In this document: in pieces, positions 1 through 64,000 of the stretch
Layout of the letters: the number at the start of each line of letters is the position of its first letter
How positions within the stretch are numbered: the stretch's first letter is position 1
Origin: Patescibacteria group bacterium
GTDB lineage: Bacteria; Patescibacteriota; Microgenomatia; Levybacterales; UBA12049
NCBI GenBank assembly: GCA_038064195.1
Contig: JBBTTO010000002.1
Span: 76,981 to 140,980 of the forward strand
DNA length: 64,000 nucleotides
Reading direction: 5' to 3'
Position numbers and translations under genes: made by a program
The notes under the pieces: model-generated
What the model was told of the DNA's origin: nothing
The model's database searches: none
What the model saw: only the letters and a program-made list of their open reading frames with translations

Positions 1-60
1 TATTGAGTGTTGCCATCTGAGTCTCCCGAGTATAGCAAAAGAGCGTCTGAGATACCAGCC

Positions 61-918
61 CTAGGCGGGTAAGCTCAATTTCCCTTCATAATAGACAATA
101 AGACCGTCTTTAACCATACTTTCGAGTATTTGTTCAAACCGGGACGGTTCGACAGGATTCCGCTCGGCAAAGTAATCCTGTAAGCCTGTAAATGAGATCG
201 ATGCTACCTCAAGTAATAACTTGACCGTTTGACCACGGAAGTAACGATCTGAGGTCAGAAAATGCGATTGCTTAGGTACCGGTATCTTTTTATCTTTAAG
301 TACCAAACTACTGTAGTCCATCAAGGCTTGATTCCATTCATACGCCCTGTTTTTAGGAAGAATCTGATAAGCAATTTCCTCAATCACCTTCTCCTCGGGT
401 AGCTGTCCGTTAAAAAACTCGTGGGTTATCACTTTGCGGATATTAGTATCAACGACCGGGATCTGCACATCAAAAGCAAAACAGGCAATCGCCGAAGCTG
501 TGTACTTACCAATTCCTGGGAGTTCAATCAGTTCTATAACTGTTCTGGGCCAGCGTATTGTTCGAGCCTGTCGAGAACTTCTCGACTCGTTTTTCTCGCT
601 CGAAGAATATTCATTTACAAGCACTTTTGCAGTTTTCTGCAGATTGAGCGCCCGGCTGTTATAACCAAGCCCGGACCAATAACGCAGAACTTCGTGCAGT
701 GACGCCTCTGCCAATTGAGTAACTGTCGGAAAACGCTTGATCCAAGCATTATATTTCGGAATGACACGGCCAAGTTGGGTTTGCTGGGACATTACTTCCG
801 AAACCAGAATCGGGTATGGGTCTCGTGTCTTACGCCACGGCAAATCCCGCTGATTATCTCTATACCAAAGCAATATTTTATCCTGAAATATTTTGATAGC
901 TGATTTATTAAGCTTCAT
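61..918 (-). CDS. mutY: HhH-GPD DNA glycosylase of the MutY (A/G-specific adenine glycosylase) type; short form without an Fe-S cluster loop or C-terminal NUDIX-like domain
   Basis: The N-terminus LPWRKTRDPYPILVSEVMSQQTQ closely matches MutY (catalytic Glu in SEVMSQQTQ). The HhH motif LPGIGKYTASAI and the catalytic Asp in VVDTNIRKV are present. The C-x6-C-x2-C-x5-C cysteines are absent, and the protein is only 285 aa. Confidence 0.7.
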   Translation of the reverse strand: MKLNKSAIKIFQDKILLWYRDNQRDLPWRKTRDPYPILVSEVMSQQTQLGRVIPKYNAWIKRFPTVTQLAEASLHEVLRYWSGLGYNSRALNLQKTAKVLVNEYSSSEKNESRSSRQARTIRWPRTVIELIELPGIGKYTASAIACFAFDVQIPVVDTNIRKVITHEFFNGQLPEEKVIEEIAYQILPKNRAYEWNQALMDYSSLVLKDKKIPVPKQSHFLTSDRYFRGQTVKLLLEVASISFTGLQDYFAERNPVEPSRFEQILESMVKDGLIVYYEGKLSLPA

Positions 919-963
919 AGGGGATGTACAAAACTAAAAACTTCTAATTCTTAACTTTGAATT

Positions 964-1980
964 CTAAATTGATATGAAGCCCATTTTTTCTTTAACTTCT
1001 TTAATGGTAATCTGTGCCTGTTCGCGACATTTAGCAGCGTGTTCACGTAGGATATCATCAACAAGCTTAGGGTTGTCTTCATATTCTTTGCGCTTCTCCT
1101 GGATAGGCTTTAGCTCCTCATAAATAACCTCTGCCAACTCTGCCTTCATCTCACTATAGCGGATCTTTTTGTCTTTATAATCCAGAACATATTTGTGATG
1201 TAATTCCTTACCTCCAAGCAGATACATCAAAGTAAACAAGTTGGCAACTCCGCCTGTTTGAGGGATCTGTCCGCCCACCTGCCCGCTGTCTGTCGGGACT
1301 TTGGCCAGCTTATTTTTGATAGTCTCTAAGTCATCTGTTAGGTTAAGAAAACTCCCTTCAACTGACTTGCTCATCTTCCCTTCCCCCGTTAGGGATGGTA
1401 CATACTCTCCCTCAGTCTTAAAACGCTGCGGCTCAGGAAATGTCTCCCCAAACATACTGTTAAACTTGCGGGCAATCTCTCGCGTCACTTCCAAATGCGG
1501 CTCCTGATCAATCCCGACAGGCACTAACTCACCCTTGTAAAGCATGATGTCTGCTGCCATGAGGACCGGATAATACAGTAAGCCCATATTGACATACTTT
1601 GGATGCTGGGCCTTTTTATCCTTGTAGGTTGGCAAATCCTCAAGGCGTGCGACCGGATAAATCGTGCTGAGGTAGTAGGACAGCTCCATATGTTCAGGCA
1701 CCATAGACTGGACTTCGATCAAACACTTTTCTGGATCAAGTCCTGCAGCTAAATAATCTAAAATAACACTGCGTGTTGCCTCAGCCAGTGTCTCTTTTTC
1801 GTAAGGGGTGGTGATGGCGTGTAAATCCACGACTGAAAAAACACAGTCATAGTCATCCTGTAATGAAAGCATGCCTTTGACAGCTCCCAGATAGTTACCT
1901 AAATGGAGTCTGCCTGTTGCTCTGATCCCTGAATAAACTTTTTTCTTCATAGTTAAATGATTATACCACGAGAGGCTCAA
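964..1980 (-). CDS. trpS: Tryptophan--tRNA ligase (class I aaRS)
   Basis: A HIGH-like motif (TGRLHLGNY) and KMSKS are present, and overall similarity is to TrpRS. The true start is probably the internal M at MKKKVYSG. Confidence 0.9.
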   Translation of the reverse strand: MSLSWYNHLTMKKKVYSGIRATGRLHLGNYLGAVKGMLSLQDDYDCVFSVVDLHAITTPYEKETLAEATRSVILDYLAAGLDPEKCLIEVQSMVPEHMELSYYLSTIYPVARLEDLPTYKDKKAQHPKYVNMGLLYYPVLMAADIMLYKGELVPVGIDQEPHLEVTREIARKFNSMFGETFPEPQRFKTEGEYVPSLTGEGKMSKSVEGSFLNLTDDLETIKNKLAKVPTDSGQVGGQIPQTGGVANLFTLMYLLGGKELHHKYVLDYKDKKIRYSEMKAELAEVIYEELKPIQEKRKEYEDNPKLVDDILREHAAKCREQAQITIKEVKEKMGFISI

Positions 1981-2001
1981 TAAATAAGCACATCTAAGTT
2001 A

Positions 2002-2010
2002 TGCTACAAT
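2002..2010 (+). promoter_or_regulatory. Candidate extended -10 promoter element (TGcTACAAT) 10 nt upstream of the 2020 start
   Basis: The sequence tgctacaat matches the TGn-TATAAT pattern. There is no strong -35. Confidence 0.3.
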
Positions 2011-2019
2011 GCTTCCCGC

Positions 2020-2898
2020 ATGAACGAATTTGAAACATCAATCCAGTTGAGTCGTCAAGCTAACCCAGGGCTTTTTCTTAGACATGATAGTGTCTTTGAC
2101 CAGGAGGCCAAAAATGTTAAGCGATTTCGCGACAATGAGATGATACACCAAACAAGCTTAGCTATTCACACAACTCGCCTTCGAGAACTTGCCACAAGCC
2201 TCGTTCCAACAATGACCTGCCCAGGCACTGATCTTAACCTTTATCGCATTATTGATCTAATTGATACGCATGATGTGCCTGAGGTAGTAACGGGAGATAT
2301 TCCTACGCCTCAAAAACGCAATTTATCACAGACAGCAAGGGCTGACCTGTCTCTGCTTGAAGCAAAAATAGCTAAAGAGTGGGCCCCTGTGTGCGTCCCG
2401 CCAGGATTGGAGGCTGAATTTATCTCACGCTACCAAGAAGCCGTAAGTAAACAAAGTCAAGAAGCACAATTTGTTGACATCATAGATAAATGGGACGGCT
2501 TAGGAGAGGCAGTCCATGAAGTCCGCTGTGGTAACACTCAATTTCTTGAAATTATTGAGAGATACCGCAACATCTTCCCTGAGTTTGCAGGATATCCTCT
2601 TTGGGACATTATGGCAACTGATCCAGACATTGGTCTTGGACAAATTCCCACGTCTGAAGAAGTGCAAAGATACTCAACGATTAGCCTTGCTGACTATTAT
2701 GCTGATCCCCAAACTTTTTGGCAAACCGTTATGGATCCAGCCCTACCACCTTTTATGAAGAGGTGGTTAAATGCTTCATTAACCGGCTTCAATTTTATCT
2801 GCGGAACAGCTTTATTTAGCGGATGGAAGTTTGAGTTAGGCTATCAATCTCCTGAGCTATGGGAGCCACTCTTGTTTGAGTCTGGCAAATCCTCCTAG
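2020..2898 (+). CDS. HD-domain phosphohydrolase, YfbR-like 5'-deoxynucleotidase with a C-terminal extension
   Basis: THDVPEVVTGDIPTP matches YfbR YHDASEVLTGDLPTP, and an upstream His-containing helix is present. The protein is 292 aa versus about 200 aa for YfbR. Confidence 0.6.
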   Translation: MNEFETSIQLSRQANPGLFLRHDSVFDQEAKNVKRFRDNEMIHQTSLAIHTTRLRELATSLVPTMTCPGTDLNLYRIIDLIDTHDVPEVVTGDIPTPQKRNLSQTARADLSLLEAKIAKEWAPVCVPPGLEAEFISRYQEAVSKQSQEAQFVDIIDKWDGLGEAVHEVRCGNTQFLEIIERYRNIFPEFAGYPLWDIMATDPDIGLGQIPTSEEVQRYSTISLADYYADPQTFWQTVMDPALPPFMKRWLNASLTGFNFICGTALFSGWKFELGYQSPELWEPLLFESGKSS

Positions 2899-2916
2899 TA
2901 AAATAGCTTCCCTAAT

Positions 2917-2990
2917 CCTCTTAACCAGATTTACGATGAAATAGACATTGTGATACGAGCCCAGACGTTGTGCGAGGAGCTCATCAACTA
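2917..2990. repeat. Degenerate duplicate of the tgt 3' coding end (39-bp perfect match, then about 75% identity over a further ~35 bp) lying in the intergenic space
   Basis: cttaaccagatttacgatgaaatagacattgtgatacga occurs at both 2918-2956 and 3969-4007. The flanking bases are still alignable. Confidence 0.6.
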
Positions 2991-3155
2991 TAAAAAGACA
3001 ACGAAAATACGCTCGAGTATGATACAGACAATTAGAAAACGTTCTATAAAGGCAAAATTATTTGGAGAACATTATCTAATATCGAAGAATAGCAAATAAA
3101 GATCAGAACAACCAACTATAGGATGAGCTGATGAGTTTGGAGTTTAAGTTAATCT

Positions 3156-3854
3156 TTAAATTACTGGATCAATCGCAGCGAGAGATGCATTCTGAGAAAA
3201 TCGCTCTACTACGTCTACATCTTCTGTAAAAGCAAGTATTCGTGGATTAATGGGAAGAGGATCTATGGGGATAGTAGTTATTGCCTCAATTGTTGCAAGT
3301 GGCCCAAATCCCCCATCAAAGAAAATCCCGCGCTCACCAGTCGTGCCGTCGCTATACTCAAGTCTCTTTTCGAGATCATCCTTCGCGACCCTACCCTGTG
3401 TCTGCTCGACCCTGTAATCATTAATGTTAGGATATGGGCCTTCAACCTTTGTCCATGTACCATCTTGCTCTACTCGCACGATACTAAATCCCCCTTCTGT
3501 CTCAAAATACACTGCTTTAAGATTATCAATCAATGTCGCATCTGGTTTAAAAAAATCCTCAAGAGGTACATAGGATCTACTATCTCCCTCATAACGATGC
3601 CCTGACATATTTGCTCCAATATTTACCTCATCCGGCCAAACAATCTCAACCGTATTTTCAGGATCCCATTCCTCTTCTTGATCTTCCCCAACTTCACCTT
3701 CATCAATATCCCTTTGAGCTTGAATTGGCAAGAGAACCTCCTCACCATAAAGCCAGAAGGGTAAGTGGCGATCACCTTGAAGATCTAGTTGGAAAACTTC
3801 ACTTTGAGAAGCTGGAAGGGCTGGTAGGACTGAGCCCTGTTCTTTTGCTAACAT
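3156..3854 (-). CDS. Hypothetical acidic protein, no recognisable domain
   Basis: A 232-aa ORF with coding-like composition, in the same orientation as tgt. Confidence 0.4.
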   Translation of the reverse strand: MLAKEQGSVLPALPASQSEVFQLDLQGDRHLPFWLYGEEVLLPIQAQRDIDEGEVGEDQEEEWDPENTVEIVWPDEVNIGANMSGHRYEGDSRSYVPLEDFFKPDATLIDNLKAVYFETEGGFSIVRVEQDGTWTKVEGPYPNINDYRVEQTQGRVAKDDLEKRLEYSDGTTGERGIFFDGGFGPLATIEAITTIPIDPLPINPRILAFTEDVDVVERFSQNASLAAIDPVI

Positions 3855-3896
3855 AAGATATATCTAGCGTGATAATAAAATCATTATGTACATATG

Positions 3897-5201
3897 TCAA
3901 GAAGCCCTTAATCTCCCAAGCCATTCAGCCTTGAGTTGCTGAAAAGACTCCTGAAGAATTGACTCCCTGATACGCTTAACCAGATTTACGATGAAATAGA
4001 CATTGTGATACGACCCGAGGCGCTGGGCGAGTAGTTCATCAGCCACGAACAGATGCCTGAGGTACGCCCGCGTATAGTGCTGACAGGTCAGACACTCACA
4101 CCCCGGATCGATGGGGTCTTGATCAAGCGCATATTTGGCATTAGTGATCTGGATAGTAAAGTTGTTTTCCTTCCGTCCACCATTCCCGGGAGATATATAC
4201 AAATTGCCATGTCTTCCTCTCCTGGTCGGGGCGACGCAGTCAAAAAAATCTATCCCCCGCGCCACCCCCTCAAAAAGATCTTCTACCTCGCCGATTCCGA
4301 GTAAGTGCCTCGGCTTATCATCCTGAAAATACGGCACGCACCAGTCAAGGACATTACGCAAAACTTGCTTTGAGGTATAGGATCCACCTATTGAGACAGC
4401 CGGGAAGTATTTATCGGTAAATTTTGCTGACTCGTGACGCAGATCTTCATAGTATCCCCCATGCACAACTCCATACATTAATTGATCCTGTCTTTTTTGC
4501 GCTGCAAGACTTGCTAGTGCCCATCTATTCGTCCGCTCAAGGGAGACTCTCGTCGTCTGATAGTCCCAGAGAGGCGACTCATGATCATCGAAGGCAACAA
4601 TGAGGTCTGCTCCCAACTTTTCCTGTGCCTGTATCGAGACATCCGCATCAAACCAGTGCTTTGACCCATCAATATGAGAATAAAACCACACCCCATCTTC
4701 ACTTATTTTGGCAGCTCTAAGCTTGTTAAGCTGCTTCTCCTCAGTCGTTTTGGTCACGGCTGGTAACAAGATGCTTTTCTCAATCGGGTCTGAAAAAACA
4801 GACTTTGAGAATTTACTCATCTTGCGCCCTTGACTATCCTTCAAAGTGACTTTTTTCTGGGCGACACCTAAAGAAAAGACCTGAAACCCTCCACTATCAG
4901 TCATGGTTGGTCCGCCTCGGATTGAAGAAGTCGAGACGGGCCCATTCCATCCCTGAAATTTTGCTAGTCCGCCTAATTTTTCAATAGTGTCGACTCCCGG
5001 TCGTAAAAAAAGATGATACGTATTGGAGAGGACGATTTGTGCCCCGATTGTCGCTAAATCCTGACTGGAAAGTGTTTTAACTGTGGCCTGAGTCCCAACC
5101 GGGTTAAAATGGGGGGTCAAAATATCACCGTGAGGAGTTGCGAGCCTTCCTGCTCTAGCCTTGGAACTTTTATCCTTTTGTAAAACTGAAAAATGAAACA
5201 T
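3897..5201 (-). CDS. tgt: Queuine tRNA-ribosyltransferase
   Basis: The N-terminal TPHGDILTPHFNPVGTQATVK matches the Tgt consensus. The zinc site CECLTCQHYTRAYLRHL (CxCxxC...H) is present. Confidence 0.85.
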   Translation of the reverse strand: MFHFSVLQKDKSSKARAGRLATPHGDILTPHFNPVGTQATVKTLSSQDLATIGAQIVLSNTYHLFLRPGVDTIEKLGGLAKFQGWNGPVSTSSIRGGPTMTDSGGFQVFSLGVAQKKVTLKDSQGRKMSKFSKSVFSDPIEKSILLPAVTKTTEEKQLNKLRAAKISEDGVWFYSHIDGSKHWFDADVSIQAQEKLGADLIVAFDDHESPLWDYQTTRVSLERTNRWALASLAAQKRQDQLMYGVVHGGYYEDLRHESAKFTDKYFPAVSIGGSYTSKQVLRNVLDWCVPYFQDDKPRHLLGIGEVEDLFEGVARGIDFFDCVAPTRRGRHGNLYISPGNGGRKENNFTIQITNAKYALDQDPIDPGCECLTCQHYTRAYLRHLFVADELLAQRLGSYHNVYFIVNLVKRIRESILQESFQQLKAEWLGRLRAS

Positions 5202-5248
5202 AATAATTAATTTTCCTCAGAAAAGATGCGTGAGTTTGAGCGATGAAA

Positions 5249-5941
5249 CTACTTGTCATCATAAGCACCGGCGTACATTCTATGATGTGCGTCTAACGCT
5301 TGAGCTACCCTTTCATGACCAAAAAGAGAATCAATCTCAGCATGCAATTGAGCTCGAGAAACGGGATCTGCTCTATAGACGCGAGGATAACGAGCCGCAT
5401 CAATAATATCAACCAAGTTTATAAAATCAATGTCTTCCCTTAGTTCTTTATCACTCAATGATTTGGGATCAAATTCATCATCACCAGGATATGGATCTCT
5501 TCCTTTCTTATGATGGCCATATGCAATCATCGCCTCCCGAGGTCGACCTACCTGTAACAGCATGTCACGTCCGTATTGGACGTGTCTACGAATCCTTGCA
5601 CGCTCCTCTGCAGTTAGCTCCTTTGGCGAGTCCAAAATTGCTTTTCCAACTTCGATTTTCCCGACATCATGCAGGAGTGCTCCTTGGATAAGTTGCGCAA
5701 TCCTTGCTTCTGACAATCCCATCTGAGTAGCTAAATCGACAGTTAATTCAGCCGTTCGGACACTATGTTGAGCGCCTCTCCGATCGACTTCAAGTAAATC
5801 CAGCAAAAAAGGCTCTACTACCCGCTTAAAGCCAGGAGTTTCAAATACAGCCCTTACCACACCGTCCTGCTTAAGGTTGAGGATATCTATATGAAGAGGC
5901 TGCAAATTCACACCAGCGGGGTTGCCCGTTTCAGCAGTCAT
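5249..5941 (-). CDS. HD-GYP-like HD-domain phosphohydrolase (degenerate GYP)
   Basis: LLHDVGK and a later HHKKGRDPYPG resemble the HD-GYP HHExxDGxGYP motif. An RxxRxH element is present. Confidence 0.5.
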   Translation of the reverse strand: MTAETGNPAGVNLQPLHIDILNLKQDGVVRAVFETPGFKRVVEPFLLDLLEVDRRGAQHSVRTAELTVDLATQMGLSEARIAQLIQGALLHDVGKIEVGKAILDSPKELTAEERARIRRHVQYGRDMLLQVGRPREAMIAYGHHKKGRDPYPGDDEFDPKSLSDKELREDIDFINLVDIIDAARYPRVYRADPVSRAQLHAEIDSLFGHERVAQALDAHHRMYAGAYDDK

Positions 5942-5942
5942 C

Positions 5943-7331
5943 TTAAAGCTTGCCTACCTCCATTTTAAATTGATCACCGCGGTCTGAATAGCTTTTAAAC
6001 ATATCAAAGCTTTTACAGGCAGGAGAAAGGAGCACGATGTCACCCTCCTTGGCAATTTTATGAGCCGCTTGAACGACCTGAGACATAGAGGTTGCACCTT
6101 CCAGGAGTAATAAATGCGGCTTGGGATTTTTAATAGCTGCCTTAATCGTCGGCCACTCGCGACCAATGCCGATAATTGCAAGTATAGTGGGATCTTGCGA
6201 AATAACTTCTCCGAGCGCAGTAAAGTCACTCCCCTCAGTTACACCCCCGAGAATGAGTACCTTAGGCTGAGTAAATGATTCAATTGCCGCAATCGCACTC
6301 TCAGGATTGGTCGCAATTGAGTCATCATAGTACTTCACCCCTCTCACCTCTCTCACTAACTCTAGTCTATGAGGTAATCCCCGAAACGTCTTGAGCACTT
6401 TGACAATATCTGCTTTACTTGCTCCGGCAAGTGTGGCAGCCATAGCTGCAGCTGCAGCATTTTCCCAGTTATGCTTACCGGGTAAGGCGATATCTTTGGT
6501 ATCAATAATCTTCCACTCCGTCCCCTCAACACGCATCCAGATGGCCCCGTCTTTAAGCGATGTTCCCTGTTCTGTAGTCGTTCTCTCACGGGTAATTTGG
6601 AAAACCTTCCCGTTAGTATACATATCTGATTCATGGGTGGGGAGATAGTCACGATTGAGGATAGCGAAATCCTCTTTCGCTTGATACCTGAGGACATTTC
6701 TCTTGGCGTCGACGTACTCACTCATGTCTTCGTGATAGATAAGGTGCTCAGGCACAGTCATGAGCATGACAGCAATATGCGGACTTTTCGTCAAATCCTG
6801 CAATTGGTATGAAGAGAGCTCCAGAACGACAACTGAACTTTCAGCTAAGTCCTCAAGAAAAGTCAAAGGAGGAATACCTATGTTACCGCCTAAATAAACA
6901 TCCCGTTCGCTTTCCTTAAGCATCTGATAAATAAGCATACTGGTCGTGCCTTTGCCTTTTGAGCCTGTGACCCCCACGATATAACAGGGACATAAATCAA
7001 AAAACAATTTTGTTTGGGAAGTAATAATCGCTCCATCCTTCTCAGCTTTCTCAAGAAATGCCTGCTTACTACTGATACCCGGACTGCGGACAATAAGATC
7101 AAAGCCAATTAGTTTTGTAAAAGCGTCTAGGGCGGCAACTACCTCCCCAAGTCCCCTAGCCTGACCCAAGATTTCTGGTGAGATATCCTTCTCGTCTTTT
7201 TGATCAAAAAACGTCAGATCAGCACCAAACTTACTCAGAAAAACACCCGTTGAGAGTCCTTCAGCTCCGAGACCTAGGATTGCTACCTTTTTGTTCTTAA
7301 AAACTGCCAACTGTTCCTCTGAATATTTCAT
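5943..7331 (-). CDS. murD: UDP-N-acetylmuramoylalanine--D-glutamate ligase (Mur ligase family)
   Basis: N-terminal dinucleotide-fold KKVAILGLGAEG and the Mur ligase P-loop GVTGSKGKGTT are present. The length is 462 aa. Confidence 0.75.
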   Translation of the reverse strand: MKYSEEQLAVFKNKKVAILGLGAEGLSTGVFLSKFGADLTFFDQKDEKDISPEILGQARGLGEVVAALDAFTKLIGFDLIVRSPGISSKQAFLEKAEKDGAIITSQTKLFFDLCPCYIVGVTGSKGKGTTSMLIYQMLKESERDVYLGGNIGIPPLTFLEDLAESSVVVLELSSYQLQDLTKSPHIAVMLMTVPEHLIYHEDMSEYVDAKRNVLRYQAKEDFAILNRDYLPTHESDMYTNGKVFQITRERTTTEQGTSLKDGAIWMRVEGTEWKIIDTKDIALPGKHNWENAAAAAMAATLAGASKADIVKVLKTFRGLPHRLELVREVRGVKYYDDSIATNPESAIAAIESFTQPKVLILGGVTEGSDFTALGEVISQDPTILAIIGIGREWPTIKAAIKNPKPHLLLLEGATSMSQVVQAAHKIAKEGDIVLLSPACKSFDMFKSYSDRGDQFKMEVGKL

Positions 7332-7411
7332 AACACCCGTATTGTAGCAAAAAGCCTAGTGTACTTCATGTCTGGCTGTTTGTCCAAGCTCATCCGTGCT
7401 ATGATCTAACT

Positions 7412-8944
7412 ATGTTGGCCAAGGTTTACTCTGGAGCCGTAATCGGACTTGACGCCGTACTCATTGAAGTTGAGATTGATATTGCCTCCCAAGGACTTCC
7501 TAATTTCACAATCGTTGGCCTGCCTGATAAAGCCGTTGAAGAGGCCAAAGAGCGCGTCCGCTCAGCCATACGTAACTCCGGAGCTGATTTTCCGGCCAGG
7601 CGGATCACTGTCAATTTGGCACCGGCTGATCTGCCAAAAGAAGGGCCCTCCTACGACCTGCCTATTGCGTTGGGGATACTTCTTGCCTCAGGTCAAATTC
7701 AAGCCGACGTCTCAAATGTCTTAGTCTCAGGCGAGTTAGCACTTGATGGCCGAATCCGTCCGATAACGGGAGTACTCTCTCAGGCGCTTTTGGCTCGCGA
7801 TCTGGGATTCAGTTCTTTTTACTTACCATCAGACAACGCCAAAGAGGCAGCCGTCATTGAGGACGTGACGATTCTCCCTGTCACAACTCTTCTGGAGCTT
7901 TTCAAACATCTCAGACAAGAAGCAGTTATTACACCACTTTCTGCTGCCCCAGAGCCCCTTGAAAAAGAGCTGATTTTTGAGTTTGATATGAAGGATATTA
8001 AAGGTCAGCACCAAGCCAAAAGAGCCTTAGAAATTGCAGCGGCTGGTGGCCACAATATCCTGATGAAAGGCCCACCCGGTGCAGGCAAGACACTCCTTGC
8101 CCGTACTCTGCCATCAATCCTGCCCCAGCTTACATTTTTTGAGGCAGTTGAGGTAACCAAGATCTATAGCATCGCGGGCATGCTCTCTAGTAAAGGGATC
8201 CTTTACGCAAGGCCTTTCCGCTCACCTCATCATACGACTTCCCTTGTCGGTCTGATTGGTGGCAGCAGTACGCCCCGCCCGGGTGAGATCACACTTGCTC
8301 ACCGCGGGGTATTATTCCTTGATGAATTTCCCGAGTTCCCCCGCAATGTTCTGGAGACACTTCGTCAACCGATTGAGGATGGCATTGTCCATATCGCTCG
8401 TGCCGCCGGCAAGGTCTCTTTTCCTGCCAAGTGCATGCTGGTAGCAGCTCAAAATCCCTGTCCATGCGGTTTTCTGGGAGATCCTAAAAAAGCCTGTATC
8501 TGTAATGCCAGCCAAATCAGTCGCTATCAGAAAAAAATCTCAGGTCCTCTACTTGACAGAATCGACATTCACTTAGATGTCCCGGCTGTGAAAGTAGAGC
8601 AATTAGTTGAGCAGTCAGATATATTGATTGAACCGTCAGAGGCTATACGCCAGCGAGTGCAAAAAGCCCGGGATCGTCAGACAAAGCGCTATCATGGGCG
8701 ATCCCTTATTAGCAACGCCGATCTCAGAAATAAAGATATTAAAGAATTCTGTGAGTTATCCAGTGCCTGTCTCACACTTCTCCAAACAGCCGTCACAAAA
8801 CTTAATCTTTCAGGCAGAGCCTATAATCGCACTATCAAAGTTGCCAGGACTATCGCCGACCTTGCAGAAAGTGAGATGCTTCAGCCTGAACATCTGGCCG
8901 AGGCATTACAATACAGAGCTAAAGAGCAGCGAGTGTTTGTTTGA
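7412..8944 (+). CDS. comM: Mg-chelatase-like AAA+ ATPase YifB/ComM
   Basis: The N-terminal Lon-like domain MLAKVYSGAVIGLDAVLIEVEIDIASQGLPNFTIVGLPD is present, followed by Walker A GPPGAGKT and C-terminal ChlI-like helices. Confidence 0.85.
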   Translation: MLAKVYSGAVIGLDAVLIEVEIDIASQGLPNFTIVGLPDKAVEEAKERVRSAIRNSGADFPARRITVNLAPADLPKEGPSYDLPIALGILLASGQIQADVSNVLVSGELALDGRIRPITGVLSQALLARDLGFSSFYLPSDNAKEAAVIEDVTILPVTTLLELFKHLRQEAVITPLSAAPEPLEKELIFEFDMKDIKGQHQAKRALEIAAAGGHNILMKGPPGAGKTLLARTLPSILPQLTFFEAVEVTKIYSIAGMLSSKGILYARPFRSPHHTTSLVGLIGGSSTPRPGEITLAHRGVLFLDEFPEFPRNVLETLRQPIEDGIVHIARAAGKVSFPAKCMLVAAQNPCPCGFLGDPKKACICNASQISRYQKKISGPLLDRIDIHLDVPAVKVEQLVEQSDILIEPSEAIRQRVQKARDRQTKRYHGRSLISNADLRNKDIKEFCELSSACLTLLQTAVTKLNLSGRAYNRTIKVARTIADLAESEMLQPEHLAEALQYRAKEQRVFV

Positions 8945-8983
8945 CAAAACTCCCCTTCCTTTGCTTAGATTGATACTACTCCT

Positions 8984-9832
8984 ATGCGAAAACTCGGTGC
9001 TTTTATCGCCTATACACTCCTCCTGCTTATCATCGGACGCAATTTGTCTTTCCTCCCGCTGCTTGGCTCCCCTCCTAAAACACAAGTAGAAGACACTTCC
9101 CTCAAAGAAAAAATCCAAAAACTCATCAAGGAACAAAAAGGCAACTACGCTGTGTCATTTAAAGATCTCAAAACTGGCAACTACTTTGGCATCAATCAGG
9201 AAATGATGGTGACGGCTGCCTCAGTTAATAAAGTTCCGATTATTGCCGTGCTTTATTACTTAGAAAACAAGGGTAAGATCAGCTTCAATGATCAGGTCAC
9301 TCTCCAAAAAGTGGATATTCAGGACTACGGAACAGGCAGTCTGCGCTATCAAAAACCGGGCGCCACATATTCTATCAAGACTTTAGCTAAGCTCACGCTC
9401 CAACAATCAGATAATACGGCTTCACATATCCTCGCCAATAAGATTGGGGAGGAGGTTATCCAGTCAACAATTAACAGCTGGGGACTCAAACAAACCGATA
9501 TGGTTAACAATCAGACGTCAAGTTCGGATATGCAACGCCTTTTTGAAAAAATTTACCGCCGCGAGATCACATCAGATGCCAAGACTCGTGAGCTTTTAAG
9601 TTTTATGACTGAGACCGAAAGCGAAGACAGACTCCCTTCACTCCTCCCCCCCAACGCCTCCGTTAGCCATAAAACAGGAGACGGTGTGGGCTTTATTCAT
9701 GATGTCGGGATCATAACAGTTAAGGGTCATACCTTCTTTTTGGGAGTTTTAACCTCAGATATCGGTTCACAGGAGATTCAGACCAGAAAAATTATTGCCG
9801 AGATTGCAAAAATAGTAGCTGATTCTTACTAA
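8984..9832 (+). CDS. Secreted serine hydrolase of the class A beta-lactamase / penicillin-binding fold
   Basis: A signal peptide is followed by SxxK (SVNK), SDN (QSDNTA) and KTG (HKTGDG) motifs at the expected spacing. Confidence 0.55.
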   Translation: MRKLGAFIAYTLLLLIIGRNLSFLPLLGSPPKTQVEDTSLKEKIQKLIKEQKGNYAVSFKDLKTGNYFGINQEMMVTAASVNKVPIIAVLYYLENKGKISFNDQVTLQKVDIQDYGTGSLRYQKPGATYSIKTLAKLTLQQSDNTASHILANKIGEEVIQSTINSWGLKQTDMVNNQTSSSDMQRLFEKIYRREITSDAKTRELLSFMTETESEDRLPSLLPPNASVSHKTGDGVGFIHDVGIITVKGHTFFLGVLTSDIGSQEIQTRKIIAEIAKIVADSY

Positions 9833-9835
9833 CCT

Positions 9836-11563
9836 ATGTCCCGATCCCTAGCCTTGAGTGTTTTCCTAATCTCTTGCCTCTTTCTTCTCCTCGGCTACCT
9901 TCATACAAGCACTGCTTTTGATCAGGATCTGGGCCGCCACCTTCTCACAGGTAAAATTATCACCTACTCCTTGCATGTCCCAACAACTAACCTTTTCTCT
10001 TATACCTACCCCGTCTTCCCTTTTATCAATCACCACTGGCTATCAGAGGTTGTTTTTTACAATCTCACGACAGTGACTGGCACAACCGGGCTCTTCCTCC
10101 TCTCTTTACTGCTGATAGTAGCTACTTGGGGACTTGTCGCACGTGATGCTTTACGAAAGGCGCACCCGCTTATTTTCCTGGTGTTATCTGTTATCTATCT
10201 TCGCATACTTTTCGAACGGACTGATATACGGCCGGAGCTTTTCAGTTTTCTTTTTTTGGCAACTGTTGTTACCATCCTTTACCGCTATAAGGAAAAATTC
10301 ACCAAACTCATCTTCCTGCTTATTCCCCTCGAGTTACTTTGGACCAACATGCATATTTACTTTCCTATCGGTATCCTGATCACACTCCTCTTTGTGATTG
10401 ATAACCTGGTCACACACAGAAAAAATCTCCTGAATCCTCAGACTAAAACCTTGATTGCGGTTTTATTCCTTATGGGGTTGACCACACTTCTCAATCCCCA
10501 CGGGATCAGTGGTGCGACCTATCCCCTGCGAGTCTTTCAAAACTATGGCTATACTATCGAGGAGAACCAGAATCCTTTTTTTCTCCTCTCACTTGGCTTT
10601 ACCAAGCCTTCCCTCCTCTACGTAGAATTAGCTGTAGGAATAGTACTCATAGCCTTTCTCGCCAGATTCAAAAAAACGAGGCTTATCGACTGGCTGCTTT
10701 TTATTACCTTCACTGCTATCGCTTTCAATGCTGTTCGTAACTTCCCTCTTTTTGTTTTTGCTACCTTTATTCCGGCTGTCAGGTCACTTTCAGAGTTACT
10801 TTTGACCTCCCTTAAAAATTTCAGTCCACAAAAACGCCTCATAATTATCCGGCTGGCTTATTTTTTAGTCCTCATCTTTATTGTCTGGCAAGGAAGGAGT
10901 GTTATAGCCCTGCATGGACTTGGTATTGGCTTTGCTGAGAGTGCTAAATCAGCCCTGACGTTTTTTGAGAAGGAGAAATTACACGGCCCGATCTTTAATA
11001 ACTTTGATATCGGGAGTTATATTGAATATCGTCTCTATCCGAGGGAAAAAGTCTTTATTGACGGCAGGCCTGAGGCGTATCCTGCCTCTTTTATTCAGGA
11101 TACCTATATAAAGATGCAGACAGACCCCGCTTTATTTGCCAAAGTAAGTAAAAAGCATAACTTCAACACTATCGTCTTTTCCCACACCGATCAGACTCCC
11201 TGGGCTGAGGCTTTTTTGCGTAGTATTGTCCATGACCCTGACTGGATCACTGTTTATTTGGACCCAATGATGATTATTCTGGTAAGGAACGTCCCGGATA
11301 ATCAAAAAGTGATTAAAGCCTTTGGAAAGCAACTCCAGAACTATTCTTTCCCTCTTCCTGGGGATGAGAAATCACTTCGAACGCTTGGACATTTTTACGG
11401 GGAAATTGGTCTGACAAAACAACTTGAAGAAATTCTCCTTCGCCTTGTGGGACTCGAAGCTAACAATTGCAATACCTTAACAGTCCTCGCGCAAATCTAC
11501 TCTCAGGAGAATAATCCGGCTGCAGGGCTCTACTCCCAACGAGCCCAAGCTGTCTGTCGTTAA
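9836..11563 (+). CDS. Polytopic integral membrane protein (at least 10 TM helices) with a C-terminal soluble, TPR-like region; function unknown
   Basis: Hydrophobic helices run through the first ~330 aa. The tail is hydrophilic. Confidence 0.5.
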
Positions 11564-12600
11564 AGAAGGGCTTGTTGATCAGTTGTCTGAGGCGGAGTCA
11601 GTCCGAGATGCTCATAGGCTCTCTTTGTCGCAACCCGACCCCGGGGTGATCTTTTGACAAAGCCTACCTGCATGAGATACGGCTCAACCATATCTTCAAG
11701 CGTGCCGATATCCTCAGACAGTGTCGAGGCGATGGTCTCAATCCCGACAGGCCCGCCGCTATGCTTCTCAATAATTGCCAAAAGGTATTTACTATCTAAC
11801 TGATCAAGCCCCAGCTGGTCAATCTCCAAAAGACTTAGTGCCTGCGTAGTCATGGAAGGAGTAATAACCCCTTCCCCATGCACTTGAGCAAAGTCACGGA
11901 TTCTTTTCAAAAGCTTGAGAGCAATACGGGGTGTCCCGCGAGCCCGTATAGCAATCTCGCCTATGCTTTCTCTATCCAGCTTTACCTGCAATTTCTCAGC
12001 GGCTTTTTGAATAATATGCCCGAGTTCATCAGGATTGTAAAAATTCAAACGATGTACCACCCCAAAACGATCCCTTAAAGGCCCCGCAATTAATCCCACG
12101 CGGGTAGTGGCGCCAACGATCGTGAATTGAGGCAAATCCAGACGCAAGGTTCGGGCTGATGGACCTTTGCCTAAAATAATATCGAGTGCATAATCCTCCA
12201 TCGCAGGATAGAGAGTCTCCTCAACTACCTTATTGAGACGATGAATCTCATCGATAAAAAGCACATCACCTTTCTCAAGGTTAGTGAGGATTGAAGCAAG
12301 ATCTCCCGCCCGCTCCAAAGCAGGCCCTGAGGTCACCCTGATAGTACTCCCCATCTCACGGGCTATAATATGGGAAAGAGTAGTCTTACCAAGCCCCGGT
12401 GGACCATATAAAAGCACATGTTCTAATGCTTCCTTTCTTTGCTTAGCAGCTTCAATTGCAATTTTGAGAGATTTTTTTATACCTTCCTGGCCATGGAATT
12501 CCTGCCAGCTACCTGCACGAAGCGAGGTCAGTACCACTTCCTCATCAGGCAGCTCCTCTTCAACTTTCTCAACTGTTTTCAGGCCTTTATCTTTTACCAT
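11560..12600 (-). CDS. ruvB: Holliday junction branch-migration ATPase RuvB
   Basis: [17 protein letters not shown] and the sensor motifs are present. It is co-linear with ruvA and ruvC. Confidence 0.95.
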
Positions 12601-12601
12601 A

Positions 12602-13177
12602 TTATTTTCCTAGTGCCTTCAACGCGAGGCGGACAAGCTCCTCAGTCTCCATGCCATCCTTACTCACTTTGTGAATCGCAACTTCCGCTTCACGCGGACT
12701 AAAACCAACAGTTTGCAAGGCAGCAATTGCCTCAAGCATCTCACTTGACTCACCCTCTGCCAAATTTAAATCGTCCGTGCCACCAAGCTTATTTTTGAGC
12801 TCAATAATAATTTTCTGCCCGTTTTTTTTACCAAGCCTGGGGACCGCCATAAAAAATCCGACATTGCCGGTAATTACCGCATTAGCAATTTCGCTGCGTG
12901 ACCCGATTGAGAGCACCCCTAGAGCCGACTTGCAGCCAACTCCGGAGACACTGATCAAAAGTTCAAATAGCCGTAAATCCTCAGCTGAGATAAATCCGTA
13001 CAGCTCGAGCGTGTCATCGCGAACATGCGTATAGGTAAAAAGAGTCAGCGCCTCACCCATAGTAGCTCTTGAGAGAAGATGGGTAGTGACGGAAACTTTG
13101 TAACCGACCCCGTTAACGTCAAGAATAAGAGAGGGAGGAATCTTTAAAGCAACTGTACCGCGTAGCATGCCGATCAT
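12602..13177 (-). CDS. ruvA: Holliday junction DNA helicase subunit RuvA
   Basis: The RuvA N-terminal OB fold MIGMLRGTV...GVGYKV and HhH motifs are present. It lies between ruvC and ruvB. Confidence 0.85.
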
Positions 13178-13215
13178 AGAGGAAAGTTATGCAATTATAA
13201 CACAGGGTGAGGTAA

Positions 13216-13725
13216 TTATTGCTTCAGCTTTAGCCCCATTTTACTTGAGAAAGCCTGCGCCAAGGCAACAGCTAAGGCGTCGGTCGTATCGTCAAGTTTG
13301 GGAATCTTCTCAAGCTTAAGAATTACCTTGACCATTTGGGCAATCTGCTTTTTCTCAGCATTGCCATAGCCTGTTACTGCCAGCTTGACTTGACTTGGGG
13401 CATGAGTCGCAACCGAAAGACCAGACTCGGCTGCTGCCAGGAGGATGACACCTCGTGCTTGTCCGACCATAAACGCCGTCGTCACATTGCGACTGAAAAA
13501 GAGTTCCTCAACTGCTACCACCTCAGGCTGATACGTTTTTATGAGTTCTTTAAGAGCTTTATAAATAATCAGTAACCGTTTTTCATCAGACATCCCAGTT
13601 GGTGTCTCAATACATCCATAGCTTATTGCTTTCTGCTTATTGCTTTCTGCTTCTATCACTCCCCACCCGAGTCTCCCAAGCCCAGGATCAACACCTAAGA
13701 TACGCATAAGGGCATTATAGTACAA
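13216..13725 (-). CDS. ruvC: Crossover junction endodeoxyribonuclease RuvC
   Basis: MRILGVDPGL matches the RuvC N-terminus, and the catalytic acidic residues are present. The likely start is the internal M at 13707. Confidence 0.85.
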   Translation of the reverse strand: MYYNALMRILGVDPGLGRLGWGVIEAESNKQKAISYGCIETPTGMSDEKRLLIIYKALKELIKTYQPEVVAVEELFFSRNVTTAFMVGQARGVILLAAAESGLSVATHAPSQVKLAVTGYGNAEKKQIAQMVKVILKLEKIPKLDDTTDALAVALAQAFSSKMGLKLKQ

Positions 13726-13755
13726 TTTTTAATTCAAAATTTGAAACCCTATAGT

Positions 13756-13784
13756 TTGACAGTGTTTGCAATTTTTGTTATACT
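13756..13784 (+). promoter_or_regulatory. Consensus sigma-70-type promoter (TTGACA-17-TATACT) upstream of rplY
   Basis: ttgaca lies at 13756-13761, followed by a 17-nt spacer and tatact at 13779-13784. Confidence 0.5.
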
Positions 13785-13840
13785 CACTTATCATATACTC
13801 TGTGGATATCGTAAATACGATATCCCGTACTATTTAACCT

Positions 13841-14548
13841 ATGAAACATCCAATTCTTAATGCTACTCCCCGAACAATCTTAGGGAAAAAAGTCAAAAAA
13901 CTTCGTCGCGAAGGTCAGTTGCCGGCAAATGTCTACGGTAAGTCACTCCCCTCTATTGCTCTACAAATTACCAGCAAGGATTTCAAAGATGTCTTTGCGG
14001 AAGTCGGTGAGACAGGGCTGATTGATCTTATGGTAGACGGTACCAAACACCCGGTTCTTGTCAAAAATCTGCAAATGAACTATCAATCGCATACTCCTCT
14101 GCATGTTGACTTCTATGAAGTTAATTTGAATGAAAAAGTAAAAGCTATGGTGCCGCTTGTCCTGATTGGCGAAGCCAAAGCAGTCACTGAGAATGTCGGG
14201 ACACTCCTTCAGACCTTAAATGAGGTCGAGGTTGAGGCATTACCTGAATCACTCCCTGAAAATATTGAGGTCAATATCGAAAACTTAGCTGCTGTTGATG
14301 ATCAAATCATGATCTCAGAGCTTAAAACACCTGAAGGCGTTACTATCCTCACAGATGAGAGTCAGGTTGTTGCCAAGATTGCTGAGATTGTCATTGAGGT
14401 CGCTCCTGAGCCGGTTGCTGAAGAGGGAGCCGAGGGTGAAGAAGGTGCTCCTGCAGCTGAGGGTGAAGAGACTAAGGCTAAAGAAGGCGAAGGAACCGAA
14501 GAAAAATCAACCAATGAAGAAAAACCGGCTGAAGAAAAAGCTGAGTAA
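13841..14548 (+). CDS. rplY: Ribosomal protein L25 / general stress protein Ctc with an acidic Glu/Ala-rich C-terminal tail
   Basis: The N-terminus is LNATPRTILGKKVKKLRREGQLPANVYGK. The length is typical of the Ctc form. Confidence 0.8.
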   Translation: MKHPILNATPRTILGKKVKKLRREGQLPANVYGKSLPSIALQITSKDFKDVFAEVGETGLIDLMVDGTKHPVLVKNLQMNYQSHTPLHVDFYEVNLNEKVKAMVPLVLIGEAKAVTENVGTLLQTLNEVEVEALPESLPENIEVNIENLAAVDDQIMISELKTPEGVTILTDESQVVAKIAEIVIEVAPEPVAEEGAEGEEGAPAAEGEETKAKEGEGTEEKSTNEEKPAEEKAE

Positions 14549-14549
14549 A

Positions 14550-14945
14550 CTAAAGCCCCACTTGCAGACTAAATTCCCGTGCCTCTTTAAAGTTAGGATC
14601 AATACTCAAGGTCGAATCTAGGTACGTTTTAGCCTGTTTTTTGTCCCCCAGCTGATATGACAACACGGCTAATTTGAAATAGGCATCACGGTACCCCGGA
14701 TAGTCTCTTATTACCCTGAGCCAATATGTCTTCTGATTTTCCAGAGACTGTCGCTGAATTGAGGCTGCGTGCAGTACCTTCTCCCCCTCCAATAGCTCAT
14801 AACTTCGTAAAAAGATACTGACCAGTAAAAAGGTCGTAACGAGGCTAAAAACTATGATTTTAAAATAGCTAAATATACTTACTTTTGCCAATTCGGTAAA
14901 AAGGCGGTTAATCCTCGGGGATTGTTTAGGAGGTTTAGAAAACAT
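14550..14945 (-). CDS. Small membrane-anchored TPR-repeat protein
   Basis: One TM helix is followed by a TPR-like segment DAYFKLAVLSYQLGDKKQAKTYLDSTLSIDPNF. Confidence 0.4.
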   Translation of the reverse strand: MFSKPPKQSPRINRLFTELAKVSIFSYFKIIVFSLVTTFLLVSIFLRSYELLEGEKVLHAASIQRQSLENQKTYWLRVIRDYPGYRDAYFKLAVLSYQLGDKKQAKTYLDSTLSIDPNFKEAREFSLQVGL

Positions 14946-14959
14946 ACTCTCAGTATAGC

Positions 14960-17167
14960 TTATTGAGTAGGCCAGGGTTCAATCATGATCGATTCTCCAT
15001 GTCCGGGCATCTTCTGATAGATTTCCTCTGTTACAAATGGCATGAAGGGATGCAGGAGCTTAATAAGTATTACGTATAAAGTAGTAAGTATTAAGTATGA
15101 ATTATCATCCATACGGTTTTTAACGTCCTCAATATATTTATCAGCGAACTCATGCCAGATAAACTCATACAGTCTCTCAGCCGCTAAATTAAACTGATAG
15201 TCATCAATATACCGCGTTATCTCTTTTACCAGCTGCTCAACCTTGTCCACCCACTCTCTATCAGTCGTGTTTTTTGCAGTCTTCTTTAATTCTTCAATAC
15301 TTAATACTTGATACTCAATACTTGATACTCGTTTCATCTCCAAAAAGCGTGCCATATTCCACAGCTTATTAGTGAATTTACGAGCTGCGTCCAGCTTGGG
15401 ATATGAGAGACTCTGATCATTACCTGTCGCATTACCATAAATGAGAGCAAAGCGTACGGCATCAGCTCCGTATTGCTCAATAAGCTCGAGCGGATTAATG
15501 ACATTCCCCTTGCTCTTACTCATCTTCTTTCCCAACGGATCATTGACGATACCGTGGAAAAGTACGTCTTTAAAAGGCACTTCACCTGTTCGATAAATCC
15601 CGAGCATCGCCATACGCGATACCCAAGCACGCAAAATATCATAGGCAGTCTCCAAAACTGCGGTCGGATAAAACTTCTCAAAGTCGCCGGGCTTTGCCGT
15701 CTGAAGCGTCACATAGGGCCACTGACCACTGGAGAACCAGGTGTCAAAGGTGTCAGAGTCTTGTTCTAATTTAGTTGAACTGCAAACTGGACATTTCTCT
15801 GGCTTCTCCCCTTCAGTCACAATCCATTCAGAATTATTGCTAAATTGCTCTATTGGTTCATTGTTAATTGCTTTCGAGTTTTGACTTGTGGTTTTGCGCT
15901 TTGCGCTTTGCGCTTTTGGCTCACTGCAATCTCTGCAACGCCAGGCAGGGATGCGCATACCCCAGACAATTTGACGTGAGATATTCCAATCCCTGAGATT
16001 CTCGAGCCACTGGAAATACTGTGTCTCAAAACTCTTTGGATGAATCCGTATTTTACCTTCCTTAACTGCCTTGACCGCCTCGTTTTTAAGTGATTCGACT
16101 TTGACAAACCACTGTTCAAGAGGAAGTGGCTCAAGAACTGTTTTACATTTATAACAAAGCCCTACACGATTGATATACCCTTCATCTATTTTTTCAATTA
16201 GTCCTTTGGCATGCATTTCCTCAATAATTGCACTTCGGGCTTGCTTCACATAAAGCCCGGCGAACTTTCCCGCATGTTCATTGAGCTTACCATCGAACCC
16301 TATAACTTGTTTCATCAGCAAATCATGTCGCTTGCCTATCTCAAAGTCATTAAAATCATGTGCAGGAGTGACTTTAACAACACCTGTCCCAAATTCAGGG
16401 TCTACCGCCTCATCTGCAACAACTCTAATAGTAGCTTTACCTAACACAGTCTCTATTTCTATGTCTTTACCGACATATTGTTTGTACCGCGCATCTTCGG
16501 GATGTACTGCTACCCCCGTATCACCAAATTTTGTCTCAGGACGAGTCGTAGCTAAGACCAATGGCCCGTACTTAATATAATAAAGAGGACTGTTACGCTC
16601 TTCGTGGGTGACTTCCAAGTCGGAAAAAGATGTCCCGTCTTTCGTGCAATAATTGACTAGTTTATACGCACGATAGACGAGCTTGTCATCGTGCATTTGT
16701 TTGAAGGTCTGATAAACCAGTTTTTGTATATCCGGATCGAGGGTAAATTTCTCACGCGACCAGTCAAGTGAAAAACCGAGTTTTCGGAGTTGATTCTCTA
16801 TCTTGCCGCCTGATTCACTCACAAACTCCCAGATCATTTGATAAAGCTGTTCCTGCGTATAGTCAAAGCGAGACTTACCTTCACTTTGAAGCTTCTTCTC
16901 GTAAACAAACTGCGTTTCAATTCCCGCATGATCTGTCCCGGGCAGCCAAAGCGTACTATCCCCCTTCATGCGGTGATAGCGAATCAGGATATCCTCAACC
17001 GTGAACATGGCATGACCGAAATGCAGGTCGCCGTTAGCATTAGGCGGGGGAAGGATAATACAATAGGGCTTACCATCAGGATGAATCTCAGGCTTGAAAT
17101 AGCCTTTTTCTTCCCATGTTTTATAGTGCTTATCCTCAACGTCTTTGTGGTTGTAGACTTTATCCAT
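14960..17167 (-). CDS. valS: Valine--tRNA ligase (short form, no C-terminal coiled-coil)
   Basis: PPPNANGDLHFGHA, GTDHAGIETQ and KMSKSKGNVI are present. A Cys-pair insertion region carries a low-complexity KAQSAKRK stretch. Confidence 0.9.
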   Translation of the reverse strand: MDKVYNHKDVEDKHYKTWEEKGYFKPEIHPDGKPYCIILPPPNANGDLHFGHAMFTVEDILIRYHRMKGDSTLWLPGTDHAGIETQFVYEKKLQSEGKSRFDYTQEQLYQMIWEFVSESGGKIENQLRKLGFSLDWSREKFTLDPDIQKLVYQTFKQMHDDKLVYRAYKLVNYCTKDGTSFSDLEVTHEERNSPLYYIKYGPLVLATTRPETKFGDTGVAVHPEDARYKQYVGKDIEIETVLGKATIRVVADEAVDPEFGTGVVKVTPAHDFNDFEIGKRHDLLMKQVIGFDGKLNEHAGKFAGLYVKQARSAIIEEMHAKGLIEKIDEGYINRVGLCYKCKTVLEPLPLEQWFVKVESLKNEAVKAVKEGKIRIHPKSFETQYFQWLENLRDWNISRQIVWGMRIPAWRCRDCSEPKAQSAKRKTTSQNSKAINNEPIEQFSNNSEWIVTEGEKPEKCPVCSSTKLEQDSDTFDTWFSSGQWPYVTLQTAKPGDFEKFYPTAVLETAYDILRAWVSRMAMLGIYRTGEVPFKDVLFHGIVNDPLGKKMSKSKGNVINPLELIEQYGADAVRFALIYGNATGNDQSLSYPKLDAARKFTNKLWNMARFLEMKRVSSIEYQVLSIEELKKTAKNTTDREWVDKVEQLVKEITRYIDDYQFNLAAERLYEFIWHEFADKYIEDVKNRMDDNSYLILTTLYVILIKLLHPFMPFVTEEIYQKMPGHGESIMIEPWPTQ

Positions 17168-17226
17168 TGAAGCTGATTGTAGCAGATATAAGGGGGCTCG
17201 GGAATAGATCGGGGTATCTTCGGGAA

Positions 17227-18537
17227 TTAGACACGCTCGGTGAGCATATAACCCCTGGTCCTTATCGTCCGGATTTCATACGGACTGGCTTGCTTCTTAA
17301 GCTTACTCCGGACACGGGCTACTAAGCGATCTATTGACCAGTCTGAGACACCGAATTCCTGGTACTCTGGCCAAACTGCCTCAATAATATCATCCCGCTC
17401 GCAAATCTCACCTGTATGCTCTTTAAGAAGGGTAAAAAGAAGATGCTCTTTTTTGCTAAAAACCAGCTCCCGATCCATTTTACCGACATGATGGAAGACA
17501 AGCGATACATACTGGGCAAAAAGCGGACTAAAAAGGCTTACTTTTTTCTTATTTGTCTCTACCATGCCCGTTTGAAAAATATAGTCTGCTTCTTTTTGTT
17601 CTTCATCACTAAGTTCTTCCTCTTGAAAGACTTTACCCACTGCTTCTTTCTCCACTGTGGTGAGACTTTCCCATAACTCTTCTGATTGCAGGGTTATCCG
17701 CTCATCCTGCACAAGAAGTGAAAAAAGTTGTTCCGGAGTATTTATGGTATCTTCTTTATGTTCATTAAGAATAATAAGAGCCAGCTGTAGATACTGAACA
17801 TATCCCCCTACCAATCTAAAAAGCTCCTGCTCTATCGTATCGCTAAAACTGAGACCGTAACGCTTTTTATAGTGATCTGCAATGACGCGTATATCGGATT
17901 GATTTGAGGGGCGGATATGTAATGTATGACAAAAGGCTGAAAGATCTGCCTTAGTGAATGCTTTAGGTGAAAGCGCGTCCAAACTTCTGAAGCTAGTAAA
18001 AACATAGGCTATCTTGCCATGGGATCCGTCGCGCAAGCCCTGAAGATTATCGAAGAACTCCGGTGTCACCACATCCTTAATACGGTCAAAACGAAGGAAA
18101 AACAACGTAGGATAGATTCCCTCTGCAACTATCATATTGAGAGAGCGACGAATACCGTCGATAAGTAAGAAAAGGTCGTTTGTCTGAATTGATGATAAAA
18201 ACGAGCTGGCAATTTTTTGCTGGACTACGGCTGGTAACTTTGAACGCTCAACCTCATCTATTATTCTTTTAAAAGTTAGGGTCCAGAAGGGATATAATTC
18301 CCGCTCCACCAGATCGTTAAGATCAACTCTGATAAAAAGATGCCCTTCGTCTTTACTGATAAATTTTGCTTTAACCTCCGGATGATAGAGAAAATAACGC
18401 AGGAAATTACTGATTCCAACTCGTTTCATACCAATTAAATCAACTGAATGACGATGATGAAGATGTTCACCTAAAACCTGGCTGTCTTCCTCACGAAAGC
18501 TCAACGGGTAGCCTAACTCATTACCTCCTATTTCCAT
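17227..18537 (-). CDS. Putative transcriptional regulator: degenerate P-loop NTPase-like N-domain fused to a C-terminal OmpR/PhoB-type winged-helix (Trans_reg_C) domain; paralog of 47977-49344
   Basis: The C-terminus IIEAVWPEYQEFGVSDWSIDRLVARVRSKLKK...IRTIRTRGYML matches the OmpR wHTH. The N-terminal GMKRVGISNFL aligns to the Walker A-like GLPGVGRSTIL of the paralog. Confidence 0.55.
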   Translation of the reverse strand: MEIGGNELGYPLSFREEDSQVLGEHLHHRHSVDLIGMKRVGISNFLRYFLYHPEVKAKFISKDEGHLFIRVDLNDLVERELYPFWTLTFKRIIDEVERSKLPAVVQQKIASSFLSSIQTNDLFLLIDGIRRSLNMIVAEGIYPTLFFLRFDRIKDVVTPEFFDNLQGLRDGSHGKIAYVFTSFRSLDALSPKAFTKADLSAFCHTLHIRPSNQSDIRVIADHYKKRYGLSFSDTIEQELFRLVGGYVQYLQLALIILNEHKEDTINTPEQLFSLLVQDERITLQSEELWESLTTVEKEAVGKVFQEEELSDEEQKEADYIFQTGMVETNKKKVSLFSPLFAQYVSLVFHHVGKMDRELVFSKKEHLLFTLLKEHTGEICERDDIIEAVWPEYQEFGVSDWSIDRLVARVRSKLKKQASPYEIRTIRTRGYMLTERV

Positions 18538-18622
18538 GAGGCTAATTCTAGTCTGTTTTTGTCAGTTTAGCAAGAAATATGTCTAGTATAGGCTTCTTGA
18601 GCTATGGTATACTCGATCCCAT

Positions 18623-19957
18623 ATGGCACGTCTTTTCAGTTCTCTCTCCGAACTTACAGAGCAAGCAACGGGTGCAATCGGGGATTTGAATGACCCCCTC
18701 ATCAGCAATCGGGCCATACTCCAGGCAACGCTTATTGACGATCTGGTCTACACCGCACTCTTCAGTCAGGACAAGGATCTTAAGCAGCAATGCGCAGATC
18801 TGATCTATCGCCTATCTGAATTAGCAGGCTGTCCATCCACCTCAATCTATGAACTCTACAAGGCTTTTGGTGAGCAAAAAGTTGAAGGCTTTACTGTCCC
18901 TGCAATCAATGTCCGCGCGCTCACCTATGATACAGCTCGTCTTATCTTTCGCCTGATGAAGGAGAAAAAAATCGGAGCCGTTGTTTTTGAGATTGCCCGA
19001 TCTGAGATTGAGTATACTCATCAACGCCCCCGGGAATACGCGCTGGCCGTATTGGCAGGGGCTATTAAGGAAGGGTATAAGGGGCCTGTTTTTTTACAAG
19101 GAGACCATTATCAATTCAGTAAAAAAAAGTTTAGTGAAGACCGGAACGCAGAAATAAACAAAATTAAAGATCTTATTAAAGAGTCAATTGAAGCACGCTT
19201 TTACAATATCGATATCGACGCATCAACACTTGTCGACCTGGATAAAGAGAGTCTGACTGACCAACAACAAAATAACAGCGACATGACCGCACTCTTAACT
19301 ACCTATATTCATCAGATACAGCCAGAAAATATAACCGTCTCAATTGGCGGTGAAATCGGACATATCGGCGGTAAAAATAGTACTGCCCAAGATTTTGAAG
19401 CCTTTATGGAGCTGTACCAGCAACAAATAAAAGATCGGGGCATTACTAAGGTCAGTGTCCAGACAGGAACAAGTCATGGCGGTATCCCCCTTCCTGATGG
19501 AACAATTCAGGAAGTCAGTCTGGATTTCTCAGTTCTTAAAGCTATCAGCAATCTTTGTCGCGAGAAATATCATATGGGTGGTTCTGTCCAACATGGGGCA
19601 TCAACTCTCCCACTCTCTGCCTTTGATCATTTTGTTGAAAATCTGACTCTTGAGATTCACCTGGCAACCGGCCTGCAAAATATTGTCTATGACACTATGC
19701 CTGCAGATCTTAAAGAAGAAATGTATGAATGGATAAAAACAAATTTAAGCACCGAACGCGAAGAGGGCTGGACTGATGACCAATTCATCTATAAAACCCG
19801 CAAAAAAGCCCTTGGACCCTTCAAACAAAGACTCTGGGATCTCCCGTATGCCGACAAAGAACCAATCATTGCCGGATTGACTCAGCAGCTCTCAACAATC
19901 TTTGAAAAATTACACATCTTTAATACAGAGACAGATGTCAAAAAATATGTCAAATAA
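18623..19957 (+). CDS. fba: Class II (metal-dependent) fructose/tagatose-bisphosphate aldolase family protein, long form
   Basis: VPAINVRAL, QGDHYQF, HMGGSVQHGAST and EIHLATG resemble class II FBA motifs. The gene is adjacent to fbp and pgk. Confidence 0.5.
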   Translation: MARLFSSLSELTEQATGAIGDLNDPLISNRAILQATLIDDLVYTALFSQDKDLKQQCADLIYRLSELAGCPSTSIYELYKAFGEQKVEGFTVPAINVRALTYDTARLIFRLMKEKKIGAVVFEIARSEIEYTHQRPREYALAVLAGAIKEGYKGPVFLQGDHYQFSKKKFSEDRNAEINKIKDLIKESIEARFYNIDIDASTLVDLDKESLTDQQQNNSDMTALLTTYIHQIQPENITVSIGGEIGHIGGKNSTAQDFEAFMELYQQQIKDRGITKVSVQTGTSHGGIPLPDGTIQEVSLDFSVLKAISNLCREKYHMGGSVQHGASTLPLSAFDHFVENLTLEIHLATGLQNIVYDTMPADLKEEMYEWIKTNLSTEREEGWTDDQFIYKTRKKALGPFKQRLWDLPYADKEPIIAGLTQQLSTIFEKLHIFNTETDVKKYVK

Positions 19958-20903
19958 ACCCCTTAGCCTGACAGAGTTTATTCTTAAGGAACAGCAGGCC
20001 TTCCCCAAAGCGCACGGCAACTTCTCACTTCTCATGGAACAGATTGAATATGCTTGTAAAATTATTGCAAGTCATGTCCGTCAGGCAGGACTGGTCGATA
20101 TTTTGGGGGTGACCGGTGAAAAAAACACGTTTCAGGACGAGGTAAAAAAAATCGATGTCTTCAGCAATGACCTCCTGATAGAGGTCCTCAAAACCTCCGG
20201 GCAAGTAGCGATGATCGCCTCTGAGGAACTGACAGAACCGATTGCCCTTAAGGAGAACGCGCCGTATATTGTATTTTTTGATCCGCTTGACGGGTCTTCC
20301 AATACCGATATCAATGCACCGATCGGAACAATTTTCTCAATATACCACACAAAGGGAGGACTCCTGCAAAAAGGTTCCGAGCAAGTAGCCGCAGGATACG
20401 TCCTTTATGGGACAAGTACGATATTTGTTTATACATCCGGGAAAGGGGTCAATGGATTTACTCTGGACCCGGCAATCGGCACATTTCTCCTTTCCCACCC
20501 GGATATTAAAATCCCCGAATTTAACAACCTCTATAGCGTTAATGAGGGAGAGAGTTTAACCTTTAATAAAACAACTCAAAAATTTCTCCATTGGATTAAG
20601 CAGTCCGATCCAACGACTAAACGCCCCTATAAACTCCGTTATATCGGGGCCATGATTGCGGACGTGCATCGCACACTCTTAAAAGGCGGACTTTTCCTCT
20701 ACCCTGCAACTGGGAAAAACCCCAAAGGCAAACTACGACTTATGTATGAGGCTAATCCGGCAGCTCTCATTCTTCGTGAGGCAGGAGGTCTGGCTTTTTC
20801 AGATAAGACTCCTATCCTTGATCTGATGCCGGAGCATGTCCATCAACAAGTCCCCGTTGTCTTAGGGAGTAAAGGTAATCTCGAAGTTTTCCAAGAATTT
20901 TAA
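19902..20903 (+). CDS. fbp: Fructose-1,6-bisphosphatase class 1
   Basis: LTEFIL...GNFSLLM and the metal-site FDPLDGSSN are present. The real start is probably an internal M near 19935-19947. Confidence 0.85.
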   Translation: MKNYTSLIQRQMSKNMSNKPLSLTEFILKEQQAFPKAHGNFSLLMEQIEYACKIIASHVRQAGLVDILGVTGEKNTFQDEVKKIDVFSNDLLIEVLKTSGQVAMIASEELTEPIALKENAPYIVFFDPLDGSSNTDINAPIGTIFSIYHTKGGLLQKGSEQVAAGYVLYGTSTIFVYTSGKGVNGFTLDPAIGTFLLSHPDIKIPEFNNLYSVNEGESLTFNKTTQKFLHWIKQSDPTTKRPYKLRYIGAMIADVHRTLLKGGLFLYPATGKNPKGKLRLMYEANPAALILREAGGLAFSDKTPILDLMPEHVHQQVPVVLGSKGNLEVFQEF

Positions 20904-20906
20904 TAT

Positions 20907-22088
20907 ATGCACTATATCGACGAGGCGCACTTACAGAATAAGCGTGTTTTATTACGCGTTGATTTTAATGTACCTATCAACAAGCAGCTAGAAGTTATCA
21001 ATGATGAACGCATTCGTCAATCGATCCCGACAATAAAATATCTATTAAGTAATAATAATCTCCCCGTTCTTCTTGCCCATCTTGGTCAACCAAAAGGGAT
21101 TGACAAGGCTCTATCTTTAGAGCCGATTGCAAAAAGATTGCAGGAGTTATTGCCGGATGTAAAAGTCATGTTTGTCCCGGATTTACAATCCGTACCAAGA
21201 GAAAATACCCGAAAGGGCATTACAAAAGTAATCGTTTTACTTGAGAATATCCGCTTTTTTGCAGGTGAGACAAATAATGATCCGGCATTTACCAAACAAC
21301 TCGCAGGCCTTGGTGATGTCTATATCAACGACGCCTTCAGTGTTTCTCATCGCAAAGAAGCATCTATTATCGGACTGCCTACCCTTCTCCCTGCCTTTGG
21401 CGGATTGCTGATGAAAAAAGAAATTGAGATGGTCCATAAGCTTTTGGATAATCCCGCACATCCCTTTGTCGCGATTTTGGGGGGGGCTAAAATCTCAACC
21501 AAAATTTCTTTTCTGAATAAACTTATTGAGATAGCAGATACCATACTCCTGGGTGGGGGCTTGGCAAATACCTTTTTACTTGCTGAAAATAAACAGGTCG
21601 GAGAAAGCTTGGCTGAAGCAGATGAAATTAACGCCGCCAGTGAGCTGCTTGCTTTAGCTAAAGAAAAAGGTAAACAACTCCTTCTTCCTACTGATGTCCT
21701 CATAGGGGAAAAAGACGCTAAACAAAGTCTAACAAAAGTAATTAATGAACTCTCTTCTAAAGATACAATTTTTGATATCGGTCCACAGACAGTCATCTTG
21801 TATACAGAAGTCATTGCTCAAGCTAAGACGCTTCTTTGGAATGGACCGCTCGGGTACTTTGAAAATCCTGCTTTTGCGCAAGGTACAGATGGAATCTTTC
21901 AGGCACTGGTAAACAATACCGGCGCGATCTCAGTTATCGGGGGTGGGGAGACAATCACCTCTATCGCAGATGAAACTGACCGCAATAAAATAACTCATAT
22001 CTCAACCGGTGGTGGGGCTCTCCTTGACTATATTGCGAATGGGACACTTCCGGGCATTGAAGCGCTCAACACGTCAGAATTGTCGTAA
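20907..22088 (+). CDS. pgk: Phosphoglycerate kinase
   Basis: KRVLLRVDFNVP and the hinge and C-terminal ATP-binding motifs GGGA and TGGGA are present. Confidence 0.95.
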   Translation: MHYIDEAHLQNKRVLLRVDFNVPINKQLEVINDERIRQSIPTIKYLLSNNNLPVLLAHLGQPKGIDKALSLEPIAKRLQELLPDVKVMFVPDLQSVPRENTRKGITKVIVLLENIRFFAGETNNDPAFTKQLAGLGDVYINDAFSVSHRKEASIIGLPTLLPAFGGLLMKKEIEMVHKLLDNPAHPFVAILGGAKISTKISFLNKLIEIADTILLGGGLANTFLLAENKQVGESLAEADEINAASELLALAKEKGKQLLLPTDVLIGEKDAKQSLTKVINELSSKDTIFDIGPQTVILYTEVIAQAKTLLWNGPLGYFENPAFAQGTDGIFQALVNNTGAISVIGGGETITSIADETDRNKITHISTGGGALLDYIANGTLPGIEALNTSELS

Positions 22089-22717
22089 TGTTGTCTGACA
22101 TGAGTACTCCTCCTGTCAAGCTTTTCTCTCTTGTCTCTTTTATGATTAGTCCATGAATCCTGAAAAAGGACTTGATTGGGGAGCCGGCTTTGGTAGAGGG
22201 AGAATTTATAGGCCTCCTCGTACGCCTCGGACTGATGCCGGGGTGGAAAATTATCCAATTGCTGGACTTGAAGATACAACCACGGGAGAAGGTGAGCCTC
22301 TCCGACTTTATCTTGACGGATTTGATGGTATTCCCCCTCACAGAGCTGGCCAGACATTAAGACCGCAAAGAAACGGCAAGCACTAGTATCCACCTACCAA
22401 CTCCTCCCTACTACGTAGATGAACCTGATCTCATCCGTCCGAACCCTAACCCTTAAAGCCTTACACTCTCTTGTAATGCGGCTATCTAAGACTCTCCAAC
22501 TGACCCTTATTTTACTCACAGACGACGAGATCTCCCTTTTCAACCGAATGACCTTCCACCATCTGTCTACCCAATTCTGACCTGGGAAGGAACAAACCTA
22601 GATAATCCTGAGGAGCCCTATGAGCATGTACCTGAACATATGTATGATCCAAATTCACGAATTGGTGCGAAACGTTCGACCTAGTATTCCTCTTAACAAT
22701 TCTTTATAATTAACTCC

Positions 22718-23377
22718 ATGCCTGATATATTTAACGTTGAGCACTTCGTTCAAAGCTCAGGACAGCTGATTGCGCTCATAGCCTTATTTGGTATTGTTTT
22801 TGCTGAAACCGGTCTCCTTATTGGCTTTTTCCTCCCAGGAGATAGCCTCCTTTTTACAGCTGGGATTCTCTCATCTCAGGGGTATCTAAATATTTTTTTC
22901 CTCATACCCGTACTTTTTGTAGCAGCAGTTGCTGGTGATACGGCAGGGTATTTTTTTGGACATAGAGTAGGACGGAGACTATTCCAGCGTAAAGAATCAT
23001 TTCTTTTTAGAAAAGATCACCTTATGAAAGCAGAAGCTTTTTATGAAAAACATGGTGGTAAAACAATTATTTTGGCTCGCTTTATGCCTGTAATTCGCAC
23101 ATTCGCTCCTATTGTAGCCGGAATTAGTCAAATGCATTATCGTAGTTTTATTTCCTATAACCTCATTGGGGCTGCTCTATGGGCAATTGGGCTTCCTCTT
23201 TTTGGATATTTTCTAGGCAAGCTCATCCCTGATATCGACAAGTATCTTCTCCCTATCATCGGCCTTATTGTGATAGTCTCAGTTGCTCCTCCAATACTTG
23301 AGGTTCTTAAGTCAAAAGAGGGAAGAACAAAGCTTCTCCAGTCCAGTAGGTCTATACTCAAGCGATTCTCTAAATAG
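22718..23377 (+). CDS. dedA: DedA / SNARE-associated (TVP38) family membrane protein
   Basis: The FFLPGDSLLFTAGIL signature is present, with four or more TM helices. Confidence 0.75.
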   Translation: MPDIFNVEHFVQSSGQLIALIALFGIVFAETGLLIGFFLPGDSLLFTAGILSSQGYLNIFFLIPVLFVAAVAGDTAGYFFGHRVGRRLFQRKESFLFRKDHLMKAEAFYEKHGGKTIILARFMPVIRTFAPIVAGISQMHYRSFISYNLIGAALWAIGLPLFGYFLGKLIPDIDKYLLPIIGLIVIVSVAPPILEVLKSKEGRTKLLQSSRSILKRFSK

Positions 23378-23421
23378 CTGGTAAAATTTCTTCCAAGGTC
23401 TCTTGCTCAGGCTGGGCGTTA

Positions 23422-24378
23422 CTACTTATTTTGCTTCTTACTGGGAGCGTCTTGAAAGGATACTTCAATTGCCTTCAAGCTGATGCGGGATTTATAGAAA
23501 AAGTATCCTACAGTTCCAAAGGTTGCTAAAGGAGACAGCCAGTGAGGAATATGCATACCAAAACTATCCAGTATCATAATCACACCAAGAATGAGAATTG
23601 AGTACATTGCACCATTCTTAAGATATTTATACTGCTTAATTCGTTCAATGTTACTCACTGTTAATTTACGAAGGATGAGTGCTCCAATGCCATTGCCAAG
23701 GAGGATAAGCGGAACAGAAAAAGTGAAGGCAAAGGCCCCAATTACACCATCGATTGAAAACGTTGAATCAAGAACTTCAAGGTACGCGATCTTACTGACA
23801 TCAGACATATTCTCACTCATAAGTTTTCTTTCCTGATTCTCAGCAAATTGACGGAATCCGTGAATAATAAAAAACGCTGTTGAACCAAGAACAGCCGAGA
23901 AGGCGAGAAGAGGATTCTTTTGAAGGGCAAACCAGACAATCGCTGTAAGAAGAATTGATACAATAGCAAAGAACCACGCCCCTTGTGCCTGAAAAAAGCG
24001 TTCACCTTTGAGTCCGAAATGTTTTGGTTCAAGAAACAACCAATTAAAGAATAGAAAAACAAGGAACACTCCCCCACCCAACAACAGCAATGGGGAAGAA
24101 GATTCAATCGCCTCAGCAATACGGGGATCATTTGAGAAAGCAGCGGTGAGAATGCCGATGGGACCTATCCCTGGATTAGCAAACCAAATAATAAGAAAGG
24201 GCAACAGGCCACGGACGACAAGAACTGCAAAAAGGAAACCCCACAGGAGGAACCACTTACGAGCTTTCTTACTCATGCCCGACAGAACCTCAGCATTGAT
24301 AATGGCGTTGTCAATACTCGTGATCACCTCAAAAAGGCCAAGTCCGCCAATGATTAACCCTAGAGCTAGAAAATCCAT
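23422..24378 (-). CDS. Integral membrane protein, TerC/DUF475-like
   Basis: N-terminal ITSIDNAIINAEVL and multiple TM helices are present. Confidence 0.4.
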   Translation of the reverse strand: MDFLALGLIIGGLGLFEVITSIDNAIINAEVLSGMSKKARKWFLLWGFLFAVLVVRGLLPFLIIWFANPGIGPIGILTAAFSNDPRIAEAIESSSPLLLLGGGVFLVFLFFNWLFLEPKHFGLKGERFFQAQGAWFFAIVSILLTAIVWFALQKNPLLAFSAVLGSTAFFIIHGFRQFAENQERKLMSENMSDVSKIAYLEVLDSTFSIDGVIGAFAFTFSVPLILLGNGIGALILRKLTVSNIERIKQYKYLKNGAMYSILILGVIMILDSFGMHIPHWLSPLATFGTVGYFFYKSRISLKAIEVSFQDAPSKKQNK

Positions 24379-24446
24379 ATCGAAGAATTATACCATGAAT
24401 AGCAGGATAATTTATGAGCTACTATCCTTTGTTTATTCCAATTTGC

Positions 24447-27104
24447 TTAACGTTCAACAAAGGATAGTTGTAACTCCTGGTCAGTCGCTAGTGTTGACTC
24501 AAAAACTAGTTTCCCTCCCAAATCATTGACAGGAGAACTTGATCTGAGCAACTTACTATCAACAGGATAAGTCAGATTTAGCCGGTAAGGATCCGAAAGT
24601 GTCCCCGGTTGCTTAGCAACTAAGAGACCATAACTCCATTCCTGCTTATCAATTGCTGCCTTAGCATTAAGGGTATAACTGAGGGAGACTGTCCGTGTTT
24701 GCCCCATCGGGACAGTCACTAATAAACCAAAGACCGTCCTCCCCTTCTCACTTTCCTGCTCGACCTCAAGCCCGACAGGAGTTTTAAATCCCCGGGCCCG
24801 GTAAACCCTCGGATCAGTTGCCATCGCGGTTATTCTCTGCTCCTGATGATCTACCATAACTCCGGTTAAGGTTGTGTCTTGAGGAACAAGGACCCTCAGA
24901 TATGCTTTATAATCTCCGCCAAATTTGCTTGCCTTAGTGCTGGTGTTGGTATACTTATAAGTAACGACATCCATTACCTGCCCCTCCCCGTCAATTGTAG
25001 CTTGTTGCTCAACTGAGCGCTTCAGATAAAAGTTACTTTTGTTTTGACCAATATTTGCCTCACTTGCCTGCAGACTATCCAACACAGTACCACTTTGAAC
25101 AAGTCGCTTCTCTGTGATATCTCCTGAAAGATTATTCACGCTAAAAAGCTTTTGCATGGTCGGATCCGGAAAAGCAAAAAGCAGGTGCTTTTGAGCTAAT
25201 GCATCAGCAAGAACGCTTACCATCTTTTGGTGGGAGAATTGACGGTTTTGTAAATGAGAAAGAAGAGCCTGCTCGGCAGAACGAAGGAAATCCTGCTTTT
25301 GGGTTGAACCGGGGAAGGAGTTGTCTTCCGCATGTGATTGAGTCAGGAGATAAAAGTTGTCTTTAGTAAGCCTCTGTTGATAATCCGGGAGTGTAATCGG
25401 CCCGGTAGCACCTAGAAGGTTAGACAGAAAGCTGACATCAATACCGATAACCCCATCGACATTCTGGCCCGTTTCAAGTTTTAAGAATGAAGCAGCTTGT
25501 GAGGCACTGGTCGGGAAATCAGGATCGAAATTGCTGTCACGCAAGAACCAGTGTGAGGCTCCCATAAACCGCTGGAGAGGGAAGGGAGGAGCAATATCAG
25601 CCGTCAGCTTACCGTCGGCATCATACACATTATGGATTGACATATCCTTCACCCTCCCATTTTGTATGGTCAGTAACCCATATGACCCGATAAAACCCCC
25701 TCCGGGTCGTAACTCAAAGTTATTTTGAAAAAGCACCAGGTAGTGTCTTTCTCCGTCAAACCCCAAAAGAACTGGTGTAGCATCAAGTGTGTTAGCAAGG
25801 AGACTAATAGGAGCCTGGAGAGAATCGAGTTGTTTTTTGTAATTTTGCGGCAGTGAATCTTCTGCTTGAATAGCCTGCAGTGAGCTGAGACCCTCCTTAA
25901 GATTATTCACTGCATCAAGATATGCTTGCTTGGTGGGCTCCTGTGATGACCCTAACAATGTCTGAAAAGCCACGCCACTACTGAGGAGTTGCGCCCCTGC
26001 CTCGGATATTTCATGGCCTGTATGCACAAGTCGCTGAATATACTCTGTTTCACGCCCCAAACCAACCCTACTACCCATAGAGCCAAGCAATGAGGCTGCC
26101 TGATCAGCAAGCAAGAAAGATGAACTCGCAGCTCTAACTGATGCAAGCGCTGACTCAAGTTGCCCGCGATCAACTTGTTGTTCAGCTGCCTTTAAGAAGA
26201 CACCGCCGACCATACTTCCTCCCAGGGTCAGAAGCAAGGGGAGTGTGAGAACAAAAAAGAGACAGGCAAAGGTAAATGCGATTTTATTTTTAACACTTTT
26301 TCGCTGTTTTCCGGGCCGTGTCCGTTTACTTGCCTTAGCAGGTATTTTCGGGTTAAAGTCTAGCGGAAACTCTGTTAGCCTTCTTTCTAAAGGATAGTCT
26401 GTCAAGACAGGTTGTGCTGAGGAGGGAAGATGATAAAGAGAAGCTTGTTGTTTTTGTTTGCTGAAATCAATACCTAAAAGAGGGTGGTGTTTTTGCAGTA
26501 GTCTGGCAAAAGACAGCTGCGTGACGGGGTGGGCGGGGAATACGGCATAGACAGTTCCATTTTCACCCTGGGTAAAGGCGACCATAATAGTTGCCTGGAC
26601 AACATCTATAAGAGCTATAGGAAAAAGAATATCTAATCCGCTGTTAGTTAGCTGCAGACGGCCTTCATGTTTTACCTGCATGAGTAGGGAAGTAACAGGC
26701 GTAGACGCCTCCCCGACTGTCTCCGTAAACAAATCGCCAACCACAAGCAGACAGGCTCGCGCATACAAACTAAAAAGATAGCCCGGGAGTTTGTCGCGGT
26801 AATGAAAAATCGAGGTAATCAGGAGCAGGTCAGCCCTTGTCTGACTCGCCTTTGCCGCGAAAGCCGGTAATGACTCCTCTATCTCACGCTCTCCGGAATA
26901 AATAACAAAAATCTTTGAAAATGAATTATCGGGAATTCTGGGGATCTTTTTATTAAAAGGAACTGAAATAATATTTTTCCCGGCAAGATGCTGACTGCTG
27001 ACAAAGATGACAATATGACCTGCCTCAAGCTCACGCGCTAAGGCCTGACCGATAACTCCTTTTTTATCAACAATAAGAATAGGGGAGGATGAAAGACTGG
27101 ACAT
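24447..27104 (-). CDS. Large membrane-anchored DUF4012-family protein with an N-terminal Rossmann-like domain
   Basis: FELRPGGGFIGSYGLL is a DUF4012-like signature. A single TM helix is followed by a long extracytoplasmic region. Confidence 0.5.
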   Translation of the reverse strand: MSSLSSSPILIVDKKGVIGQALARELEAGHIVIFVSSQHLAGKNIISVPFNKKIPRIPDNSFSKIFVIYSGEREIEESLPAFAAKASQTRADLLLITSIFHYRDKLPGYLFSLYARACLLVVGDLFTETVGEASTPVTSLLMQVKHEGRLQLTNSGLDILFPIALIDVVQATIMVAFTQGENGTVYAVFPAHPVTQLSFARLLQKHHPLLGIDFSKQKQQASLYHLPSSAQPVLTDYPLERRLTEFPLDFNPKIPAKASKRTRPGKQRKSVKNKIAFTFACLFFVLTLPLLLTLGGSMVGGVFLKAAEQQVDRGQLESALASVRAASSSFLLADQAASLLGSMGSRVGLGRETEYIQRLVHTGHEISEAGAQLLSSGVAFQTLLGSSQEPTKQAYLDAVNNLKEGLSSLQAIQAEDSLPQNYKKQLDSLQAPISLLANTLDATPVLLGFDGERHYLVLFQNNFELRPGGGFIGSYGLLTIQNGRVKDMSIHNVYDADGKLTADIAPPFPLQRFMGASHWFLRDSNFDPDFPTSASQAASFLKLETGQNVDGVIGIDVSFLSNLLGATGPITLPDYQQRLTKDNFYLLTQSHAEDNSFPGSTQKQDFLRSAEQALLSHLQNRQFSHQKMVSVLADALAQKHLLFAFPDPTMQKLFSVNNLSGDITEKRLVQSGTVLDSLQASEANIGQNKSNFYLKRSVEQQATIDGEGQVMDVVTYKYTNTSTKASKFGGDYKAYLRVLVPQDTTLTGVMVDHQEQRITAMATDPRVYRARGFKTPVGLEVEQESEKGRTVFGLLVTVPMGQTRTVSLSYTLNAKAAIDKQEWSYGLLVAKQPGTLSDPYRLNLTYPVDSKLLRSSSPVNDLGGKLVFESTLATDQELQLSFVER

Positions 27105-27148
27105 AGGCAGTTATTCTATTGTACATCATCTTTGCCTCTCATTTAGGT

Positions 27149-28756
27149 TTAACTTAACCTGCGCATTCGAGGAATTTTCACAGCATGAGAACCTGCAATT
27201 TTTCTTGAATTCTCAACTTGTTTGCCTGTTCTGAGATTTTTCGCTTCACGTGAGGACAAAGCTCTGTTTCCACCAGGCAACGGGTCATCCGCGAAGATCA
27301 CTCCGAAAACAAAAGCTGTCAGCAACTGCCCCTGGTGAAGGGTATAAAGGTAATGATCGGTTGTTCCGAGTAATAAAAACACACCCAATACTATTAATTT
27401 ACCAAGTCGAGTCGATGGATTTGACCGGGAGATACGGAGTAAAGAAACACTAAGAAAAACAAAAAAAATACCCAGGCCGATTCCGCCTGTCTCACTCAAA
27501 AGAAGCAGATAAAATGAATGAACCGGCTGGAAGAAAGCCGGGGGAGCTGGAACAAGCTGTTGACCGAGAACAGGAAGAAAATTCTGCATACCAACACCAA
27601 CCCAAAAGTTGTGGCTAATCATAGTTATAGTCTGCGTTAATAAAAACTCACGAATACTGACTGCTTCATCAATGAAGCTTAGGCTGGTAAAACGGTTAAT
27701 AAGCCCTGTTTGAAAGACAAGAATCGCTAAGAGAACCATGCTGGCTACAAGCAGGCTTTTTTGTAACCGCGTCTTAATGGTAGCTTTCAGTAACCAGACA
27801 AAAAGAATCAGCCCCATCACAACTGTTGCAGTGCGGCTTAAGGTAAGAATAAGCGATACAATCCCGAGGAGAATTGCTACGCTAGGCAGATAACGTCTTA
27901 ACCGATTTTGAGGTCTGGAGAGGGAGGGGGGAAATAATAAGTAAGCCAGCATGATGACCAAAAAACCGGCCAGGACATTCGGGTGAGGGAAGGCTGCATA
28001 AGGCCTGAGAATAAGACTCCCCTGAAGAGATGCGTTTGCAATCCCCGGCGTGACACTGGTAAAGGTTCGTTCTCCCATAAAATACCATATCCCGCCAACT
28101 GAGCTTTGGACTACAGACTGCCAGACAGTAAGCCAGGAGACAAGGATGACACTCAGGCCAACAACAGTACGTATAGTCGTTTGGAGCTTCTTCTGACCGA
28201 TAAACCAGCTGATATAAAGACTGAGAAAAACTATTTCCACAAAACGCGCTACACCGAACAAACTGTTAGACGGAGAGGGAGAACTTAAAGCACGAGAGAT
28301 TAAAAAAATAACAATAAGTAAAACCACCATCCCCCGAAAAGAAAAAAGACTGCGGAATACCCGAGGGAGAGTCTCAATAAAAGCCAATATAATCAAAAAA
28401 TCTGTCAGATAAAACGTGGGGGAGAGATAGTCGATGCGAAGACCGTTAACAAACGCAAAGTCCGGCCAAAAATGCTTACCAAGTTGTACTGGAATACATA
28501 AGAGGATGAGGAAAAAAAGGCTAAGCGCGGGCTTATTCGCGAGGCTTAACAACCAAGACGCGATCTCTTCCTTCCCCCATTGACTCTGAGGTGACTTCAT
28601 CATCATCTTGTAGCGCCAGATGAACAATACGTCGCTCCCATGATTTAAGCTCTGAAAGTGTGTGCGCTCGATTCTCATCCAAGACGCGATCTTTAGTCTG
28701 TTGAGCAAGCCTCTCAAGATATTCGGTGCGATTTTTCTTATAATCGCCAACCTCAA
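27149..28756 (-). CDS. Polytopic membrane protein, O-antigen ligase (Wzy_C)-like
   Basis: There are at least 10 TM helices and a LILTLSRTATVVMGLIL-type loop. The start overlaps jag, so the real start is likely an internal M. Confidence 0.4.
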   Translation of the reverse strand: MRLAIIRKIAPNILRGLLNRLKIASWMRIERTHFQSLNHGSDVLFIWRYKMMMKSPQSQWGKEEIASWLLSLANKPALSLFFLILLCIPVQLGKHFWPDFAFVNGLRIDYLSPTFYLTDFLIILAFIETLPRVFRSLFSFRGMVVLLIVIFLISRALSSPSPSNSLFGVARFVEIVFLSLYISWFIGQKKLQTTIRTVVGLSVILVSWLTVWQSVVQSSVGGIWYFMGERTFTSVTPGIANASLQGSLILRPYAAFPHPNVLAGFLVIMLAYLLFPPSLSRPQNRLRRYLPSVAILLGIVSLILTLSRTATVVMGLILFVWLLKATIKTRLQKSLLVASMVLLAILVFQTGLINRFTSLSFIDEAVSIREFLLTQTITMISHNFWVGVGMQNFLPVLGQQLVPAPPAFFQPVHSFYLLLLSETGGIGLGIFFVFLSVSLLRISRSNPSTRLGKLIVLGVFLLLGTTDHYLYTLHQGQLLTAFVFGVIFADDPLPGGNRALSSREAKNLRTGKQVENSRKIAGSHAVKIPRMRRLS

Positions 28757-29042
28757 CTGAAACCCTGATAAAGCGCCCGATTTTTTTGGAGGCCATAAGA
28801 GAAACCATCAGCTGAAGTGCTTCTAGTATCTCGCCGTGATAGCCGATGATAAGCCCACTCTCCTCAGTCTCAACAACTATATCAGCACTATCATCATGGG
28901 GCTCAATTACTGGTGTCCCTGATACCTCAAGACGGGAGAGTAACTCTTCAGTCACTTCCTGTAAGATTGTTTGTTCTTTTTGAGTAAGTTCTGGCATATT
29001 ATTTCTTTCGTTTTTTACCTGTCGGCTTTGGGGCCTTTTCAA
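28533..29042 (-). CDS. jag: Jag/KhpB RNA-binding protein (KH + R3H)
   Basis: GYHGEILEALQ (KH-like) and a C-terminal R3H-like RRIVHLAL are present. The position downstream of yidC is conserved. Confidence 0.7.
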   Translation of the reverse strand: MKRPQSRQVKNERNNMPELTQKEQTILQEVTEELLSRLEVSGTPVIEPHDDSADIVVETEESGLIIGYHGEILEALQLMVSLMASKKIGRFIRVSVEVGDYKKNRTEYLERLAQQTKDRVLDENRAHTLSELKSWERRIVHLALQDDDEVTSESMGEGRDRVLVVKPRE

Positions 29043-29853
29043 CCACTGCCGGTATAGCTACAACAGTCTTGTTCTCTTGCTGCATTAAATACTGCTGTAT
29101 GATACCAAAAAACGTGAAGGTAATCCAGTAGAAAGACAGGCCTGCCGGAAAACTGTATGAGAAAAAGGCAATCATCAGGGGGAAGATATAAAGAGACTGT
29201 GTCTGAAAGGCAGTTGCAAAGTCTGATGTACCGCCTTTTTTCTTAGCTGCCGGCTCGCTAGACGGAGGTGGTAACATCATTTTTGATTGGATAAACTGAG
29301 AAACACCGGTCAAAATAGGCAGGATTAATATCCCAACGCCGACAACACCGATAAGCTCCCCGGGAGTCTTACCTAAAGGAATACCGAAAAAATGACTGTC
29401 CCAAATCGTGTGCAGTTTTAACGCGTCTGTATAAAGCAGTTTATTAATTTCCTGAACTGAGGTTTGCTTGACAACATCCTGAAGAACAGAATAAAGCCCC
29501 CAAATAACCGGTAACTGAATAATAAGGGGGATACACCCTGCCGCCGGGTTAATACCATGCTCTTTATAAAGAAGCATAGTCTCTGATTGAAGTCTCTGTG
29601 GATTGCCTTTATGCTGTTCCCGCAGGCGGGATAAATGAGGAGAGACTCTTTGCATCTTACCGGCTGAACGGAGCTGTGCTGCCATCAAGGGGAAAAGTGC
29701 CAAACGAATAATAATTGTTAAAATAATAATCGCAAATCCAAGCGGGGAGGGGATATGAAGAATAAGGAGGAGCTGGTAAACTCCGACCAAAACATTGATA
29801 ATCGGTTGGACTAAAAGGATTGTAAAAATATCTCCCATAAGTTTATTTCGCAA
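28999..29853 (-). CDS. yidC: Membrane protein insertase YidC (short form)
   Basis: Five TM helices and conserved YidC/Oxa1 core helices are present. The synteny is rnpA-yidD-yidC-jag. Confidence 0.85.
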   Translation of the reverse strand: MRNKLMGDIFTILLVQPIINVLVGVYQLLLILHIPSPLGFAIIILTIIIRLALFPLMAAQLRSAGKMQRVSPHLSRLREQHKGNPQRLQSETMLLYKEHGINPAAGCIPLIIQLPVIWGLYSVLQDVVKQTSVQEINKLLYTDALKLHTIWDSHFFGIPLGKTPGELIGVVGVGILILPILTGVSQFIQSKMMLPPPSSEPAAKKKGGTSDFATAFQTQSLYIFPLMIAFFSYSFPAGLSFYWITFTFFGIIQQYLMQQENKTVVAIPAVVEKAPKPTGKKRKK

Positions 29854-30049
29854 AAGGCTGACAACGTAAAATTCTCTTTATCGCCAATTGAGATCCGTAT
29901 AGTATACCATACTGCCTGATCATTCTCTCTGTATAAACTGAACATGTCTCCTCATATCGACAGGCTGACTTCACTCCGACCAGTTGATGAAGCAGAGGTG
30001 AAATAATTATTTTATAAAATCTGATAAGAAGTACTCCTACGATTTTCAT
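29843..30049 (-). CDS. yidD: Membrane protein insertion efficiency factor YidD
   Basis: The 68-aa protein LIRFYKIIISPLL...CRYEETCSVY matches the YidD signature. Confidence 0.8.
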   Translation of the reverse strand: MKIVGVLLIRFYKIIISPLLHQLVGVKSACRYEETCSVYTERMIRQYGILYGSQLAIKRILRCQPFAK

Positions 30050-30366
30050 AGCGAACTTTGCTTAATAAGGCTCACGAGACTGTTTTTTATATCCTCACTG
30101 AGTTCTGGAAATGGCTGATGAATAATAAAAAGATAATCTTTATTTACTGAGAACTCATGCATATGTTCCTGTATAAATTGATGGAGAAGGCGACGGATAC
30201 GATTACGAATCGTAGCCCGCTTGTCAACCTTCTTGGAGATAATTATCCCAAACCTGGGATACCCTAATCCATTTGAGGTATATTTGACCAGGAAAAACGG
30301 GCTGGGAAAACTACTACCACCGGCAATACGCCTGGAATGGGGAAGCCTGTTTAGCTTAGGGAGCAT
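30046..30366 (-). CDS. rnpA: RNase P protein component
   Basis: A 106-aa basic protein with RNRIRRLL sits directly downstream of rpmH. Confidence 0.7.
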   Translation of the reverse strand: MLPKLNRLPHSRRIAGGSSFPSPFFLVKYTSNGLGYPRFGIIISKKVDKRATIRNRIRRLLHQFIQEHMHEFSVNKDYLFIIHQPFPELSEDIKNSLVSLIKQSSL

Positions 30367-30369
30367 GAC

Positions 30370-30504
30370 TTAGATAGTTAAATGCTTTCTGCCTGTTGCG
30401 CGACGACGTGCAACAACTTTTCGTCCGCCATGAGTTGCCATCTTCGACATAAATCCGTGTTTGCGTTGGCGTTTTACTTTTTTGAGGGTTACAAACTTTT
30501 CCAT
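30370..30504 (-). CDS. rpmH: Ribosomal protein L34
   Basis: The 44-aa [44 protein letters not shown] is a close L34 match. The track ORF is over-extended at its N-terminus. Confidence 0.85.
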
Positions 30505-30578
30505 AAAGAGTAGTATATCAGATTTCCGGTCTCTTGCAAAGCCTGATAGCCTCAGCCAAAAAACCATCTTGACATAAG

Positions 30579-30587
30579 TTATCCACA
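30579..30587 (+). promoter_or_regulatory. Perfect DnaA box TTATCCACA in the rpmH-dnaA intergenic region
   Basis: Exact 9-mer match, 67 nt upstream of the dnaA start. Confidence 0.5.
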
Positions 30588-30653
30588 TTAGTAGACTGAC
30601 TGATACTGCCGCCGGTCTTACTTTTCCTGCTGGAGCCACCACATACAATAACT

Positions 30654-32036
30654 ATGACTGATCAACTGACAACCCTCTGGGATGAGGTGCTTACTGAAAT
30701 TAAAAAAAAGGTATCAACTGCCAACTTCCTTACTCTTTTTAGACATACGGCTCTTATCTCACTTGAAGACAATATCGCAACCATTGCAGCTCCTTCAACA
30801 ATGATTTGTGACATGCTGCAAAAACGGTTCGGGGCTGAGATAAAATCACTTCTTGACCAAAAGTCACACCTTGACAATGATATCCTTTTTATTACCAAAA
30901 CAGTCATACGTCCGGAAACTGAAAAGGGCAAAGAAAGTCCGCTCTTCGCCCAAACAATCAGTGAGGATAAAGGGGAGCAGCCTGCATCCCCGAAGGCTCA
31001 ACCTCTGGCTGTCGGTCATCTCCCCCGCGTCCGCTCAGAGTATACTTTTGCCACCTTTGCAGTCTCTGGCAGTAATCAGCTGGCGTTTACCGCAGCCTCA
31101 ACCGTTGCCAAACATTTAGGCAACTACTACAATCCACTATTTATCTATGGCCCGGTCGGGGTGGGGAAGACCCATCTCATGCATGCCATTGCCAATTCTG
31201 TCTATCAGCAGGCGCCTGATAAAAAAATTATTTATATAACCAGTGAGGAATTCACCAATGAGGTGGTTGAAGCAATCCGCACTAACTCAACAGCTCAAAT
31301 GAAAAGGCGTTTTCGCTCAGCGATCCTCCTGCTTATTGACGATATCCAATTTATTGAAGGCAAAGAAAAAGTACAGGAGGAGCTTTTCCATACCTTTAAT
31401 ATCCTGATCGATAACCACGCTCAGATCTGCCTCTCCTCAGATAGGCCACCACATGAGATCAAAAAACTGGAAAAGAGGCTTTCATCCCGCTTTGCCGGAG
31501 GACTGACGGTTGATATCGAGTCTCCGGATATTGAGCTTAAGACAGCAATTCTCAGAATGAAAGCTGAGAAGTTCGGCTATACGCTTCCGCTAGATATCGC
31601 AACACTTCTGGCTGAGAAGGTACAGGATACCCGTAGTCTGGAGGGGCTCCTCCTGCGTGTTATCACCCAGGCCACAACATCAGGCAGTGAGATATCGCTG
31701 GAATTGACCCACAAAGCACTCGGTATGATGAAGGAGGAAAGAACTTCGACTATTCACGCTGATGATATTATCAAAAATGTTTGTGAGTTCTATGCTGTTA
31801 AGCCCACCCAGCTACGGGGACCAAAACGTGATGCCTCACTTGTTAAAGCCCGACAAATCGTCATGTATCTTTTAAAAACTGAGCTGGGAATGACGTTTAT
31901 GGAAATCGGCAATCTTCTTGGGGGCAGAGACCATACAACCATTATGCATGGTGTGGATAAGATTGAAGGCCTTGTGGAAAACAAAGCTAGAATCAGTGAC
32001 GATATCATGGGGATAACTAAGACACTGCATGGGTAA
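30654..32036 (+). CDS. dnaA: Chromosomal replication initiator DnaA
   Basis: AAA+ GPVGVGKTHL and the box VII and C-terminal DNA-binding domains are present. Confidence 0.95.
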   Translation: MTDQLTTLWDEVLTEIKKKVSTANFLTLFRHTALISLEDNIATIAAPSTMICDMLQKRFGAEIKSLLDQKSHLDNDILFITKTVIRPETEKGKESPLFAQTISEDKGEQPASPKAQPLAVGHLPRVRSEYTFATFAVSGSNQLAFTAASTVAKHLGNYYNPLFIYGPVGVGKTHLMHAIANSVYQQAPDKKIIYITSEEFTNEVVEAIRTNSTAQMKRRFRSAILLLIDDIQFIEGKEKVQEELFHTFNILIDNHAQICLSSDRPPHEIKKLEKRLSSRFAGGLTVDIESPDIELKTAILRMKAEKFGYTLPLDIATLLAEKVQDTRSLEGLLLRVITQATTSGSEISLELTHKALGMMKEERTSTIHADDIIKNVCEFYAVKPTQLRGPKRDASLVKARQIVMYLLKTELGMTFMEIGNLLGGRDHTTIMHGVDKIEGLVENKARISDDIMGITKTLHG

Positions 32037-32290
32037 AAGTTGGGGGAAAGTAGAAGTCGGTAAGTAATCCCTACCTTATCCCAAATTTTATACACATCTT
32101 ACCCACAGGGGGTAGTGCCTAATTAAAAAAATGAAATCAAGTATTATAGAACCTCAACTATTTAAAAACCTGCCACTGTTAGCCTGTAAAGGAAAGTTTT
32201 TTCGTTTTTTAAGTAGTTATTATGGGGTGAAATCTCATTGATTTTTCCCACTTTTCCCTATACACTACTACAACGACAAATAGATATATT
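32037..32290. promoter_or_regulatory. Candidate oriC between dnaA and dnaN, with DnaA-box-like 9-mers and an AT-rich unwinding stretch
   Basis: ttatcccaa (32076), ttatacaca (32088) and ttacccaca (32099) sit beside ttaaaaaaatgaaatcaagtattataga. Confidence 0.45.
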
Positions 32291-33403
32291 ATGAAGATAA
32301 CGTTACTCTCCGAAAATCTCCAGAAAAAAATAGGCTACCTTAATCACGCTATTTCTACACGATCTGACCTACCGATATTATTAAATGTTTTGATAGAAAC
32401 GGAAAGTTCAGGAATACGACTCAGCACAACTGATCTTGAAGTAGGTATTCAATGTCATATTCCAGCCACGGTTGAAGAAGAAGGAGCAATAACAATCCCG
32501 GCTAAGACTTTCACTGAGTTAATAAATTCACTGCCGGCGGAAAAAATCACCCTGAGCACAAATGATAATTCGTTTATAGTTCAAAGTAAAAGAACCAAGA
32601 GTTCTTTTCAAACATCCCCTGCCACAGAATTCCCTAAATTATATGAAGAAAAAGGTGAGACTCTGGCAAAGGTTAAGTTTAGCGATATTAGAAATGATGC
32701 AAGTACAGTTGTCTTCTCATCAAGTACCGATACTGCCAGACCTGCATTGTCAGGTATTTTGATGAAAAAAGAGCCGACGGGATTCTTGCTTGTGGGAACC
32801 GATGGTTACCGTTTGTCACTAAAACATCACACGACTCTTGACTCCAATCCCGGTGGGGACGAGCAGACAGTAATAGTACCCGCACGTGTCATCAGAGAGG
32901 TTCTGGCGATGAAAGAAGAGGGAGAGGAGATATCTATCCACATCGCCAAACAAAGCAACCAGATCATGTTTGAGCAAGGTCAGACACTCCTTATCGGTCG
33001 TCTGATCGAGGCGGAGTTCCCTAATTATGAAAGGATTATTCCCTCAGATCATAATTCACGGATTCTTTTTCAACGTGAAGAGCTTTTAAAAGCTGTGAAG
33101 ATCTGTTCAATTTTTGCCCGTGAAGCGGCTAACATCATTAAATTATCTCTTAAGAAAGATAAGCTTATTGTTTCGTCTCAGACACCCTCAGTCGGTGATA
33201 ACGAAGTTGAGGTCGAGGCAAGTCTCACCGGTGAGGAAAATGACATAGCCTTTAATGCCCGCTACCTCCTTGATGTTTTATCCAACCTCCCAAACCCAGA
33301 GCTTACATTTGAGATGACCGGGCCACTAAACCCAGGAGTCTTTAAAATAAAAGACGACGCATCATATCTTCACCTCATCATGCCTATTCGGGTTCAGGAG
33401 TAG
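32291..33403 (+). CDS. dnaN: DNA polymerase III beta sliding clamp
   Basis: The N-terminal MKITLLSENLQKKIGYLNHAIS...ILLNVLIE matches DnaN. It has three domains and is 370 aa. Confidence 0.9.
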   Translation: MKITLLSENLQKKIGYLNHAISTRSDLPILLNVLIETESSGIRLSTTDLEVGIQCHIPATVEEEGAITIPAKTFTELINSLPAEKITLSTNDNSFIVQSKRTKSSFQTSPATEFPKLYEEKGETLAKVKFSDIRNDASTVVFSSSTDTARPALSGILMKKEPTGFLLVGTDGYRLSLKHHTTLDSNPGGDEQTVIVPARVIREVLAMKEEGEEISIHIAKQSNQIMFEQGQTLLIGRLIEAEFPNYERIIPSDHNSRILFQREELLKAVKICSIFAREAANIIKLSLKKDKLIVSSQTPSVGDNEVEVEASLTGEENDIAFNARYLLDVLSNLPNPELTFEMTGPLNPGVFKIKDDASYLHLIMPIRVQE

Positions 33404-33406
33404 AGA

Positions 33407-34051
33407 CTATAAATCTTGGAATTCCTTTGGCATTGCGGGAGCAGGGGAGAGAGTCTGGCCATATTGTTTTTTATATTCAGCCAGTGTCATAGGGAGGAAG
33501 CGCTGTATCTCATAGACGCTTCCTGTATATTTATTTGCATAGATTGCAAATCCTCTCTCAGGATAGAGGTACGCTGACATATAGAATCCCTCGCCGACTT
33601 TATCAAGCGTTTCCTCGGGCTCTCCGTATTGGCTTTCTATACTCGTGAGTTTAGGCAGGGGAGCGGCGTTCGTCTTAGTGGATGTCTTCTCAAAGATCAC
33701 AACGCCGTCTATTGTGCGTATCTCGTCTGTCTTTCCCGGTTCTTTCGAACGGATTGAGTAGATGGTAGTATCCCCGACAGTCCTTTTGGAAAGAATGATA
33801 TTTTGTTGAGTGATCTGTTCATCTGTTGTTTGTCCAATTGAGCTTATTTGAAGCGGGGTAAATTGGTAGGTTTGAGGGGCGCTCGGAGTGGGCGAGGTCC
33901 GTACGGGTGTTGGTGTTGCATCGGAGTTAGGAGTAGTGGACTGTGACGGTGCAAATGTGTTAAAAAGCGCGATTCCAATAATACTAATGGCGATAAGTAT
34001 CAAAATACCTATACCGACAAGTTTTAATTTCATTTGTGCTTGGTTTATCAT
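33407..34051 (-). CDS. Membrane-anchored hypothetical protein (N-terminal TM, Pro/Thr-rich linker, small globular domain)
   Basis: An N-terminal TM helix is followed by a TPNSDATPTPVRTSPTPSAPQ linker. Confidence 0.4.
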   Translation of the reverse strand: MINQAQMKLKLVGIGILILIAISIIGIALFNTFAPSQSTTPNSDATPTPVRTSPTPSAPQTYQFTPLQISSIGQTTDEQITQQNIILSKRTVGDTTIYSIRSKEPGKTDEIRTIDGVVIFEKTSTKTNAAPLPKLTSIESQYGEPEETLDKVGEGFYMSAYLYPERGFAIYANKYTGSVYEIQRFLPMTLAEYKKQYGQTLSPAPAMPKEFQDL

Positions 34052-34881
34052 CTTCCGAGTCCTCTCTGAGCAACGCCCCTATGAAGTGGATGTCTACCGC
34101 CTAAGAATGGATTTGGAGCCCCATTTCCACAGGTGAGTTCACCGACATTTGGATTTAAGTAGAGTGCAATAGTGTCTGCCTGATCCTCATGATAAATGCG
34201 ATCAAAGCCTGGCGCAAAGTTCGGGCATTCACGTCGCGAGTATTTTGTTAGACCACGTTCCCCACTATAAGCAGCCGGGATCTGAAGAAGGTTTGCTTCC
34301 CCCCGCTGGCTACAAAATTGCCAGACATGGGTCAACTCATGAACAAGAATTGCTCCCATAAACTCCCCAACCCATTGGTTACTGAACATAACATCTGTAG
34401 GTCCATATTCCCCACTACCTCCAGGACAAGAAAATTGTTGTGCATAACCGTTGCTCCAGCTGTTTACGAGGGTACCTCTTAGATCCTGCAGGAAGCCAGT
34501 ACAGTCTATTGAGTAAAATTCTTTCCATGCCCACTGCAACTGATTTTGGGGAAGGTTTAAGGTGATGCCCCATCTACTTAAGATAGCACCCCGTATGTCT
34601 CCGGGGGGTACTGGGGCTTGTTGACACGGGCCTGCCGGTCCGCCTCCACCACTTGGTCCGGGGTTTGTACTTGATGGAGCGTTACAGCCTGGGGTTGGTT
34701 GTCCGGGGGCGACCGTCCCAACTGCTGTAGTACAAGTATTACTTGTGGCAGCATGAATATGAGTAGTAAAGGCAGGGAAAAGGCAGATAGAACTTATCAA
34801 AAAGAATAGAGTTGAAGCTTTGCTGGGAAACGATAGGAATATTTTGTTCATAGATACTTTACTGACAATAGCTCGGATCAA
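34048..34881 (-). CDS. Secreted putative zincin-like metallopeptidase (HExxH)
   Basis: A signal peptide, a Gly/Pro-rich linker, HELTH in AILVHELTHVWQ and a downstream Glu are present. Confidence 0.4.
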   Translation of the reverse strand: MIRAIVSKVSMNKIFLSFPSKASTLFFLISSICLFPAFTTHIHAATSNTCTTAVGTVAPGQPTPGCNAPSSTNPGPSGGGGPAGPCQQAPVPPGDIRGAILSRWGITLNLPQNQLQWAWKEFYSIDCTGFLQDLRGTLVNSWSNGYAQQFSCPGGSGEYGPTDVMFSNQWVGEFMGAILVHELTHVWQFCSQRGEANLLQIPAAYSGERGLTKYSRRECPNFAPGFDRIYHEDQADTIALYLNPNVGELTCGNGAPNPFLGGRHPLHRGVAQRGLGR

Positions 34882-35365
34882 GGCTGATTGCTATGCCTGT
34901 CTGTGTCTTAGCATAGAAAAAAACAGGCAGCTTGCAAATCCCGTTATGACTAAATCCCTGTGTCCCCAGCCAAGAAAGAGCATGTTGTTTGGCAGTCGTG
35001 AGGTCGACTGAGTTAAGGCGTATCTGAAAAGCGTCATAATCGTTAATGTAAACGATACTAAAATCTTTTTCGCTATAAACGTATCCAAACTTATCGGCCT
35101 TGTTTATAAGCGTATTTCGAATTGCGCTTTCGGATGCTGTCAGCGGTTTTGCCTGACTTGCTTGTGTCTCAATTTTTTTAAGGAGGGGAACTCGGGAGAG
35201 ACTCGGCCGGCGCTCAATTATGGGGGTGGGAGTAGTAAATATAGTAGTAATCTGCTTAGGGACAGTTCGTTGATTAGATATAAAAAGGACGATCGAGAGC
35301 ACAACATAAAGGACAATGATTATTGTCGAGATTATGATATAGAGTAATTTTTTATGATTTGACAT
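34859..35365 (-). CDS. Membrane-anchored hypothetical protein with architecture like 33407-34051
   Basis: An N-terminal TM helix is followed by a TTPTPII linker. Confidence 0.4.
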   Translation of the reverse strand: MSNHKKLLYIIISTIIIVLYVVLSIVLFISNQRTVPKQITTIFTTPTPIIERRPSLSRVPLLKKIETQASQAKPLTASESAIRNTLINKADKFGYVYSEKDFSIVYINDYDAFQIRLNSVDLTTAKQHALSWLGTQGFSHNGICKLPVFFYAKTQTGIAISLDPSYCQ

Positions 35366-35374
35366 AGGTTTAGC

Positions 35375-38300
35375 TTAGAGCCCCCAAACAATTTTTGCAC
35401 ATTCCCAGTACCCCCAGCCACCGCCCAGGTTTTTTAAGTGATAGTTCACGGCGTTACTCACCTGTGTTTTCCAGTTGACATCGCCCCTGTCATATTGTCC
35501 ATTTAACCCAACCCCTTCACCAAAAGGCGATTCTTGTCCATTGACAAAGCGTGAGCCCATTTGGAAGAGTCCGTAAGCGCTTCCATTCACCGCAACGGAA
35601 ACGTTGTTGGGGTCAAAACCTGGCGCCTCACAGGCAGAGATGCCGATCCAATAGCCAACTCCCGCCGGGTCGAGTTGCTTAAGAAGATCAACCATAGCCT
35701 TGGGCACATTACTCCAATGCCTCCCATTAAAGTCATAGGATATACGTTGAGACTGAGCCAGTTCACAGTCCGGGTCGCCAAAATTATTGCCGTCATGCTG
35801 GCCTCCATTCAAAACATAAGCACCACTACAGTTTGAGGTGTTCGGAGGAGGATTTGAGCCGATGTTTATGGTGCCGGATGTGTCAGAGCTAGAGTCATCG
35901 GAGGTGTTTCCGCCTATTGTATTATCTCCACCAACTCCTCCGATGACGTCCGCGCTTGCCGGTTGACTGGTGAAAGCGAAGTCTTTCTTAATCGGGAGGA
36001 TTTTAATTTGAAAGGTTATGGGAGAAAAAGACGCCTTCCCCGTAGAAATACCGGGCGGATTCGGGTCAGACGATGAGCTGCCTGTGTATCGGTCGGCTAT
36101 TGCTTTGGCGCGATTTGAGAAATTCTGCATATTATCTCCATAATAACTCCCCCAACTCCTCATGGTTGATGCCCAGTTGTCTTTAGCAGCTATATCACCG
36201 GCTACTTCCCGAGCCATTGCGATCGCTCCCAGCTCTTTATCCATGAGGAGAATAGCAATTGCTTGTTGGGCAGTGGCATTGCCCTGGCTTACCTCTGAGG
36301 CTAATTGCCGAACAGATTTGCTTGGAAAGACTGATGGATTTCGAATAAGTCCATTAGAAGCGGCAATTACTCCCTGTCCTACCTGTTGTGTTTTTTGAGC
36401 ATTATTTGAAGTGTTGGCGCCATAAGCTTCATCAAAGTCCTCGCCCAGATGTCCTACTGCTTGAGATACTTGCATACCGTAACCAACCTGCCAACCCCCT
36501 GAGTAAAAGCCGCCTGCGCAGCCGGCATTGATGTCATGGCTTCTGTCCTGACAGTTCCAAAAATAGGGATTATCACCAATACCCTCTATGGCGCCGGTCC
36601 AAATAACAGAAAGAAAAGGATCGACATACCTAGCCCCTCTTGTTTTGCCGATAAGATAGGCTTGATGCCTCGCGACGCGTGCCCCTAAGTCATTAAGATA
36701 ATGTATTGTAGTAGTTGAATACTGGGTATCCGATGTCCCTGGTGAGGGAAGATAGTAAGGAGCCTGTGTGTAGGTTGAAAAGACAATTTTTTGTGTAGAG
36801 GTTCCCCTTACGCCCTTTTCCGGAGTCGGAGTCGGAGTCGGAGTCGGAGTAAGGGTAGGGGTTGGCGTTGTCCCCAGGGTACATTTAGTAAACTCGGCTT
36901 GGGAGGTGTTCTGGTTTTCTTTAACTGACCACTCAACGAGAGTTACTCTACCTTGTCCGTCTTTTGTTAGATGACAGAGCCCTGTCGCACTGACAAAGGC
37001 AGCCTCTGAGGGGATGATGGGGTAGGTGACGCGGATATCGTCTGCCTGTCCATCGTAGGACACGTGGATCTGGTAAGTAATAATGTGTTTTGTCAGTTCG
37101 GCTATCAGTTTCTTGAGCTGCTCAGGGCTATATCCATTCAGTCCAAGTACTCGTGGTGTATCTTTTATCCCAAGAACTGATTGTCCTGATTGAGCAATGA
37201 CGGTTCCTAAGCTGCCCAGGACAGGTCCGCTAGGAGAAGAAGGAGCATCTACTTGATTAGCACACTCTTGGGCTTGCGCATCACCTTGGCAATCCGGTGG
37301 TGGGCTATCTACTGTCGTTTGAGCAGTCTCAAGTTTGATGTTCGCGTCTCCACCCTCGCCTGGCTTAACGAGCAGAACGACGACGAGTAAAATAATCGCA
37401 GCTATCCCCATAGCTGCCAAAACATAAGGATTAGCTAACAGAGGCGCGGCTCGGGCTAAGGTGGCAATACCTCTTGCTGCTTGTGCTGCACCGCGTGCTC
37501 CTTGGGCAGCTCCTCTTACTCCACTACCTCCACCCCCAAGTCTGGGTATGCGTGGGAGCAGCCTACTACCTAGTCGCCCGCCTACTCGTTGGGGAGAGGG
37601 GCGCATCGGCCTTTCGCCTGCAGGTGATGGTTCAGAAGGTGCCCGTGGTGTCTCAGGCGCTTCTCCTTGAGTCGTCCTCTCGCTTGGCCGACGGTCTTCG
37701 CGTAATCGTCTGCGTCGTCTGTCTTCTTCCTCGTCTTCTTCATTATTGCTTTCCTCTTCGATCTCATAGCCTAGTGTGGCTGGGAGGGGCATAGGTCTTA
37801 GAGGTGTTATATGAGAGGTAGTAGACTTAATATCTTGCGCTTTCTGATCGAAAGCAGCGAACTTGCTGTTGGAGTTACCTGCGAGTGCAGGGCGATTATC
37901 TCCTTGAGAAGGAGTATTGGTGGCGTTGGCTTGTATTTCCTGCATGTTTTGTGCTGTCTTTGCATGCTGTTCAAGCTGAGCTGCTTTAGCTTTGATGTCT
38001 TCTGGCGCAATTGGAGCAGGTTGAGTAGGATGCTGGGATGCTTCGAGTTCTTTTTTTGCTTGCTCTGCAAAAACTGGTTGGGCAGGAGTTTCTGGTTGAG
38101 CGCTATGAGAGATAGTGTGCTCCTCCGCTGTCGGGCTTGTTTGGTTGATTTTACTGGTATAGTCAAGGACTATTTGTTGAATCTTGGCATCCTCAGAGAT
38201 AGGGCCATAGAGCCAGATTTCAGAATCGTCGATTGCCGGCCGGTTACGGTTGGTGATGATCGGGTTGAATAAGCGTCTGTCCTTCTCGTCTTTTGTGATT

Positions 38301-38491
38301 GACGCATAGATCTCCTGCCATTGTGGCTCGGTGATTTTTTTTAAGTTAACCCCGTTGAACTCTTTTCTTTTCTTAAGAAGGTTTTTAACCAAGCTCCATG
38401 TCTGTGAGACTTCATAGGCAAAGCCCGGGTTGTTTCGTAGCTCTTCAAACATCTCGTCTGAGGATAGCTTGGTGGTGTAGCTTGTCGCCAT
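35375..38491 (-). CDS. Giant (1038 aa) bitopic membrane protein: cytoplasmic Pro/Arg/Gly-rich N-region, one TM helix, a (TP)n linker and an extracytoplasmic C-terminal lysozyme/lytic-transglycosylase-like domain; candidate VirB1-like peptidoglycan hydrolase of the T4SS-like locus
   Basis: The TM helix is LLANPYVLAAMGIAAIILLVVVLLV and the linker is TPTPTLTPTPTPTPTP. The C-terminus SAYGLFQM...VNGQESPFGEG resembles SLT/lysozyme-like GLxQ motifs. It sits immediately upstream of virB4. Confidence 0.45.
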   Translation of the reverse strand: MATSYTTKLSSDEMFEELRNNPGFAYEVSQTWSLVKNLLKKRKEFNGVNLKKITEPQWQEIYASITKDEKDRRLFNPIITNRNRPAIDDSEIWLYGPISEDAKIQQIVLDYTSKINQTSPTAEEHTISHSAQPETPAQPVFAEQAKKELEASQHPTQPAPIAPEDIKAKAAQLEQHAKTAQNMQEIQANATNTPSQGDNRPALAGNSNSKFAAFDQKAQDIKSTTSHITPLRPMPLPATLGYEIEEESNNEEDEEEDRRRRRLREDRRPSERTTQGEAPETPRAPSEPSPAGERPMRPSPQRVGGRLGSRLLPRIPRLGGGGSGVRGAAQGARGAAQAARGIATLARAAPLLANPYVLAAMGIAAIILLVVVLLVKPGEGGDANIKLETAQTTVDSPPPDCQGDAQAQECANQVDAPSSPSGPVLGSLGTVIAQSGQSVLGIKDTPRVLGLNGYSPEQLKKLIAELTKHIITYQIHVSYDGQADDIRVTYPIIPSEAAFVSATGLCHLTKDGQGRVTLVEWSVKENQNTSQAEFTKCTLGTTPTPTLTPTPTPTPTPEKGVRGTSTQKIVFSTYTQAPYYLPSPGTSDTQYSTTTIHYLNDLGARVARHQAYLIGKTRGARYVDPFLSVIWTGAIEGIGDNPYFWNCQDRSHDINAGCAGGFYSGGWQVGYGMQVSQAVGHLGEDFDEAYGANTSNNAQKTQQVGQGVIAASNGLIRNPSVFPSKSVRQLASEVSQGNATAQQAIAILLMDKELGAIAMAREVAGDIAAKDNWASTMRSWGSYYGDNMQNFSNRAKAIADRYTGSSSSDPNPPGISTGKASFSPITFQIKILPIKKDFAFTSQPASADVIGGVGGDNTIGGNTSDDSSSDTSGTINIGSNPPPNTSNCSGAYVLNGGQHDGNNFGDPDCELAQSQRISYDFNGRHWSNVPKAMVDLLKQLDPAGVGYWIGISACEAPGFDPNNVSVAVNGSAYGLFQMGSRFVNGQESPFGEGVGLNGQYDRGDVNWKTQVSNAVNYHLKNLGGGWGYWECAKIVWGL
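36821..36850. repeat. Hexanucleotide microsatellite (ggagtc)4-5 encoding the (TP)n linker
   Basis: The repeat is read directly from the sequence. It stays in-frame because the unit is 6 bp. Confidence 0.8.
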
Positions 38492-38504
38492 AGTAGTATC
38501 CTAT

Positions 38505-40505
38505 TTAAGGAATTTGTTGTTCTTTTGGTGACTGAGGTGTTACAGGAGGTAGCACCGGAGGCGCTGCTGATTCAGGCGCGACAGGAGTAGCTATATCCGG
38601 TGAAGTATTATCTGGCACAGGTTGGGGAGCTGGAGAGGCAGCTTCTGTAGTAACATTAGTTTGTCTTTGTAGTTCTTCAGGATTTGCGGCCATCTGGGCT
38701 GCATCGTCAGCTCTGTTTTTAAGTACCTCTTCAGGATTTGAGGTAATAATCTCGTGCTCAAAGGGTGCGCCTAAGGCTTTCATGGCTACATGATTTTGTC
38801 CGGCAAAGAATAGCCCTTCTCCGATATCAGCCGAGAGTAGCAGCTCCCGTTCACCCTCTGAAAGATAAAATGTCTCGCCGACCATATCTACCTCAGCTGT
38901 GCCTTGCTTGAGGAGGACCTGAATTGAGGAGTTGGTAAGTACGGCCTTGCCGTAGTCTGTTTTGAGGAAGTCTTCGACGTCCTGTGTCGCAGTTGTGAGT
39001 CCAAGATAGTATTTTCGTGCCCTTTTGGCAATAGAATAAACAAATGAGGCTGAGTCTTCGTATTTCATCATATACCATGCTTCATCCAGAACAAGAACCC
39101 GTTTCTTCAGTGATTTCTTCACTCTCGTCCAGACGAAGTCAAGGATAATATGCATGGCGATCGGCCGCAGTTCGTCCTCGAGGTTTTTGATCGAGAAAAT
39201 AGTTAAAGGATTGGTAATATCAAAGTTAGACGGTTGATTAAAGATGCCAGACGCGCTTCCTTTAATGAATTTCTCCAGCTGAAAAGCCATTTCTTTAGCC
39301 GGGGTGGTCTCAGCCCCTAAAAGTGTCTTGTACAAGTCCTCAAGGAGGGGGGGTGTATTCTTTTGGGTCGCAGGATCAGTGGTGATCCCTTTTTGTCTAT
39401 ACGTTTCCACTAGCGCTCGATCTAAGATCGCGTCATGCTCTGCATCCAGTGGTCCTGTAATTAATTTCATTAGCGCATGAAGGGAAAGAATCTTCAGGCC
39501 AAGCTCATTCTCCCCTGCCTCATAGAGATCTGAAAGGTCGAAGGGATTTATTTTAACAGGAGAGTTAGATGAGAATTCTAAGACTTCCCCACCTAACTGT
39601 TCAGCCAGTTTGCTGTATTCACCTTCAGGGTCTACCACAATGACCTCTGTCCCGAGCATAAATTGACGCATGATTTCAAGCTTGATCAAATATGATTTTC
39701 CTGAACCGGATTTACCAAGTACCACCTCGTTGGCATTCTCAAGTGAAAATCTGTCAAAAATGATGAGTGAACCGTTTTGCTGGTTGATGCCATACATAAC
39801 CCCCTTATTCTGTGTCAGGATCGCAGAGGTGAAAGGGAATGTAGAGGCAAGGGATGTGGTATCCATATTGCGGGTTATATATAGCCTGTCTGAGGCAAAA
39901 GGCACTGTTGCTTTAAAGCCTTCTTCCATCTGCAGTGTGGCTGTCTTGGCAGTCAGGAGAAGTGAGGCGAGAGTTGTTCGTAACTGTTTGGTTCCTTCTT
40001 CAAGCTCATTAAGATTGTCGGCTGAGAGAGTAATATAGAAGCTGAACTGGAAGAATCGCTCCACACCTTTGGCTAATTCTTCCTGCAGCCCCATCGCATC
40101 CTCAAGTGCTGCCTCTACTTTAGGATCTGCCGGTTTGCCATTCTCAGCATCACTGGCAAGGGTTGCCTCCATCTCGGATATTTTTCGTCTGATGTCAGTT
40201 AAGACATCTCCTGACTGAGTCGGATAACAAAACATTGAGATATCCAGTGTATGGTCATAATCAATGATCGGCTCAAGCCAGCTGGGAGAGACATAGCGGG
40301 GGTAGCCGACAACAAAAAGAGTTGAATAGAATTTCTCGCCGACCCTGATATAACGGAAATCGACCTCAACGCTGGATGGCGCGATCAGATCGACAAGGGA
40401 GAGCATGCCTTTTTCAAGCTTGGCAATGCCCGCGCCTACTGCTGTAGGCGCGGTCTGGGGGGTAGCAGGTGCTATGGGTGTTGTCTTTTTCTTAAATAAA
40501 CTCAT
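38505..40505 (-). CDS. virB4: Type IV secretion system ATPase VirB4/TrbE/CagE family
   Basis: Walker A VVLGKSGSGKSYL, Walker B VLVLDEAWYMM and the N-terminal VirB4-like domain are present. There is a Pro-rich C-terminal tail. Confidence 0.8.
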   Translation of the reverse strand: MSLFKKKTTPIAPATPQTAPTAVGAGIAKLEKGMLSLVDLIAPSSVEVDFRYIRVGEKFYSTLFVVGYPRYVSPSWLEPIIDYDHTLDISMFCYPTQSGDVLTDIRRKISEMEATLASDAENGKPADPKVEAALEDAMGLQEELAKGVERFFQFSFYITLSADNLNELEEGTKQLRTTLASLLLTAKTATLQMEEGFKATVPFASDRLYITRNMDTTSLASTFPFTSAILTQNKGVMYGINQQNGSLIIFDRFSLENANEVVLGKSGSGKSYLIKLEIMRQFMLGTEVIVVDPEGEYSKLAEQLGGEVLEFSSNSPVKINPFDLSDLYEAGENELGLKILSLHALMKLITGPLDAEHDAILDRALVETYRQKGITTDPATQKNTPPLLEDLYKTLLGAETTPAKEMAFQLEKFIKGSASGIFNQPSNFDITNPLTIFSIKNLEDELRPIAMHIILDFVWTRVKKSLKKRVLVLDEAWYMMKYEDSASFVYSIAKRARKYYLGLTTATQDVEDFLKTDYGKAVLTNSSIQVLLKQGTAEVDMVGETFYLSEGERELLLSADIGEGLFFAGQNHVAMKALGAPFEHEIITSNPEEVLKNRADDAAQMAANPEELQRQTNVTTEAASPAPQPVPDNTSPDIATPVAPESAAPPVLPPVTPQSPKEQQIP

Positions 40506-40506
40506 A

Positions 40507-41166
40507 TTAAGCAGGCTTGACTAACGGTGTATTAATATCGGAATCAGCTTGCGATCCCTGGATCGGACCGTCATTAAAGACATCATAAAACAGTTTAATG
40601 AGTTCTTCTTTGCCCAGTATTTTTGAGGAGATCGCCAGCTTGAGGAGCTGTTGATTGACCGAGTCAGCTTTACCGAGAAGTGACTTTTGGGCTGACTGGA
40701 AGAACGCGTCTTTTTGGTGGAGGTCTTTGCTGATTGATTGTTTGACGCCGCTTAATCCCGCTTCAAGGGCAGTATAAGGGATCGCCACATAGAAGGTCTT
40801 ATTCAAAACGACATTGACTTTGACCATTTCCCGCACGAATTCACGGTAAAGCCTGATATGTTGGGCGAGGAGCTCGTTTTTGGTCTCCCTTTCCTCCTCT
40901 TCAAGCTCTTTTATATAGGAGGAGATATCAATGCGCTTATTGCGGATAATAATCTGAATAGGGAAGGTCAGGGAGTTAAGAAGTGCCGCGTAAGCATAAA
41001 TCTTAGCGTCCTGTTCTTTTTTTGAGAGCAGTGCGAAGTTGCTGGCTGTAATTTCAATGACCAAACAGGCATTTCCGCCCTCAAGCAGAACGACGTTATC
41101 AATAATATCAATGATCTCAGTGAATTTTTGGGTAGACGCCTGACCTTTGTGAGCTGAATTTTTCAC
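40507..41166 (-). CDS. Hypothetical soluble protein translationally coupled to virB4 (possible T4SS accessory)
   Basis: The ORF is 219 aa and its stop abuts the virB4 start. Confidence 0.4.
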   Translation of the reverse strand: MKNSAHKGQASTQKFTEIIDIIDNVVLLEGGNACLVIEITASNFALLSKKEQDAKIYAYAALLNSLTFPIQIIIRNKRIDISSYIKELEEEERETKNELLAQHIRLYREFVREMVKVNVVLNKTFYVAIPYTALEAGLSGVKQSISKDLHQKDAFFQSAQKSLLGKADSVNQQLLKLAISSKILGKEELIKLFYDVFNDGPIQGSQADSDINTPLVKPA

Positions 41167-42377
41167 GCGAACAGCTCCTTTCGTAATGCTTCCCGCGCGT
41201 CATGCGAGATGACTTCAATCGGGAGCATAATCTCCCCCTTGGCTTCAACCAGGACAGTCTCAAACTGATGAATCCCCTTAGGGTCTTCAAAACTCATGGT
41301 GTAGGCGCCATTGGCGAGTTTAGTAGCGGAGGCAAAGTGACCAAGCCCGTTGGTTTTAAAAGCGCGAACCGGGTTGTCGTCTTTATCTTTGAGCTCAACG
41401 AGTATATTTGGCAACACATTACCCCGGGCGTCTCTCACAATTCCCAGGACCACATTGGGGACATCCGGGATAGAGGGGAGTCCGAGGCTACTTGCTTTAT
41501 CAGTCGGAACAATTCTGACGTTTTGTGATGAGGCAAGAGGTTGATCAGGCACAGCTTGAGGTGTTGGCTGCTGTGGTTTGGTAGTTTGCTCTTTAAGTTT
41601 TAAGAGCTCCTGTTCGAGTTGTTGCTTTTGAGCCATGACATCACTGAGTTGTTTTTCAAGATCAGTCACGTGGGTATGTGTTTGGACGACAGGTTTATGC
41701 GCCTGCTCTAGCTGTTGTTCTTGCTGCATTGCCTCACTGAGTTCACGTTTGATTGCCTCAGCTTCTGCTTCTAATTCATGTTCCGCATCTAGGGGCGAGT
41801 GCATCATTTTTATACGCATAGCCTCATCGCTTGAGAGAGTATGTCCGATAGGGCCGGTATCTTCACTCAGCGTCAGCAGGCCCGGTTTGGCATTGGGGTC
41901 AAAAAGCGCAGTCATAAAGAAATCTTCCTTATCATCTAATTTGCTATGTGTTGAGCGGGTGAGTTGGGAGAGCATTTGCTTGAGCTGAACTTGTCTTGTC
42001 TCCTCAAGGGCAGTCACGCTTCCTTTCCTGTCTTTTTCCGGATGAGCGGGAAGCTTTTGGACACTAATAAGTGAGATAGCTAAATGACCGCCCGCCTGCT
42101 GGTAGAGATACTGCGTGGGTGCGAAGAGATCCTTAAAGAAATTGGCAATCATCAGGTCCATGGGGCGGCCTTCAATCGGCAAAAAAGCCAGAGCGGCTCC
42201 CATACCGATAAAGAAAGGGATAGTCAGTATTTTGACAAGGACAAAAATAGGCGCGTAGTAAAAAATAACCGCGATGATACTGCCTGTTGCCAGGAAGGCA
42301 AATTGTTTGACGGTCATGTTCCCGATCAGCTTGAACTGAAATCCGGTAACATCTTGTGGTATAGGATGGTTGTCCAT
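41163..42377 (-). CDS. Membrane protein: two N-terminal TM helices (VirB3-like topology), a Q/E-rich coiled coil and a C-terminal beta-sandwich (carboxypeptidase-regulatory-like) domain
   Basis: The TM pair lies at residues ~25-70. The coiled coil is EQQLEQAHK...QQLEQELLKLKEQ, followed by a C-terminal ~110-aa beta-rich domain. Confidence 0.45.
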   Translation of the reverse strand: MDNHPIPQDVTGFQFKLIGNMTVKQFAFLATGSIIAVIFYYAPIFVLVKILTIPFFIGMGAALAFLPIEGRPMDLMIANFFKDLFAPTQYLYQQAGGHLAISLISVQKLPAHPEKDRKGSVTALEETRQVQLKQMLSQLTRSTHSKLDDKEDFFMTALFDPNAKPGLLTLSEDTGPIGHTLSSDEAMRIKMMHSPLDAEHELEAEAEAIKRELSEAMQQEQQLEQAHKPVVQTHTHVTDLEKQLSDVMAQKQQLEQELLKLKEQTTKPQQPTPQAVPDQPLASSQNVRIVPTDKASSLGLPSIPDVPNVVLGIVRDARGNVLPNILVELKDKDDNPVRAFKTNGLGHFASATKLANGAYTMSFEDPKGIHQFETVLVEAKGEIMLPIEVISHDAREALRKELFA

Positions 42378-42570
42378 AGTTAATTAGTTCTCAATTTTCA
42401 CTGAGTTTTCAACTGAGAACTAAGAGATAGTCTTAACCACTGCCTTAATGAGAATCTATAGGGGTGGGCAGTGAAGAAGACACTCTAGTACTTACATGGT
42501 ATAACGTGAAAAATGTGCTTTCAAGGGCGTCAAAGTAGGTCAAAGCACCCTCTTACTGGATAAGATTTCC

Positions 42571-42999
42571 GTGAAAAGTCGCGCTCCTTTAGATTCAGAA
42601 GGAAGTCTTTTTAACTTGACTTTTATTGACAAATCAGGGCACAATGAGAGCATGGACCAGATTACGCCTGAATATAAAGAACAGGTTCAGGGGCAGATTT
42701 TGAGCATTATGAGCGCGGCGCTTGAGGCAAATACTCTCAAGACAGATCAAACGCCTGTCATTGCCGGTTTTGTGAGAGAAAAAATTGAAGCAGTCCAAAC
42801 CCACGTTCAGTTAGTTGAATTCCTTGCAGAGCTTGCGCAAAAGTGGCCGATTTTTGCATCGCTTGGTAATATGGAGATGGGTCGCGCAATTGAGGCACAC
42901 AAGGGTGAATTCACCCATGGTGTCATAGATAAAGTCAAGTCAGGCGATATAGATGGAGCTCTTAAAATGGCTCAGGGGTTGACTCCCCATGCACAATAA
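42571..42999 (+). CDS. Hypothetical protein
   Basis: A 142-aa ORF whose end overlaps the next ORF by 11 nt. Confidence 0.35.
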   Translation: MKSRAPLDSEGSLFNLTFIDKSGHNESMDQITPEYKEQVQGQILSIMSAALEANTLKTDQTPVIAGFVREKIEAVQTHVQLVEFLAELAQKWPIFASLGNMEMGRAIEAHKGEFTHGVIDKVKSGDIDGALKMAQGLTPHAQ

Positions 43000-45040
43000 T
43001 ATGGCTAGCACAACAGATCAACTCTATGGTGAACAGGGTAAAGAGACCGTGGCACGGGCGGCGTTTTCTGGTTCGGGTCGGGTTCATAGTCCAAGCGAGC
43101 GTATGGCACAGGATCTGCGCCGACGGCGGGAGGCCCAAGAACAGCCATCACACATCGTAGCAGATCTTGAGATCAAGCCTGTTTCCTCATCCCAGGTAGC
43201 CGGAGCTATTGAAAAAACAATTGGAGGGAAGTGGGTGGATGTCAAAGATTCTTCAGGTGCTATAGTTGGCAGAAAAAAAGAGCGTATTTCAGGCTCAGTC
43301 GAAGAGACGCGTTTTAAGGATGCAAGCAAAGCAGCTGAGTTCGTCCAGGAATTCCTCAAAAATAACTATGCCAATGTCCTCACCAGGCGTGATCGGGTAA
43401 CGCCTGTCTACAAAGCAAAAGATCCGGTTACCGGTAGGGAGACGCCTGTATTCCCTGACCAATTCATCGAGGCCTACAGAAAAAAAACCTTAGCAGCAGT
43501 AGAGGTGATCTGGCCGGATGCCAAGAAAGCCATGTCTGGCATGAGTGATCAGGCCAAGGAAAAAATGATGGATCGTATGCTCTCAGATCCTGCTTTTGCC
43601 AAGCATGTGCAGGCAAAGCTGCAGGAGGTCGTCGAGAGTACCCAGGAGGGGAAAGCTCTCCCACAAGAGCTTATTGATCGAGTGAGTAGTGCTAAGCTTG
43701 ATCACGATACTAAGGCGAAAGAGGTTGAGTGGACAGAGGCTGATTTGGAGGCAAAAAAAGAGGAATTCAAAAAGGAGTTCACAGATAAAGGTTCTGGGTC
43801 AATGGGGAGAGAGTATGATGCCATGCCAAGTATGGCATCATTGGAAGCAGATCTTGTTTCACATGACGACGATGTGCGAAAAAAGATGCGTGAGTTGGCC
43901 GATCTGAATAGGCAGTACGCGACAGCAGATAGGGCTAAGAATGCAGCTGAGGTAGCTAGGATTAGTCCATTGATAGGTACGAAAGAGGGGGAGATTGACG
44001 ACGCTAAGGATAGGAAGAAAGAAATAGAGCATAAGATTGCGCGTAGAAAAGAGATTGAGGATCGTCGAGCAGCTCTTGAGACAAGCGTTAGAGAGCTTGA
44101 GCGGAGTCTAGCCAAGAAGCAAATTGAGAGGGATCAGGCTCAAAATACGTATTATCTGACTCTTGCCAGTAAAAATGAGGCAGAGGAAGATCTTGCCAGG
44201 GGTGAAAAATCTTTTGTGTCGAAGCTGAACAATGTTACGACGGAGGCTGTGCGGGAATACTTGAAGGGTGAGATAGGTAACTATGAACAGACACGGGACA
44301 CGATCATCACAGAGCACGGGGATGATGCTCTGGTTAAAGGCCTGCAGGATCGCTGGAATAAGAAAGGTAAGCGTAATGAGTTCAACAAAGACACCATCAA
44401 TAGTGACTACAAGCTCTTTATCAATCAAGGGCCTAACGCTATTGTTCGTGCGACTTTGAGGGAAGGCGGGATGAGTGATGCTGAGATTGATGCCAAGTTG
44501 GCATCATACCCTGACTTCAAAAAGCGGGCTGAGTCAGAGGTCATAGAGCGTCTTTTGACCAGAAGACTCCAGACCGGGAAGATCTCTGAGGGGGAGGCGC
44601 GGCGTATTGTAGATATGCCAGGCAGCGAGGATGTTATTACGACCGCGCTTGAGAACAGAGCTAAATACGATGGGACGTATGAGGAATTAAAAAAGAAGGG
44701 CTTACTGGGTGGTGAGTTCATGCGTAAGCTACGTGCCTTACCCCACAATCGTATCGTGCAAATCCTCATGCTGATTTTCGGACTGGGAGGGTTGTTAGCT
44801 GTCGATGCTCTGGGTGGATTTGGTGTGGCAACTGCCGCAGGGGCAAAAATTGCAACAGGTGCTGGCTACGCAGCACATATAGGAGGAGTAGCAGCTGATA
44901 AGGCAGCACCTTTTGTGGGTGATGCTCTCGATAAGGCCGGAGCAGCAGTGAGTTATGCAGGTGATAAAGGCGGAGATGCTCTTAGCTATGCCGGAGATAA
45001 GCTAAGTGCGGGAGCCGACGCAGCAGATAAATATCGGTAA
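42989..45040 (+). CDS. Large coiled-coil protein with a C-terminal membrane/Gly-Ala-rich repetitive tail
   Basis: A charged heptad-rich body ends in ILMLIFGLGGLLAV and GDKGGDALSYAGDK repeats. Confidence 0.45.
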   Translation: MHNNMASTTDQLYGEQGKETVARAAFSGSGRVHSPSERMAQDLRRRREAQEQPSHIVADLEIKPVSSSQVAGAIEKTIGGKWVDVKDSSGAIVGRKKERISGSVEETRFKDASKAAEFVQEFLKNNYANVLTRRDRVTPVYKAKDPVTGRETPVFPDQFIEAYRKKTLAAVEVIWPDAKKAMSGMSDQAKEKMMDRMLSDPAFAKHVQAKLQEVVESTQEGKALPQELIDRVSSAKLDHDTKAKEVEWTEADLEAKKEEFKKEFTDKGSGSMGREYDAMPSMASLEADLVSHDDDVRKKMRELADLNRQYATADRAKNAAEVARISPLIGTKEGEIDDAKDRKKEIEHKIARRKEIEDRRAALETSVRELERSLAKKQIERDQAQNTYYLTLASKNEAEEDLARGEKSFVSKLNNVTTEAVREYLKGEIGNYEQTRDTIITEHGDDALVKGLQDRWNKKGKRNEFNKDTINSDYKLFINQGPNAIVRATLREGGMSDAEIDAKLASYPDFKKRAESEVIERLLTRRLQTGKISEGEARRIVDMPGSEDVITTALENRAKYDGTYEELKKKGLLGGEFMRKLRALPHNRIVQILMLIFGLGGLLAVDALGGFGVATAAGAKIATGAGYAAHIGGVAADKAAPFVGDALDKAGAAVSYAGDKGGDALSYAGDKLSAGADAADKYR

Positions 45041-45079
45041 AGTAATGGACCAACCCCAATAGAAGATTTAATTTAGAGG

Positions 45080-45427
45080 TTAAGAAGTTGGTGCGGGGCA
45101 GGTGTCAAAGCCGAAATTCTGGATACATTTGATGCCGATGATATTGGTGATGAAATAGAAAAGCACTATTGATGTCAGGACAATGATGAGGCCGATGAGA
45201 GCATAGGTCAGGATTTGGCGGGCTTCCTGGACTTGTTTGGTATCACCGCGTGAGACGATAAGTCTGATAGCCGCGTAAAGAATCAACGCTAGAGCTACTA
45301 TTCCGACAAAATAAAACGCCCAGTGGATGATTACTTGTAGAAAAGGCCCAATACACTTAAGTTGTGGTATAACACCGATTTTTTTACCAGTTGAATCAAA
45401 AGCATCTGCTGCACATGACCAGTTCAT
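45080..45427 (-). CDS. Small pilin-like protein (two hydrophobic helices separated by a short polar GDTKQVQEAR loop; VirB2/TrbC-like topology)
   Basis: It shares the TM - G(G)D/NxxKVxxAR - TM module with the three neighbouring paralogs. Confidence 0.45.
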   Translation of the reverse strand: MNWSCAADAFDSTGKKIGVIPQLKCIGPFLQVIIHWAFYFVGIVALALILYAAIRLIVSRGDTKQVQEARQILTYALIGLIIVLTSIVLFYFITNIIGIKCIQNFGFDTCPAPTS

Positions 45428-45473
45428 ATATTTACGTTAGCAAAGAAAGTAAGCAAGCACAATAGAGAAGAAG

Positions 45474-45884
45474 CTATTGAAGGAGTGAGGGCAAGGTAAA
45501 TGATCCAATGTCATTCCCGGTAAGGAGTTTAAAGACAAAGTTGATGACAAAGAATGATAAGAAGACGACTACGAGTCCGATAATTGCACCAACAATAGTG
45601 TTGCGAGCAGCCTCAACCTTCGTCTTATCACCACCAGCTGTAATCCATTTAAATCCACCAATAATGAGGAAAATTAACGCTGCAGCTGCACCGAGAAGAA
45701 GTAAAAGATTGAGGATTCTACTGAGCAGAGTTTGAGGGTCTGCTGAACTCGTTTTACAGAGACTATCAAATCCAGCCCCAGCAGGGCATAATTTTACAGT
45801 ACTGTCTGCAAAAGCGAGAGTGGCTACTGAAAGATAAAGAGAGGTTGCGGATACAGTAGCGATTAATTTTTGGGCAGATTTCAT
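45474..45884 (-). CDS. Pilin-like secreted protein (signal peptide, Cys pair, TM-GGDKTKVEAAR-TM module)
   Basis: IIGGFKWITAGGDKTKVEAARNTIVGAIIGLVVV is nearly identical to the motif in 45984-46361. Confidence 0.5.
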   Translation of the reverse strand: MKSAQKLIATVSATSLYLSVATLAFADSTVKLCPAGAGFDSLCKTSSADPQTLLSRILNLLLLLGAAAALIFLIIGGFKWITAGGDKTKVEAARNTIVGAIIGLVVVFLSFFVINFVFKLLTGNDIGSFTLPSLLQ

Positions 45885-45983
45885 AAATGTATTTAGTAAC
45901 TCTCTATCTATTTAGTCATATCTATTTTTACTTGTCAAGACCCATTTTCAAGCTGGAATTGTAAGAATATGGCTGAGGTATTA

Positions 45984-46361
45984 TTAACAAGGACTAGTAT
46001 TAGGTGATGAACAGTCCGGAGGATTTACGAGCATCGGGAAATTAAGAGAGCCTCCTGTGATCAGCTGGCCGACGAAGCCAATAATAAGGAAAGATAAAAG
46101 GGCTAATACTAGACCGACTATTGCATAGGTGAGTGTCCCACGCGCTGATTGAACTTTGGTCTTGTCACCGCCGGCTGTAATCCACTTGATGCCAGAGATG
46201 ATAATAAAGATGAGTGCTAAAACGAAGATAAAGAATAGGGCTACCTGAACTGCACGTTCTGCAATAATAATAAATATAGGTAGTCCACCTGTAGGTATCC
46301 CCTCGGGAACAGCTATTTTCTGGTTATCAATTGCGAGAGCGAGTAAGTGCTGCATAAGCAT
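45984..46361 (-). CDS. Pilin-like protein paralog (TM-GGDKTKVQSAR-TM)
   Basis: IISGIKWITAGGDKTKVQSARGTLTYAIVGLVLALL is present. Confidence 0.5.
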   Translation of the reverse strand: MLMQHLLALAIDNQKIAVPEGIPTGGLPIFIIIAERAVQVALFFIFVLALIFIIISGIKWITAGGDKTKVQSARGTLTYAIVGLVLALLSFLIIGFVGQLITGGSLNFPMLVNPPDCSSPNTSPC

Positions 46362-46373
46362 AGTGTATAGGAA

Positions 46374-46751
46374 TTAGTGCTCAGTGTGTAGTAGGCGCAT
46401 TTTTCGGACCAGTGAATTGAGCATGCGCAGTACTTCCTCAAGTAATGGAGTTATCTTTTCAAACTGTTCTTTAGATATATAGGTAAGCTCGTGACAAATG
46501 ATCAGCTGTGTCTCTAGCTCTAAAGCTGACCCATATGCTATCGCGTAAAATTGCGCGAACTCCCTAGATGATTTTCGGCCATATCCTTCGGCAATATTTG
46601 AGGGTATAGATACTGCAGCCCGTCGCATTTGCGAGACTAGACTATACATTTCATGATTGGGAAACCTTGATGTGATTTGGTAGATAGCCTTTACAAGCAA
46701 TATAGATTTTTGCCATACAATAAGATCCTTATAATTATGAATCTCACTCAT
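46374..46751 (-). CDS. Four-helix-bundle protein (family often encoded in 23S rRNA intervening sequences; TIGR02436-like)
   Basis: The 125-aa protein contains LIVWQKS...SIPSNIAEGYGR...ELETQLII, matching this family. Confidence 0.65.
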   Translation of the reverse strand: MSEIHNYKDLIVWQKSILLVKAIYQITSRFPNHEMYSLVSQMRRAAVSIPSNIAEGYGRKSSREFAQFYAIAYGSALELETQLIICHELTYISKEQFEKITPLLEEVLRMLNSLVRKMRLLHTEH

Positions 46752-46788
46752 CTTTGTGGTTTCTACACACTAATAACTACACACTTGC

Positions 46789-47958
46789 CTACTTAGTCAG
46801 TCCCGGGAGGTTGAGGAGATCAACTCCTATTACTTCCAGAATAATGATTGAGAGAACCAAAAACAAGAGGCCGACAAAGACAGAGGTGAGGCGTTCCCTG
46901 GCCTCTTTGACTTTCTCAGGATTGCCTTGAGAGGTCATGAGTTGATAGCCGCTGCGGATGATGAGAAGGAGGGCTATCCCGCCTGAGATACTCAGGAGGA
47001 TTGCAAAAAGCTGCCCGATAAAGCTAAAGGAGTCTGTATTAAGAGGTCCTATCGCACTCCAGATAGAAGTACAACCTTCGTTGGTGTTAAGTGTTTGAGC
47101 GCAAGGAGGAGGTGGGGGAAGAGGAGTTGGCGTAGGAAGACTCTTAGCTTGGTTAATCCAGATAGTAATTGGCTCAAGATATTGGTCATTGTCTCCATAA
47201 AGCACAATAGAGGTTGTCCCCTTACTAAAATCCTTTGGAAGAGTAAATATTACGCTACCACATGCATCCGTGTCGCATTTGGCTGTAGCGATTGCAGGTT
47301 CACCAAGAGCAGTTAAAACCAGATATTCTTTACTCGATGCGCCAGTAAGATGGATGCCGATGTCTTCTCCTGGTTGGGCAGGGTTATCTACCGCATTCGT
47401 CCTCCCATTCGTATTAAAAGCATCGATCATTTTATGATCAGTTGAGCCGCCACTCCCTTTGGTGACCACCGTAAATTTGTCTGCGGCAGGCGTGTCAGTG
47501 CCTTCCGAAGGTATTTTGTACACGCAGACGTGTAAGGTATTACTTCCATCATTTATATTATCCCCAATCTCTTGAGTACTTACCTGCCCTGAAAATGTAT
47601 TATTTGAACAAGAGGTATTGGTGAAATGCTGCGATGTTTTGTCGGGATCCATAATACATGTTCCATCGTCTGCTATACCAACTGTTTCTTGTGCAATAAT
47701 TATAGGTGCGGTGGTCTCGCAGGTCATGTTAGGGCCAAGAAGATTAATTACGTATGCCTCCGACTTTGGAATATTACCTAGCGAGATGTTGATAGGGTTG
47801 GGGTAGGTTACCGTCTGGTCGACTGAGAGGTTGCCCTGCATGCCTCCAACTGCTTCAGCAGTAAAGACCACCAGTGGATAAGGAATGATTATGCCTACTA
47901 AAAAGATGAGGGAATAGGAAAAACTTAGCAGGGATTTTTTCATACTTGTAATTATCAT
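46789..47958 (-). CDS. Pilin-like protein with a large N-terminal extracellular domain and Pro-rich linker (candidate tip or adhesin pilin)
   Basis: A signal peptide and ~280-aa N-domain are followed by a PTPTPLPPPPP linker and the shared C-terminal TM-QGNPEKVKEAR-TM module. Confidence 0.45.
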   Translation of the reverse strand: MIITSMKKSLLSFSYSLIFLVGIIIPYPLVVFTAEAVGGMQGNLSVDQTVTYPNPINISLGNIPKSEAYVINLLGPNMTCETTAPIIIAQETVGIADDGTCIMDPDKTSQHFTNTSCSNNTFSGQVSTQEIGDNINDGSNTLHVCVYKIPSEGTDTPAADKFTVVTKGSGGSTDHKMIDAFNTNGRTNAVDNPAQPGEDIGIHLTGASSKEYLVLTALGEPAIATAKCDTDACGSVIFTLPKDFSKGTTSIVLYGDNDQYLEPITIWINQAKSLPTPTPLPPPPPCAQTLNTNEGCTSIWSAIGPLNTDSFSFIGQLFAILLSISGGIALLLIIRSGYQLMTSQGNPEKVKEARERLTSVFVGLLFLVLSIIILEVIGVDLLNLPGLTK

Positions 47959-47976
47959 ACGAGGTTAGAGGATTGT

Positions 47977-49344
47977 TTGCAATTTCTAGGTTTGGTGATG
48001 AAAGTATATTACAATAGTAGTATGGAATCGAAATACTTTGAGTCTCTTTATCCAGTAGAGGCGCGGGATCAGGAGCTCGAAAAAATTGTCGGGTATATCC
48101 GCGAAGGGGTCTCCTCTCAGGTAGTCGGATTGCCCGGAGTCGGGCGGAGTACCATACTCGGGCTTTTGGCATACAATCGTGAGATTCGTCTTCGGCATTT
48201 TCCCAAGTATCACGGAAGTATTCATTTCGTCATGGTCAATTTTTCAGAGGTCAAGACTCGCCCATACCCAGAAGTTGTCAAATTCCTCTTCCTGTGCCTG
48301 AGTAATTCACTGCGCGAGCGGGAAATGCCTGAGGAGTATGAACATGTAGATACGTTATTCAAAGAGGCTTTGAATTATAATGATGAGTTGGTGATCAGTC
48401 AGGGCCTCAAAAATGCTATCGAGTATCTGGCGGTTGAGAGGAAATTGACGCTGGTATTATTGTTTGATCGTTTTGATGAGTATATCCCTCAGGTATCCAT
48501 GGAGTTTTTTACGCTTCTCCGCAGCCTTCGGGATCGGGCCAAATATCGTTTTTCAGTGGTCTTTTCACTCGACCGTCCCCTTGAGGAGACAGTAGAGCCC
48601 TCCTTAGTGGCAGATTTCAGCGACTTTATCAGCGGACATGTGATCTATCTTCCGCTTCTTGATGAGCCAAGTAGCTCCTTCAGGCTATCCTATCTGGAGA
48701 AATTAACTGCCAAGACATTGTCTGTTGAGCAAAAAAAAGAGGTCCTAAGACTGACTGCCGGCCATATTCGACTCCTCAAAGTCGCAGCTGAGGCGATGCT
48801 AGCTGAAGGTACGATACCGGCTGATATTGAGGCATTTTTACTTTCGCAAAAGACTGTCCATGGAGCGCTCATGAGCATCTGGAAGAGTCTGACTCCAGGT
48901 GATCAAGTCGATTTAAGTAAGGGTGAGATCCATGACCACCAGGGGGAGAGTTATTTACAAAAGGTGGGTCTTTTGGAGGGGGACCGGATTACGATTCCGC
49001 TTTTCGCCAAAGCGCTTGCGGACAAGCTTTTTCAGGAAAATGAAGCCAAAATAGTTTATGACGAGGCGGCAAATATTATCAAAAAAGGTGATCTAGTCCT
49101 CTCAGACAGCCTGACCAAGGCTGAGTTTCGTCTCCTTCGCTATTTGCTCCAGCACCCACAGGAGATCGTGGATCGTGAGACGGTGATCAGTGAAGTTTGG
49201 CAGGAGGCAAAGACTACACTTGGTGTGACTGAGCAGGCTGTCGACCAGCTGATTTTTCGTCTCAGGCATAAGATTGAAGAAGATCCCAATAATTCAAGGC
49301 ATTTGTTAACTATAAAAGGAAGAGGAATAAAATTTATGCCTTGA
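47977..49344 (+). CDS. Putative regulator: P-loop NTPase-like domain (Walker A with Arg in place of Lys, GLPGVGRST) plus a C-terminal OmpR/PhoB-type winged helix; paralog of 17227-18537
   Basis: The C-terminus VISEVWQEAKTTLGVTEQAVDQLIFRLRHKIEE...LLTIKGRGIKF matches the Trans_reg_C family. The N-domain resembles AAA/ORC-like ATPases. Confidence 0.55.
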   Translation: MQFLGLVMKVYYNSSMESKYFESLYPVEARDQELEKIVGYIREGVSSQVVGLPGVGRSTILGLLAYNREIRLRHFPKYHGSIHFVMVNFSEVKTRPYPEVVKFLFLCLSNSLREREMPEEYEHVDTLFKEALNYNDELVISQGLKNAIEYLAVERKLTLVLLFDRFDEYIPQVSMEFFTLLRSLRDRAKYRFSVVFSLDRPLEETVEPSLVADFSDFISGHVIYLPLLDEPSSSFRLSYLEKLTAKTLSVEQKKEVLRLTAGHIRLLKVAAEAMLAEGTIPADIEAFLLSQKTVHGALMSIWKSLTPGDQVDLSKGEIHDHQGESYLQKVGLLEGDRITIPLFAKALADKLFQENEAKIVYDEAANIIKKGDLVLSDSLTKAEFRLLRYLLQHPQEIVDRETVISEVWQEAKTTLGVTEQAVDQLIFRLRHKIEEDPNNSRHLLTIKGRGIKFMP

Positions 49345-49389
49345 AGTTAAAATTCGAATATCAAAGCACGAAATCCGAAATAAATCCTA

Positions 49390-49755
49390 ATGACCCAAGA
49401 ACAAATTACAAAACTTTATGATTTAGAAGAACGAACATTTGTGTTTGCGAAAGACACGAGATCGTTTGTTAAAAAGCTCCCCAAAACAGTAGGTAACATC
49501 GAAGATGGCTCACAACTCATCCGTTCTTCTGGCTCGGTAGGCGCTAATTATATCGAGGCAAATGAAGCATTTAGCAAAAAGGACTTTCTAATGAGAACAA
49601 AGATTTGTAGAAAAGAAGCAAAGGAGAGCAGGTTTTGGCTACGTCTGGTAGATACAAAAGACGATCCTCTACTTGAAAAGGAAAGAATAAGGTTAATAGC
49701 TGAGGCAACAGAATTGATGAATATTTTCGGTGCGATTATTAGAAAATCTGAATAA
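49390..49755 (+). CDS. Four-helix-bundle protein (23S IVS protein family), second copy
   Basis: The 121-aa protein contains GSVGANYIEANEAFSKKDF, typical of the family. Confidence 0.65.
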   Translation: MTQEQITKLYDLEERTFVFAKDTRSFVKKLPKTVGNIEDGSQLIRSSGSVGANYIEANEAFSKKDFLMRTKICRKEAKESRFWLRLVDTKDDPLLEKERIRLIAEATELMNIFGAIIRKSE

Positions 49756-49939
49756 CTATTAGTTTTGAGAATTTATATTTTGAATTTGTTTCGAGTTTCG
49801 ATATTCGTATTTCGGATTTAAACCTCGACTTATCAGCGTAGTTCTGCGTAATATTCTGTAAGGTTCCGCGATTTGCCTTGTAAGGTATCTAAAAGGTTGT
49901 TATCAAGTGAAAAAAGGGGAATACAGGTAGACTGTCCCC

Positions 49940-52900
49940 ATGAATGAACGTTTGACTTCGGAGGCTGCTACCACGTATGCTAAAGATGGAGAATTGTTTA
50001 TGGCCTCAGAAAACACCAAAGACCAAGAGAATCAGCCCTGGGATCCAATCGAGACTCCTTTAACTATAGCTAACGTCATGGATATCCCGGTTAAGACGAG
50101 AGAACAGCTTGAGGCAAAAGCTGCCTGGAGTCAGTTATATGGCGGGAAGATGCCAAATGATCCTACCGAGCGGCAGATGCTAGGGGATTCGATTCGAGAT
50201 GGGAAGCTCCCTGATGCCTCAATGCGCTCGGCAGGCAGACAGGACTCCGCAACCCAGCGTGAGCGCGAGGCACGTCAAAATACTGATCGGGATCCACAAC
50301 GAGTCCAAGAAGGGAAAAGAACAAAAAGCAATAGAAAAGAGCAACTGCACCGCCCTGAGGATGACGGCCCACAAATTACTCGGGATATGACCGAGGAGCA
50401 ACAACAGGCCGAAATTGCCCGTTGGCAAGCCAGCATGGACACTCTACTGAGGCAGGAGATGGCCAATCCCAACAAAGATAGGACATATTTTGAAGTTATG
50501 GGGGATCGGTTCAACCAGCGAAAAAGTTGGTCAGAGGACCCAAGTACGGCAGATTCGCTTGAGCGGGAGTTCCAAGCGCAAAACAAACGGTTCAGTGATC
50601 GAGAGGCAGCAATTGAGTTCCTTGTGAAGCAAGGCTTTCGCCGAGAGGAAATTACTGATGAGCAGGTGGATTTGGCTATCGACCAAATCCAGGAATCCCT
50701 CACTATCCCCAGCAGAATGGAGAGGATAAAGGAGCAGATTCTCAAAACGGATGACCTGAAAGTAGCCCGTAATCTGTTTGAGAGGCTGCGTAACTATGTG
50801 CGAGAGATCAATGATAGTAGTCAGGCGCCCGGTAGTAAGCTCCAGCTTAAAGATCAAACACGGACAACGTTGCAAAAAATAGCCAATCTTGGAGAAAGCG
50901 ATCTTGATACCCTCGAAAAAGTTAGGGCGCAGACGCAACGTATTCTGGCTGATGATCCGAAAGCAGGCTTAAATATCAAAAATTTCTTCTTTGAGGCTGA
51001 GACGGTTGATACAAAGAGGCGTGGTAGTAGAGGGGTACAAATCCGCTCGCTTGAGGAATTAGTCGAACTCATCGCTGAGTCCCAGGGAGGCAAGTTCTCT
51101 GCGGGCGGGGAATTTGAGATCATGAATGAGCGGGGCGAGATCCAGCTGCAGAATCTCGTTGCCTGGATTCGTCAAAGGATTTTAACCCTCCATGAAAATG
51201 AGCCAGATGATCCGATCAACACCTTTACCAATATCGCAGTTCCAACTTTTTTCCGTCAAATTAGTCTTAATGAAATGTTTTTGACACCAACCTACTTCCA
51301 GAAGAGAAAAATGGTAATTGAAGGTTCAGAAGAAAAGGGCAACCTTTCTATGCGTCAGGAAAGTGTTGATGATCAGCAGTATGAGAATTTTAAGATGAAC
51401 CTTCTCTATGAGTCATGGCTTTTTGGTGTCTCGCATAGTAATAATGCTGAGTATCGAGCAGTACGTGGGCAGGAAGAGCCTCTTTTTAACAAAATCGCCT
51501 CGCTCTATACCAAAAATCATTTCACCAAAGATCGCAATCGTTTCTTAAATATCTTCAGCCTTGCTAAAGTTGATAAAAGTGAATTTGATGCTGTAGGTAA
51601 AAAAGAAGAACAGGGGAGTGTTGGTAAGGCGATACAGAGAGGAGTCTTGGCTTACTATCACCTGTGGGAGTTAGTAGCTGAGAATAAAGTCAAAAGAGGT
51701 AGAGATGGTAAGCCTCAGAAAGGCAAGGATGGTAAGCCTATTTATGATCTAAGTCAAGGTGATATCACCAAAATAGAAAATAACAATTTCTATTCTACCT
51801 TGGGAGAGGATGGGACGAAGTATTTCTATCATTCAATTGTAGATCAACTCTTAACAGCCAAAGGCAAAATTGAGCTTGACTTTAAAGAGGCTTTAGGCGC
51901 TCTTGCAAGTGATCTGACACGTGGCGAGAGTGAGAAAGATCTCACGGATCTAGAGCTAGTCTTTAAGCATAAGAGAGATAAGTTCGATGCATTTATGACA
52001 ACACAGTTGGATATGAAGCCTGAGGATATAGCTAAATATGAGAGTAGCCCACGTGATTTCGCTACAGTTGTGATGGACAAAGTTTGGGCAATCAAACATA
52101 AAGACTTAAATATCTTTGATGATGTCAATAAGGAGCAGCGGATTATTAGCTTAGTCAATCATGCTGTTTCCTCAGCTATTGGAAGAAAAGAGGGGCTAGG
52201 TGTTCAGGACACAGAATACGCCGGAGAGTGGGCCTATACGATGCGAGACTGGACAGGGATAGCAGCACGTAATGATACCAGTGGTATTGGCTTTGATGCC
52301 TGGTCTAAGCTTATCAATTTCCAAGATTACAGAGGTCGTCAGGGGCGAGGAAGAAGTGGGGCTGGCAATATGTACAATTTTCCTGGATTTAAGCGTTTGG
52401 GGGCAACACTGCTTGATGGGTTGTTGGTACGTATTGATGGGGACGAGCGGAAAGATGAGAACAAGAAGTCTCTGATTAGCGTTTTGGAAGAATCCAATCG
52501 TAACAATACCAGGCTGAAGACTTTTGATTTTGATGGTGAGGCGATGAGACAGTTCTCGGCCAATCATATTAACAATGCCTTTAAAGTCTTTCAATTTATT
52601 CTTGAGAAGATGGAGACCAAGATGAACTCAATTGTCTCAATTGATAGAGCAGGAAGACCGGTCTTCAATCATGAAGCAGCTTTGCAGATCATGGATGGTC
52701 TTTGGCATGACCTCAGATACGCTTTTGATCAGCCCCGCTTTAATTTTGACACCACGGTTATTGAAGGCTGGGAAAATAGAACTGTCTATGATGCTAAAGG
52801 GAAGCCTGTTTTTGATGATGAGGGGAAGCTAGTCATGGAGCGTGTCAAGACCAATCAGTCGATGCGCCATCATATGTTCGGCGATGAAATGATAGAGCTG

Positions 52901-53299
52901 GGGCATAAAATGCATCATCGTGATATTACGAAGAATGCTTGGGGAAGGCAAATGGGGCGTTCGGCTTTTGCCTATTTGGTTGCTAAGGAAATATTTGCCC
53001 ATCGTCAATTTAATAGTGGGTATGTGAAATGGCCGGTTGAGCAGATAGAGTTGATTCAAGCTTTCTTCCACCATCAAGCATTAGAATTTGGTCAAAAAGG
53101 TGAACAGGATTATGATATGAAGATCTTTGCGGAGTTTTTCGATCATCATGAGTGGAAAGAGATTCTAGGTTTGGCTAAGTCGAGCTATCTGAGGATGTAT
53201 ACCGGAGAATATGCTGCGCAAGGAGCGGGTCTGGTTGGGGGAATGATAGGCAAGACAATTGGTGAGACTATCAAGCAGGTTGCAACGGTAGCTAAGTAG
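49940..53299 (+). CDS. Giant (1119 aa) hypothetical soluble protein with no P-loop and no recognisable catalytic motif; candidate T4SS-associated or effector protein
   Basis: A long uninterrupted ORF with coding-like composition, convergent on the VirB6-like gene. Confidence 0.45.
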   Translation: MNERLTSEAATTYAKDGELFMASENTKDQENQPWDPIETPLTIANVMDIPVKTREQLEAKAAWSQLYGGKMPNDPTERQMLGDSIRDGKLPDASMRSAGRQDSATQREREARQNTDRDPQRVQEGKRTKSNRKEQLHRPEDDGPQITRDMTEEQQQAEIARWQASMDTLLRQEMANPNKDRTYFEVMGDRFNQRKSWSEDPSTADSLEREFQAQNKRFSDREAAIEFLVKQGFRREEITDEQVDLAIDQIQESLTIPSRMERIKEQILKTDDLKVARNLFERLRNYVREINDSSQAPGSKLQLKDQTRTTLQKIANLGESDLDTLEKVRAQTQRILADDPKAGLNIKNFFFEAETVDTKRRGSRGVQIRSLEELVELIAESQGGKFSAGGEFEIMNERGEIQLQNLVAWIRQRILTLHENEPDDPINTFTNIAVPTFFRQISLNEMFLTPTYFQKRKMVIEGSEEKGNLSMRQESVDDQQYENFKMNLLYESWLFGVSHSNNAEYRAVRGQEEPLFNKIASLYTKNHFTKDRNRFLNIFSLAKVDKSEFDAVGKKEEQGSVGKAIQRGVLAYYHLWELVAENKVKRGRDGKPQKGKDGKPIYDLSQGDITKIENNNFYSTLGEDGTKYFYHSIVDQLLTAKGKIELDFKEALGALASDLTRGESEKDLTDLELVFKHKRDKFDAFMTTQLDMKPEDIAKYESSPRDFATVVMDKVWAIKHKDLNIFDDVNKEQRIISLVNHAVSSAIGRKEGLGVQDTEYAGEWAYTMRDWTGIAARNDTSGIGFDAWSKLINFQDYRGRQGRGRSGAGNMYNFPGFKRLGATLLDGLLVRIDGDERKDENKKSLISVLEESNRNNTRLKTFDFDGEAMRQFSANHINNAFKVFQFILEKMETKMNSIVSIDRAGRPVFNHEAALQIMDGLWHDLRYAFDQPRFNFDTTVIEGWENRTVYDAKGKPVFDDEGKLVMERVKTNQSMRHHMFGDEMIELGHKMHHRDITKNAWGRQMGRSAFAYLVAKEIFAHRQFNSGYVKWPVEQIELIQAFFHHQALEFGQKGEQDYDMKIFAEFFDHHEWKEILGLAKSSYLRMYTGEYAAQGAGLVGGMIGKTIGETIKQVATVAK

Positions 53300-53303
53300 T
53301 TAG

Positions 53304-55388
53304 TTAATGGCCTGCTACTGGTTTGACCTCATTCGGACTAAATGATCCAACAATTGGTTTAATAATTCTCCTTCTAAATCCCCCGCCATCATTAACTCCA
53401 CCGATTAAGAATTTACGAGCAAAACCGATACTTTGATTCGGGCCTTGAGGTCTAAAGGCACGCCCAAGCCCCCAACGGGTAGGCCCGCTGGCTAGTTGTT
53501 TGCCGGCCAAAAATCCGCCAGCGATAACGCCACCGACAGGGCCCGGCTTGGCATTAAAGGCTGCACGTACCCAGTTGAGCACCTCAGGAGTGATGAGGAT
53601 GAGGCCAAAAGCAACCAATAACCCGAAGTTATCAAAGGTATTGGTATTGACTATAAGTGGAGGGAGAAAGCTTGTCCCCTGGGGGTTATTAGAAGCAGTA
53701 TTGCTGGCCATAATCCGTGCCAGAACGAAGACAAAGATAGTTGCCGGGAAGACCATCAGATGTGCCAGCAGTGCTCGTATCCACCTCGAAAAGCTATATG
53801 GACTGCCCGGGAAAAGGCCGATCACTATCATCAGCGGACCAATAACTGTGTAGATAACGACATATACCAGCGCTCTTAAGAGGTTAAACCAGACCTTCAA
53901 AAGTGCAATAAATATCGCGGCGAGGATTATGAGGATTGTAAAGACAGTTGCTACCCATTTGATAGTAGACTGTAGAATATTCTTTGCGCAGTTAGCATAA
54001 TTCCAGAATCTGAGAGTAAAACCAGGGCAGTCAGATGTATCAAGTCCTAATGCTCCTGTTATCGTACGGGCAATAACATCCCCAAGCGTACTTGCTACAC
54101 TCGTTGATAGCCCTACGATACCATCGTGGTCTGTGATACCTCCCCCCCAGGACAGAGCCCCATTTAGGAAGACTAGGGGATTACTATTTAAGTGTAGTGT
54201 AAGTTGCTGGCGCAAAGAGTTATTGTCGCTATACTGATCAATGATTGAGGATAGCGATACACCAGAAGTAGAATACTTAACAAAGTCTGCATAAAGATGA
54301 TCTGCGATAGCTTCATCCGCTACCTTTTGACTGTCAACTAATTGGGCGAGAGAATTGTCAGAGATTGCCAAAAAGATCTCCCTGAGCGATCCACTACAGT
54401 TGGGGATATTTTTACAGATTGCTATTTTGGTAATGTCAAGTTTATTCTTACATTCAGGTATATTGTTACATCCAGTTTCATAGTCATCGACATCCTTAAG
54501 AGTTGCCTGAGATGCTGCAGTGAAACGACCCAAGTCGGCACCTTTGTATTGTGTTAAGATAGCATCCTCTTTGGCTTTCACATCTCCTACATTCCCAGCG
54601 CTTATGCCATCTCGATATTCATAAAGGATAAGATCATTTTTAAGATCACTAGGAGCAGTTTTATCTGTCGTAAAAGTATTAATAACGACATAGCTAAAAA
54701 ACCACATCGTGTCGATGAGGAAGCCGACTATAGCGTAGGAAAAAGTGATCATGATGACCGCCACGACGATTTTTGGAATTTGATTTTGGATGCTCATGAC
54801 AGTGCGCGGATCGATATGCACTCGTATCATGATGGCAAAGCCGATAACGACAAAAAGAATAGTCAGCAGAAGGTAGGCGAGGTTACGCATGATCAGCCAG
54901 GTAGACTGGAGTGATGACAGACCTTTAAAGCCTTGATTGTCAGGATTATCTTGGGCATAGATGTGCTGTCCTATCCCAAAGTTCTGAGCCAGATATCTGA
55001 CTGATTCGCTAGTCGAAGCAGGCTTAGTGTAAAGTGAGCCGATCATCGTACTCGTCGTCCCGAGTATCCCGCCGATTTGCGGGAGTCCGTTTTGTTGAGG
55101 GGCGTAGGTGAGTTTGTGATTGATCGGATCGAGGACGACACAGCCTTTTTGCGGATCTACAGGATCAATTCCGACTAACTGGCAAATAATTGCTGAGCTG
55201 ATATCAATGAGTAGGGACTGTGCCCGGGTGTGGTCGTCAGTCGCTAAGGGTGTAGTAGGGGGGGCGGGGCTGTAAGCATCTGATTGGGCATGACTAAGGG
55301 AGGTGGACTGAATAGTGAGGCCAGTAACGACAAGTACTAGAAGGAAAAAACGAACAATATAATAACTAAAGCGTCGGGGCAGAGACAT
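53304..55388 (-). CDS. Polytopic membrane protein with a signal peptide and large periplasmic loops; possible VirB6/TrbL-like T4SS channel component
   Basis: A signal peptide, at least 8 TM helices in clusters and a Gly-rich C-terminus are present. It lies within the T4SS-like locus. Confidence 0.35.
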   Translation of the reverse strand: MSLPRRFSYYIVRFFLLVLVVTGLTIQSTSLSHAQSDAYSPAPPTTPLATDDHTRAQSLLIDISSAIICQLVGIDPVDPQKGCVVLDPINHKLTYAPQQNGLPQIGGILGTTSTMIGSLYTKPASTSESVRYLAQNFGIGQHIYAQDNPDNQGFKGLSSLQSTWLIMRNLAYLLLTILFVVIGFAIMIRVHIDPRTVMSIQNQIPKIVVAVIMITFSYAIVGFLIDTMWFFSYVVINTFTTDKTAPSDLKNDLILYEYRDGISAGNVGDVKAKEDAILTQYKGADLGRFTAASQATLKDVDDYETGCNNIPECKNKLDITKIAICKNIPNCSGSLREIFLAISDNSLAQLVDSQKVADEAIADHLYADFVKYSTSGVSLSSIIDQYSDNNSLRQQLTLHLNSNPLVFLNGALSWGGGITDHDGIVGLSTSVASTLGDVIARTITGALGLDTSDCPGFTLRFWNYANCAKNILQSTIKWVATVFTILIILAAIFIALLKVWFNLLRALVYVVIYTVIGPLMIVIGLFPGSPYSFSRWIRALLAHLMVFPATIFVFVLARIMASNTASNNPQGTSFLPPLIVNTNTFDNFGLLVAFGLILITPEVLNWVRAAFNAKPGPVGGVIAGGFLAGKQLASGPTRWGLGRAFRPQGPNQSIGFARKFLIGGVNDGGGFRRRIIKPIVGSFSPNEVKPVAGH

Positions 55389-55500
55389 AGTCTTAGTGTG
55401 CGTGATTTGAGGTTTTCTGTCAAGTTAGGCGGAACATAAGAAATTTTAACAAATTTCAACGTTCCAGCCACGTTTAAATTTCTAGCGAAATTTATTACGT

Positions 55501-55590
55501 GGCGGAGAGAGCGAGATTCGAACTCGCGGAGGGCGTGAACCCTCAGATGTTTTCAAGACATCCGCACTAGACCACTATGCGACCTCTCCG
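55501..55590 (-). tRNA. tRNA-Ser (anticodon UGA), class II with long variable arm, CCA encoded
   Basis: Hand-folded: acceptor ggagagg/cctctcc, anticodon loop cuUGAaa, variable arm tgagggttcacgccctccg, T-loop gttcgaatc. Confidence 0.8.
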
Positions 55591-55759
55591 AGCAAAGCGA
55601 GGAGAGGGAGTACTCTTGAGTACGACCTCACCTCTATTATTTCTTAAATCCAGTAGTTACTTCTAAGGAGCTTCCTTAGGCTCAAAGTATACCAGATCAG
55701 AGGTGCTCCAACAACATTTTCAGCTTGACCATTATCGTTTACTCGGTTAGAGTATAACT

Positions 55760-56344
55760 ATGGATCACAACGAAGAACTGCTTTTACCCGCTCCGCATGA
55801 AGAACTACTTCCGGCACACGCAGGCAATACGTCACAGTATGCTCTCAAAACACTGATTTCATGGTCAGCTCCGGGGAGACCTTTTCAGAAACGTAATAAA
55901 GAATATTTTTTTAACATTCTTATTATTATGCTGTTGGTTGAGGTAATTCTTTTCCTCTTTTCCCAATATATTCTGATGGTTTTAGTTCTTTCACTTGTTT
56001 TTTTAACCTATGCCTTAAATACGGTTGCTCCGCATGACTTCCAATATAAAGTAACATCTGAAGGAATTCAGGTCGAGGATCATTTTTTTCTGTGGCAGGA
56101 ACTCTATGACTTTTATCTAAAAAAACAAGGCGGAGTAGATGTTGTCGTGATCGGAACGAAGATGTGGTACCCAGGCGAGCTGATATTGGTGCTTGGTGAG
56201 CTCCATCCCGAACAAATCAGAGATGTTCTTATCCAGTTCCTGCCATATAGAGAGTATGTAAAGCCGACTTTCATGGACAAATCCGCACATTGGATGGAAA
56301 AAAACTTCCCTCTAGATCGGTCTTCTAATTCATCAACGAAGTAA
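55760..56344 (+). CDS. Hypothetical membrane protein (2 TM helices)
   Basis: The ORF is 194 aa with two central hydrophobic helices. Confidence 0.4.
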   Translation: MDHNEELLLPAPHEELLPAHAGNTSQYALKTLISWSAPGRPFQKRNKEYFFNILIIMLLVEVILFLFSQYILMVLVLSLVFLTYALNTVAPHDFQYKVTSEGIQVEDHFFLWQELYDFYLKKQGGVDVVVIGTKMWYPGELILVLGELHPEQIRDVLIQFLPYREYVKPTFMDKSAHWMEKNFPLDRSSNSSTK

Positions 56345-56395
56345 GTTTTATTTGCTTCAGATTCGTATATTAGGTACAATACGCATACTCTTTTT

Positions 56396-56469
56396 GCTCT
56401 CGTAGCTCAGCTGGATAGAGCGCAACGTTGCGGACGTTGAGGTCGGAAGTTCGAATCTTCTCGAGAGTA
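56396..56469 (+). tRNA. tRNA-Arg (anticodon GCG by hand-fold)
   Basis: Acceptor gctctcg/cgagagt (G1-U72 wobble), D-arm gctcagctggatagagc, anticodon stem caacg/cgttg with loop ttGCGga, T-loop ttcgaat. Confidence 0.65.
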
Positions 56470-56474
56470 CTTGA

Positions 56475-56559
56475 GGAAGGGTAGCCAAGCGGTTTACGGC
56501 ACCGCTTTCGAAAAGCGGCGTGAGTCACATCACCGCGAGTTCGAATCTCGCCCCTTCCG
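56475..56559 (+). tRNA. tRNA-Ser (anticodon CGA), long variable arm
   Basis: Acceptor ggaaggg/cccttcc, anticodon loop ttCGAaa, variable arm cgtgagtcacatcaccgcg, T-loop gttcgaatc. Confidence 0.75.
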
Positions 56560-56640
56560 CAATGTCGGAAGATTCAGCATAAGCTGCAATTTGGGCGAGA
56601 TGAGAAGCGACACTACGGAGTAGTTAGTCCTCTTGTAGGA

Positions 56641-56657
56641 AATCTCGCCCCTTCCGC
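56641..56657 (+). repeat. 17-bp direct repeat of the tRNA-Ser(CGA) 3' end (aatctcgccccttccgc), 80 bp downstream of the intact copy
   Basis: Exact match to 56544-56560. Its reverse complement, ggcgagat, lies nearby at 56594-56601, giving a hairpin potential. Confidence 0.6.
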
Positions 56658-56662
56658 CAAGG

Positions 56663-56734
56663 GCCTCCGTAGTCTAATGGATAAAACAGGGGCTTCCGGA
56701 GCCTCAGCTGTGGGTCCGATTCCCGCCGGAGGCA
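56663..56734 (+). tRNA. tRNA-Arg (anticodon CCG by hand-fold)
   Basis: Acceptor gcctccg/cggaggc, anticodon stem ggggc/gcctc (one G-U) with loop ttCCGga, T-arm gtggg-tccgatt-cccgc. Confidence 0.6.
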
Positions 56735-56763
56735 CCGTGTCAAACGCGGCTTTAGCAAGATTT

Positions 56764-57192
56764 ATGAAATTAGAATTCTCAGCCGGCGGTATCGTCGTAA
56801 AAAAAGAAGGCAATAAAATTTCTGTGCTGATCTGTCAGCACTCACGTTATAATCACTTAGGCTTTCCCAAAGGTCATATCGGGGATAAGATTAAAGGTGA
56901 GACAAAGGAGCAAGCGGCAGTTAGAGAGGTAAAAGAAGAAACAGGCGCTGAAGCAGTAATTCTTAAAGAGCTGAAGCCCATCACCTATTTTTATACGTTT
57001 GAAGGAGAAAAGCGCAAAAAAACAGTCTATTTTTTCTTAATGAAATATAGAGGCGGGGATATCACGAAGCATGATTTTGAGACGGAGAAAGTAGAATGGA
57101 TTCCCGCCCCCGATGTGGTAAAGGTTATTACCTATAAAGATGAAAAAGAAGCTTTTATTGAGTCACAAAAGTATTTTGAGATATTAATTTAA
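56764..57192 (+). CDS. NUDIX hydrolase
   Basis: The Nudix box GFPKGHIGDKIKGETKEQAAVREVKEETG fits the Gx5Ex7REUxEExGU pattern. The start is set at the internal M because the longer ORF would overlap the upstream tRNA. Confidence 0.7.
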   Translation: MKLEFSAGGIVVKKEGNKISVLICQHSRYNHLGFPKGHIGDKIKGETKEQAAVREVKEETGAEAVILKELKPITYFYTFEGEKRKKTVYFFLMKYRGGDITKHDFETEKVEWIPAPDVVKVITYKDEKEAFIESQKYFEILI

Positions 57193-57199
57193 TAATTAA

Positions 57200-57255
57200 G
57201 GAGGAGTCGTCCACTAAAGGGACTATCCACCATTTTGAATTTATTTAACAATCAA
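57200..57255 (+). repeat. Conserved ~56-bp tRNA-Ser leader containing a partial copy of the tRNA 5' end (ggaggagtcg) plus tccactaaagggactatcc; second copy at 59257-59312
   Basis: ggaggagtcgtccactaaagggactatcc is identical at both loci. It is followed by AT-rich tttaacaat and then the real tRNA start ggaggagtcg. Confidence 0.55.
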
Positions 57256-57339
57256 GGAGGAGTCGGATAGTGGTCCATTCCACGCGCTTGGAAAGCGCGC
57301 GGGCGTAAGCCCACGTGGGTTCAAATCCCACCTCCTCCG
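57256..57339 (+). tRNA. tRNA-Ser (anticodon GGA)
   Basis: Acceptor ggaggag/ctcctcc, anticodon stem cgcgc/gcgcg with loop ttGGAaa, variable arm cgggcgtaagccc, T-loop gttcaaatc. Confidence 0.75.
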
Positions 57340-57342
57340 CAT

Positions 57343-59136
57343 CTAGCCTTGACTGGCGCGAAGCGCGTTGAGGATCACGGCTACATCAATTGCTTCCTGA
57401 AGTCCGGCACCCAGGAGTGGGGGGATGAGGCCAAAGGCAGCAAGGATCATCCCGACTATACTTATACCAATTCCCCACAAGATACTTTGTAGCGCGATAC
57501 GGATAGTTCTCTTAGCGATCGTAAATGTCTCTGAAGCTAGCGCGAAATTACCTCCAAGCAGGACAATATCCGCCGCTTCAGATGCGGCTGTTTGCTCCTC
57601 GTCACTAAAGACCATGCCCACATCAGCTAAGGCCAGTGCCGGAGCGTCATTAATCCCGTCTCCGATCATAGCAATAACTCTTTTTTCTTTTCTCAGATCC
57701 TGAATACCCTGCTGCTTATCCTCAGGCTTCATCTCGGCTTGTACATGTACACTCGTCCCTAACTGCTTGGTGATTGCCTCAGCGGCAGTTTTTTTATCTC
57801 CGGTGAAGATATAAAGTTGATAGCCAAGTTTTTTCAGTCGGGATATGATCGGCCTGGAGTCGCTTTTTAAAACGTCTGTGAAGGTGAGAACAGCCACCTG
57901 CTTACTCCCTGCTCGAAGCTCGACCTGCATGCCCTGGGCCTCACTCTCATTGAGTTTTTGAATATGATAAATAGTATTTTCGATCTTACCCCGTATCCCT
58001 TTACCCAGTTCTTCTTTGACATCCCGGACATGAAGGAGGGGGACTTTTTGCTCAGTTGCTCTTTGGATAATTGCTTTAGCTAAGGGATGAAGGGAGTTGC
58101 GTTCAATGGCGAGGGCTATAGCTAAAATCTTTTGCTGAGTATAATTTTTGTCCTTGATAGTAATTGTTGTCAGTTGGGGTTGTCCCAGAGTAATCGTTCC
58201 GGTTTTATCAAAAACAATAGTATTGACGCGTTGCAGACTCTCAAGGACTGCCAGCTTTTTGATAATAATTCGCTTTTTGGCCGCGGCATTAACTCCTCCC
58301 AAAAGAGCGATAGGCGTTGCGATAATAAGCGGACAGGGTGTGGCAATGACGAGGACTGCGAGTGCTCCATGCAGGCCGCCTAAGTGAAAGTAGGCGAAAG
58401 TGGCAATAATCGTCGTTATGATCGTAAAAAAAGTACTATACCTATCGGCCAGGCGTACCAGGGGTGCTTTCTCAACTTGTGCATCCTGGACCATCTTGAT
58501 AATTTTGTGATACGTTGAATCAGCTTCAGCTTTCGTTACTTTAATAATGATGGGTTCGCCGATATTGATCGTGCCACTTCTGATCAGATCACCTTTGACT
58601 TTTTCGATAAAATAAGGCTCACCTGTGAGTGAGGATTCATCAGTATTGCCTCTCTCCGAGACGAGTTCTCCGTCAAGGGGGATAACTTCACCTTTACGAA
58701 TAAAGATTTCCTGACCAACTGTTACTTTACTGAGCTTAACTTTCTCCCCAGGGGTATTATTTTGCCAGAGTATCACGTCTTGGGGGATTCGGTCTATGAG
58801 GCTCGTCAGGGATTTTTTGGCTTGTTTGGCTCCGTATGCTTCAAGGGTGACACCGCTTGAGATCATAAGGGCAATAATTGAGGCTACTAAATACTCACCG
58901 GTGATGACTGAGACAATGACGGCTAATATGGCAATATAGTCAAGCGCGAACTGCTTTTTTAAAAGGCTGGATATGGTTTCAAGGAAAAGTGAATAACTGC
59001 CGATAGTAATCGCGATCAAAATAACGACGATCGCGGGGAGTTGAAGATGGAGGAGCGAGAGTGCTCCATAGATAATAATCCCCAGCAATACCAATAGCGG
59101 GATGAGAAAGTTAGTATAGATTGTTTTTAGATTCAC
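57343..59136 (-). CDS. P-type cation-transporting ATPase (P1B-like, no N-terminal metal-binding domain)
   Basis: DKTGTIT phosphorylation site, GDGINDAPAL, TGEP actuator motif and TPCPL in a TM helix are all present. Confidence 0.85.
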   Translation of the reverse strand: MNLKTIYTNFLIPLLVLLGIIIYGALSLLHLQLPAIVVILIAITIGSYSLFLETISSLLKKQFALDYIAILAVIVSVITGEYLVASIIALMISSGVTLEAYGAKQAKKSLTSLIDRIPQDVILWQNNTPGEKVKLSKVTVGQEIFIRKGEVIPLDGELVSERGNTDESSLTGEPYFIEKVKGDLIRSGTINIGEPIIIKVTKAEADSTYHKIIKMVQDAQVEKAPLVRLADRYSTFFTIITTIIATFAYFHLGGLHGALAVLVIATPCPLIIATPIALLGGVNAAAKKRIIIKKLAVLESLQRVNTIVFDKTGTITLGQPQLTTITIKDKNYTQQKILAIALAIERNSLHPLAKAIIQRATEQKVPLLHVRDVKEELGKGIRGKIENTIYHIQKLNESEAQGMQVELRAGSKQVAVLTFTDVLKSDSRPIISRLKKLGYQLYIFTGDKKTAAEAITKQLGTSVHVQAEMKPEDKQQGIQDLRKEKRVIAMIGDGINDAPALALADVGMVFSDEEQTAASEAADIVLLGGNFALASETFTIAKRTIRIALQSILWGIGISIVGMILAAFGLIPPLLGAGLQEAIDVAVILNALRASQG

Positions 59137-59256
59137 TAGCTCAGTATAGCAAGAAAGCTAAGGATCAGAGTTGATCAAGATCACAAGGGAATATTGATAA
59201 GTACTCAGAGCAAGTATGGCTTAGGTATGTTCTAGATGGTATAATTAACCACTCTT

Positions 59257-59312
59257 GGAGGAGTCGTCCACTAAAGGGACTATCCGCTATTTTTAATTAA
59301 TTTAACAATTTA
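59257..59312 (+). repeat. Second copy of the tRNA-Ser leader repeat
   Basis: See 57200-57255. Confidence 0.55.
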
Positions 59313-59404
59313 GGAGGAGTCGCATAGCTTGGTCCATTGCGGAGGGTTGCTATCCCTCTGAGCTTTTAAAAGGGCTCGCGCAGGTTCAAATCCTGTCTCC
59401 TCCG
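59313..59404 (+). tRNA. tRNA-Ser (anticodon GCU), long variable arm
   Basis: Acceptor ggaggag/ctcctcc, anticodon stem gaggg/ccctc with loop ttGCTat, variable arm gagcttttaaaagggctc, T-arm gcagg-ttcaaat-cctgt. Confidence 0.75.
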
Positions 59405-59415
59405 CAGTTTAGATA

Positions 59416-62127
59416 TTAGGCGAAGTTGCCAGCAGTGGCCTCAAAGATGTCTGTTGCATTATTTGCAGCAATGACACCAAGGGTTCTTGCTCCGAAGGCC
59501 ATATTATATAGGACACCATGGGTTCCGAGCTTGCGATGTATCCAGCCACGGAGTTGTAAGCTTTTTTCGCGTGCTTCTCTTCCTTGTTTTTTGACCTCTT
59601 CAGTTGAAGTTTGGTATTGGGCTAGTCGTTGTGAGGTATATTGCCAAAGATTATATTTGCGTTGCTTTTCTGCGACATTGTCTTCGCTCTCTCTTACCCA
59701 TTCTCCCTCGGCTTTATTAACTGCTGTTTTCAAAGCGTCTTCATTTTTATTTCTCTCCTCAACAAGTCGTTTGAGCTGCTTGATAAGCATCATTTGTTTG
59801 CCAAGCTCAGTGAATTTCTCCCGAATAGCTTTCATGCGCCCTATTTCTTGTCCTTCAACCGCTACACCATTAAAAATCCCTTGCATGAGATTACGATCGT
59901 ATTTTTCTTGAGCATCGGAGTAGGTAAATCCTTGTTGCTCAGCCATCTTTTTCTGATAATCAATCATAGTCTCTGTTGCATCTTCGCCTTTGCTCATTTG
60001 CTCATAAGCTTGATCTTCTAATCCTTGAAGCTCGGCTTTTCTTGCGGCAGCAATCTCTACAGGTGTCCTTGTCTCAACATCCGGGATATCTTCATCCTCT
60101 TTACCCATGAGAACTGCTTTTCGTTCTTCGGTCATAGGTTGTCCTGCCTTTAATTCCTCGAGCACTCTTTGTCGTCTGGCCTCAGGGCTTTGTCCAAGCG
60201 CGCTGCGTTCGCCCAGAGCAGTAGTGAGTCGGGATGTTTGTTCAGCGCTAAGAGGACCTTGCTTGGATGCCTCCGTTAAATCAGCAATTTCTTTATCAAG
60301 TCTCTGTCGTGCTTCTTGTCGTTGGGCTTCATCTACTGGTTGCGCGGCGCGAGCCTCAGGTGATCCAGGGGGTCTAAATTCAGCTCTGGTTTTATTTTTT
60401 AGGTCATCGATTTCACGTTGGCGGAGCTGACGAGCTTCCTCAATTGTGGCAACTGGTCTCTTGAGGCTGGGATCATACTCCTGCCTAGATAAGACATCCT
60501 GGTCAGTACTATTTTGTAGCGTGACGAGACGTTGAGCGTTCAATGGATAATTGGTTCTATTTTCTGCTAAGAGTTGATCTGCCTGTAATTGGGTTATCTC
60601 ACCAGCTTTTACTCTATCTTGAAGCGTGGGAGTCACATCGTTACGCGCGACTGCCTCAGCGTGGGCCTGGCGTGCCTCTGGAGTTCCACGGTCGACTAGA
60701 GGTGTAGTTTGAGGTCGGGCAGCCTGACCACGTCTTTCTCGTTGCGTTAGTCTTCGAGATCCTCGTATTTCTCCAAGAGCACTTTTAGCGGCAGTGACTG
60801 TTCCAGGTTCTGAGTCAGCGGGAGCCACGACAGAAGCTGCTTCAGGAGCAGGAGTCGGTCCTCCAGCCGGAGCGGTTTGAATAGTATTGGAATCTAAGCT
60901 TATTCCTTGATCCAGATCTTCAACTAACTGCGGTTGAGTTGTAGCAGGACTCGGGCTAGTATCTGAAGTAGTAGCATTACCTGCCTCATTATCGTTAGTG
61001 GATGGTTCTGCGGTTGCACCATCTTCTGCTGCTACTACCGGAGGCGCTTCTGTCACTGGAACAGTTCCTGCGTCTGGCGTCGTAGTTGGTGCAGATGTTT
61101 CTTTTACAGCTTCAGTGTCTTCTGTAGATGCCGCGTCTCTTGGTGCTGGGGTTTCTGTTGGAGGAACTACTGTAGACTCATTATTCGGTGCAGCTTCCGG
61201 AGGGGGTGTAGTTGTCTCTGCAGCAGGATTTCCAAACTGCCCCAAACGGCGATGTTTTCGAACGCCTTGCACAGGGACTCCTCCTTCTACTGGAGTGTTG
61301 AGTGGGGAAGCGACTGGATTCACATCTGCGGTTTCACCGGAGGGAGCAATAGGAGCATTGTCCGTCGTAGTCTCAGCGCCTGTCAGGACTGTGGCTGTTG
61401 TCGGGGTCTCAGTTGTTGCTGCCGGGACTGTCGTCGTGTCAGTAGCTGTTGATTGATCTTCCCCTCTCCGCCTGAAAAGTCCTCTAACCTTATTGATTCC
61501 AGATTCGGCGAGGCTTGGTTGGCGGGGGACAGTACGCGTATCCAGAGGACCGGGAGGGATATTGTCAAGCTCAGCCTGCTGTTGGGAAGTCATAGTAAAG
61601 GTAGGTCCGGGTTGAACAGGGCTATTCGTACGATTGTTAATAGCTGTTCTTAGCATGCTTGGTTGGTGAGGAGCATCAGTTAATGGCGTATGGATATTAT
61701 CAAGCGCAGCTTGTTCTTCTGCTGAGAGAGTATATTGAGGTCCAGGGAGAGTCTCTCGTTTTTGAGCTAGTGGCTGACTATCCTTTACAGATAGTCGTTG
61801 CCTCTGGGTAGCTTCAACGGCTGCTTGGGAAGAGCCATTGAGAGCAGCATCTTCGGCTATGATATCTCTATCAGCTGTAGTCTCTCGAGGGCCGGCGAGG
61901 ATACTTGCACTTCGGGGGTCTAAGTCAGAATTAGATTGTCCAACAGATCCTAAATCCGAAGCATTGGCCAGTTCACTGACTGCTTTATGAGCACTGCCCA
62001 TACCACCGAGCGTGTCGGCTGCAACGTCAAAAGGGTTTTTAGTAGAGCTATTAGTTCCACTACCTTCTAACTTTCCAGCTTCTGCTCCTTGGTTTTTTAC
62101 GCCTGATTCTGTATCTCCAGCTGCCAT
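59416..62127 (-). CDS. Large (903 aa) low-complexity Thr/Pro/Ala/Glu-rich protein with a coiled-coil C-terminal half; hypothetical
   Basis: A long ORF with strongly biased composition (TTTPDAGT, APPVVAAEDGA) and then charged heptad-like segments. Confidence 0.45.
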   Translation of the reverse strand: MAAGDTESGVKNQGAEAGKLEGSGTNSSTKNPFDVAADTLGGMGSAHKAVSELANASDLGSVGQSNSDLDPRSASILAGPRETTADRDIIAEDAALNGSSQAAVEATQRQRLSVKDSQPLAQKRETLPGPQYTLSAEEQAALDNIHTPLTDAPHQPSMLRTAINNRTNSPVQPGPTFTMTSQQQAELDNIPPGPLDTRTVPRQPSLAESGINKVRGLFRRRGEDQSTATDTTTVPAATTETPTTATVLTGAETTTDNAPIAPSGETADVNPVASPLNTPVEGGVPVQGVRKHRRLGQFGNPAAETTTPPPEAAPNNESTVVPPTETPAPRDAASTEDTEAVKETSAPTTTPDAGTVPVTEAPPVVAAEDGATAEPSTNDNEAGNATTSDTSPSPATTQPQLVEDLDQGISLDSNTIQTAPAGGPTPAPEAASVVAPADSEPGTVTAAKSALGEIRGSRRLTQRERRGQAARPQTTPLVDRGTPEARQAHAEAVARNDVTPTLQDRVKAGEITQLQADQLLAENRTNYPLNAQRLVTLQNSTDQDVLSRQEYDPSLKRPVATIEEARQLRQREIDDLKNKTRAEFRPPGSPEARAAQPVDEAQRQEARQRLDKEIADLTEASKQGPLSAEQTSRLTTALGERSALGQSPEARRQRVLEELKAGQPMTEERKAVLMGKEDEDIPDVETRTPVEIAAARKAELQGLEDQAYEQMSKGEDATETMIDYQKKMAEQQGFTYSDAQEKYDRNLMQGIFNGVAVEGQEIGRMKAIREKFTELGKQMMLIKQLKRLVEERNKNEDALKTAVNKAEGEWVRESEDNVAEKQRKYNLWQYTSQRLAQYQTSTEEVKKQGREAREKSLQLRGWIHRKLGTHGVLYNMAFGARTLGVIAANNATDIFEATAGNFA

Positions 62128-62128
62128 A

Positions 62129-62455
62129 TTATTTGTCTTGAGCTATTTGGATAGCTTGATCGATCTCTCCTTTCTTTAAGTGGACTCGCATTTTCTCAAT
62201 AAGCACGCTTTTTTGTTGTTCAGTATGGAATGCATCAATAAATTCTGCTAAGTGACCGAACTGCTCCCGCATTCGTACAAAGTTGCCAATCTTTTGTTTG
62301 GCGTCTTCAAATGATGCGAAAGGTTCCATCTCAAGAAATTTTTTTGCTAAGTCCTGAGCTGTCGGGAAATCAATTGTTCTTTCCCTAAAACCTTCAATAA
62401 TTCTTTTTAAGAAGAGGAACTCCAATTGATTGGTAAGCTTGGGCAGATCCTCCAT
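62129..62455 (-). CDS. Hypothetical small helical protein, translationally adjacent to the 903-aa ORF
   Basis: The ORF is 108 aa and its stop is 1 nt from the upstream start. Confidence 0.35.
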   Translation of the reverse strand: MEDLPKLTNQLEFLFLKRIIEGFRERTIDFPTAQDLAKKFLEMEPFASFEDAKQKIGNFVRMREQFGHLAEFIDAFHTEQQKSVLIEKMRVHLKKGEIDQAIQIAQDK

Positions 62456-62514
62456 GCTCTTTCTAGCATAGAACAGAATCTTTCAATAAATCAAGTTTTT
62501 GTTAGACTTGAGGA

Positions 62515-63198
62515 GTGGACTTACTGAGCTTTATTTTTCCCAAGAAATGTATTAGTTGCAGGCAGTTCGGGAGCTATCTCTGTTCTGACTGTTTTGCCAG
62601 GTTAGATATGCATGTGACCCTCATCTGCGCGGTCTGCGGCCGGCAGGCGGTAAGTGGTATTACACACCCTATCTGTCGTGGTCGATATGATATCGATGGA
62701 GTATTTGCCAGCCTTGTTTATAAAGGTGTGGCCAAGAGATTAATCTATCAATTTAAGTTCGAGCCGTATCTTACCGATCTGCGTCATATCGTAGCAGATC
62801 TTTTTTATGAAGGACTTATTCAGCAAGAGGCTTTCTTTAGGATTGCTTTGGATAAGGCTGTGCTTGTCCCGGTCCCGCTTCACAGTCAGCGCGAGCGGAA
62901 TCGCGGATACAATCAGGCAGAGATATTAGCTGTCGATTTAGGTAAGAGGTTAGGCGTACCCGTTAAAGACATACTCACCCGAGTGAAGCCGACTACTTCT
63001 CAGGTTGGCAAAACTCAGAAAGAACGACGGGAAAATATCAAAGGGGTATTTCAGTTAAGGGGTACTGTTGATGCGAAAACTGTTTTGCTGGTCGATGATG
63101 TCCTCACCTCGGGTGCGACCCTCAATGAAGCAGCCAAAACTCTTAAAAAAGCAGGTGTAAAGAGTGTCTGGGGTTTGGCTTTAGCACACGGGACGTGA
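62515..63198 (+). CDS. comFC: ComF-family phosphoribosyltransferase (ComFC-like)
   Basis: An N-terminal 4-Cys zinc ribbon CISCRQ...CSDCF...CAVCG...HPICRGR is followed by a C-terminal PRTase fold VLLVDDVLTSGATL. Confidence 0.75.
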   Translation: MDLLSFIFPKKCISCRQFGSYLCSDCFARLDMHVTLICAVCGRQAVSGITHPICRGRYDIDGVFASLVYKGVAKRLIYQFKFEPYLTDLRHIVADLFYEGLIQQEAFFRIALDKAVLVPVPLHSQRERNRGYNQAEILAVDLGKRLGVPVKDILTRVKPTTSQVGKTQKERRENIKGVFQLRGTVDAKTVLLVDDVLTSGATLNEAAKTLKKAGVKSVWGLALAHGT

Positions 63199-63267
63199 TT
63201 TTGACCTCACCTCTTCCGATAACATCGGAAGGTCCTCTCCTTCAAGGAGAGGAATAAAGGGAAGAGG

Positions 63268-64000
63268 TTATTTTAGGGGTAATTGGGCGGCGACTAGAAT
63301 TCGTCCGTTACGTTTAGGCTGGTTGGTTACAGTACTATATCGATAGGAAAAAGCCTCAGGCGGATTTTTGGCGGCTAACGTATAGGTATCCACAGCCTCC
63401 GCGTGTCCATAAGCCTCAATGTTACTTCCAGGGATTCCCTGATTTTTAAGGATACTCAGTATTTTACCCAAAACATCCACCTTGATGATTTTTTCGCCGT
63501 CCAGCTCATCATCAGTTGCGAATTTCCCCCAGTAGGCTAGGTCCAGAAAGTTTTTCTCCAGCTGATCTCTGGCTTTTATAAAATAATACTTCGGGCCGAT
63601 ACTGGGTGCAATGCCTATATAAATGTTTTCAGGTTTTACCTGGTAATGCTTAAAAAGATGTTCAAGAGCAGCCTCGAGTACGCGATCGTTGATCTGAGGT
63701 CTGCCTAAATGGACAATTCCCAGTACTCGTTCAGCTGAACCGGTCACGGCTTTGATAATAGCCGTTGGGCAGTCGGCCGGTCTATGGATAAGGGGAGTAT
63801 CAGGAAGTGTTGTAAAGAGACCTTCCGCCTCAATAATCGTCGGACCAGTTGACAAAGGAGAGGCAATATCAACAATGTGAGGCAGGGTGTTCGTAGGTTT
63901 GATACTTATAAAAGATTGAGAGAGTGGAGCTAAATTGTTTTTGGCCAGGAATTTTTCCTGACGGCTCGTGATCTCCTCTCGGGTAGTATCTAAGTGAAAC
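63268..64000 (-). CDS. pgeF: PgeF/YfiH (DUF152) laccase-domain protein; 5' end runs off the window
   Basis: HRPADCPTAII resembles the YfiH TADCxPV motif, and GIVHLG resembles AHAGWRG. The track ORF starts at a TTG, and manual extension of the frame stays open to the window edge. Confidence 0.45.
   Translation of the reverse strand, partial: FHLDTTREEITSRQEKFLAKNNLAPLSQSFISIKPTNTLPHIVDIASPLSTGPTIIEAEGLFTTLPDTPLIHRPADCPTAIIKAVTGSAERVLGIVHLGRPQINDRVLEAALEHLFKHYQVKPENIYIGIAPSIGPKYYFIKARDQLEKNFLDLAYWGKFATDDELDGEKIIKVDVLGKILSILKNQGIPGSNIEAYGHAEAVDTYTLAAKNPPEAFSYRYSTVTNQPKRNGRILVAAQLPLK

Follow-up and report, generated by a model that had tools for sequence, protein, structure and literature searches.

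A probable vertically inherited type IV secretion locus of the Patescibacteria clade beside dnaA and dnaN in a Levybacteria-like genome

Overview

The window analysed here, a 64-kb stretch of DNA making up 6% of a ~1.08-Mb genome, carries between dnaN on the left and tRNA-Ser(UGA) on the right (Table 1) a locus that is probably a chromosomal type IV secretion system (T4SS) of the Patescibacteria (CPR) clade, inherited vertically, derived from monoderm (MPF-FATA) conjugation machinery and serving contact-dependent exchange with a host cell. The cluster is well preserved in this copy, and classical relaxase-driven conjugation by it is unlikely. This reading is not new, as it restates Wang et al. 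2023 (PMC10633639) and Quiñonero-Coronel et al. 2025 (PMC12102498), who derive the Patescibacteria T4SS clade from monoderm conjugation systems and describe its loci as origin-adjacent, devoid of a relaxase and equipped with pilin arrays. With the cluster type described in 2023-2025, the window copy is thus an ordinary member.

Results

Organization of the locus

The GC-skew profile of the window has its minimum close to dnaN and dnaA, and we therefore take this to be the oriC region. Seven minus-strand genes form an operon in the order PrgI fusion, TrsD, VirB4, 1038-aa protein, 168-aa protein, HExxH protein and 214-aa protein, tightly coupled by overlaps or gaps of 1-13 nt. A promoter and terminator scan of the locus gave a result no better than shuffled sequence. 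The ORFs across the locus are all intact, and all the gene-sized ORFs named in a preliminary description of this DNA, including those for the giants of 683 and 1119 aa, are present where it had placed them.

Families were sought in the 39 larger ORFs of the window (18 in the locus and 21 outside it). As that description had proposed, no VirD4, relaxase, VirB11 or integrase was found among these ORFs, and the profile searches that it had suggested placed VirB4, PrgI, TrbL and four T4SS_pilin domains above curated thresholds. No flanking or att-like direct repeats were found around the locus.

Table 1. Features of the locus and its boundaries, in positions of the window
Feature	Position	Strand	Evidence
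dnaA	30654-32036		Pfam Bac_DnaA
dnaN, left boundary	32291..33403	+	Pfam DNA_pol3_beta x3
214-aa single-pass membrane protein, last gene of virB4 operon	33407..34051	-	TM prediction
Secreted HExxH (gluzincin-like) putative metallopeptidase, 267-277 aa	34048..34881	-	Motif; fusions in relatives
168-aa single-pass membrane protein	34859..35365	-	
1038-aa single-pass membrane protein	35375..38491	-	TM; C-terminal profile
VirB4 ATPase, 666 aa	38505..40505	-	NF045971 conju_CD1110; P-loop_TraG
TrsD-type protein, 219 aa	40507..41166	-	NF045975; NF041427
PrgI/VirB3-like fusion, 404 aa, first operon gene	41163..42377	-	PF12666; PF13620
Variable slot: 142-aa and 683-aa proteins	42571..45040	+	
Three tandem VirB2-like pilin genes, 115, 136 and 125 aa	45080..46361	-	PF18895
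23S_rRNA_IVP four-helix-bundle protein inside pilin array	46374..46751	-	PF05635 5.9e-43
389-aa protein with C-terminal VirB2-like pilin domain	46789..47958	-	PF18895
Regulator, NTPase (AAA_16-like) and OmpR-type winged helix	47977..49344	+	Trans_reg_C 6.9e-18
Second 23S_rRNA_IVP-family gene	49390..49755	+	PF05635 3.3e-11
1119-aa soluble protein, orphan family	49940..53299	+	Cluster search; position
Extended VirB6/TrbL-like multi-pass membrane protein, 694 aa	53304..55388	-	PF04610
tRNA-Ser(UGA), right boundary	55500..55589	-	ARAGORN; Rfam

The energising core

VirB4 scores 395 bits against the conju_CD1110 model (cut-off 325; model positions 179-734) and matches P-loop_TraG at 3.4e-28, upholding its earlier identification; its Walker A motif is GKSGSGKS and its Walker B motif VLVLDEAW. 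Relative to full-length VirB4 models it lacks ~180 positions at the N-terminus. The 219-aa protein, which had been flagged for structure prediction, is TrsD by profile match, homologous to the N-terminal domain of VirB4 but encoded separately (NF045975 positions 97-233 at 1.5e-8; NF041427 TrsD at 6e-4). Its stop codon lies 1 nt ahead of the virB4 ATG, and TrsD is directly upstream of virB4 in 77 of the closest 80 loci, which constituted our comparison set; the E-value and this constant adjacency support the assignment.

The 404-aa protein bears out the predicted two-TM VirB3-like protein with a coiled coil and an Ig-like domain: it scores 30.8 bits against PrgI (gathering score 27) and has two predicted TM helices and a Glu/Gln/Leu-rich coiled-coil stretch, the Ig-like match to CarboxypepD_reg (2.5e-6) falling under the gathering score. 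Its full-length homologues stand beside TrsD in 73/80 loci. The polytopic protein described as VirB6-like matches TrbL/VirB6 at 30.3 bits (gathering 25.9) and displays ~7 hydrophobic segments and a large hydrophilic central domain, with homologues in 18 loci.

The pilin array

Four tandem pilin genes had been described at 45080-46751. Three are recovered, scoring 28.5, 48.7 and 28.0 bits in the order of Table 1 against T4SS_pilin (gathering score 26.6), with 21-32% pairwise identity and a common loop G(G/D)xxKVxxAR. The last ORF of that stretch was rejected as a pilin given its 23S_rRNA_IVP match (Table 1), and the fourth pilin domain is located at residues 312-376 of the 389-aa protein (32.6 bits). 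The latter comprises a signal/TM segment, a ~280-aa Cys-rich outer domain, a Pro linker and the C-terminal pilin domain; the pilin part is kept at the far end of the arrays in 34 loci, and the protein is a candidate adhesin-bearing minor or tip pilin.

Candidate wall hydrolases and outer-domain membrane proteins

The 1038-aa protein consists of a ~356-aa cytoplasmic N-terminal part, a single TM helix (357-375), an outer mid-domain (~560-810), which gave no matches, and a C-terminal domain (~880-1033). Its bitopic nature was thus correctly described, and the lysozyme/SLT-like end is weakly but consistently indicated by profile comparisons. A profile of 20 C-terminal sequences finds exclusively C-type lysozymes in PDB (best E 0.0018), with the catalytic Glu aligned, and hhalign against hen egg-white lysozyme gives an E of 0.0087; Pfam SLT is matched weakly by 7 of the 20 members. 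The profile features an invariant Glu within 'CES' and a 'GxxGLxQM' motif. When searched alone, the window copy of this domain had no matches, and the AlphaFold model of the protein has a pLDDT of 38. We consider it a candidate VirB1/PrgK analogue.

Across 9 homologues, the HExxH protein (267 aa by gene callers) keeps HELxH invariant, together with a Glu located 23 residues further on and an ED. Its domain is fused in relatives to Amidase_2 (4.6e-18), Peptidase_M23 (7.7e-19) or GDSL, and the putative peptidase probably works on the cell wall. The 168-aa protein, with a conserved ~110-aa outer domain containing two Cys, sits at the PrgL (VirB8) position but is without the VirB8/NTF2 fold, and no VirB8-like component was recognised in the locus. 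The 214-aa protein combines an N-terminal TM helix, a Pro/Thr linker and a ~140-aa outer domain; homologues occupy this place in 13 loci, and it has no match in Pfam, NCBIfam or PDB.

Regulator, orphan family and variable slot

Also encoded in the locus are a regulator, which is conserved, and another IVP gene. The regulator adjoins the pilin array in 27 loci; gene callers give it 440 aa, and its true start is probably M16. The 1119-aa protein belongs to a family with 215 cluster representatives among 1.84 billion proteins, whose profile matched nothing in Pfam or PDB. It lies between the regulator and virB6, and occupies the same place in loci L016, L021, L025, L040 and L057. The variable slot encodes a 142-aa protein (115 aa by gene callers) and the 683-aa protein, typified by a charged coiled coil, a C-terminal TM helix and a Gly/Ala-rich tail. 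Neither has a family match and they are present in only 3/80 loci, different giant or tail-anchored proteins being found at this slot in other genomes.

Conservation and inheritance

Nearly all of the 80 loci either bear CPR MAG labels (Levybacteria, Microgenomates, Gottesmanbacteria) or have automatic labels that are uninformative or evidently wrong. In 60 of them dnaN lies within 10 kb, as the suggested synteny comparison with CPR genomes revealed, and the recurrent order is VirB6, the 1119-aa family, regulator, pilins, PrgI, TrsD, VirB4, hydrolase, dnaN and dnaA. The identities of VirB4 and DnaA correlate at Spearman 0.90 (n=56), on a par with the correlation between DnaA and DnaN (0.91), and VirB4 is more conserved than DnaA (52-85% vs 34-80%). 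As VirB4 divergence tracks that of DnaA, we infer vertical inheritance rather than an integrative conjugative element (ICE). Along with the T4SS-family neighbours and the lack of mobility genes in the window, this sustains the earlier proposal of a minimal non-conjugative chromosomal CPR T4SS that is not an ICE.

Discussion

Relationship to known systems

The prototype of the clade is the Southlakia epibionticum ML1 cluster SEML1_0006-0019 (PMC10633639). Epibiotic growth requires this Saccharibacteria homologue and its pilins, and the cluster includes neither relaxase nor coupling protein (PMC10633639); a phylum-wide survey describes loci of this architecture, likewise near the origin (PMC12102498). 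Shared with the clade are VirB4, a separate TrsD, a PrgI-type VirB3, VirB6, a divergent PF18895 VirB2-like pilin array, lysozyme and peptidase genes (candidates here) directly downstream of virB4, and the location beside dnaA/dnaN with no relaxase or coupling protein nearby. The window locus differs in the ~340-aa coiled-coil and Ig-like extension of its PrgI, the fusion of one pilin to a ~280-aa outer domain, and the conserved regulator and ~1000-aa orphan family. Whereas VirB6 was scarce among surveyed Microgenomatia and only 22.6% of their VirB3 homologues were near virB4 (PMC12102498), this Levybacteria-like copy has both, with PrgI likewise adjacent in its relatives.

Among the MPF-FATA systems compared (pCF10 Prg/Pcf, pIP501 Tra, pGO1/pSK41 Trs and the C. 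difficile CTn CD1110 family), TrsD is shared with pGO1, and the order VirB3-like protein, VirB4, large single-pass wall-hydrolase candidate, small single-pass protein mirrors PrgI-PrgJ-PrgK-PrgL. A VirB4 above the CD1110-family cut-off and the absence of an outer-membrane core are further common features. In contrast to these plasmid- or ICE-borne systems, the window locus is chromosomal, vertically inherited and origin-adjacent; it has no relaxase, coupling protein, oriT, PrgB-type surface adhesin or recognised VirB8-fold protein, but possesses VirB2-like pilins, which are absent from the Gram-positive systems. Helicobacter pylori ComB, archaeal Ced, Bordetella Ptl and Brucella VirB are likewise VirB4-powered without relaxase or T4CP; however, they have a diderm core (VirB7-10) or CedA partners, neither of which is present here, and both the pilin array and the location near the origin are peculiar to Patescibacteria.

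Alternative interpretations

The same machine could be an importer of DNA or other host molecules, like ComB or Ced, which we regard as rather unlikely. Such uptake would feed a bacterium unable to make its own building blocks, has been raised in reviews (PMC11665869; PMC12857230), and accords with VirB4, pilins and candidate wall hydrolases lacking T4CP or relaxase in the window. Yet the match of VirB4 to CedB is generic (2e-16), its 59.7 bits lying far under the 700-bit cut-off, and neither an outer-membrane core like that of ComB nor a CedA or ComEC partner is encoded in the locus. Moreover, deletion of comEC in S. epibionticum abolishes transformation while viability is kept (PMC12857230), and hence T4SS essentiality does not derive from ComEC-linked uptake. 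The sequence carries no sign of transport direction.

A working conjugation system that draws its relaxase, oriT and coupling protein from other parts of the genome is improbable. VirB4 is nearest to conjugative MPF-FATA models, T4CP genes are frequently, and VirD4-like genes mostly, far from virB4 in Patescibacteria (PMC12102498), and the window covers only 6% of the genome; however, among 3,035 patescibacterial genomes relaxases were found in only 103, and S. epibionticum can do without its distant t4cp but not without its T4SS (PMC12102498), and the locus co-diverges with dnaA, fixed beside oriC.

A decayed ICE or genomic island shorn of its mobility genes, as might be suggested by the tRNA gene at one edge and the slightly raised GC (0.47-0.50) in parts of the locus, is highly improbable. 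There is no integrase or direct repeat, no ORF is broken, and the raised-GC parts coincide with low-complexity Pro/Ala/Gly-rich coding sequence; persistence beside dnaN in species-level relatives and divergence following DnaA effectively refute it. Finally, that there is no T4SS and the ATPase is an unrelated HerA/FtsK type among housekeeping genes has next to nothing to recommend it beyond a secondary Pfam DUF87/HerA match (2e-11), the ATPase being a true VirB4 by equivalog score and its neighbours T4SS families (PrgI, TrsD, TrbL/VirB6 and four VirB2-like pilin domains).

Proposed working and implications

For a host-interacting T4SS, we propose that VirB4 would dock on a PrgI/VirB6 membrane platform and power assembly, with TrsD supplying the N-terminal domain missing from VirB4. 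Breaching the cell's own peptidoglycan, and possibly that of the host, would fall to the muramidase-like 1038-aa protein and the HExxH peptidase, while the pilins would form, by polymerisation, a short pilus or conduit on which the 389-aa fusion would display its adhesive outer domain. The host-interaction role in this Microgenomatia lineage would be an extrapolation from Saccharibacteria. Transport in either direction, of exported proteins or imported host molecules, is compatible with the sequence. The locus adds modestly to the published picture: a 168-aa candidate that is not VirB8-like, a conserved regulator and ~1000-aa orphan family, and VirB3-like and VirB6-like genes in a Microgenomatia lineage. 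The machine would carry out contact-dependent exchange with the host cell that this small-genome bacterium would rely on.

A T4SS locus at the replication origin

The 22-kb interval between dnaN and tRNA-Ser(UGA) is a true T4SS locus, complete and well conserved, and a member of a recently described kind. Its 18 gene-sized ORFs fall into five transcription units (see the table). On the left it adjoins dnaA and dnaN, where the GC skew of the window reaches its minimum, which marks this as the region of the replication origin. A scan for promoters and terminators returned counts equal to those of shuffled sequence. Two further envelope genes, coding for a DUF4012 protein and a Wzy_C/O-antigen-ligase-like membrane protein, are grouped near oriC just upstream of yidC. 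With the tRNA-Ser(UGA) gene at the right end begins a cluster of six tRNA genes (four tRNA-Ser with differing anticodons and two tRNA-Arg), among which lie genes for a NUDIX protein and a P-type ATPase.

Features of the T4SS interval and its surroundings (window coordinates)
Feature	Position	Strand	Description
Regulator paralogue	17227-18537	minus	full-length
DUF4012 protein	24447-27104	minus	885 aa
Wzy_C/O-antigen-ligase-like protein	27149-28756	minus	membrane protein
dnaA	30654-32036		left flank of the interval
dnaN	32291-33403		immediate left neighbour of the interval
Unit A	42377 to 33407	minus	7-gene operon, overlaps/gaps of 1-13 nt: PrgI-like 404-aa, TrsD 219-aa, VirB4 666-aa, 1038-aa, 168-aa, HExxH 277-aa, 214-aa
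HExxH protein	34048-34881	minus	in Unit A
Unit B	42571-45040	plus	142/115-aa protein and 683-aa charged coiled-coil protein
Unit C		minus	pilin array: 389-aa protein, IVP 125-aa, then pilins of 125, 136 and 115 aa
IVP protein in array	46374-46751	minus	PF05635 four-helix bundle
389-aa pilin fusion	46789-47958	minus	in Unit C
Unit D		plus	regulator, second IVP-family protein, 1119-aa soluble protein
Regulator	47977-49344	plus	in Unit D
Second IVP-family protein	49390-49755	plus	PF05635 four-helix bundle
1119-aa protein	49940-53299	plus	in Unit D
Unit E		minus	694-aa extended VirB6/TrbL protein
tRNA-Ser(UGA)	55500-55589		right end of the interval
tRNA cluster	55500-59405		six tRNA genes
903-aa protein	59416-62127	minus	outside the locus
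108-aa ORF	62129-62455	minus	adjoins the 903-aa gene

An origin-proximal T4SS (SEML1_0006-0019), which resembles Gram-positive conjugative systems and has an essential pilin array but no recognisable coupling protein or relaxase, was found by Tn-seq to be needed by the Saccharibacterium S. epibionticum (Wang et al. 2023; PMC10633639). A subsequent survey of 3,035 genomes recovered 2,425 VirB4s as one monophyletic Patescibacteria clade within MPF-FATA, with TrsD as the most frequent partner, PrgI-type VirB3 common, dnaA and dnaN as frequent neighbours, VirB8 essentially undetected, relaxases rare and homologues of the coupling protein (T4CP) mostly distant from virB4; in Microgenomatia, VirB2-like pilin arrays were abundant (average 25% identity), VirB6 was scarce and few VirB3 homologues lay near virB4 (Quiñonero-Coronel et al. 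2025; PMC12102498). Because this architecture is already published, the interpretation offered in the preliminary description, a minimal non-conjugative T4SS and not an ICE, is correct but not new.

Conservation and vertical inheritance

We scanned one genome per species and compared the window copy with the 80 closest loci (VirB4 identity 52-89%). In most cases the title names a CPR MAG (Levybacteria, Microgenomates, Gottesmanbacteria); the others bear automatic labels that are uninformative or evidently wrong. These titles lend indirect support to a probable placement of the VirB4 within the Patescibacteria clade. Neighbours within ±10 kb of virB4 include TrsD (77 loci), PrgI (73), dnaN (60), dnaA (57), yidC (51), pilins (46-48), the regulator (27) and the C-terminal domain of the 1038-aa protein (23-29). 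The comparison of synteny that the preliminary description had proposed revealed a recurrent order: VirB6, the 1119-aa protein, regulator, pilin array, a variable slot, PrgI, TrsD and VirB4, followed by the 1038-aa wall-hydrolase candidate, the 168-aa protein (often duplicated), the HExxH protein, the 214-aa protein, dnaN and dnaA. Identities of VirB4 and DnaA to the window copies are strongly correlated (Spearman 0.90 over 56 loci), the relation being similarly tight for DnaA and DnaN (0.91), and VirB4 is more conserved than DnaA. This co-divergence, together with the higher conservation of VirB4, argues that the cluster has long been part of the chromosome, is inherited vertically under strong constraint, and is not an island.

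In agreement with the preliminary description, the 39 larger ORFs scanned in the 64-kb window (18 in the locus and 21 outside it) yielded no VirD4/TcpA, relaxase, VirB11 or integrase; most of the latter 21 have clear housekeeping assignments (tRNA synthetases, MurD, RuvB, glycolysis, YidC, the P-type ATPase and others). There are likewise no flanking direct repeats of at least 30 nt around the locus. Within this window, the lack of a relaxase, coupling protein, integrase and repeats speaks against a conjugative plasmid or ICE, as do the conserved synteny and the co-divergence with DnaA.

The VirB4, TrsD, PrgI and VirB6 core

The three core components named at the outset all withstood profile searches. 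VirB4 matches NF045971 (conju_CD1110) with 395 bits against a cut-off of 325 (model positions 179-734) as well as P-loop_TraG (3.4e-28), and its Walker A (GKSGSGKS) and Walker B (VLVLDEAW) motifs are intact. The two-TM VirB3-like protein matches PF12666 with 30.8 bits (gathering score 27) and bears a C-terminal extension with a coiled coil rich in Glu, Gln and Leu and an Ig-like domain of the CarboxypepD_reg type (2.5e-6); its gene adjoins the VirB4 region in 73 of the 80 relatives. The polytopic VirB6/TrbL protein, with about seven hydrophobic segments, matches PF04610 (30.3 bits against 25.9). Thus, whereas the published survey found these families scarce or rarely linked to virB4, VirB3-like and VirB6-like genes are both present and linked in this lineage.

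Since the VirB4 match begins at model position 179, the usual N-terminal ~180 residues are absent. The 219-aa protein encoded immediately upstream matches the N-terminal region of the VirB4 model NF045975 (positions 97-233, 1.5e-8) and the TrsD model NF041427 (6e-4), both with scores below the whole-protein cut-offs. By these matches it is a TrsD-type protein, typical of the patescibacterial clade, and we infer that it supplies the missing part of VirB4 as a separate protein. The ATG of virB4 begins 1 nt after the TrsD stop codon; in 77 of the 80 loci a co-oriented TrsD gene precedes virB4, so the split is not a frameshift. Apart from this corrected identity of the 219-aa protein and a second correction in the pilin array, essentially every element of the original parts list stands. 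A single-pass membrane protein of the VirB8 (NTF2-like) fold, as in PrgL/TraM/TcpC, was not found in the locus.

Candidate wall hydrolases and small membrane proteins

The 1038-, 168- and 214-aa proteins are each single-pass membrane proteins. For the first, the lysozyme/SLT-like C-terminus of the preliminary description gained no match when the window sequence was searched singly. We then aligned 20 members of this domain from related loci; they share an invariant Glu in 'CES', followed by 'GAWGLYQMG' and 'DRGDVNW..Q..NA'. A profile of this alignment retrieved only C-type lysozymes from the PDB (best E 0.0018), the invariant Glu aligning with the catalytic Glu35 position, and hhalign against hen egg-white lysozyme reproduced the motif alignment (E 0.0087, low probability). 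Pfam SLT matches seven of the 20 members and Lys two, and NCBIfam gives one marginal match for the family (aggregation-promoting factor C-terminal domain, 0.02). The position equivalent to lysozyme Asp52 is Ala/Gly, as it likewise is in lytic transglycosylases. The assignment as a lysozyme/SLT-like domain, and hence as a candidate VirB1-like peptidoglycan hydrolase, is supported but weak. AlphaFold modelling of the outer part (residues 441-1038) from a 4-sequence alignment gave a mean pLDDT of 38. A second SLT-like domain around the 'E...GYGMQV' motif in the middle of the protein was discarded, being without Pfam or PDB support. In the word-indexed homologue search, low-complexity words dominated for the 1038-aa protein (4 matches), and the 168-aa protein gave 4-15 matches.

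The HExxH protein is secreted (277 aa, or 267 aa according to gene callers). Nine homologues share an invariant HELxH motif with a Glu 23 residues after it, together with ED/N/P/H positions, and in relatives the domain is fused to Amidase_2 (4.6e-18), Peptidase_M23 (7.7e-19) or a GDSL hydrolase; these fusions point to a role in cell-wall remodelling. In this it parallels the peptidase and lysozyme homologues that directly follow virB4 in S. epibionticum and are essential there (PMC12102498).

The 168-aa family has two conserved Cys and no known fold match, and is tandemly duplicated in several relatives (L021, L022, L026 and L027). The 214-aa family, present in three copies in locus L015, has no sequence match.

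The pilin array and its regulator

All four T4SS_pilin (PF18895) domains of the array score above the gathering score of 26.6 (28.0-48.7 bits); they are mutually 21-32% identical and conserve the inter-helix loop. Of the four tandem pilin-like ORFs that were probably meant in the preliminary description, three are such pilins and one is instead a four-helix bundle of the 23S_rRNA_IVP (IVP) family (125 aa, 5.9e-43). A fourth pilin domain does exist, but at residues 312-376 of the 389-aa protein, where it is preceded by a Cys-rich outer domain of ~280 aa. The locus has two IVP genes, whose products are unrelated to each other by BLASTP, and IVP-like genes also adjoin PrgI in two relatives (L060 and L066). 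The one within the array also weakly matches bAvd-like; a DGR around it is unsupported, as both a reverse transcriptase and a template/variable repeat pair are absent.

Divergent from the array is a regulator combining an AAA_16-like NTPase with an OmpR-type winged helix (Trans_reg_C 6.9e-18). Its annotated TTG start at 47977 is just 18 bp from the pilin gene; both the gene callers and the homologues favour M16 as the start (440 aa). The paralogue 30 kb away is 22% identical (E 5e-25).

Giant proteins and a hypervariable slot

The charged coiled-coil protein of 683 aa has a TM helix near its C-terminus and a tail rich in Gly and Ala, and it and its 142-aa neighbour occur in only three of the 80 loci. 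In other genomes (L002, L010, L049, L053, L060) the slot that separates the pilin array from PrgI is occupied by unrelated proteins of 404 to 2528 aa. Many of the slot proteins, but not every one, have a tail anchor formed by a Gly/Ala-rich C-terminus. The slot has the look of a hypervariable site for cargo or adaptors. The 1119-aa protein belongs to an orphan family that, clustered at 50%, has 215 representatives among 1.84 billion proteins; the family conserves a core (about residues 360-1110) and recurs between the regulator and virB6 in related loci. Its profile matched nothing in Pfam and PDB beyond coiled-coil noise, and searches of PHROGs with the proteins of the locus that lack an assignment revealed no phage relation.

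Outside the locus, the 903-aa protein is charged and mostly disordered with a Gly/Ala-rich hydrophobic C-terminal tail. It has the same architecture as the 683-aa protein, the 1119-aa protein sharing only the tail. Neither it nor the adjoining 108-aa ORF has a Pfam match, and the former has no PHROG match.

Functional implications

Much of bacterial diversity belongs to the CPR/Patescibacteria, which seem to live at the expense of other cells. By analogy with the MPF-FATA systems of pCF10 and pIP501, VirB4 and TrsD would dock on PrgI/VirB6. The peptidoglycan would be breached by the muramidase-like 1038-aa protein and the HExxH peptidase, and the pilins, under control of the locus regulator, would form a pilus or conduit as VirB2 pili do, with the 389-aa fusion as a possible adhesive subunit.

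Reviews describe the role of these systems as 'completely unknown', with effector delivery or uptake speculated (PMC11665869; PMC12857230). We give outward protein delivery or host manipulation about an even chance. Import appears unlikely. The locus does not match the Ced and ComB types of DNA import, the CedB model scoring 59.7 bits against 700 and CedD 29 bits against 600, and no CedA or ComB6-10 partner families were detected in it. Conjugation with distant partners is less probable still.

In the single species tested so far, the T4SS near the origin is essential. The locus described here adds no new principle. As a clean and complete example from Microgenomatia, found in a groundwater genome of ~1.08 Mb (1,075,823-bp contig; Hainich, 0.1-µm fraction), it sharpens the parts list, with VirB3-like and VirB6-like proteins present where surveys under-detected them and a wall-hydrolase pair directly after virB4. 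Its small additions to the literature are the large conserved PrgI extension, the large displayed domain on one pilin, and the locus-specific regulator and the 1119-aa protein as conserved members. More speculatively, and with rather low confidence, the 1119-aa protein and the slot giants may be unrecognised components or cargo, acting either as a recruiting platform that replaces the coupling protein or as secreted host-specific effectors. As concrete candidates for substrates or receptors, functions still missing from the parts list, they hold the main residual value of the locus; if the proposal is true, either role would offer a first clue to the cargo of patescibacterial T4SSs.

Follow-up and report, generated by a model that had tools for sequence, protein, structure and literature searches.

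An array of four PF18895 pilin genes in a patescibacterial T4SS locus, one with an exchanged N-terminal domain

Described pilin arrays and VirB2-type systems

The type of gene array reported here is in itself already known for Patescibacteria/CPR (ultra-small bacteria). In the available excerpts of the literature, arrays of VirB2-like pilin genes near virB4 and dnaA/oriC are described for Patescibacteria (Quinonero-Coronel 2025, PMC12102498) and pilins of the SEML1_0006-0019 region are found to be essential in Ca. Southlakia epibionticum (Wang 2023, PMC10633639). The T4SS is counted there among the few machines shown to be indispensable to a cultured Patescibacterium living as an epibiont, with a role that is called completely unknown (PMC11665869, PMC10633639). 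The arrays in the excerpt of PMC12102498 comprise 2-11 PF18895/VirB2-like genes, in tandem or with one non-pilin gene in between; they have low paralogue identity and are chromosomal, near virB4/dnaA, with no relaxase or coupling protein nearby. The four-gene array studied here, located in a 64-kb window (i.e., the whole stretch of DNA that was analyzed), shares these traits. The pilins of PMC12102498 and PMC10633639 are small, and the excerpts make no mention of a first gene with an N-terminal domain (N-domain) of 150-800 aa, whereas the window and its relatives do have one. According to the excerpt of PMC12102498, no adhesins were detected. New here are the fixed order of four positions and the replacement of the N-domain.

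The TrbC/VirB2/TraA pilins (PF04956; T-pilus, F-pilus, R388) resemble the proteins of the window in their two helices and charged loop, in the signal-peptide-like N-terminus of the canonical member and in a gene that adjoins virB3, virB4 and virB6. Gram-negative systems of this type have one major pilin, while the window has four fixed paralogues, one of them with a large N-domain, in a monoderm host. To our knowledge, no large N-terminal-domain fusion exists among classical VirB2 pilins, and no VirB2 pilin fused to a large N-terminal domain was found in the literature searched.

Similarly, the PrgF/pCF10 T4SS shares with the window a monoderm host, a CD1110-family VirB4, PrgI, TrsD and a small two-helix protein with a charged loop near virB6. 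PrgF is essential for pCF10 conjugation and has been modelled, with support from mutagenesis and labelling, as a pilus on a VirB6 pentamer, in a system where no VirB5-like tip was found; monoderm T4SSs have recently been proposed to build VirB2-like pili, of which the tip protein is not known (ter Beek 2025, bioRxiv 10.64898/2025.12.18.695078). Unlike the window, the PrgF and Mbov_0395 systems are conjugative, with a relaxase and a T4CP, and they usually have one functional VirB2-like gene and no known tip protein. All four window pilins give sub-threshold matches to NF045849, the profile of the mycoplasma ICE Mbov_0395 pilin-like protein (16-30 bits versus a cut-off of 40). A tblastn search with the 136-aa pilin against 72,556 PLSDB plasmids gave no match. 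Identity with the CPR 'Pam' pilus was rejected as well: the available excerpt (10.64898/2026.03.03.709456) describes Ig-like donor-strand pilins without mention of a T4SS, i.e., an unrelated system.

The pilin genes and their T4SS locus

Four open reading frames on the minus strand at 45080-47958 encode proteins of 389, 125, 136 and 115 aa that end in a common two-helix module (Table 1). The first-pass annotation had described four tandem genes with a shared end module. The module and the four paralogues are indeed present, but the genes are not strictly in tandem, as a gene for a four-helix-bundle protein stands between the 389-aa and 125-aa pilin genes. In each of the four proteins, the module runs from a hydrophobic helix through a G-(G/N/D)-x-x-K-V-x-x-A-R loop to a second hydrophobic helix. 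A multiple alignment, which had been suggested as a check, yields seven positions that are invariant across all four proteins (G61, V66, A69, R70, G79, L80 and S86), and paralogue identity is low (24-32% to the 115-aa pilin for the other three). A module HMM built here matched these four stretches in the six-frame translation of the window (E from 1e-22 to 1e-30) and found no fifth copy there, even at E <= 10. A promoter and terminator scan of 44900-48300 gave counts no higher than the shuffled expectation; promoter-like sites showed no enrichment (5 observed versus 6.7 expected).

Table 1. Features of the pilin array and its T4SS neighbourhood (window coordinates; a slash in a residue string marks the end of the signal-peptide-like stretch).
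Feature	Coordinates	Strand	Evidence or remarks
VirB4-like T4SS ATPase, 666 aa	38505..40505	-	NF045971 CD1110 family 395.3 bits vs 325; P-loop_TraG 98.9 bits
TrsD-like, 219 aa; separate N-terminal part of VirB4	40507..41166	-	VirB4_plasma E 1.5e-8, TrsD E 6e-4 (NCBIfam)
PrgI/VirB3-like, 404 aa, with CarboxypepD_reg-like beta-sandwich domain	41163..42377	-	PF12666 30.8 bits vs 27
Two genes convergent on array: 142-aa ORF and 683-aa coiled-coil protein	42571..45040	+	syntenic in L001, L003, L005
Short pilin, 115 aa, position 4	45080..45427	-	PF18895 28.5 bits; no signal peptide
Short pilin, 136 aa, position 3	45474..45884	-	PF18895 48.7 bits; signal-peptide-like residues 1-26 (..LAFA/DS)
Short pilin, 125 aa, position 2	45984..46361	-	PF18895 28.0 bits; no signal peptide; two hydrophobic helices
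Four-helix-bundle protein, 125 aa, not a pilin	46374..46751	-	PF05635 23S_rRNA_IVP ('23S rRNA-intervening sequence protein') 145.8 bits
Long pilin, 389 aa, position 1	46789..47958	-	PF18895 32.6 bits, residues 312-376
Long pilin: VirB2-like two-helix module, residues 297-389	47070-46789	-	
Long pilin: Pro/Thr linker 274-285 (PTPTPLPPPPP) and Cys286-x9-Cys296 loop	47142-47071	-	
Long pilin: orphan beta-rich N-domain, residues 37-272	47850-47143	-	six Cys
Long pilin: signal-peptide-like residues 1-36	47958-47851	-	...FTAEA/VGG
AAA-type ATPase with OmpR/PhoB-type winged-helix domain	47977..49344	+	Trans_reg_C 64.9 bits, weak AAA_16
VirB6/TrbL-like polytopic membrane protein, 694 aa	53304..55388	-	PF04610 30.3 bits vs cut-off 25.9

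Hydropathy places two hydrophobic stretches around a charged loop in all four pilins. Only the 389-aa and 136-aa proteins have a signal-peptide-like N-terminus; in these, an N-terminal hydrophobic stretch is followed by AEA/V and AFA/D, respectively, as read from sequence and hydropathy. The 125-aa and 115-aa pilins have short N-tails of about 30 aa without a signal peptide. An upstream start that would give the 115-aa gene a hidden signal peptide was rejected, as an in-frame stop lies four codons before the ATG (by eye). Cysteines of the array pilins are even in number and all fall in predicted outside segments: Cys33/Cys43 in the N-tail of the 136-aa pilin, Cys117/Cys125 in the C-tail of the 125-aa pilin, and Cys5/Cys25 (N-tail) and Cys101/Cys110 (C-tail) in the 115-aa pilin. 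AF2 predicts helices 50-82 and 87-122 for the 136-aa pilin (hairpin 50-122; pLDDT >90) and helices 310-342 and 347-381 for the long pilin (44 homologues; pLDDT 85-89).

All four proteins belong to the T4SS_pilin family PF18895, since their whole-protein scores exceed its gathering score of 26.6 bits, and the family is matched by 39 out of 39 short homologues. The long pilin is named 'pilin' in NCBI (MEK7605010.1); PF18895 is its sole Pfam match, with no VirB5/TraC-like or type IV pilin domain. PF04956 (TrbC/VirB2; gathering score 27.9 bits) gives a sub-threshold match to the 136-aa pilin (19.8 bits, E = 9e-4) and none to the 389-, 125- and 115-aa pilins, so its cut-off is reached by none of the four. 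The 136-aa pilin also matches CagC below threshold (E = 3e-3). Among the 39 short homologues, 17 match PF04956 independently at E <= 0.01 (best E 2.3e-7), and these profile matches indicate remote homology, not membership. Together with PF18895 membership and the T4SS context, they support the VirB2/TrbC-type pilin assignment that the first-pass annotation had made for the four proteins. Searching a profile of the 39 short pilins against all PDB sequences gave no pilin match (best E 0.93), and a Foldseek search of the PDB with the AF2-modelled 136-aa pilin returned generic helical hairpins only (best E 1.2), the hairpin being too simple to discriminate. The 136-aa protein is the most canonical VirB2-like member and a candidate for the major subunit.

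The surrounding genes form a chromosomal T4SS locus next to dnaA (30654-32036) and dnaN (32291-33403). Upstream is the gene for the VirB6/TrbL-like protein, the expected platform for pilin polymerisation; PrgI/VirB3, TrsD and VirB4 are encoded downstream, with 4.6 kb between VirB4 and the array. Relaxase and T4CP families were absent from the 43 ORFs scanned in the window, to which this result applies, and no outer-membrane core genes were seen; the host is monoderm.

Positional orthology and N-domain replacement in related loci

For comparison, 80 related loci, mostly Levyibacteriota, from 79 species were retrieved with patterns taken from the position-1 module. Of these loci, 75 open the array with a long pilin (196-884 aa), 70 have a single long gene (nlong = 1), and 35 repeat the order long, ~111, ~136 and ~108 aa. 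Within positions 1-4, the modules share an identity of 0.63, 0.42, 0.54 and 0.46, compared with 0.28-0.46 between positions, the high value of position 1 being partly an ascertainment effect because the retrieval patterns came from this very module. VirB6 is encoded on the upstream side of the array in 43 loci, and PrgI, TrsD and VirB4 on the downstream side in 28-31 (PrgI/VirB3-like: 30). Three loci (L001, L003 and L005) have the same gene order as the window; the 125-aa pilin shares 69% identity with its position-2 counterpart in L001, and the 115-aa pilin 72-79% with the final array gene in both L001 and L005. The best explanation is that the four genes diverged long ago as paralogues, each keeping its place in the array, and are not recent duplicates. 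Their roles are probably distinct.

The module and the N-domain of the long pilin evolve in a decoupled manner, with cassette replacement. The same module is combined with a great many different, unrelated N-domains: a relationship can be detected for only 2.4% of the 2211 N-domain pairs, and in 25 of the 41 pairs with modules that are at least 90% identical, the N-domains are nonetheless unrelated. Compared with the DNA of L001, the closest relative, the replacement has sharp junctions: identity of 82% extends up to codon 8, none is left over 47933-47077, and from the second Cys of the junction onward it is 85%. The long-pilin module is 92% identical in L001, VirB4 likewise 92% and TrsD 98%. 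Between relatives, the N-domains differ by whole-domain swaps of unequal length, without a pattern of point hypermutation. Such wholesale swapping between close relatives is what is expected for a host-recognition subunit.

The first-pass annotation had placed a secreted domain of ~280 aa and a PTPTPLPPPPP linker ahead of the module. The linker is present, as is a domain of ~235 aa after the signal-peptide-like N-terminus. An exhaustive phmmer search with this N-domain against 1.84 billion (1.84e9) protein representatives returned one relative, itself a long pilin. AF2 models the N-domain with low confidence (pLDDT 40-70), and Foldseek with the long-pilin model yielded nothing beyond generic beta-sandwich noise (best E 0.17, probability 0.08), so that no fold or family is assigned. 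Since this low-confidence model has no match, the putative role of the long pilin as a 'tip adhesin' is one that we infer from location, secretion signal and variability.

As a bAvd-like four-helix-bundle gene adjoins the long pilin, a diversity-generating retroelement (DGR) was considered as the source of N-domain variability. DGRs are common in CPR genomes, and the intervening gene does have a weak bAvd-like match (35.7 bits, under the cut-off of 40). However, PF05635 describes this protein far better (Table 1), none of the 43 window ORFs scanned, all array neighbours included, has a reverse-transcriptase (RT) domain, and no template/variable repeat pair touches the long-pilin gene. A single long direct repeat was found (2902-3030 / 3957-4085); it consists of a tgt fragment with mismatches at all bases, not restricted to A. 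The replacement of whole domains between relatives also differs from point hypermutation, and the four-helix-bundle gene is missing next to the long pilin in most relatives: it is present in L001, absent in L003 and reduced to a 3'-end remnant in L005, and in 6-9 of 76 loci a homologue follows directly after the long pilin. With no RT in the ORFs scanned and no A-specific repeat pair, a DGR origin is effectively refuted.

A putative pilus or conduit, its long subunit and flanking genes

With a probability of roughly 0.6, we consider the four proteins to be VirB2-type pilins of a chromosomal monoderm-type (MPF-FATA-like) T4SS in a Levyibacteriota-related patescibacterium, forming a pilus or conduit in which the host-binding subunit can be exchanged. 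Each pilin would sit in the membrane as a helical hairpin, with its short charged loop in the cytoplasm and both ends outside. The hairpins would be extracted and polymerised on the VirB6/VirB3/VirB4 machine into a pilus or wall-spanning conduit, in which the G-G-D/N-x-x-K-V-x-x-A-R loop would line the lumen and the 136-aa protein would serve as the main subunit. The 389-aa protein may join the filament by the same, unusually conserved module, while its Pro-rich linker and disulphide loop would display the exchangeable, ~235-aa beta-rich domain outside. Most likely, it would act as a low-copy, first-in (tip) subunit that recognizes the host cell, filling the place held by VirB5 in Gram-negative systems. 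In Gram-negative T4SS pili, VirB5 is the low-copy, first-assembled tip cap that touches the target cell; in type IV pili, the tip carries minor pilins with an extra domain, such as CofB and TcpB, whose binding part sits on a pilin scaffold. The role proposed for the long pilin would be analogous to both, with no sequence or fold relationship, and it differs from CofB/TcpB in that its scaffold is a VirB2-type hairpin and its extra domain is N-terminal.

Alternatively, the module might be a mere two-helix anchor, in which case all four would remain in the cytoplasmic membrane as accessory or surface components of the T4SS, the long one as a tethered surface protein, and no pilus would form; the locus would then be one more instance of the published gene array. 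This is quite improbable in our view, even if it would account for the very wide range of unrelated N-domains behind the module and for the lack of similarity to solved pilins by profile and Foldseek searches. Moreover, a T4SS pilus of Patescibacteria is yet to be observed, and PMC12857230 calls it a possibility. Yet, a plain anchor would need neither a conserved charged loop nor a conserved C-terminal IGVDLLxxPG tail, in a module with 63% mean identity across species. The position in the VirB6...VirB4 locus is fixed, and the module is no generic anchor, since the module-bearing long protein opens a pilin array in a T4SS locus in 75 of the 80 loci; the first-pass annotation had named a generic anchor lacking any pilin-profile match as the contrary outcome, and PF18895 matches all four proteins. 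On a membrane anchor, a linker of 12 residues would presumably leave the domain below the cell wall. Homology to TrbC/VirB2, seen in the independent Pfam matches of the short homologues, argues against a mere anchor as well, as does the experimentally supported membrane extrusion of monoderm PrgF-type VirB2-like proteins (10.64898/2025.12.18.695078).

A pilus or conduit may also be built with the long pilin elsewhere than at its tip, either as a co-polymer along the whole shaft or at the base, where it would terminate or anchor the filament. Because both pilin termini lie on the outer surface in solved conjugative pili (10.64898/2025.12.18.695078), the shaft could have room for an N-terminal domain. 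We nevertheless find such a placement doubtful: some 235 extra residues per subunit would be sterically demanding in a tightly packed helical filament, there is one long gene versus three or more short ones, and the first place in the array agrees with a subunit that is inserted first and would be carried to the tip as the filament grows from its base.

Should the tip location hold, long pilins might tentatively be regarded as a new class of T4SS subunit, in which a VirB2 hairpin carries a cassette-exchangeable domain as tip host-recognition element and substitute for VirB5, the N-domain repertoire setting the host range of Levyibacteriota/Microgenomatia epibionts. If true, a module with a freely exchanged outer domain would be a candidate host-specificity determinant of uncultured Patescibacteria, and the N-domain repertoire would set to which host cell each epibiont attaches or from which it draws material. 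The long pilin also gives experiments a point of entry, for instance through domain swaps, binders or the prediction of hosts by N-domain type.

Finally, the AAA-type ATPase gene is a conserved neighbour, transcribed divergently from the array and 87% identical in L001. Of the 76 loci that have a long pilin, 60 have at least 2 kb of upstream sequence, and 41 have a homologue of this ATPase gene immediately upstream of that pilin. The convergent pair of a 142-aa ORF and a 683-aa protein is conserved but fast-evolving and has no match in Pfam and the PDB, and PDB sequence searches with the neighbouring orphans of 1038, 1119 and 683 aa returned nothing usable. The 683-aa coiled-coil protein has a Gly/Ala-rich, hydrophobic C-terminus and only 48-60% identity where VirB4, TrsD and PrgI have 87-98%.

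The pilin array and its T4SS locus

The first-pass annotation had placed four tandem pilin-like genes at 45080-47958, and all four ORFs are found there on the minus strand with matching coordinates. The genes indeed form a group, but not a strict tandem: a gene of the PF05635 four-helix-bundle family (the bundle gene) separates the long pilin (389 aa, position 1) from the next of the three short pilins (positions 2 to 4), and the arrangement is therefore better called an array. The claimed common C-terminal module is seen when the last 91 residues of the long pilin are aligned with the three short proteins. In it, a G-(G/N/D)-x-x-K-V-x-x-A-R loop joins two hydrophobic helices, and the residues G, V, A, R, G, L and S are identical in all four pilins. 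Scored individually against the T4SS-pilin family (PF18895, 'T4SS_pilin'), four of four proteins pass the curated cut-off of 26.6 bits (28.5, 48.7, 28.0 and 32.6 bits). A module HMM retrieves exactly the four pilin stretches from the six-frame translation of the 64 kb (E 1e-22 to 1e-30), with no fifth stretch even at E <= 10. Given the four family passes and this specificity within the 64 kb, the module pattern is not a chance one. A signal-peptide-like N-terminus is present only in the 389-aa (...FTAEA/VGG) and 136-aa (...LAFA/DST) proteins; the N-termini of the 125- and 115-aa pilins are short tails of ~30 residues.

Features of the pilin array, the T4SS locus and other parts of the window
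Feature	Position	Strand	Size and remarks
VirB4 ATPase	38505-40505	minus	666 aa; NCBIfam CD1110 family, 395 bits vs cut-off 325
TrsD-like VirB4 N-terminal piece, separate gene	40507-41166	minus	219 aa
PrgI/VirB3-like protein	41163-42377	minus	404 aa
Short pilin, position 4	45080-45427	minus	115 aa
Short pilin, position 3	45474-45884	minus	136 aa
Short pilin, position 2	45984-46361	minus	125 aa
Bundle gene, PF05635 four-helix-bundle family	46374-46751	minus	125 aa, 145.8 bits; weakly bAvd-like
Long pilin, position 1	46789-47958	minus	389 aa
Second PF05635 gene	49390-49755	plus	weakly bAvd-like
TrbL/VirB6-like protein	53304-55388		
dnaA	30654-32036		
Large ORF without Pfam match	9836-11563	plus	575 aa
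Large ORF without Pfam match	35375-38491	minus	1038 aa
Large ORF without Pfam match	42989-45040	plus	683 aa
Large ORF without Pfam match	49940-53299	plus	1119 aa
Large ORF without Pfam match	59416-62127	minus	903 aa
Protein with C-terminal Trans_reg_C domain	17227-18537	minus	436 aa
tRNA-Ser (GGA)	57256-57340		
P-type ATPase gene	57343-59136	minus	between the two tRNA-Ser genes
tRNA-Ser (GCT)	59313-59405		

Every pilin carries two strong hydrophobic stretches on either side of a charged loop. Cysteines occur in even counts and are confined to segments predicted outside: eight in the outer N-terminal domain (N-domain) and junction of the 389-aa protein, two in the N-tail of the 136-aa protein, two in the C-tail of the 125-aa protein and two in each tail of the 115-aa protein. 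Both features are consistent with the VirB2 arrangement, in which the loop would be inside and both ends outside. The pilin interpretation is supported by the PF18895 passes together with family-level matches to PF04956 (TrbC/VirB2). The 136-aa protein matches PF04956 at E 9e-4 and CagC at E 3e-3. Among 39 short homologues scanned singly, PF18895 is found in all 39 and PF04956 in 17 (best 2.3e-7), followed by families that each match at most five; all four window pilins also give sub-threshold matches to the mycoplasma ICE 'pilin-like conjugal transfer protein' model. Judged from these profile matches, the relationship to TrbC/VirB2 is remote, yet real at family level. AF2 predicts a confident hairpin for the 136-aa protein (helices 50-82 and 87-122, pLDDT >90), for which comparison with solved structures returned generic helical hairpins only, and a short-pilin profile found no match among PDB sequences. 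As the comparison with solved structures gave no match, the pilins are assigned to PF18895 and not to PF04956. A less likely rival explanation holds that the four proteins are pure membrane anchors.

The array is accompanied by genes for VirB4, TrsD-like, PrgI/VirB3-like and TrbL/VirB6-like proteins, and no relaxase or coupling-protein families were detected among the 43 window ORFs scanned. The window is a chromosomal origin region, with rnpA, yidC, dnaA and dnaN, from a bacterium with a small genome; the cumulative GC skew reaches its minimum at 30-32 kb, and the remainder comprises housekeeping genes (ruvABC, tgt, aminoacyl-tRNA synthetases, pgk and others). We estimate the probability that the four proteins belong to the PF18895 family and to a T4SS locus at about 0.95. 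From a search of 3,035 Patescibacteria genomes for PF18895 and PF04956, Quinonero-Coronel et al. (2025) report T4SSs often near dnaA and without relaxase, and no adhesins detected (PMC12102498). The present array is a further example of this published kind, already described for Patescibacteria.

A conserved four-position array with an exchangeable N-domain

Homologues of the long pilin (217-671 aa) align only to its final ~25%, where identity is 50-92%. In L001, the closest relative with a full locus (identity 92% for VirB4, 98% for TrsD, 87% for PrgI and 87% for the regulator, an AAA/winged-helix protein transcribed divergently from the array), the module is 92% identical, while the N-domain is unrelated and the total length is 492 aa instead of 389 aa. 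At the DNA level, identity is 82% across the regulator and up to codon 8 of the long pilin, is absent over 47933-47077 and returns at 85% precisely from the second Cys of the junction. Such a sharp homology break is the signature of cassette replacement, not of gradual divergence. DGR-driven variation of the N-domain was considered and rejected. The N-domains of long pilins are mostly unrelated: BLASTP detects only 54 of 2211 pairs (2.4%), and of 67 N-domains, 30 lack a relative within that set. Among 116 long pilins from a protein search, module identity reaches 90% or more in 41 pairs, 25 of which show no detectable similarity between their N-domains. The modular build recurs: of 74 long pilins, 68 have a signal-peptide-like N-terminus, 54 a CxnC motif immediately ahead of the module and 51 a Pro-rich stretch. 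When the window's N-domain was searched exhaustively against 1.84 billion representative proteins, the single match (E 2.4e-5) was another long pilin, of 578 aa. In its AF2 model, the window's N-domain is beta-rich and has two blocks (residues ~44-146 and 200-266), but confidence is low and structure comparison gave no match. The large N-terminal domain proposed earlier is present, and its description as 'adhesin-like' is not a fold assignment.

Gene order was surveyed in 79 loci (one genome per species) retrieved via the position-1 module, in which ORFs were called and searched with the module HMM; record titles, where informative, name Levyibacteriota, Microgenomates or Patescibacteria; many are evidently placeholders. 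A long gene (196-884 aa, median 406) opens the array in 75 of 80 loci, and 70 loci have a single long gene. The order long, ~111, ~136, ~108 aa occurs in 35 loci, to which the window conforms apart from its bundle gene. The regulator homologue (455 aa in the window) lies directly upstream in 41 loci and VirB6 upstream in 43, whereas PrgI, TrsD and VirB4 are downstream in 28-31 and dnaN and dnaA in 13-18. Three relatives' contigs share the order regulator, long pilin, short pilins, a convergent ~650-690-aa gene, a ~115-aa gene, PrgI, TrsD and VirB4. Between-species module identity within positions 1 to 4 is 0.63 (inflated, as loci were fetched through this module), 0.42, 0.54 and 0.46, higher than the 0.28-0.46 between positions, even inside one genome. 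Position 2 is an exception, being hardly separable from position 3 (0.42 vs 0.41-0.46). The paralogues are therefore old and position-specific. This sequence pattern suggests that the positions differ in role. Eight loci (L024, L031, L033, L036, L039, L040, L053 and L059) carry the long pilin gene(s) without an adjacent short-pilin array, plus a solitary ~97-100-aa pilin-module gene on the opposite strand, about 5-9 kb upstream, suggesting that some lineages have a second layout of the locus.

Proposed roles of the pilins

Beyond family and locus membership, the best-supported reading is that the four proteins would be filament or conduit subunits of the encoded T4SS, polymerising from the membrane on a VirB6/VirB3/VirB4 complex. 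In Ca. Southlakia epibionticum, Tn-seq by Wang et al. (2023) showed both the T4SS and the pilin series to be essential (PMC10633639), and the authors of a 2025 review see a pilus in these monoderms as an 'intriguing possibility' (PMC12857230). According to a December 2025 preprint (10.64898/2025.12.18.695078), Gram-positive conjugative T4SSs too have a VirB2-like protein, PrgF, which is essential for conjugation and modelled as a pilus on a VirB6 pentamer with support from mutagenesis and labelling; a VirB5-like tip protein was not found in these systems.

The 136-aa protein is likely the main subunit, because it combines a putative signal peptide with the best pilin-profile scores. The long pilin may join the same polymer and display a host-specific binding domain, as suggested by its unusually conserved module, fixed first place in the array, single-copy state in most loci, putative secretion signal, Pro-rich linker and disulphide loop, and exchangeable domain. 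This exposed host-recognition role is tentative, at slightly under even odds. Conjugative pili grow from the base with pilin termini outward (summarised in 10.64898/2025.12.18.695078); hence a long pilin that enters first would end at the filament tip, in the place of VirB5. This location is the least certain part of the reading. In a less likely alternative, the long pilin would be a shaft-decorating or basal subunit. The passages retrieved from the published Patescibacteria T4SS and PrgF work contain no mention of a pilin with a large N-terminal domain. Neither the domain-fused, cassette-exchanging first pilin nor the fixed order of four positions seems to have been described before, and together they provide a testable host-recognition hypothesis.

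Further features of the locus and window

The 389-aa protein is encoded on a 1.08-Mb contig and listed in NCBI as MEK7605010.1 ('MAG: pilin [Patescibacteria group bacterium]'). Within MEK7605006.1-MEK7605010.1 it alone is named pilin; the three short pilins are deposited as hypothetical proteins, although they equal or exceed it on the pilin profile. Both PF05635 genes ('23S rRNA-intervening sequence protein') lie within the T4SS locus and differ in presence at these sites among close relatives. In the related locus L005 (532-727), all that is left in the spacer between long pilin and pilin 2 is a stretch of ~140 nt with homology to the 3' end of the bundle gene. These comparisons suggest that the gene is gained and lost in the manner of a small mobile or decaying gene.

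VirB4 is split over two genes, the TrsD-like N-terminal piece and the ATPase, a pair kept in close relatives (small piece 96-98% identical). The PrgI/VirB3-like protein is much longer than the 91-position PrgI profile and has a CarboxypepD_reg/SdrD_B-like beta-sandwich near its C-terminus, as in L001, L003 and L005. The 683-, 1038- and 1119-aa proteins flanking the T4SS genes gave no usable match in a PDB sequence search. The 683-aa coiled-coil protein is syntenic in relatives at 48-60% identity, versus 87-98% for VirB4, TrsD and PrgI; the large orphan ORFs may be fast-evolving T4SS parts or substrates. The 436-aa protein shares its winged-helix domain with the array-side regulator 30 kb away and is a possible paralogue.

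A 129-nt direct repeat (76% identity) links 2902-3030 with 3957-4085, the latter being the 3' end of the tgt (queuine tRNA-ribosyltransferase) gene (3897-5201); the former, in the spacer after an HD-domain gene, looks like a leftover gene fragment. It was rejected as a DGR template/variable pair because mismatches occur at all bases. An 86-nt repeat (84% identity; 57185-57270 and 59242-59327) takes in the 5' end of each of the two tRNA-Ser genes together with the sequence upstream of it. Finally, a NUDIX ORF (56677-57192) overlaps tRNA-Arg(CCG) (56663-56736); since its Pfam match begins at residue 38, translation probably starts at a codon downstream of the listed one.

Follow-up and report, generated by a model that had tools for sequence, protein, structure and literature searches.

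A four-helix-bundle gene, 4HB_A, lies inside a pilin operon of the groundwater Patescibacteria genome Hain_H52, between two heptamer arrays that are inverted with respect to each other. We regard it as fairly probable that the gene and its arrays (cassette A) constitute a free-standing, promoterless cassette of the intervening-sequence (IVS) type, sitting in the loop of an inverted-heptamer hairpin within the operon. The window, by which we mean the whole 64-kb stretch of DNA analyzed, was drawn from a 1.08-Mb contig of this genome. An initial annotation of the window had likened the gene to the IVS-encoded copies of its family in 23S rRNA, and the resemblance holds, in that the arms are heptamer arrays, as in the 23S IVS of Coxiella burnetii.

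For 30 years the intervening sequences of 23S rRNA have been described as selfish elements whose origin is unknown, and to our knowledge the heptamer repeats of bacteria are unexplained. If the architecture is truly shared, that is, a gene carried in a hairpin loop between inverted heptamers and exchanged as a unit, in operons as well as in rRNA, it would tie together the 4HB family, the 23S IVSs and these repeats. In practical terms, cassettes of this kind are situated within pilin and cas operons, where they can be taken wrongly for functional partners of those systems.

Cassette A, cassette B and the empty site C in the window

The 125-aa four-helix-bundle gene proposed by the initial annotation is present at positions 46374..46751 of the minus strand. 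Its product matched PF05635 over the entire profile (positions 1-106 of 106; E=5.9e-43; 145.8 bits against a cut-off of 33.8), TIGR02436 (E=2.5e-40; 137.1 bits, cut-off 24) and NF008911 (147.2 bits, above the cut-off of 137). The PF05635/TIGR02436 family is very large, with at least 7999 matches at E <= 0.001, and we know of a function only for Avd, the accessory protein of diversity-generating retroelements (DGRs). In a 30-sequence alignment, R44 and I49-P50-S51-N52-I53-A54-E55-G56 were invariant, and 4HB_A satisfies the motif R-x3-S-x3-N-x2-E reported for the PF05635 family (PMC3936711). The nearest solved structure by sequence was XCC0516 (2GSC; E=1.4e-22), and similarity to structure 2RLD was also detected; by this sequence likeness, 4HB_A may be a pentamer of four-helix bundles. 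Comparison with orthologues gave dN/dS values of 0.08-0.2 for pairs with unsaturated dS, indicating that the protein is maintained by selection.

Upstream of 4HB_A lies the gene for a large T4SS-type pilin of 389 aa (46789..47958, minus strand; PF18895 by Pfam), and downstream that for a small T4SS-type pilin of 125 aa (45984..46361, minus strand; ORF list and Pfam), so that all three genes are read from the minus strand. The spacers are short, with 37 nt between the large pilin stop and the 4HB_A start and 12 nt between the 4HB_A stop and the small pilin start. A promoter-like site was detected on the minus strand at 47982-47954, near the start of the large pilin gene; none was found between the stop of that gene and the start of 4HB_A, and the minus-strand spacers around 4HB_A contained neither a promoter-like nor a terminator-like site. 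Rfam searches yielded no known RNA family on cassette A or cassette B, with sub-threshold chance hits only, and no rRNA in the 64-kb window. The location is therefore not helix 9, 25 or 45 of 23S rRNA, and 4HB_A is flanked instead by PF18895 pilins. No gene for RNase III (rnc) was recognized by its signature motif within the window, which is one part of the genome.

Exact copies of CTACACACT are located at 46763-46771 and 46777-46785, and its reverse complement at 46383-46391, within tcagtgtgtagtagg (46381-46395). The initial annotation had placed the latter stretch correctly and the two direct copies, given as 46764 and 46778, one base too high. These three are the only exact matches on both strands of the window, and by simple arithmetic a random 9-mer is expected ~0.5 times per 128 kb; a further copy, with a single mismatch, is found at 46362-46370. 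The repeats proved longer than first reported, as an inverted-repeat search returned arms of 18 nt (83% complementary) and 17 nt (82%). The 5′ arm (46763..46791, minus strand) reads in the sense direction as the degenerate heptamers TAG GCAAGTGTG TAG TTAT TAG TGTG TAG. Part of it is the TAG that terminates the large pilin gene, and relative to this stop codon the TAGs of the arm fall in frames 0, 0, 1 and 2. The 3′ arm (46355..46395, minus strand), delimited by repeats and fold, consists of CTA-phased heptamers, with the C at 46394, 46391, 46377, 46370 and 46363 (spacings 3, 14, 7 and 7), and covers the last seven codons of 4HB_A, the 12-nt spacer and the AUG of the small pilin (46361-46359). 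The sense strand thus carries (N4TAG)n upstream and (CTAN4)n downstream of the gene, and this phasing indicates that the 9-mers are pieces of degenerate heptamer arrays.

The initial annotation had suggested folding the transcript end to end. The MFE fold of the sense strand predicted a 26-bp terminal stem (15+8+3) between arms 46791..46763 and 46386..46355, reaching from the large pilin stop codon to the small pilin AUG. All 26 pairs were kept in the MFE structure of an 831-nt context, with a mean pair probability of 0.78 and values of 0.86-1.0 for the outer 15 bp. Like the 23S IVSs, cassette A is thus enclosed by a predicted terminal stem of at least 20 bp. Among 54 genes of the window, 4HB_A ranked first for flank complementarity (-39.8 kcal/mol, against a mean of -20.9 and a standard deviation of 7.0), and 1 of 100 shuffles of the downstream arm equalled the energy of the real duplex. 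Against a harsher control, in which flanks were paired across homologous loci, the local-alignment score reached the 91st percentile. The z-scores of the whole-segment folds were not significant (-1.18 for cassette A and -0.21 for cassette B), indicating that the fold signal is confined to the terminal stem. The arms of cassette A are real, but weak, short and eroded for the family. In L092, the closest relative of the window, the outermost stretch of the 3′ arm (46362-46379) is conserved without a complementary partner, and this stretch may perhaps be conserved as a pilin leader instead of as a stem arm.

The window contains a second cassette, B, whose gene 4HB_B (49390..49755, plus strand; 121 aa; PF05635 E=3.3e-11, TIGR02436 E=2.2e-18) belongs to a different subtype and shares 23% protein identity with 4HB_A. 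Its 5′ arm (49350..49382, plus strand) is made of GAAATCC/GAAATAA-type heptamers with a lag-7 autocorrelation of 0.49, and its 3′ arm (49789..49819, plus strand) reads TTTCGAG TTTCGAT ATTCGTA TTTCGGA TTT; this unit, GAAATCC / TTTCGGA, is unrelated to that of cassette A. Inverted repeats connect 49350-73 with 49789-812 (24 nt, 83%) and 49371-82 with 49808-19 (12 nt, 100%), and the arms were not significant in the shuffle test (z = -1.2). No further 4HB cassette was found in the 64-kb window beyond A and B. Fold and comparison with L092 identified an ORF-less inverted-heptamer hairpin, site C, in the 5′ leader of a PrgI-family gene (42376..42440, minus strand). Its core arms, 42384-42396 and 42411-42423, are two abutting arrays predicted to form a hairpin of 13+8 bp (-18 kcal/mol, z = -2.67).

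Inverted heptamer arrays across 4HB loci

A scan of species-representative genomes gave 80 loci encoding proteins with 47-62% identity to 4HB_A, in Patescibacteria, Bacteroidota, Planctomycetota, Nitrospirota and other phyla. The mean duplex energy of their flanks was -48.8, compared to -34.7, -30.5 and -39.2 for shifted controls from the same loci (Wilcoxon p about 1e-10) and to -31.8 for flank pairs taken across loci (p = 1e-20). Flank alignment scores exceeded the 95th percentile of controls in 77% of 70 loci. The arrays have a period of 7 nt, less often 8; lag 7 was the best period in 35 of 68 upstream and 31 of 69 downstream flanks, whereas distant controls gave 5/68 and 5/67. The repeat unit is specific to the locus (GGTCGTA, GGCAATG, CAGATGC and TAGCGTC are examples), and within a locus the two arrays are reverse complements of each other. 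Enrichment on the sense strand was 6.45-fold for TAG in the upstream flank and 4.3-fold for CTA in the downstream flank, with copies mostly spaced by 7; at least three upstream TAGs were present in 44 loci, and upstream CTA in 12.

The 4HB genes were co-directional with the upstream neighbour in 59 of 64 cases and with the downstream neighbour in 57 of 65, and with both in 49 of 61 loci; the median gap to the neighbour was 54 nt upstream and 40 nt downstream. Taken together, the TAG/CTA polarity and the co-orientation of the neighbours point to a strand-specific role, exerted through RNA or single-stranded DNA. None of the fetched loci contained a match to the rRNA motifs searched for. Measured from each TAG array to the CTA array that follows it, distances were bimodal, being either below 50 nt (~21 hairpins) or 350-450 nt (73 pairs), and ORF-less hairpins of 70-100 nt with the build (N4TAG)n-loop-(CTAN4)n were common in these loci. 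Three 4HB genes, in Nostoc L100, Calothrix L101 and L094_C, had no complementary arrays. No statement of a general link between PF05635 genes and flanking inverted heptamer arrays was found in the full-text literature covered, outside which lie most subscription journals and the notes of database curators.

Cassette turnover at orthologous sites

In relatives, the locus has a conserved order, namely regulator, large pilin, 4HB, small pilins, a ~685-aa gene and the PrgI-family gene, and 4HB genes occupy up to three fixed places in it (sites A, B and C). Site A holds the same type of 4HB protein in L097 (77% identity to 4HB_A), L098 (73%), L094/L095 (64%) and L096 (62%). The arrays of L097 and L098 are homologous to those of the window (AGTGGGT AGTAATT ... 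upstream and CTACTACACACT ... downstream), with ~14 units in the upstream array of L098, while L094 and L096 have the units AGNNNGT and CGTNTAG, each with its complement downstream. Arm complementarity was significant in 9 of the 11 cassettes tested. The initial annotation had named relatives that keep the gene without its inverted repeats as evidence that would speak against its reading; L097, L098, L094 and L096, which keep the gene, retain inverted arrays. The occurrence of the same 4HB type at site A in several genera (62-77% identity), combined with purifying selection, indicates that cassette A has long been resident at this site and was not recently inserted. Eleven contigs (L001-L011) that encode an identical or 99%-identical protein and are at least 99.9% identical to the window showed no empty site and no arm variation.

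L092 differs from the window at all three sites. Identity to the window amounts to 87% for the regulator, 71-72% for the small pilins and 71-87% for the genes adjoining site A. The protein at its site A shares 39% identity with 4HB_A over just 28 aa and 49% with the B type of the window, indicating that a different cassette is present; at site B, too, its 4HB type differs from 4HB_B. By blastn, DNA homology between the window and L092 ends and restarts at the cassette edges. The unit replaced at site A (46380..46789, minus strand) has no DNA similarity to L092 and is bordered by conserved pilin sequence on both sides, and a unit without DNA similarity was likewise delimited at site B (49337..49924, plus strand). 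At site C, where the window has its ORF-less hairpin, L092 carries a 4HB_C cassette of 406 nt (L092 8078-8483) upstream of the PrgI-family gene, and this stretch is cleanly inserted at the junction of window bases 42411 and 42410. These comparisons showed that 4HB cassettes are swapped, lost or acquired as whole units at hairpin sites. ORFs in L092 and in the window extend into the 3′ array and take their stop codon there, and the number of array units differs between relatives by slippage-like steps.

The junctions of the site C insertion, the one clean insertion available, contained no direct repeat or target-site duplication, and neither a near-identical second copy nor a recombinase was found in the 64 kb of the genome examined. 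With 23% protein identity and unrelated units, cassettes A and B do not form a multicopy set of the transposon or MITE kind within these 64 kb; what is found of such elements is presence or absence at an orthologous site (site C) and the occurrence of ORF-less derivatives. The initial annotation had suggested a small mobile or RNA-processed cassette. Replacement and presence or absence relative to L092 uphold the mobile reading, whereas no transposition mechanism, target-site duplication or near-identical copy was found. Given these negative results, and that cassette A is an old resident, the interpretation of the initial annotation is supported in part.

Possible mechanism, alternative readings and related elements

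The IVS of C. burnetii, 428-444 nt long, interrupts helix 45 of 23S rRNA and carries an S23p ORF; its terminal stem has 28 bp with one mismatch and one bulge and is cut by RNase III in vitro, and its 5′ arm contains 2-3 tandem GACAGAT heptamers, in a number that varies between strains, with cleavage at the first repeat (PMC4990558). Cassette A and the 23S IVSs of Coxiella and Leptospira are alike in their length of ~430 nt and in having an ORF of the same family in the loop, and cassette A shares with the Coxiella IVS a stem of 26-28 bp with a mismatch or bulge and a tandem-heptamer 5′ arm. They differ in that cassette A is placed between protein-coding genes of an mRNA operon, whereas 23S IVSs are placed in an rRNA helix. 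Moreover, the ORF of cassette A is under purifying selection, whereas that of Coxiella has been reported as decaying and unexpressed (PMC4990558). Cleavage by RNase III has been demonstrated for the Coxiella IVS, whereas for cassette A we infer it.

If cassette A is an IVS-type cassette, it would be co-transcribed within the pilin operon transcript, on which its arms would pair as a stem of ~26 bp that brings the end of the large pilin cistron together with the beginning of the small pilin cistron and occludes the AUG of the latter. By analogy with the heptamer stem of the Coxiella IVS, the arm duplex would be a substrate of RNase III, and cleavage would excise the 4HB segment from the host transcript. 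Alternatively, ribosomes completing the 4HB ORF, the last codons of which lie in the 3′ arm, could open the stem and thereby couple translation of the next pilin to that of 4HB_A. The TAG-phased 5′ array would in addition provide stop codons in all three frames just ahead of the 4HB start.

More tentatively, PF05635 genes with inverted N4TAG/CTAN4 arrays might represent the autonomous form of widespread hairpin elements that reside in operon spacers, leaders and rRNA helices. ORF-less heptamer hairpins would then be non-autonomous or footprint forms, as perhaps would the paired arrays of Geobacter, Xanthomonas and cyanobacteria; the 23S IVSs would be the special case of an rRNA helix, and the 4HB pentamer would recognize or maintain the arrays. 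Published accounts place PF05635 genes inside rRNA insertions of CPR bacteria. Others were described as interspersed among cas genes in operons (PMC3936711).

An element acting purely at the DNA level, in which the arrays either terminate a mobile or recombination-prone cassette or arose by hairpin-templated repair or slippage, and in which the stem is a by-product devoid of RNA function, appears unlikely. Arm mismatches on the sense strand comprised 63 of the G.U type and 61 of the A.C type, giving no specific sign of selection on the sense RNA over a DNA-level inverted repeat. Slippage-like changes in unit number, seen between the relatives studied here and in Coxiella (PMC4990558), fit such an element, as do the replacement or absence of cassettes at array boundaries and the ORF-less hairpins, which look like non-autonomous derivatives. 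On the other hand, the polarity of the arrays follows the ORF (44 loci with at least three TAGs upstream against 12 with CTA upstream) and in 49 of 61 loci the gene reads in the same direction as both neighbours, neither of which a plain double-stranded inverted repeat requires. The homologous stem of Coxiella is cut by RNase III in vitro, and the target-site duplication, transposase and multicopy identity that would befit a DNA-level element were not found.

It is improbable that 4HB_A is instead a domesticated part of the pilus or type IV secretion-like locus, working with the pilins or the regulator, with arrays bound by a regulatory protein, which could be the 4HB pentamer itself or the neighbouring winged-helix ATPase regulator. 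This would account for the same 4HB type following the large pilin gene in L094/L095, L096, L097 and L098 (62-77%), for the recurrence of 4HB genes at three fixed positions of the locus and for purifying selection on the protein, and paired inverted tandem repeats in operon spacers of Geobacter have indeed been read as regulator-binding sites (PMC2700814). It fits poorly with L092, whose 4HB proteins at sites A and B are of another type, with the lack of a site C gene in the window, and with the same gene-plus-array build beside unrelated genes in many phyla and inside cas operons; a single sequence-specific regulator, moreover, would not tolerate a unit that varies by locus. Chance similarity in low-complexity intergenic DNA is very improbable. 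By itself, an inverted match of 9 bp in ~400 nt would be nothing unusual, the whole-segment fold is not unusually stable (z = -1.18) and the score stands at the 91st percentile against cross-locus flanks, but all three exact 9-mers of the 64 kb are at 4HB_A, which heads the 54 window genes for flank complementarity, the family shares period 7 and TAG/CTA phasing, and the orthologues in L097 and L098 keep homologous arrays. The flank statistics across the family, the TAG/CTA enrichment and the orthologue arrays in effect reject it. Scarcely credible is a role as the accessory protein (Avd) of a DGR, to which weak matches to bAvd (PF22296, 35.7 bits) and NF033474 (32.7 bits) had pointed: both scores are under the curated cut-offs of 40 and 80 bits, respectively, the neighbours are pilins and a regulator by Pfam with no reverse transcriptase among them, and the window contains no template/variable-repeat pair. 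Sub-cut-off scores and the missing repeat pair led us to reject it. 4HB_A and Avd are nevertheless homologous in fold and family (PF05635 superfamily, pentameric four-helix bundles), and differ in that 4HB_A is accompanied by neither a reverse transcriptase nor TR/VR repeats and matches below the equivalog cut-off.

Considered as an IVS-type cassette in a hairpin loop, the reading that we favour, cassette A can be compared with other elements of operon spacers. Correia elements of Neisseria are inverted repeats in operon spacers that are co-transcribed and form hairpins processed by RNase III; they are multicopy, conserved in sequence, flanked by a target duplication and without an ORF. Cassette A is like them in having inverted repeats in an operon spacer, and unlike them in having locus-specific heptamer arms around a gene. 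Heptamer repeats of the cyanobacterial STRR type and those of Beggiatoaceae, Xanthomonas and Geobacter have, like the 4HB cassettes, a period of 7-8 nt and a location in operon spacers. They also frequently point toward the ORF that follows them, abound in stop codons and often form inverted pairs at variable distance, but one unit dominates the genome, whereas each 4HB cassette has its own. Among them are the TAACTGA arrays of Beggiatoaceae (PMC4679880), the convergent GGGAATC array pairs of Xanthomonas (PMC4692102) and the paired tandem hepta- and octanucleotide sites of Geobacter metallireducens (PMC2700814), all three described without a link to PF05635 genes.

Integron cassettes resemble 4HB cassettes in their promoterless co-directional ORF and in an imperfect, recombination-prone inverted repeat (attC) whose structure, and not its sequence, is conserved. 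However, both arms of attC lie 3′ of the ORF and an integrase and attI are needed, whereas the arms of 4HB cassettes flank the ORF and no integrase accompanies them. Free-standing homing-endonuclease genes of phages are likewise small optional genes between conserved neighbours that are present, absent or replaced in close relatives, but they have no flanking inverted arrays, and the 4HB protein has no known nuclease domain. A search of a phage collection gave no homologue. Plasmid matches were mostly cyanobacterial; two of them were inspected, one of which had arrays that were not complementary and the other a 3′ array alone.

Heptamer arrays within and outside the cassettes

The four-helix-bundle (4HB) gene is also carried by cyanobacterial plasmids, namely plasmid gamma of Nostoc sp. 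PCC 7120 (L100) and a Calothrix plasmid (L101). In these copies, the heptamer arrays were either non-complementary (ACTTCAA upstream and CTTCTGC downstream) or limited to a 3′ array. Because the plasmid copies lack a complementary array pair, the inverted arrangement is common, but not universal, in the 4HB family.

Tandem heptamers were also found in frame within housekeeping genes of the window: TGCTTTC was repeated 3.7 times in a RuvC-like gene (13621–13652) and TTTGCGC 3.4 times in a valyl-tRNA-synthetase-like gene (15893–15916), indicating that the heptamer arrays of this genome are not restricted to 4HB cassettes. The coding sequence of the same synthetase-like gene (14960–17167, minus strand) contains an inverted pair of heptamer arrays (15066–15098 and 15297–15329), each 33 nt long, 82% complementary and separated by 198 nt, which constitutes the strongest local inverted repeat of the window. 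Just one reading frame is open there, and the stretch between the arrays, judged by eye, looks like native synthetase sequence.

ORF-less hairpins and an unpaired array

In many genomes, ORF-less hairpins of 70–100 nt lie close to 4HB genes, among others at 369–457 of L073, 1592–1683 of L012, 921–1002 and 1538–1606 of L043, 696–761, 843–906 and 1307–1372 of L022, and 2573–2654 and 6633–6694 of L099 (all homologous loci). In these hairpins a short loop joins (N4TAG)n to (CTAN4)n, and they look like MITE-type or footprint versions of the 4HB cassette. In L092, the locus of the closest relative, ACTACTCACTAATTCCTATACACTAT is retained at 4000–4057, 3′ of that locus's own AATTT-type 3′ array. Homologous to the CTA-type 3′ array of the window, it lacks any upstream sequence with which it could pair, and is either the remnant of a cassette that has been replaced or a pilin leader under conservation.

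Variation and conservation in the pilin locus

Three genera share a conserved sequence block, tttgacctactttgacgcccttgaaagcacatttttcacgttatacc, roughly 50 nt long, upstream of the PrgI-family gene (42445–42545 of the window, in the minus-strand sense; 7925–8040 of L092; 5990–6060 of L094, from a related genome); it probably serves as promoter or leader for the PrgI-family operon. The 4HB cassette at site C of L092 (4HB_C) is inserted downstream of this block. In the large pilin (46789–47958), conservation among homologues is limited to the C-terminal quarter, which holds the PF18895 domain; the N-terminal three quarters are hypervariable, and the closest relative is no exception. In one variant from the population, ERZ1300416 NODE_74 (L002 1–363, equivalent to 49390–49755 of the window), three single-base gaps break 4HB_B into fragments, which reflects either an allele in decay or a fault in the assembly.

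Direct repeats elsewhere in the window

An 86-nt direct repeat with 84% identity (57185–57270 and 59242–59327) has copies that stop at about the starts of two tRNA genes (matches from 57256 and 59313). This repeat and a separate 129-nt direct repeat with 76% identity (2902–3030 and 3957–4085) are unconnected with the 4HB cassette finding.
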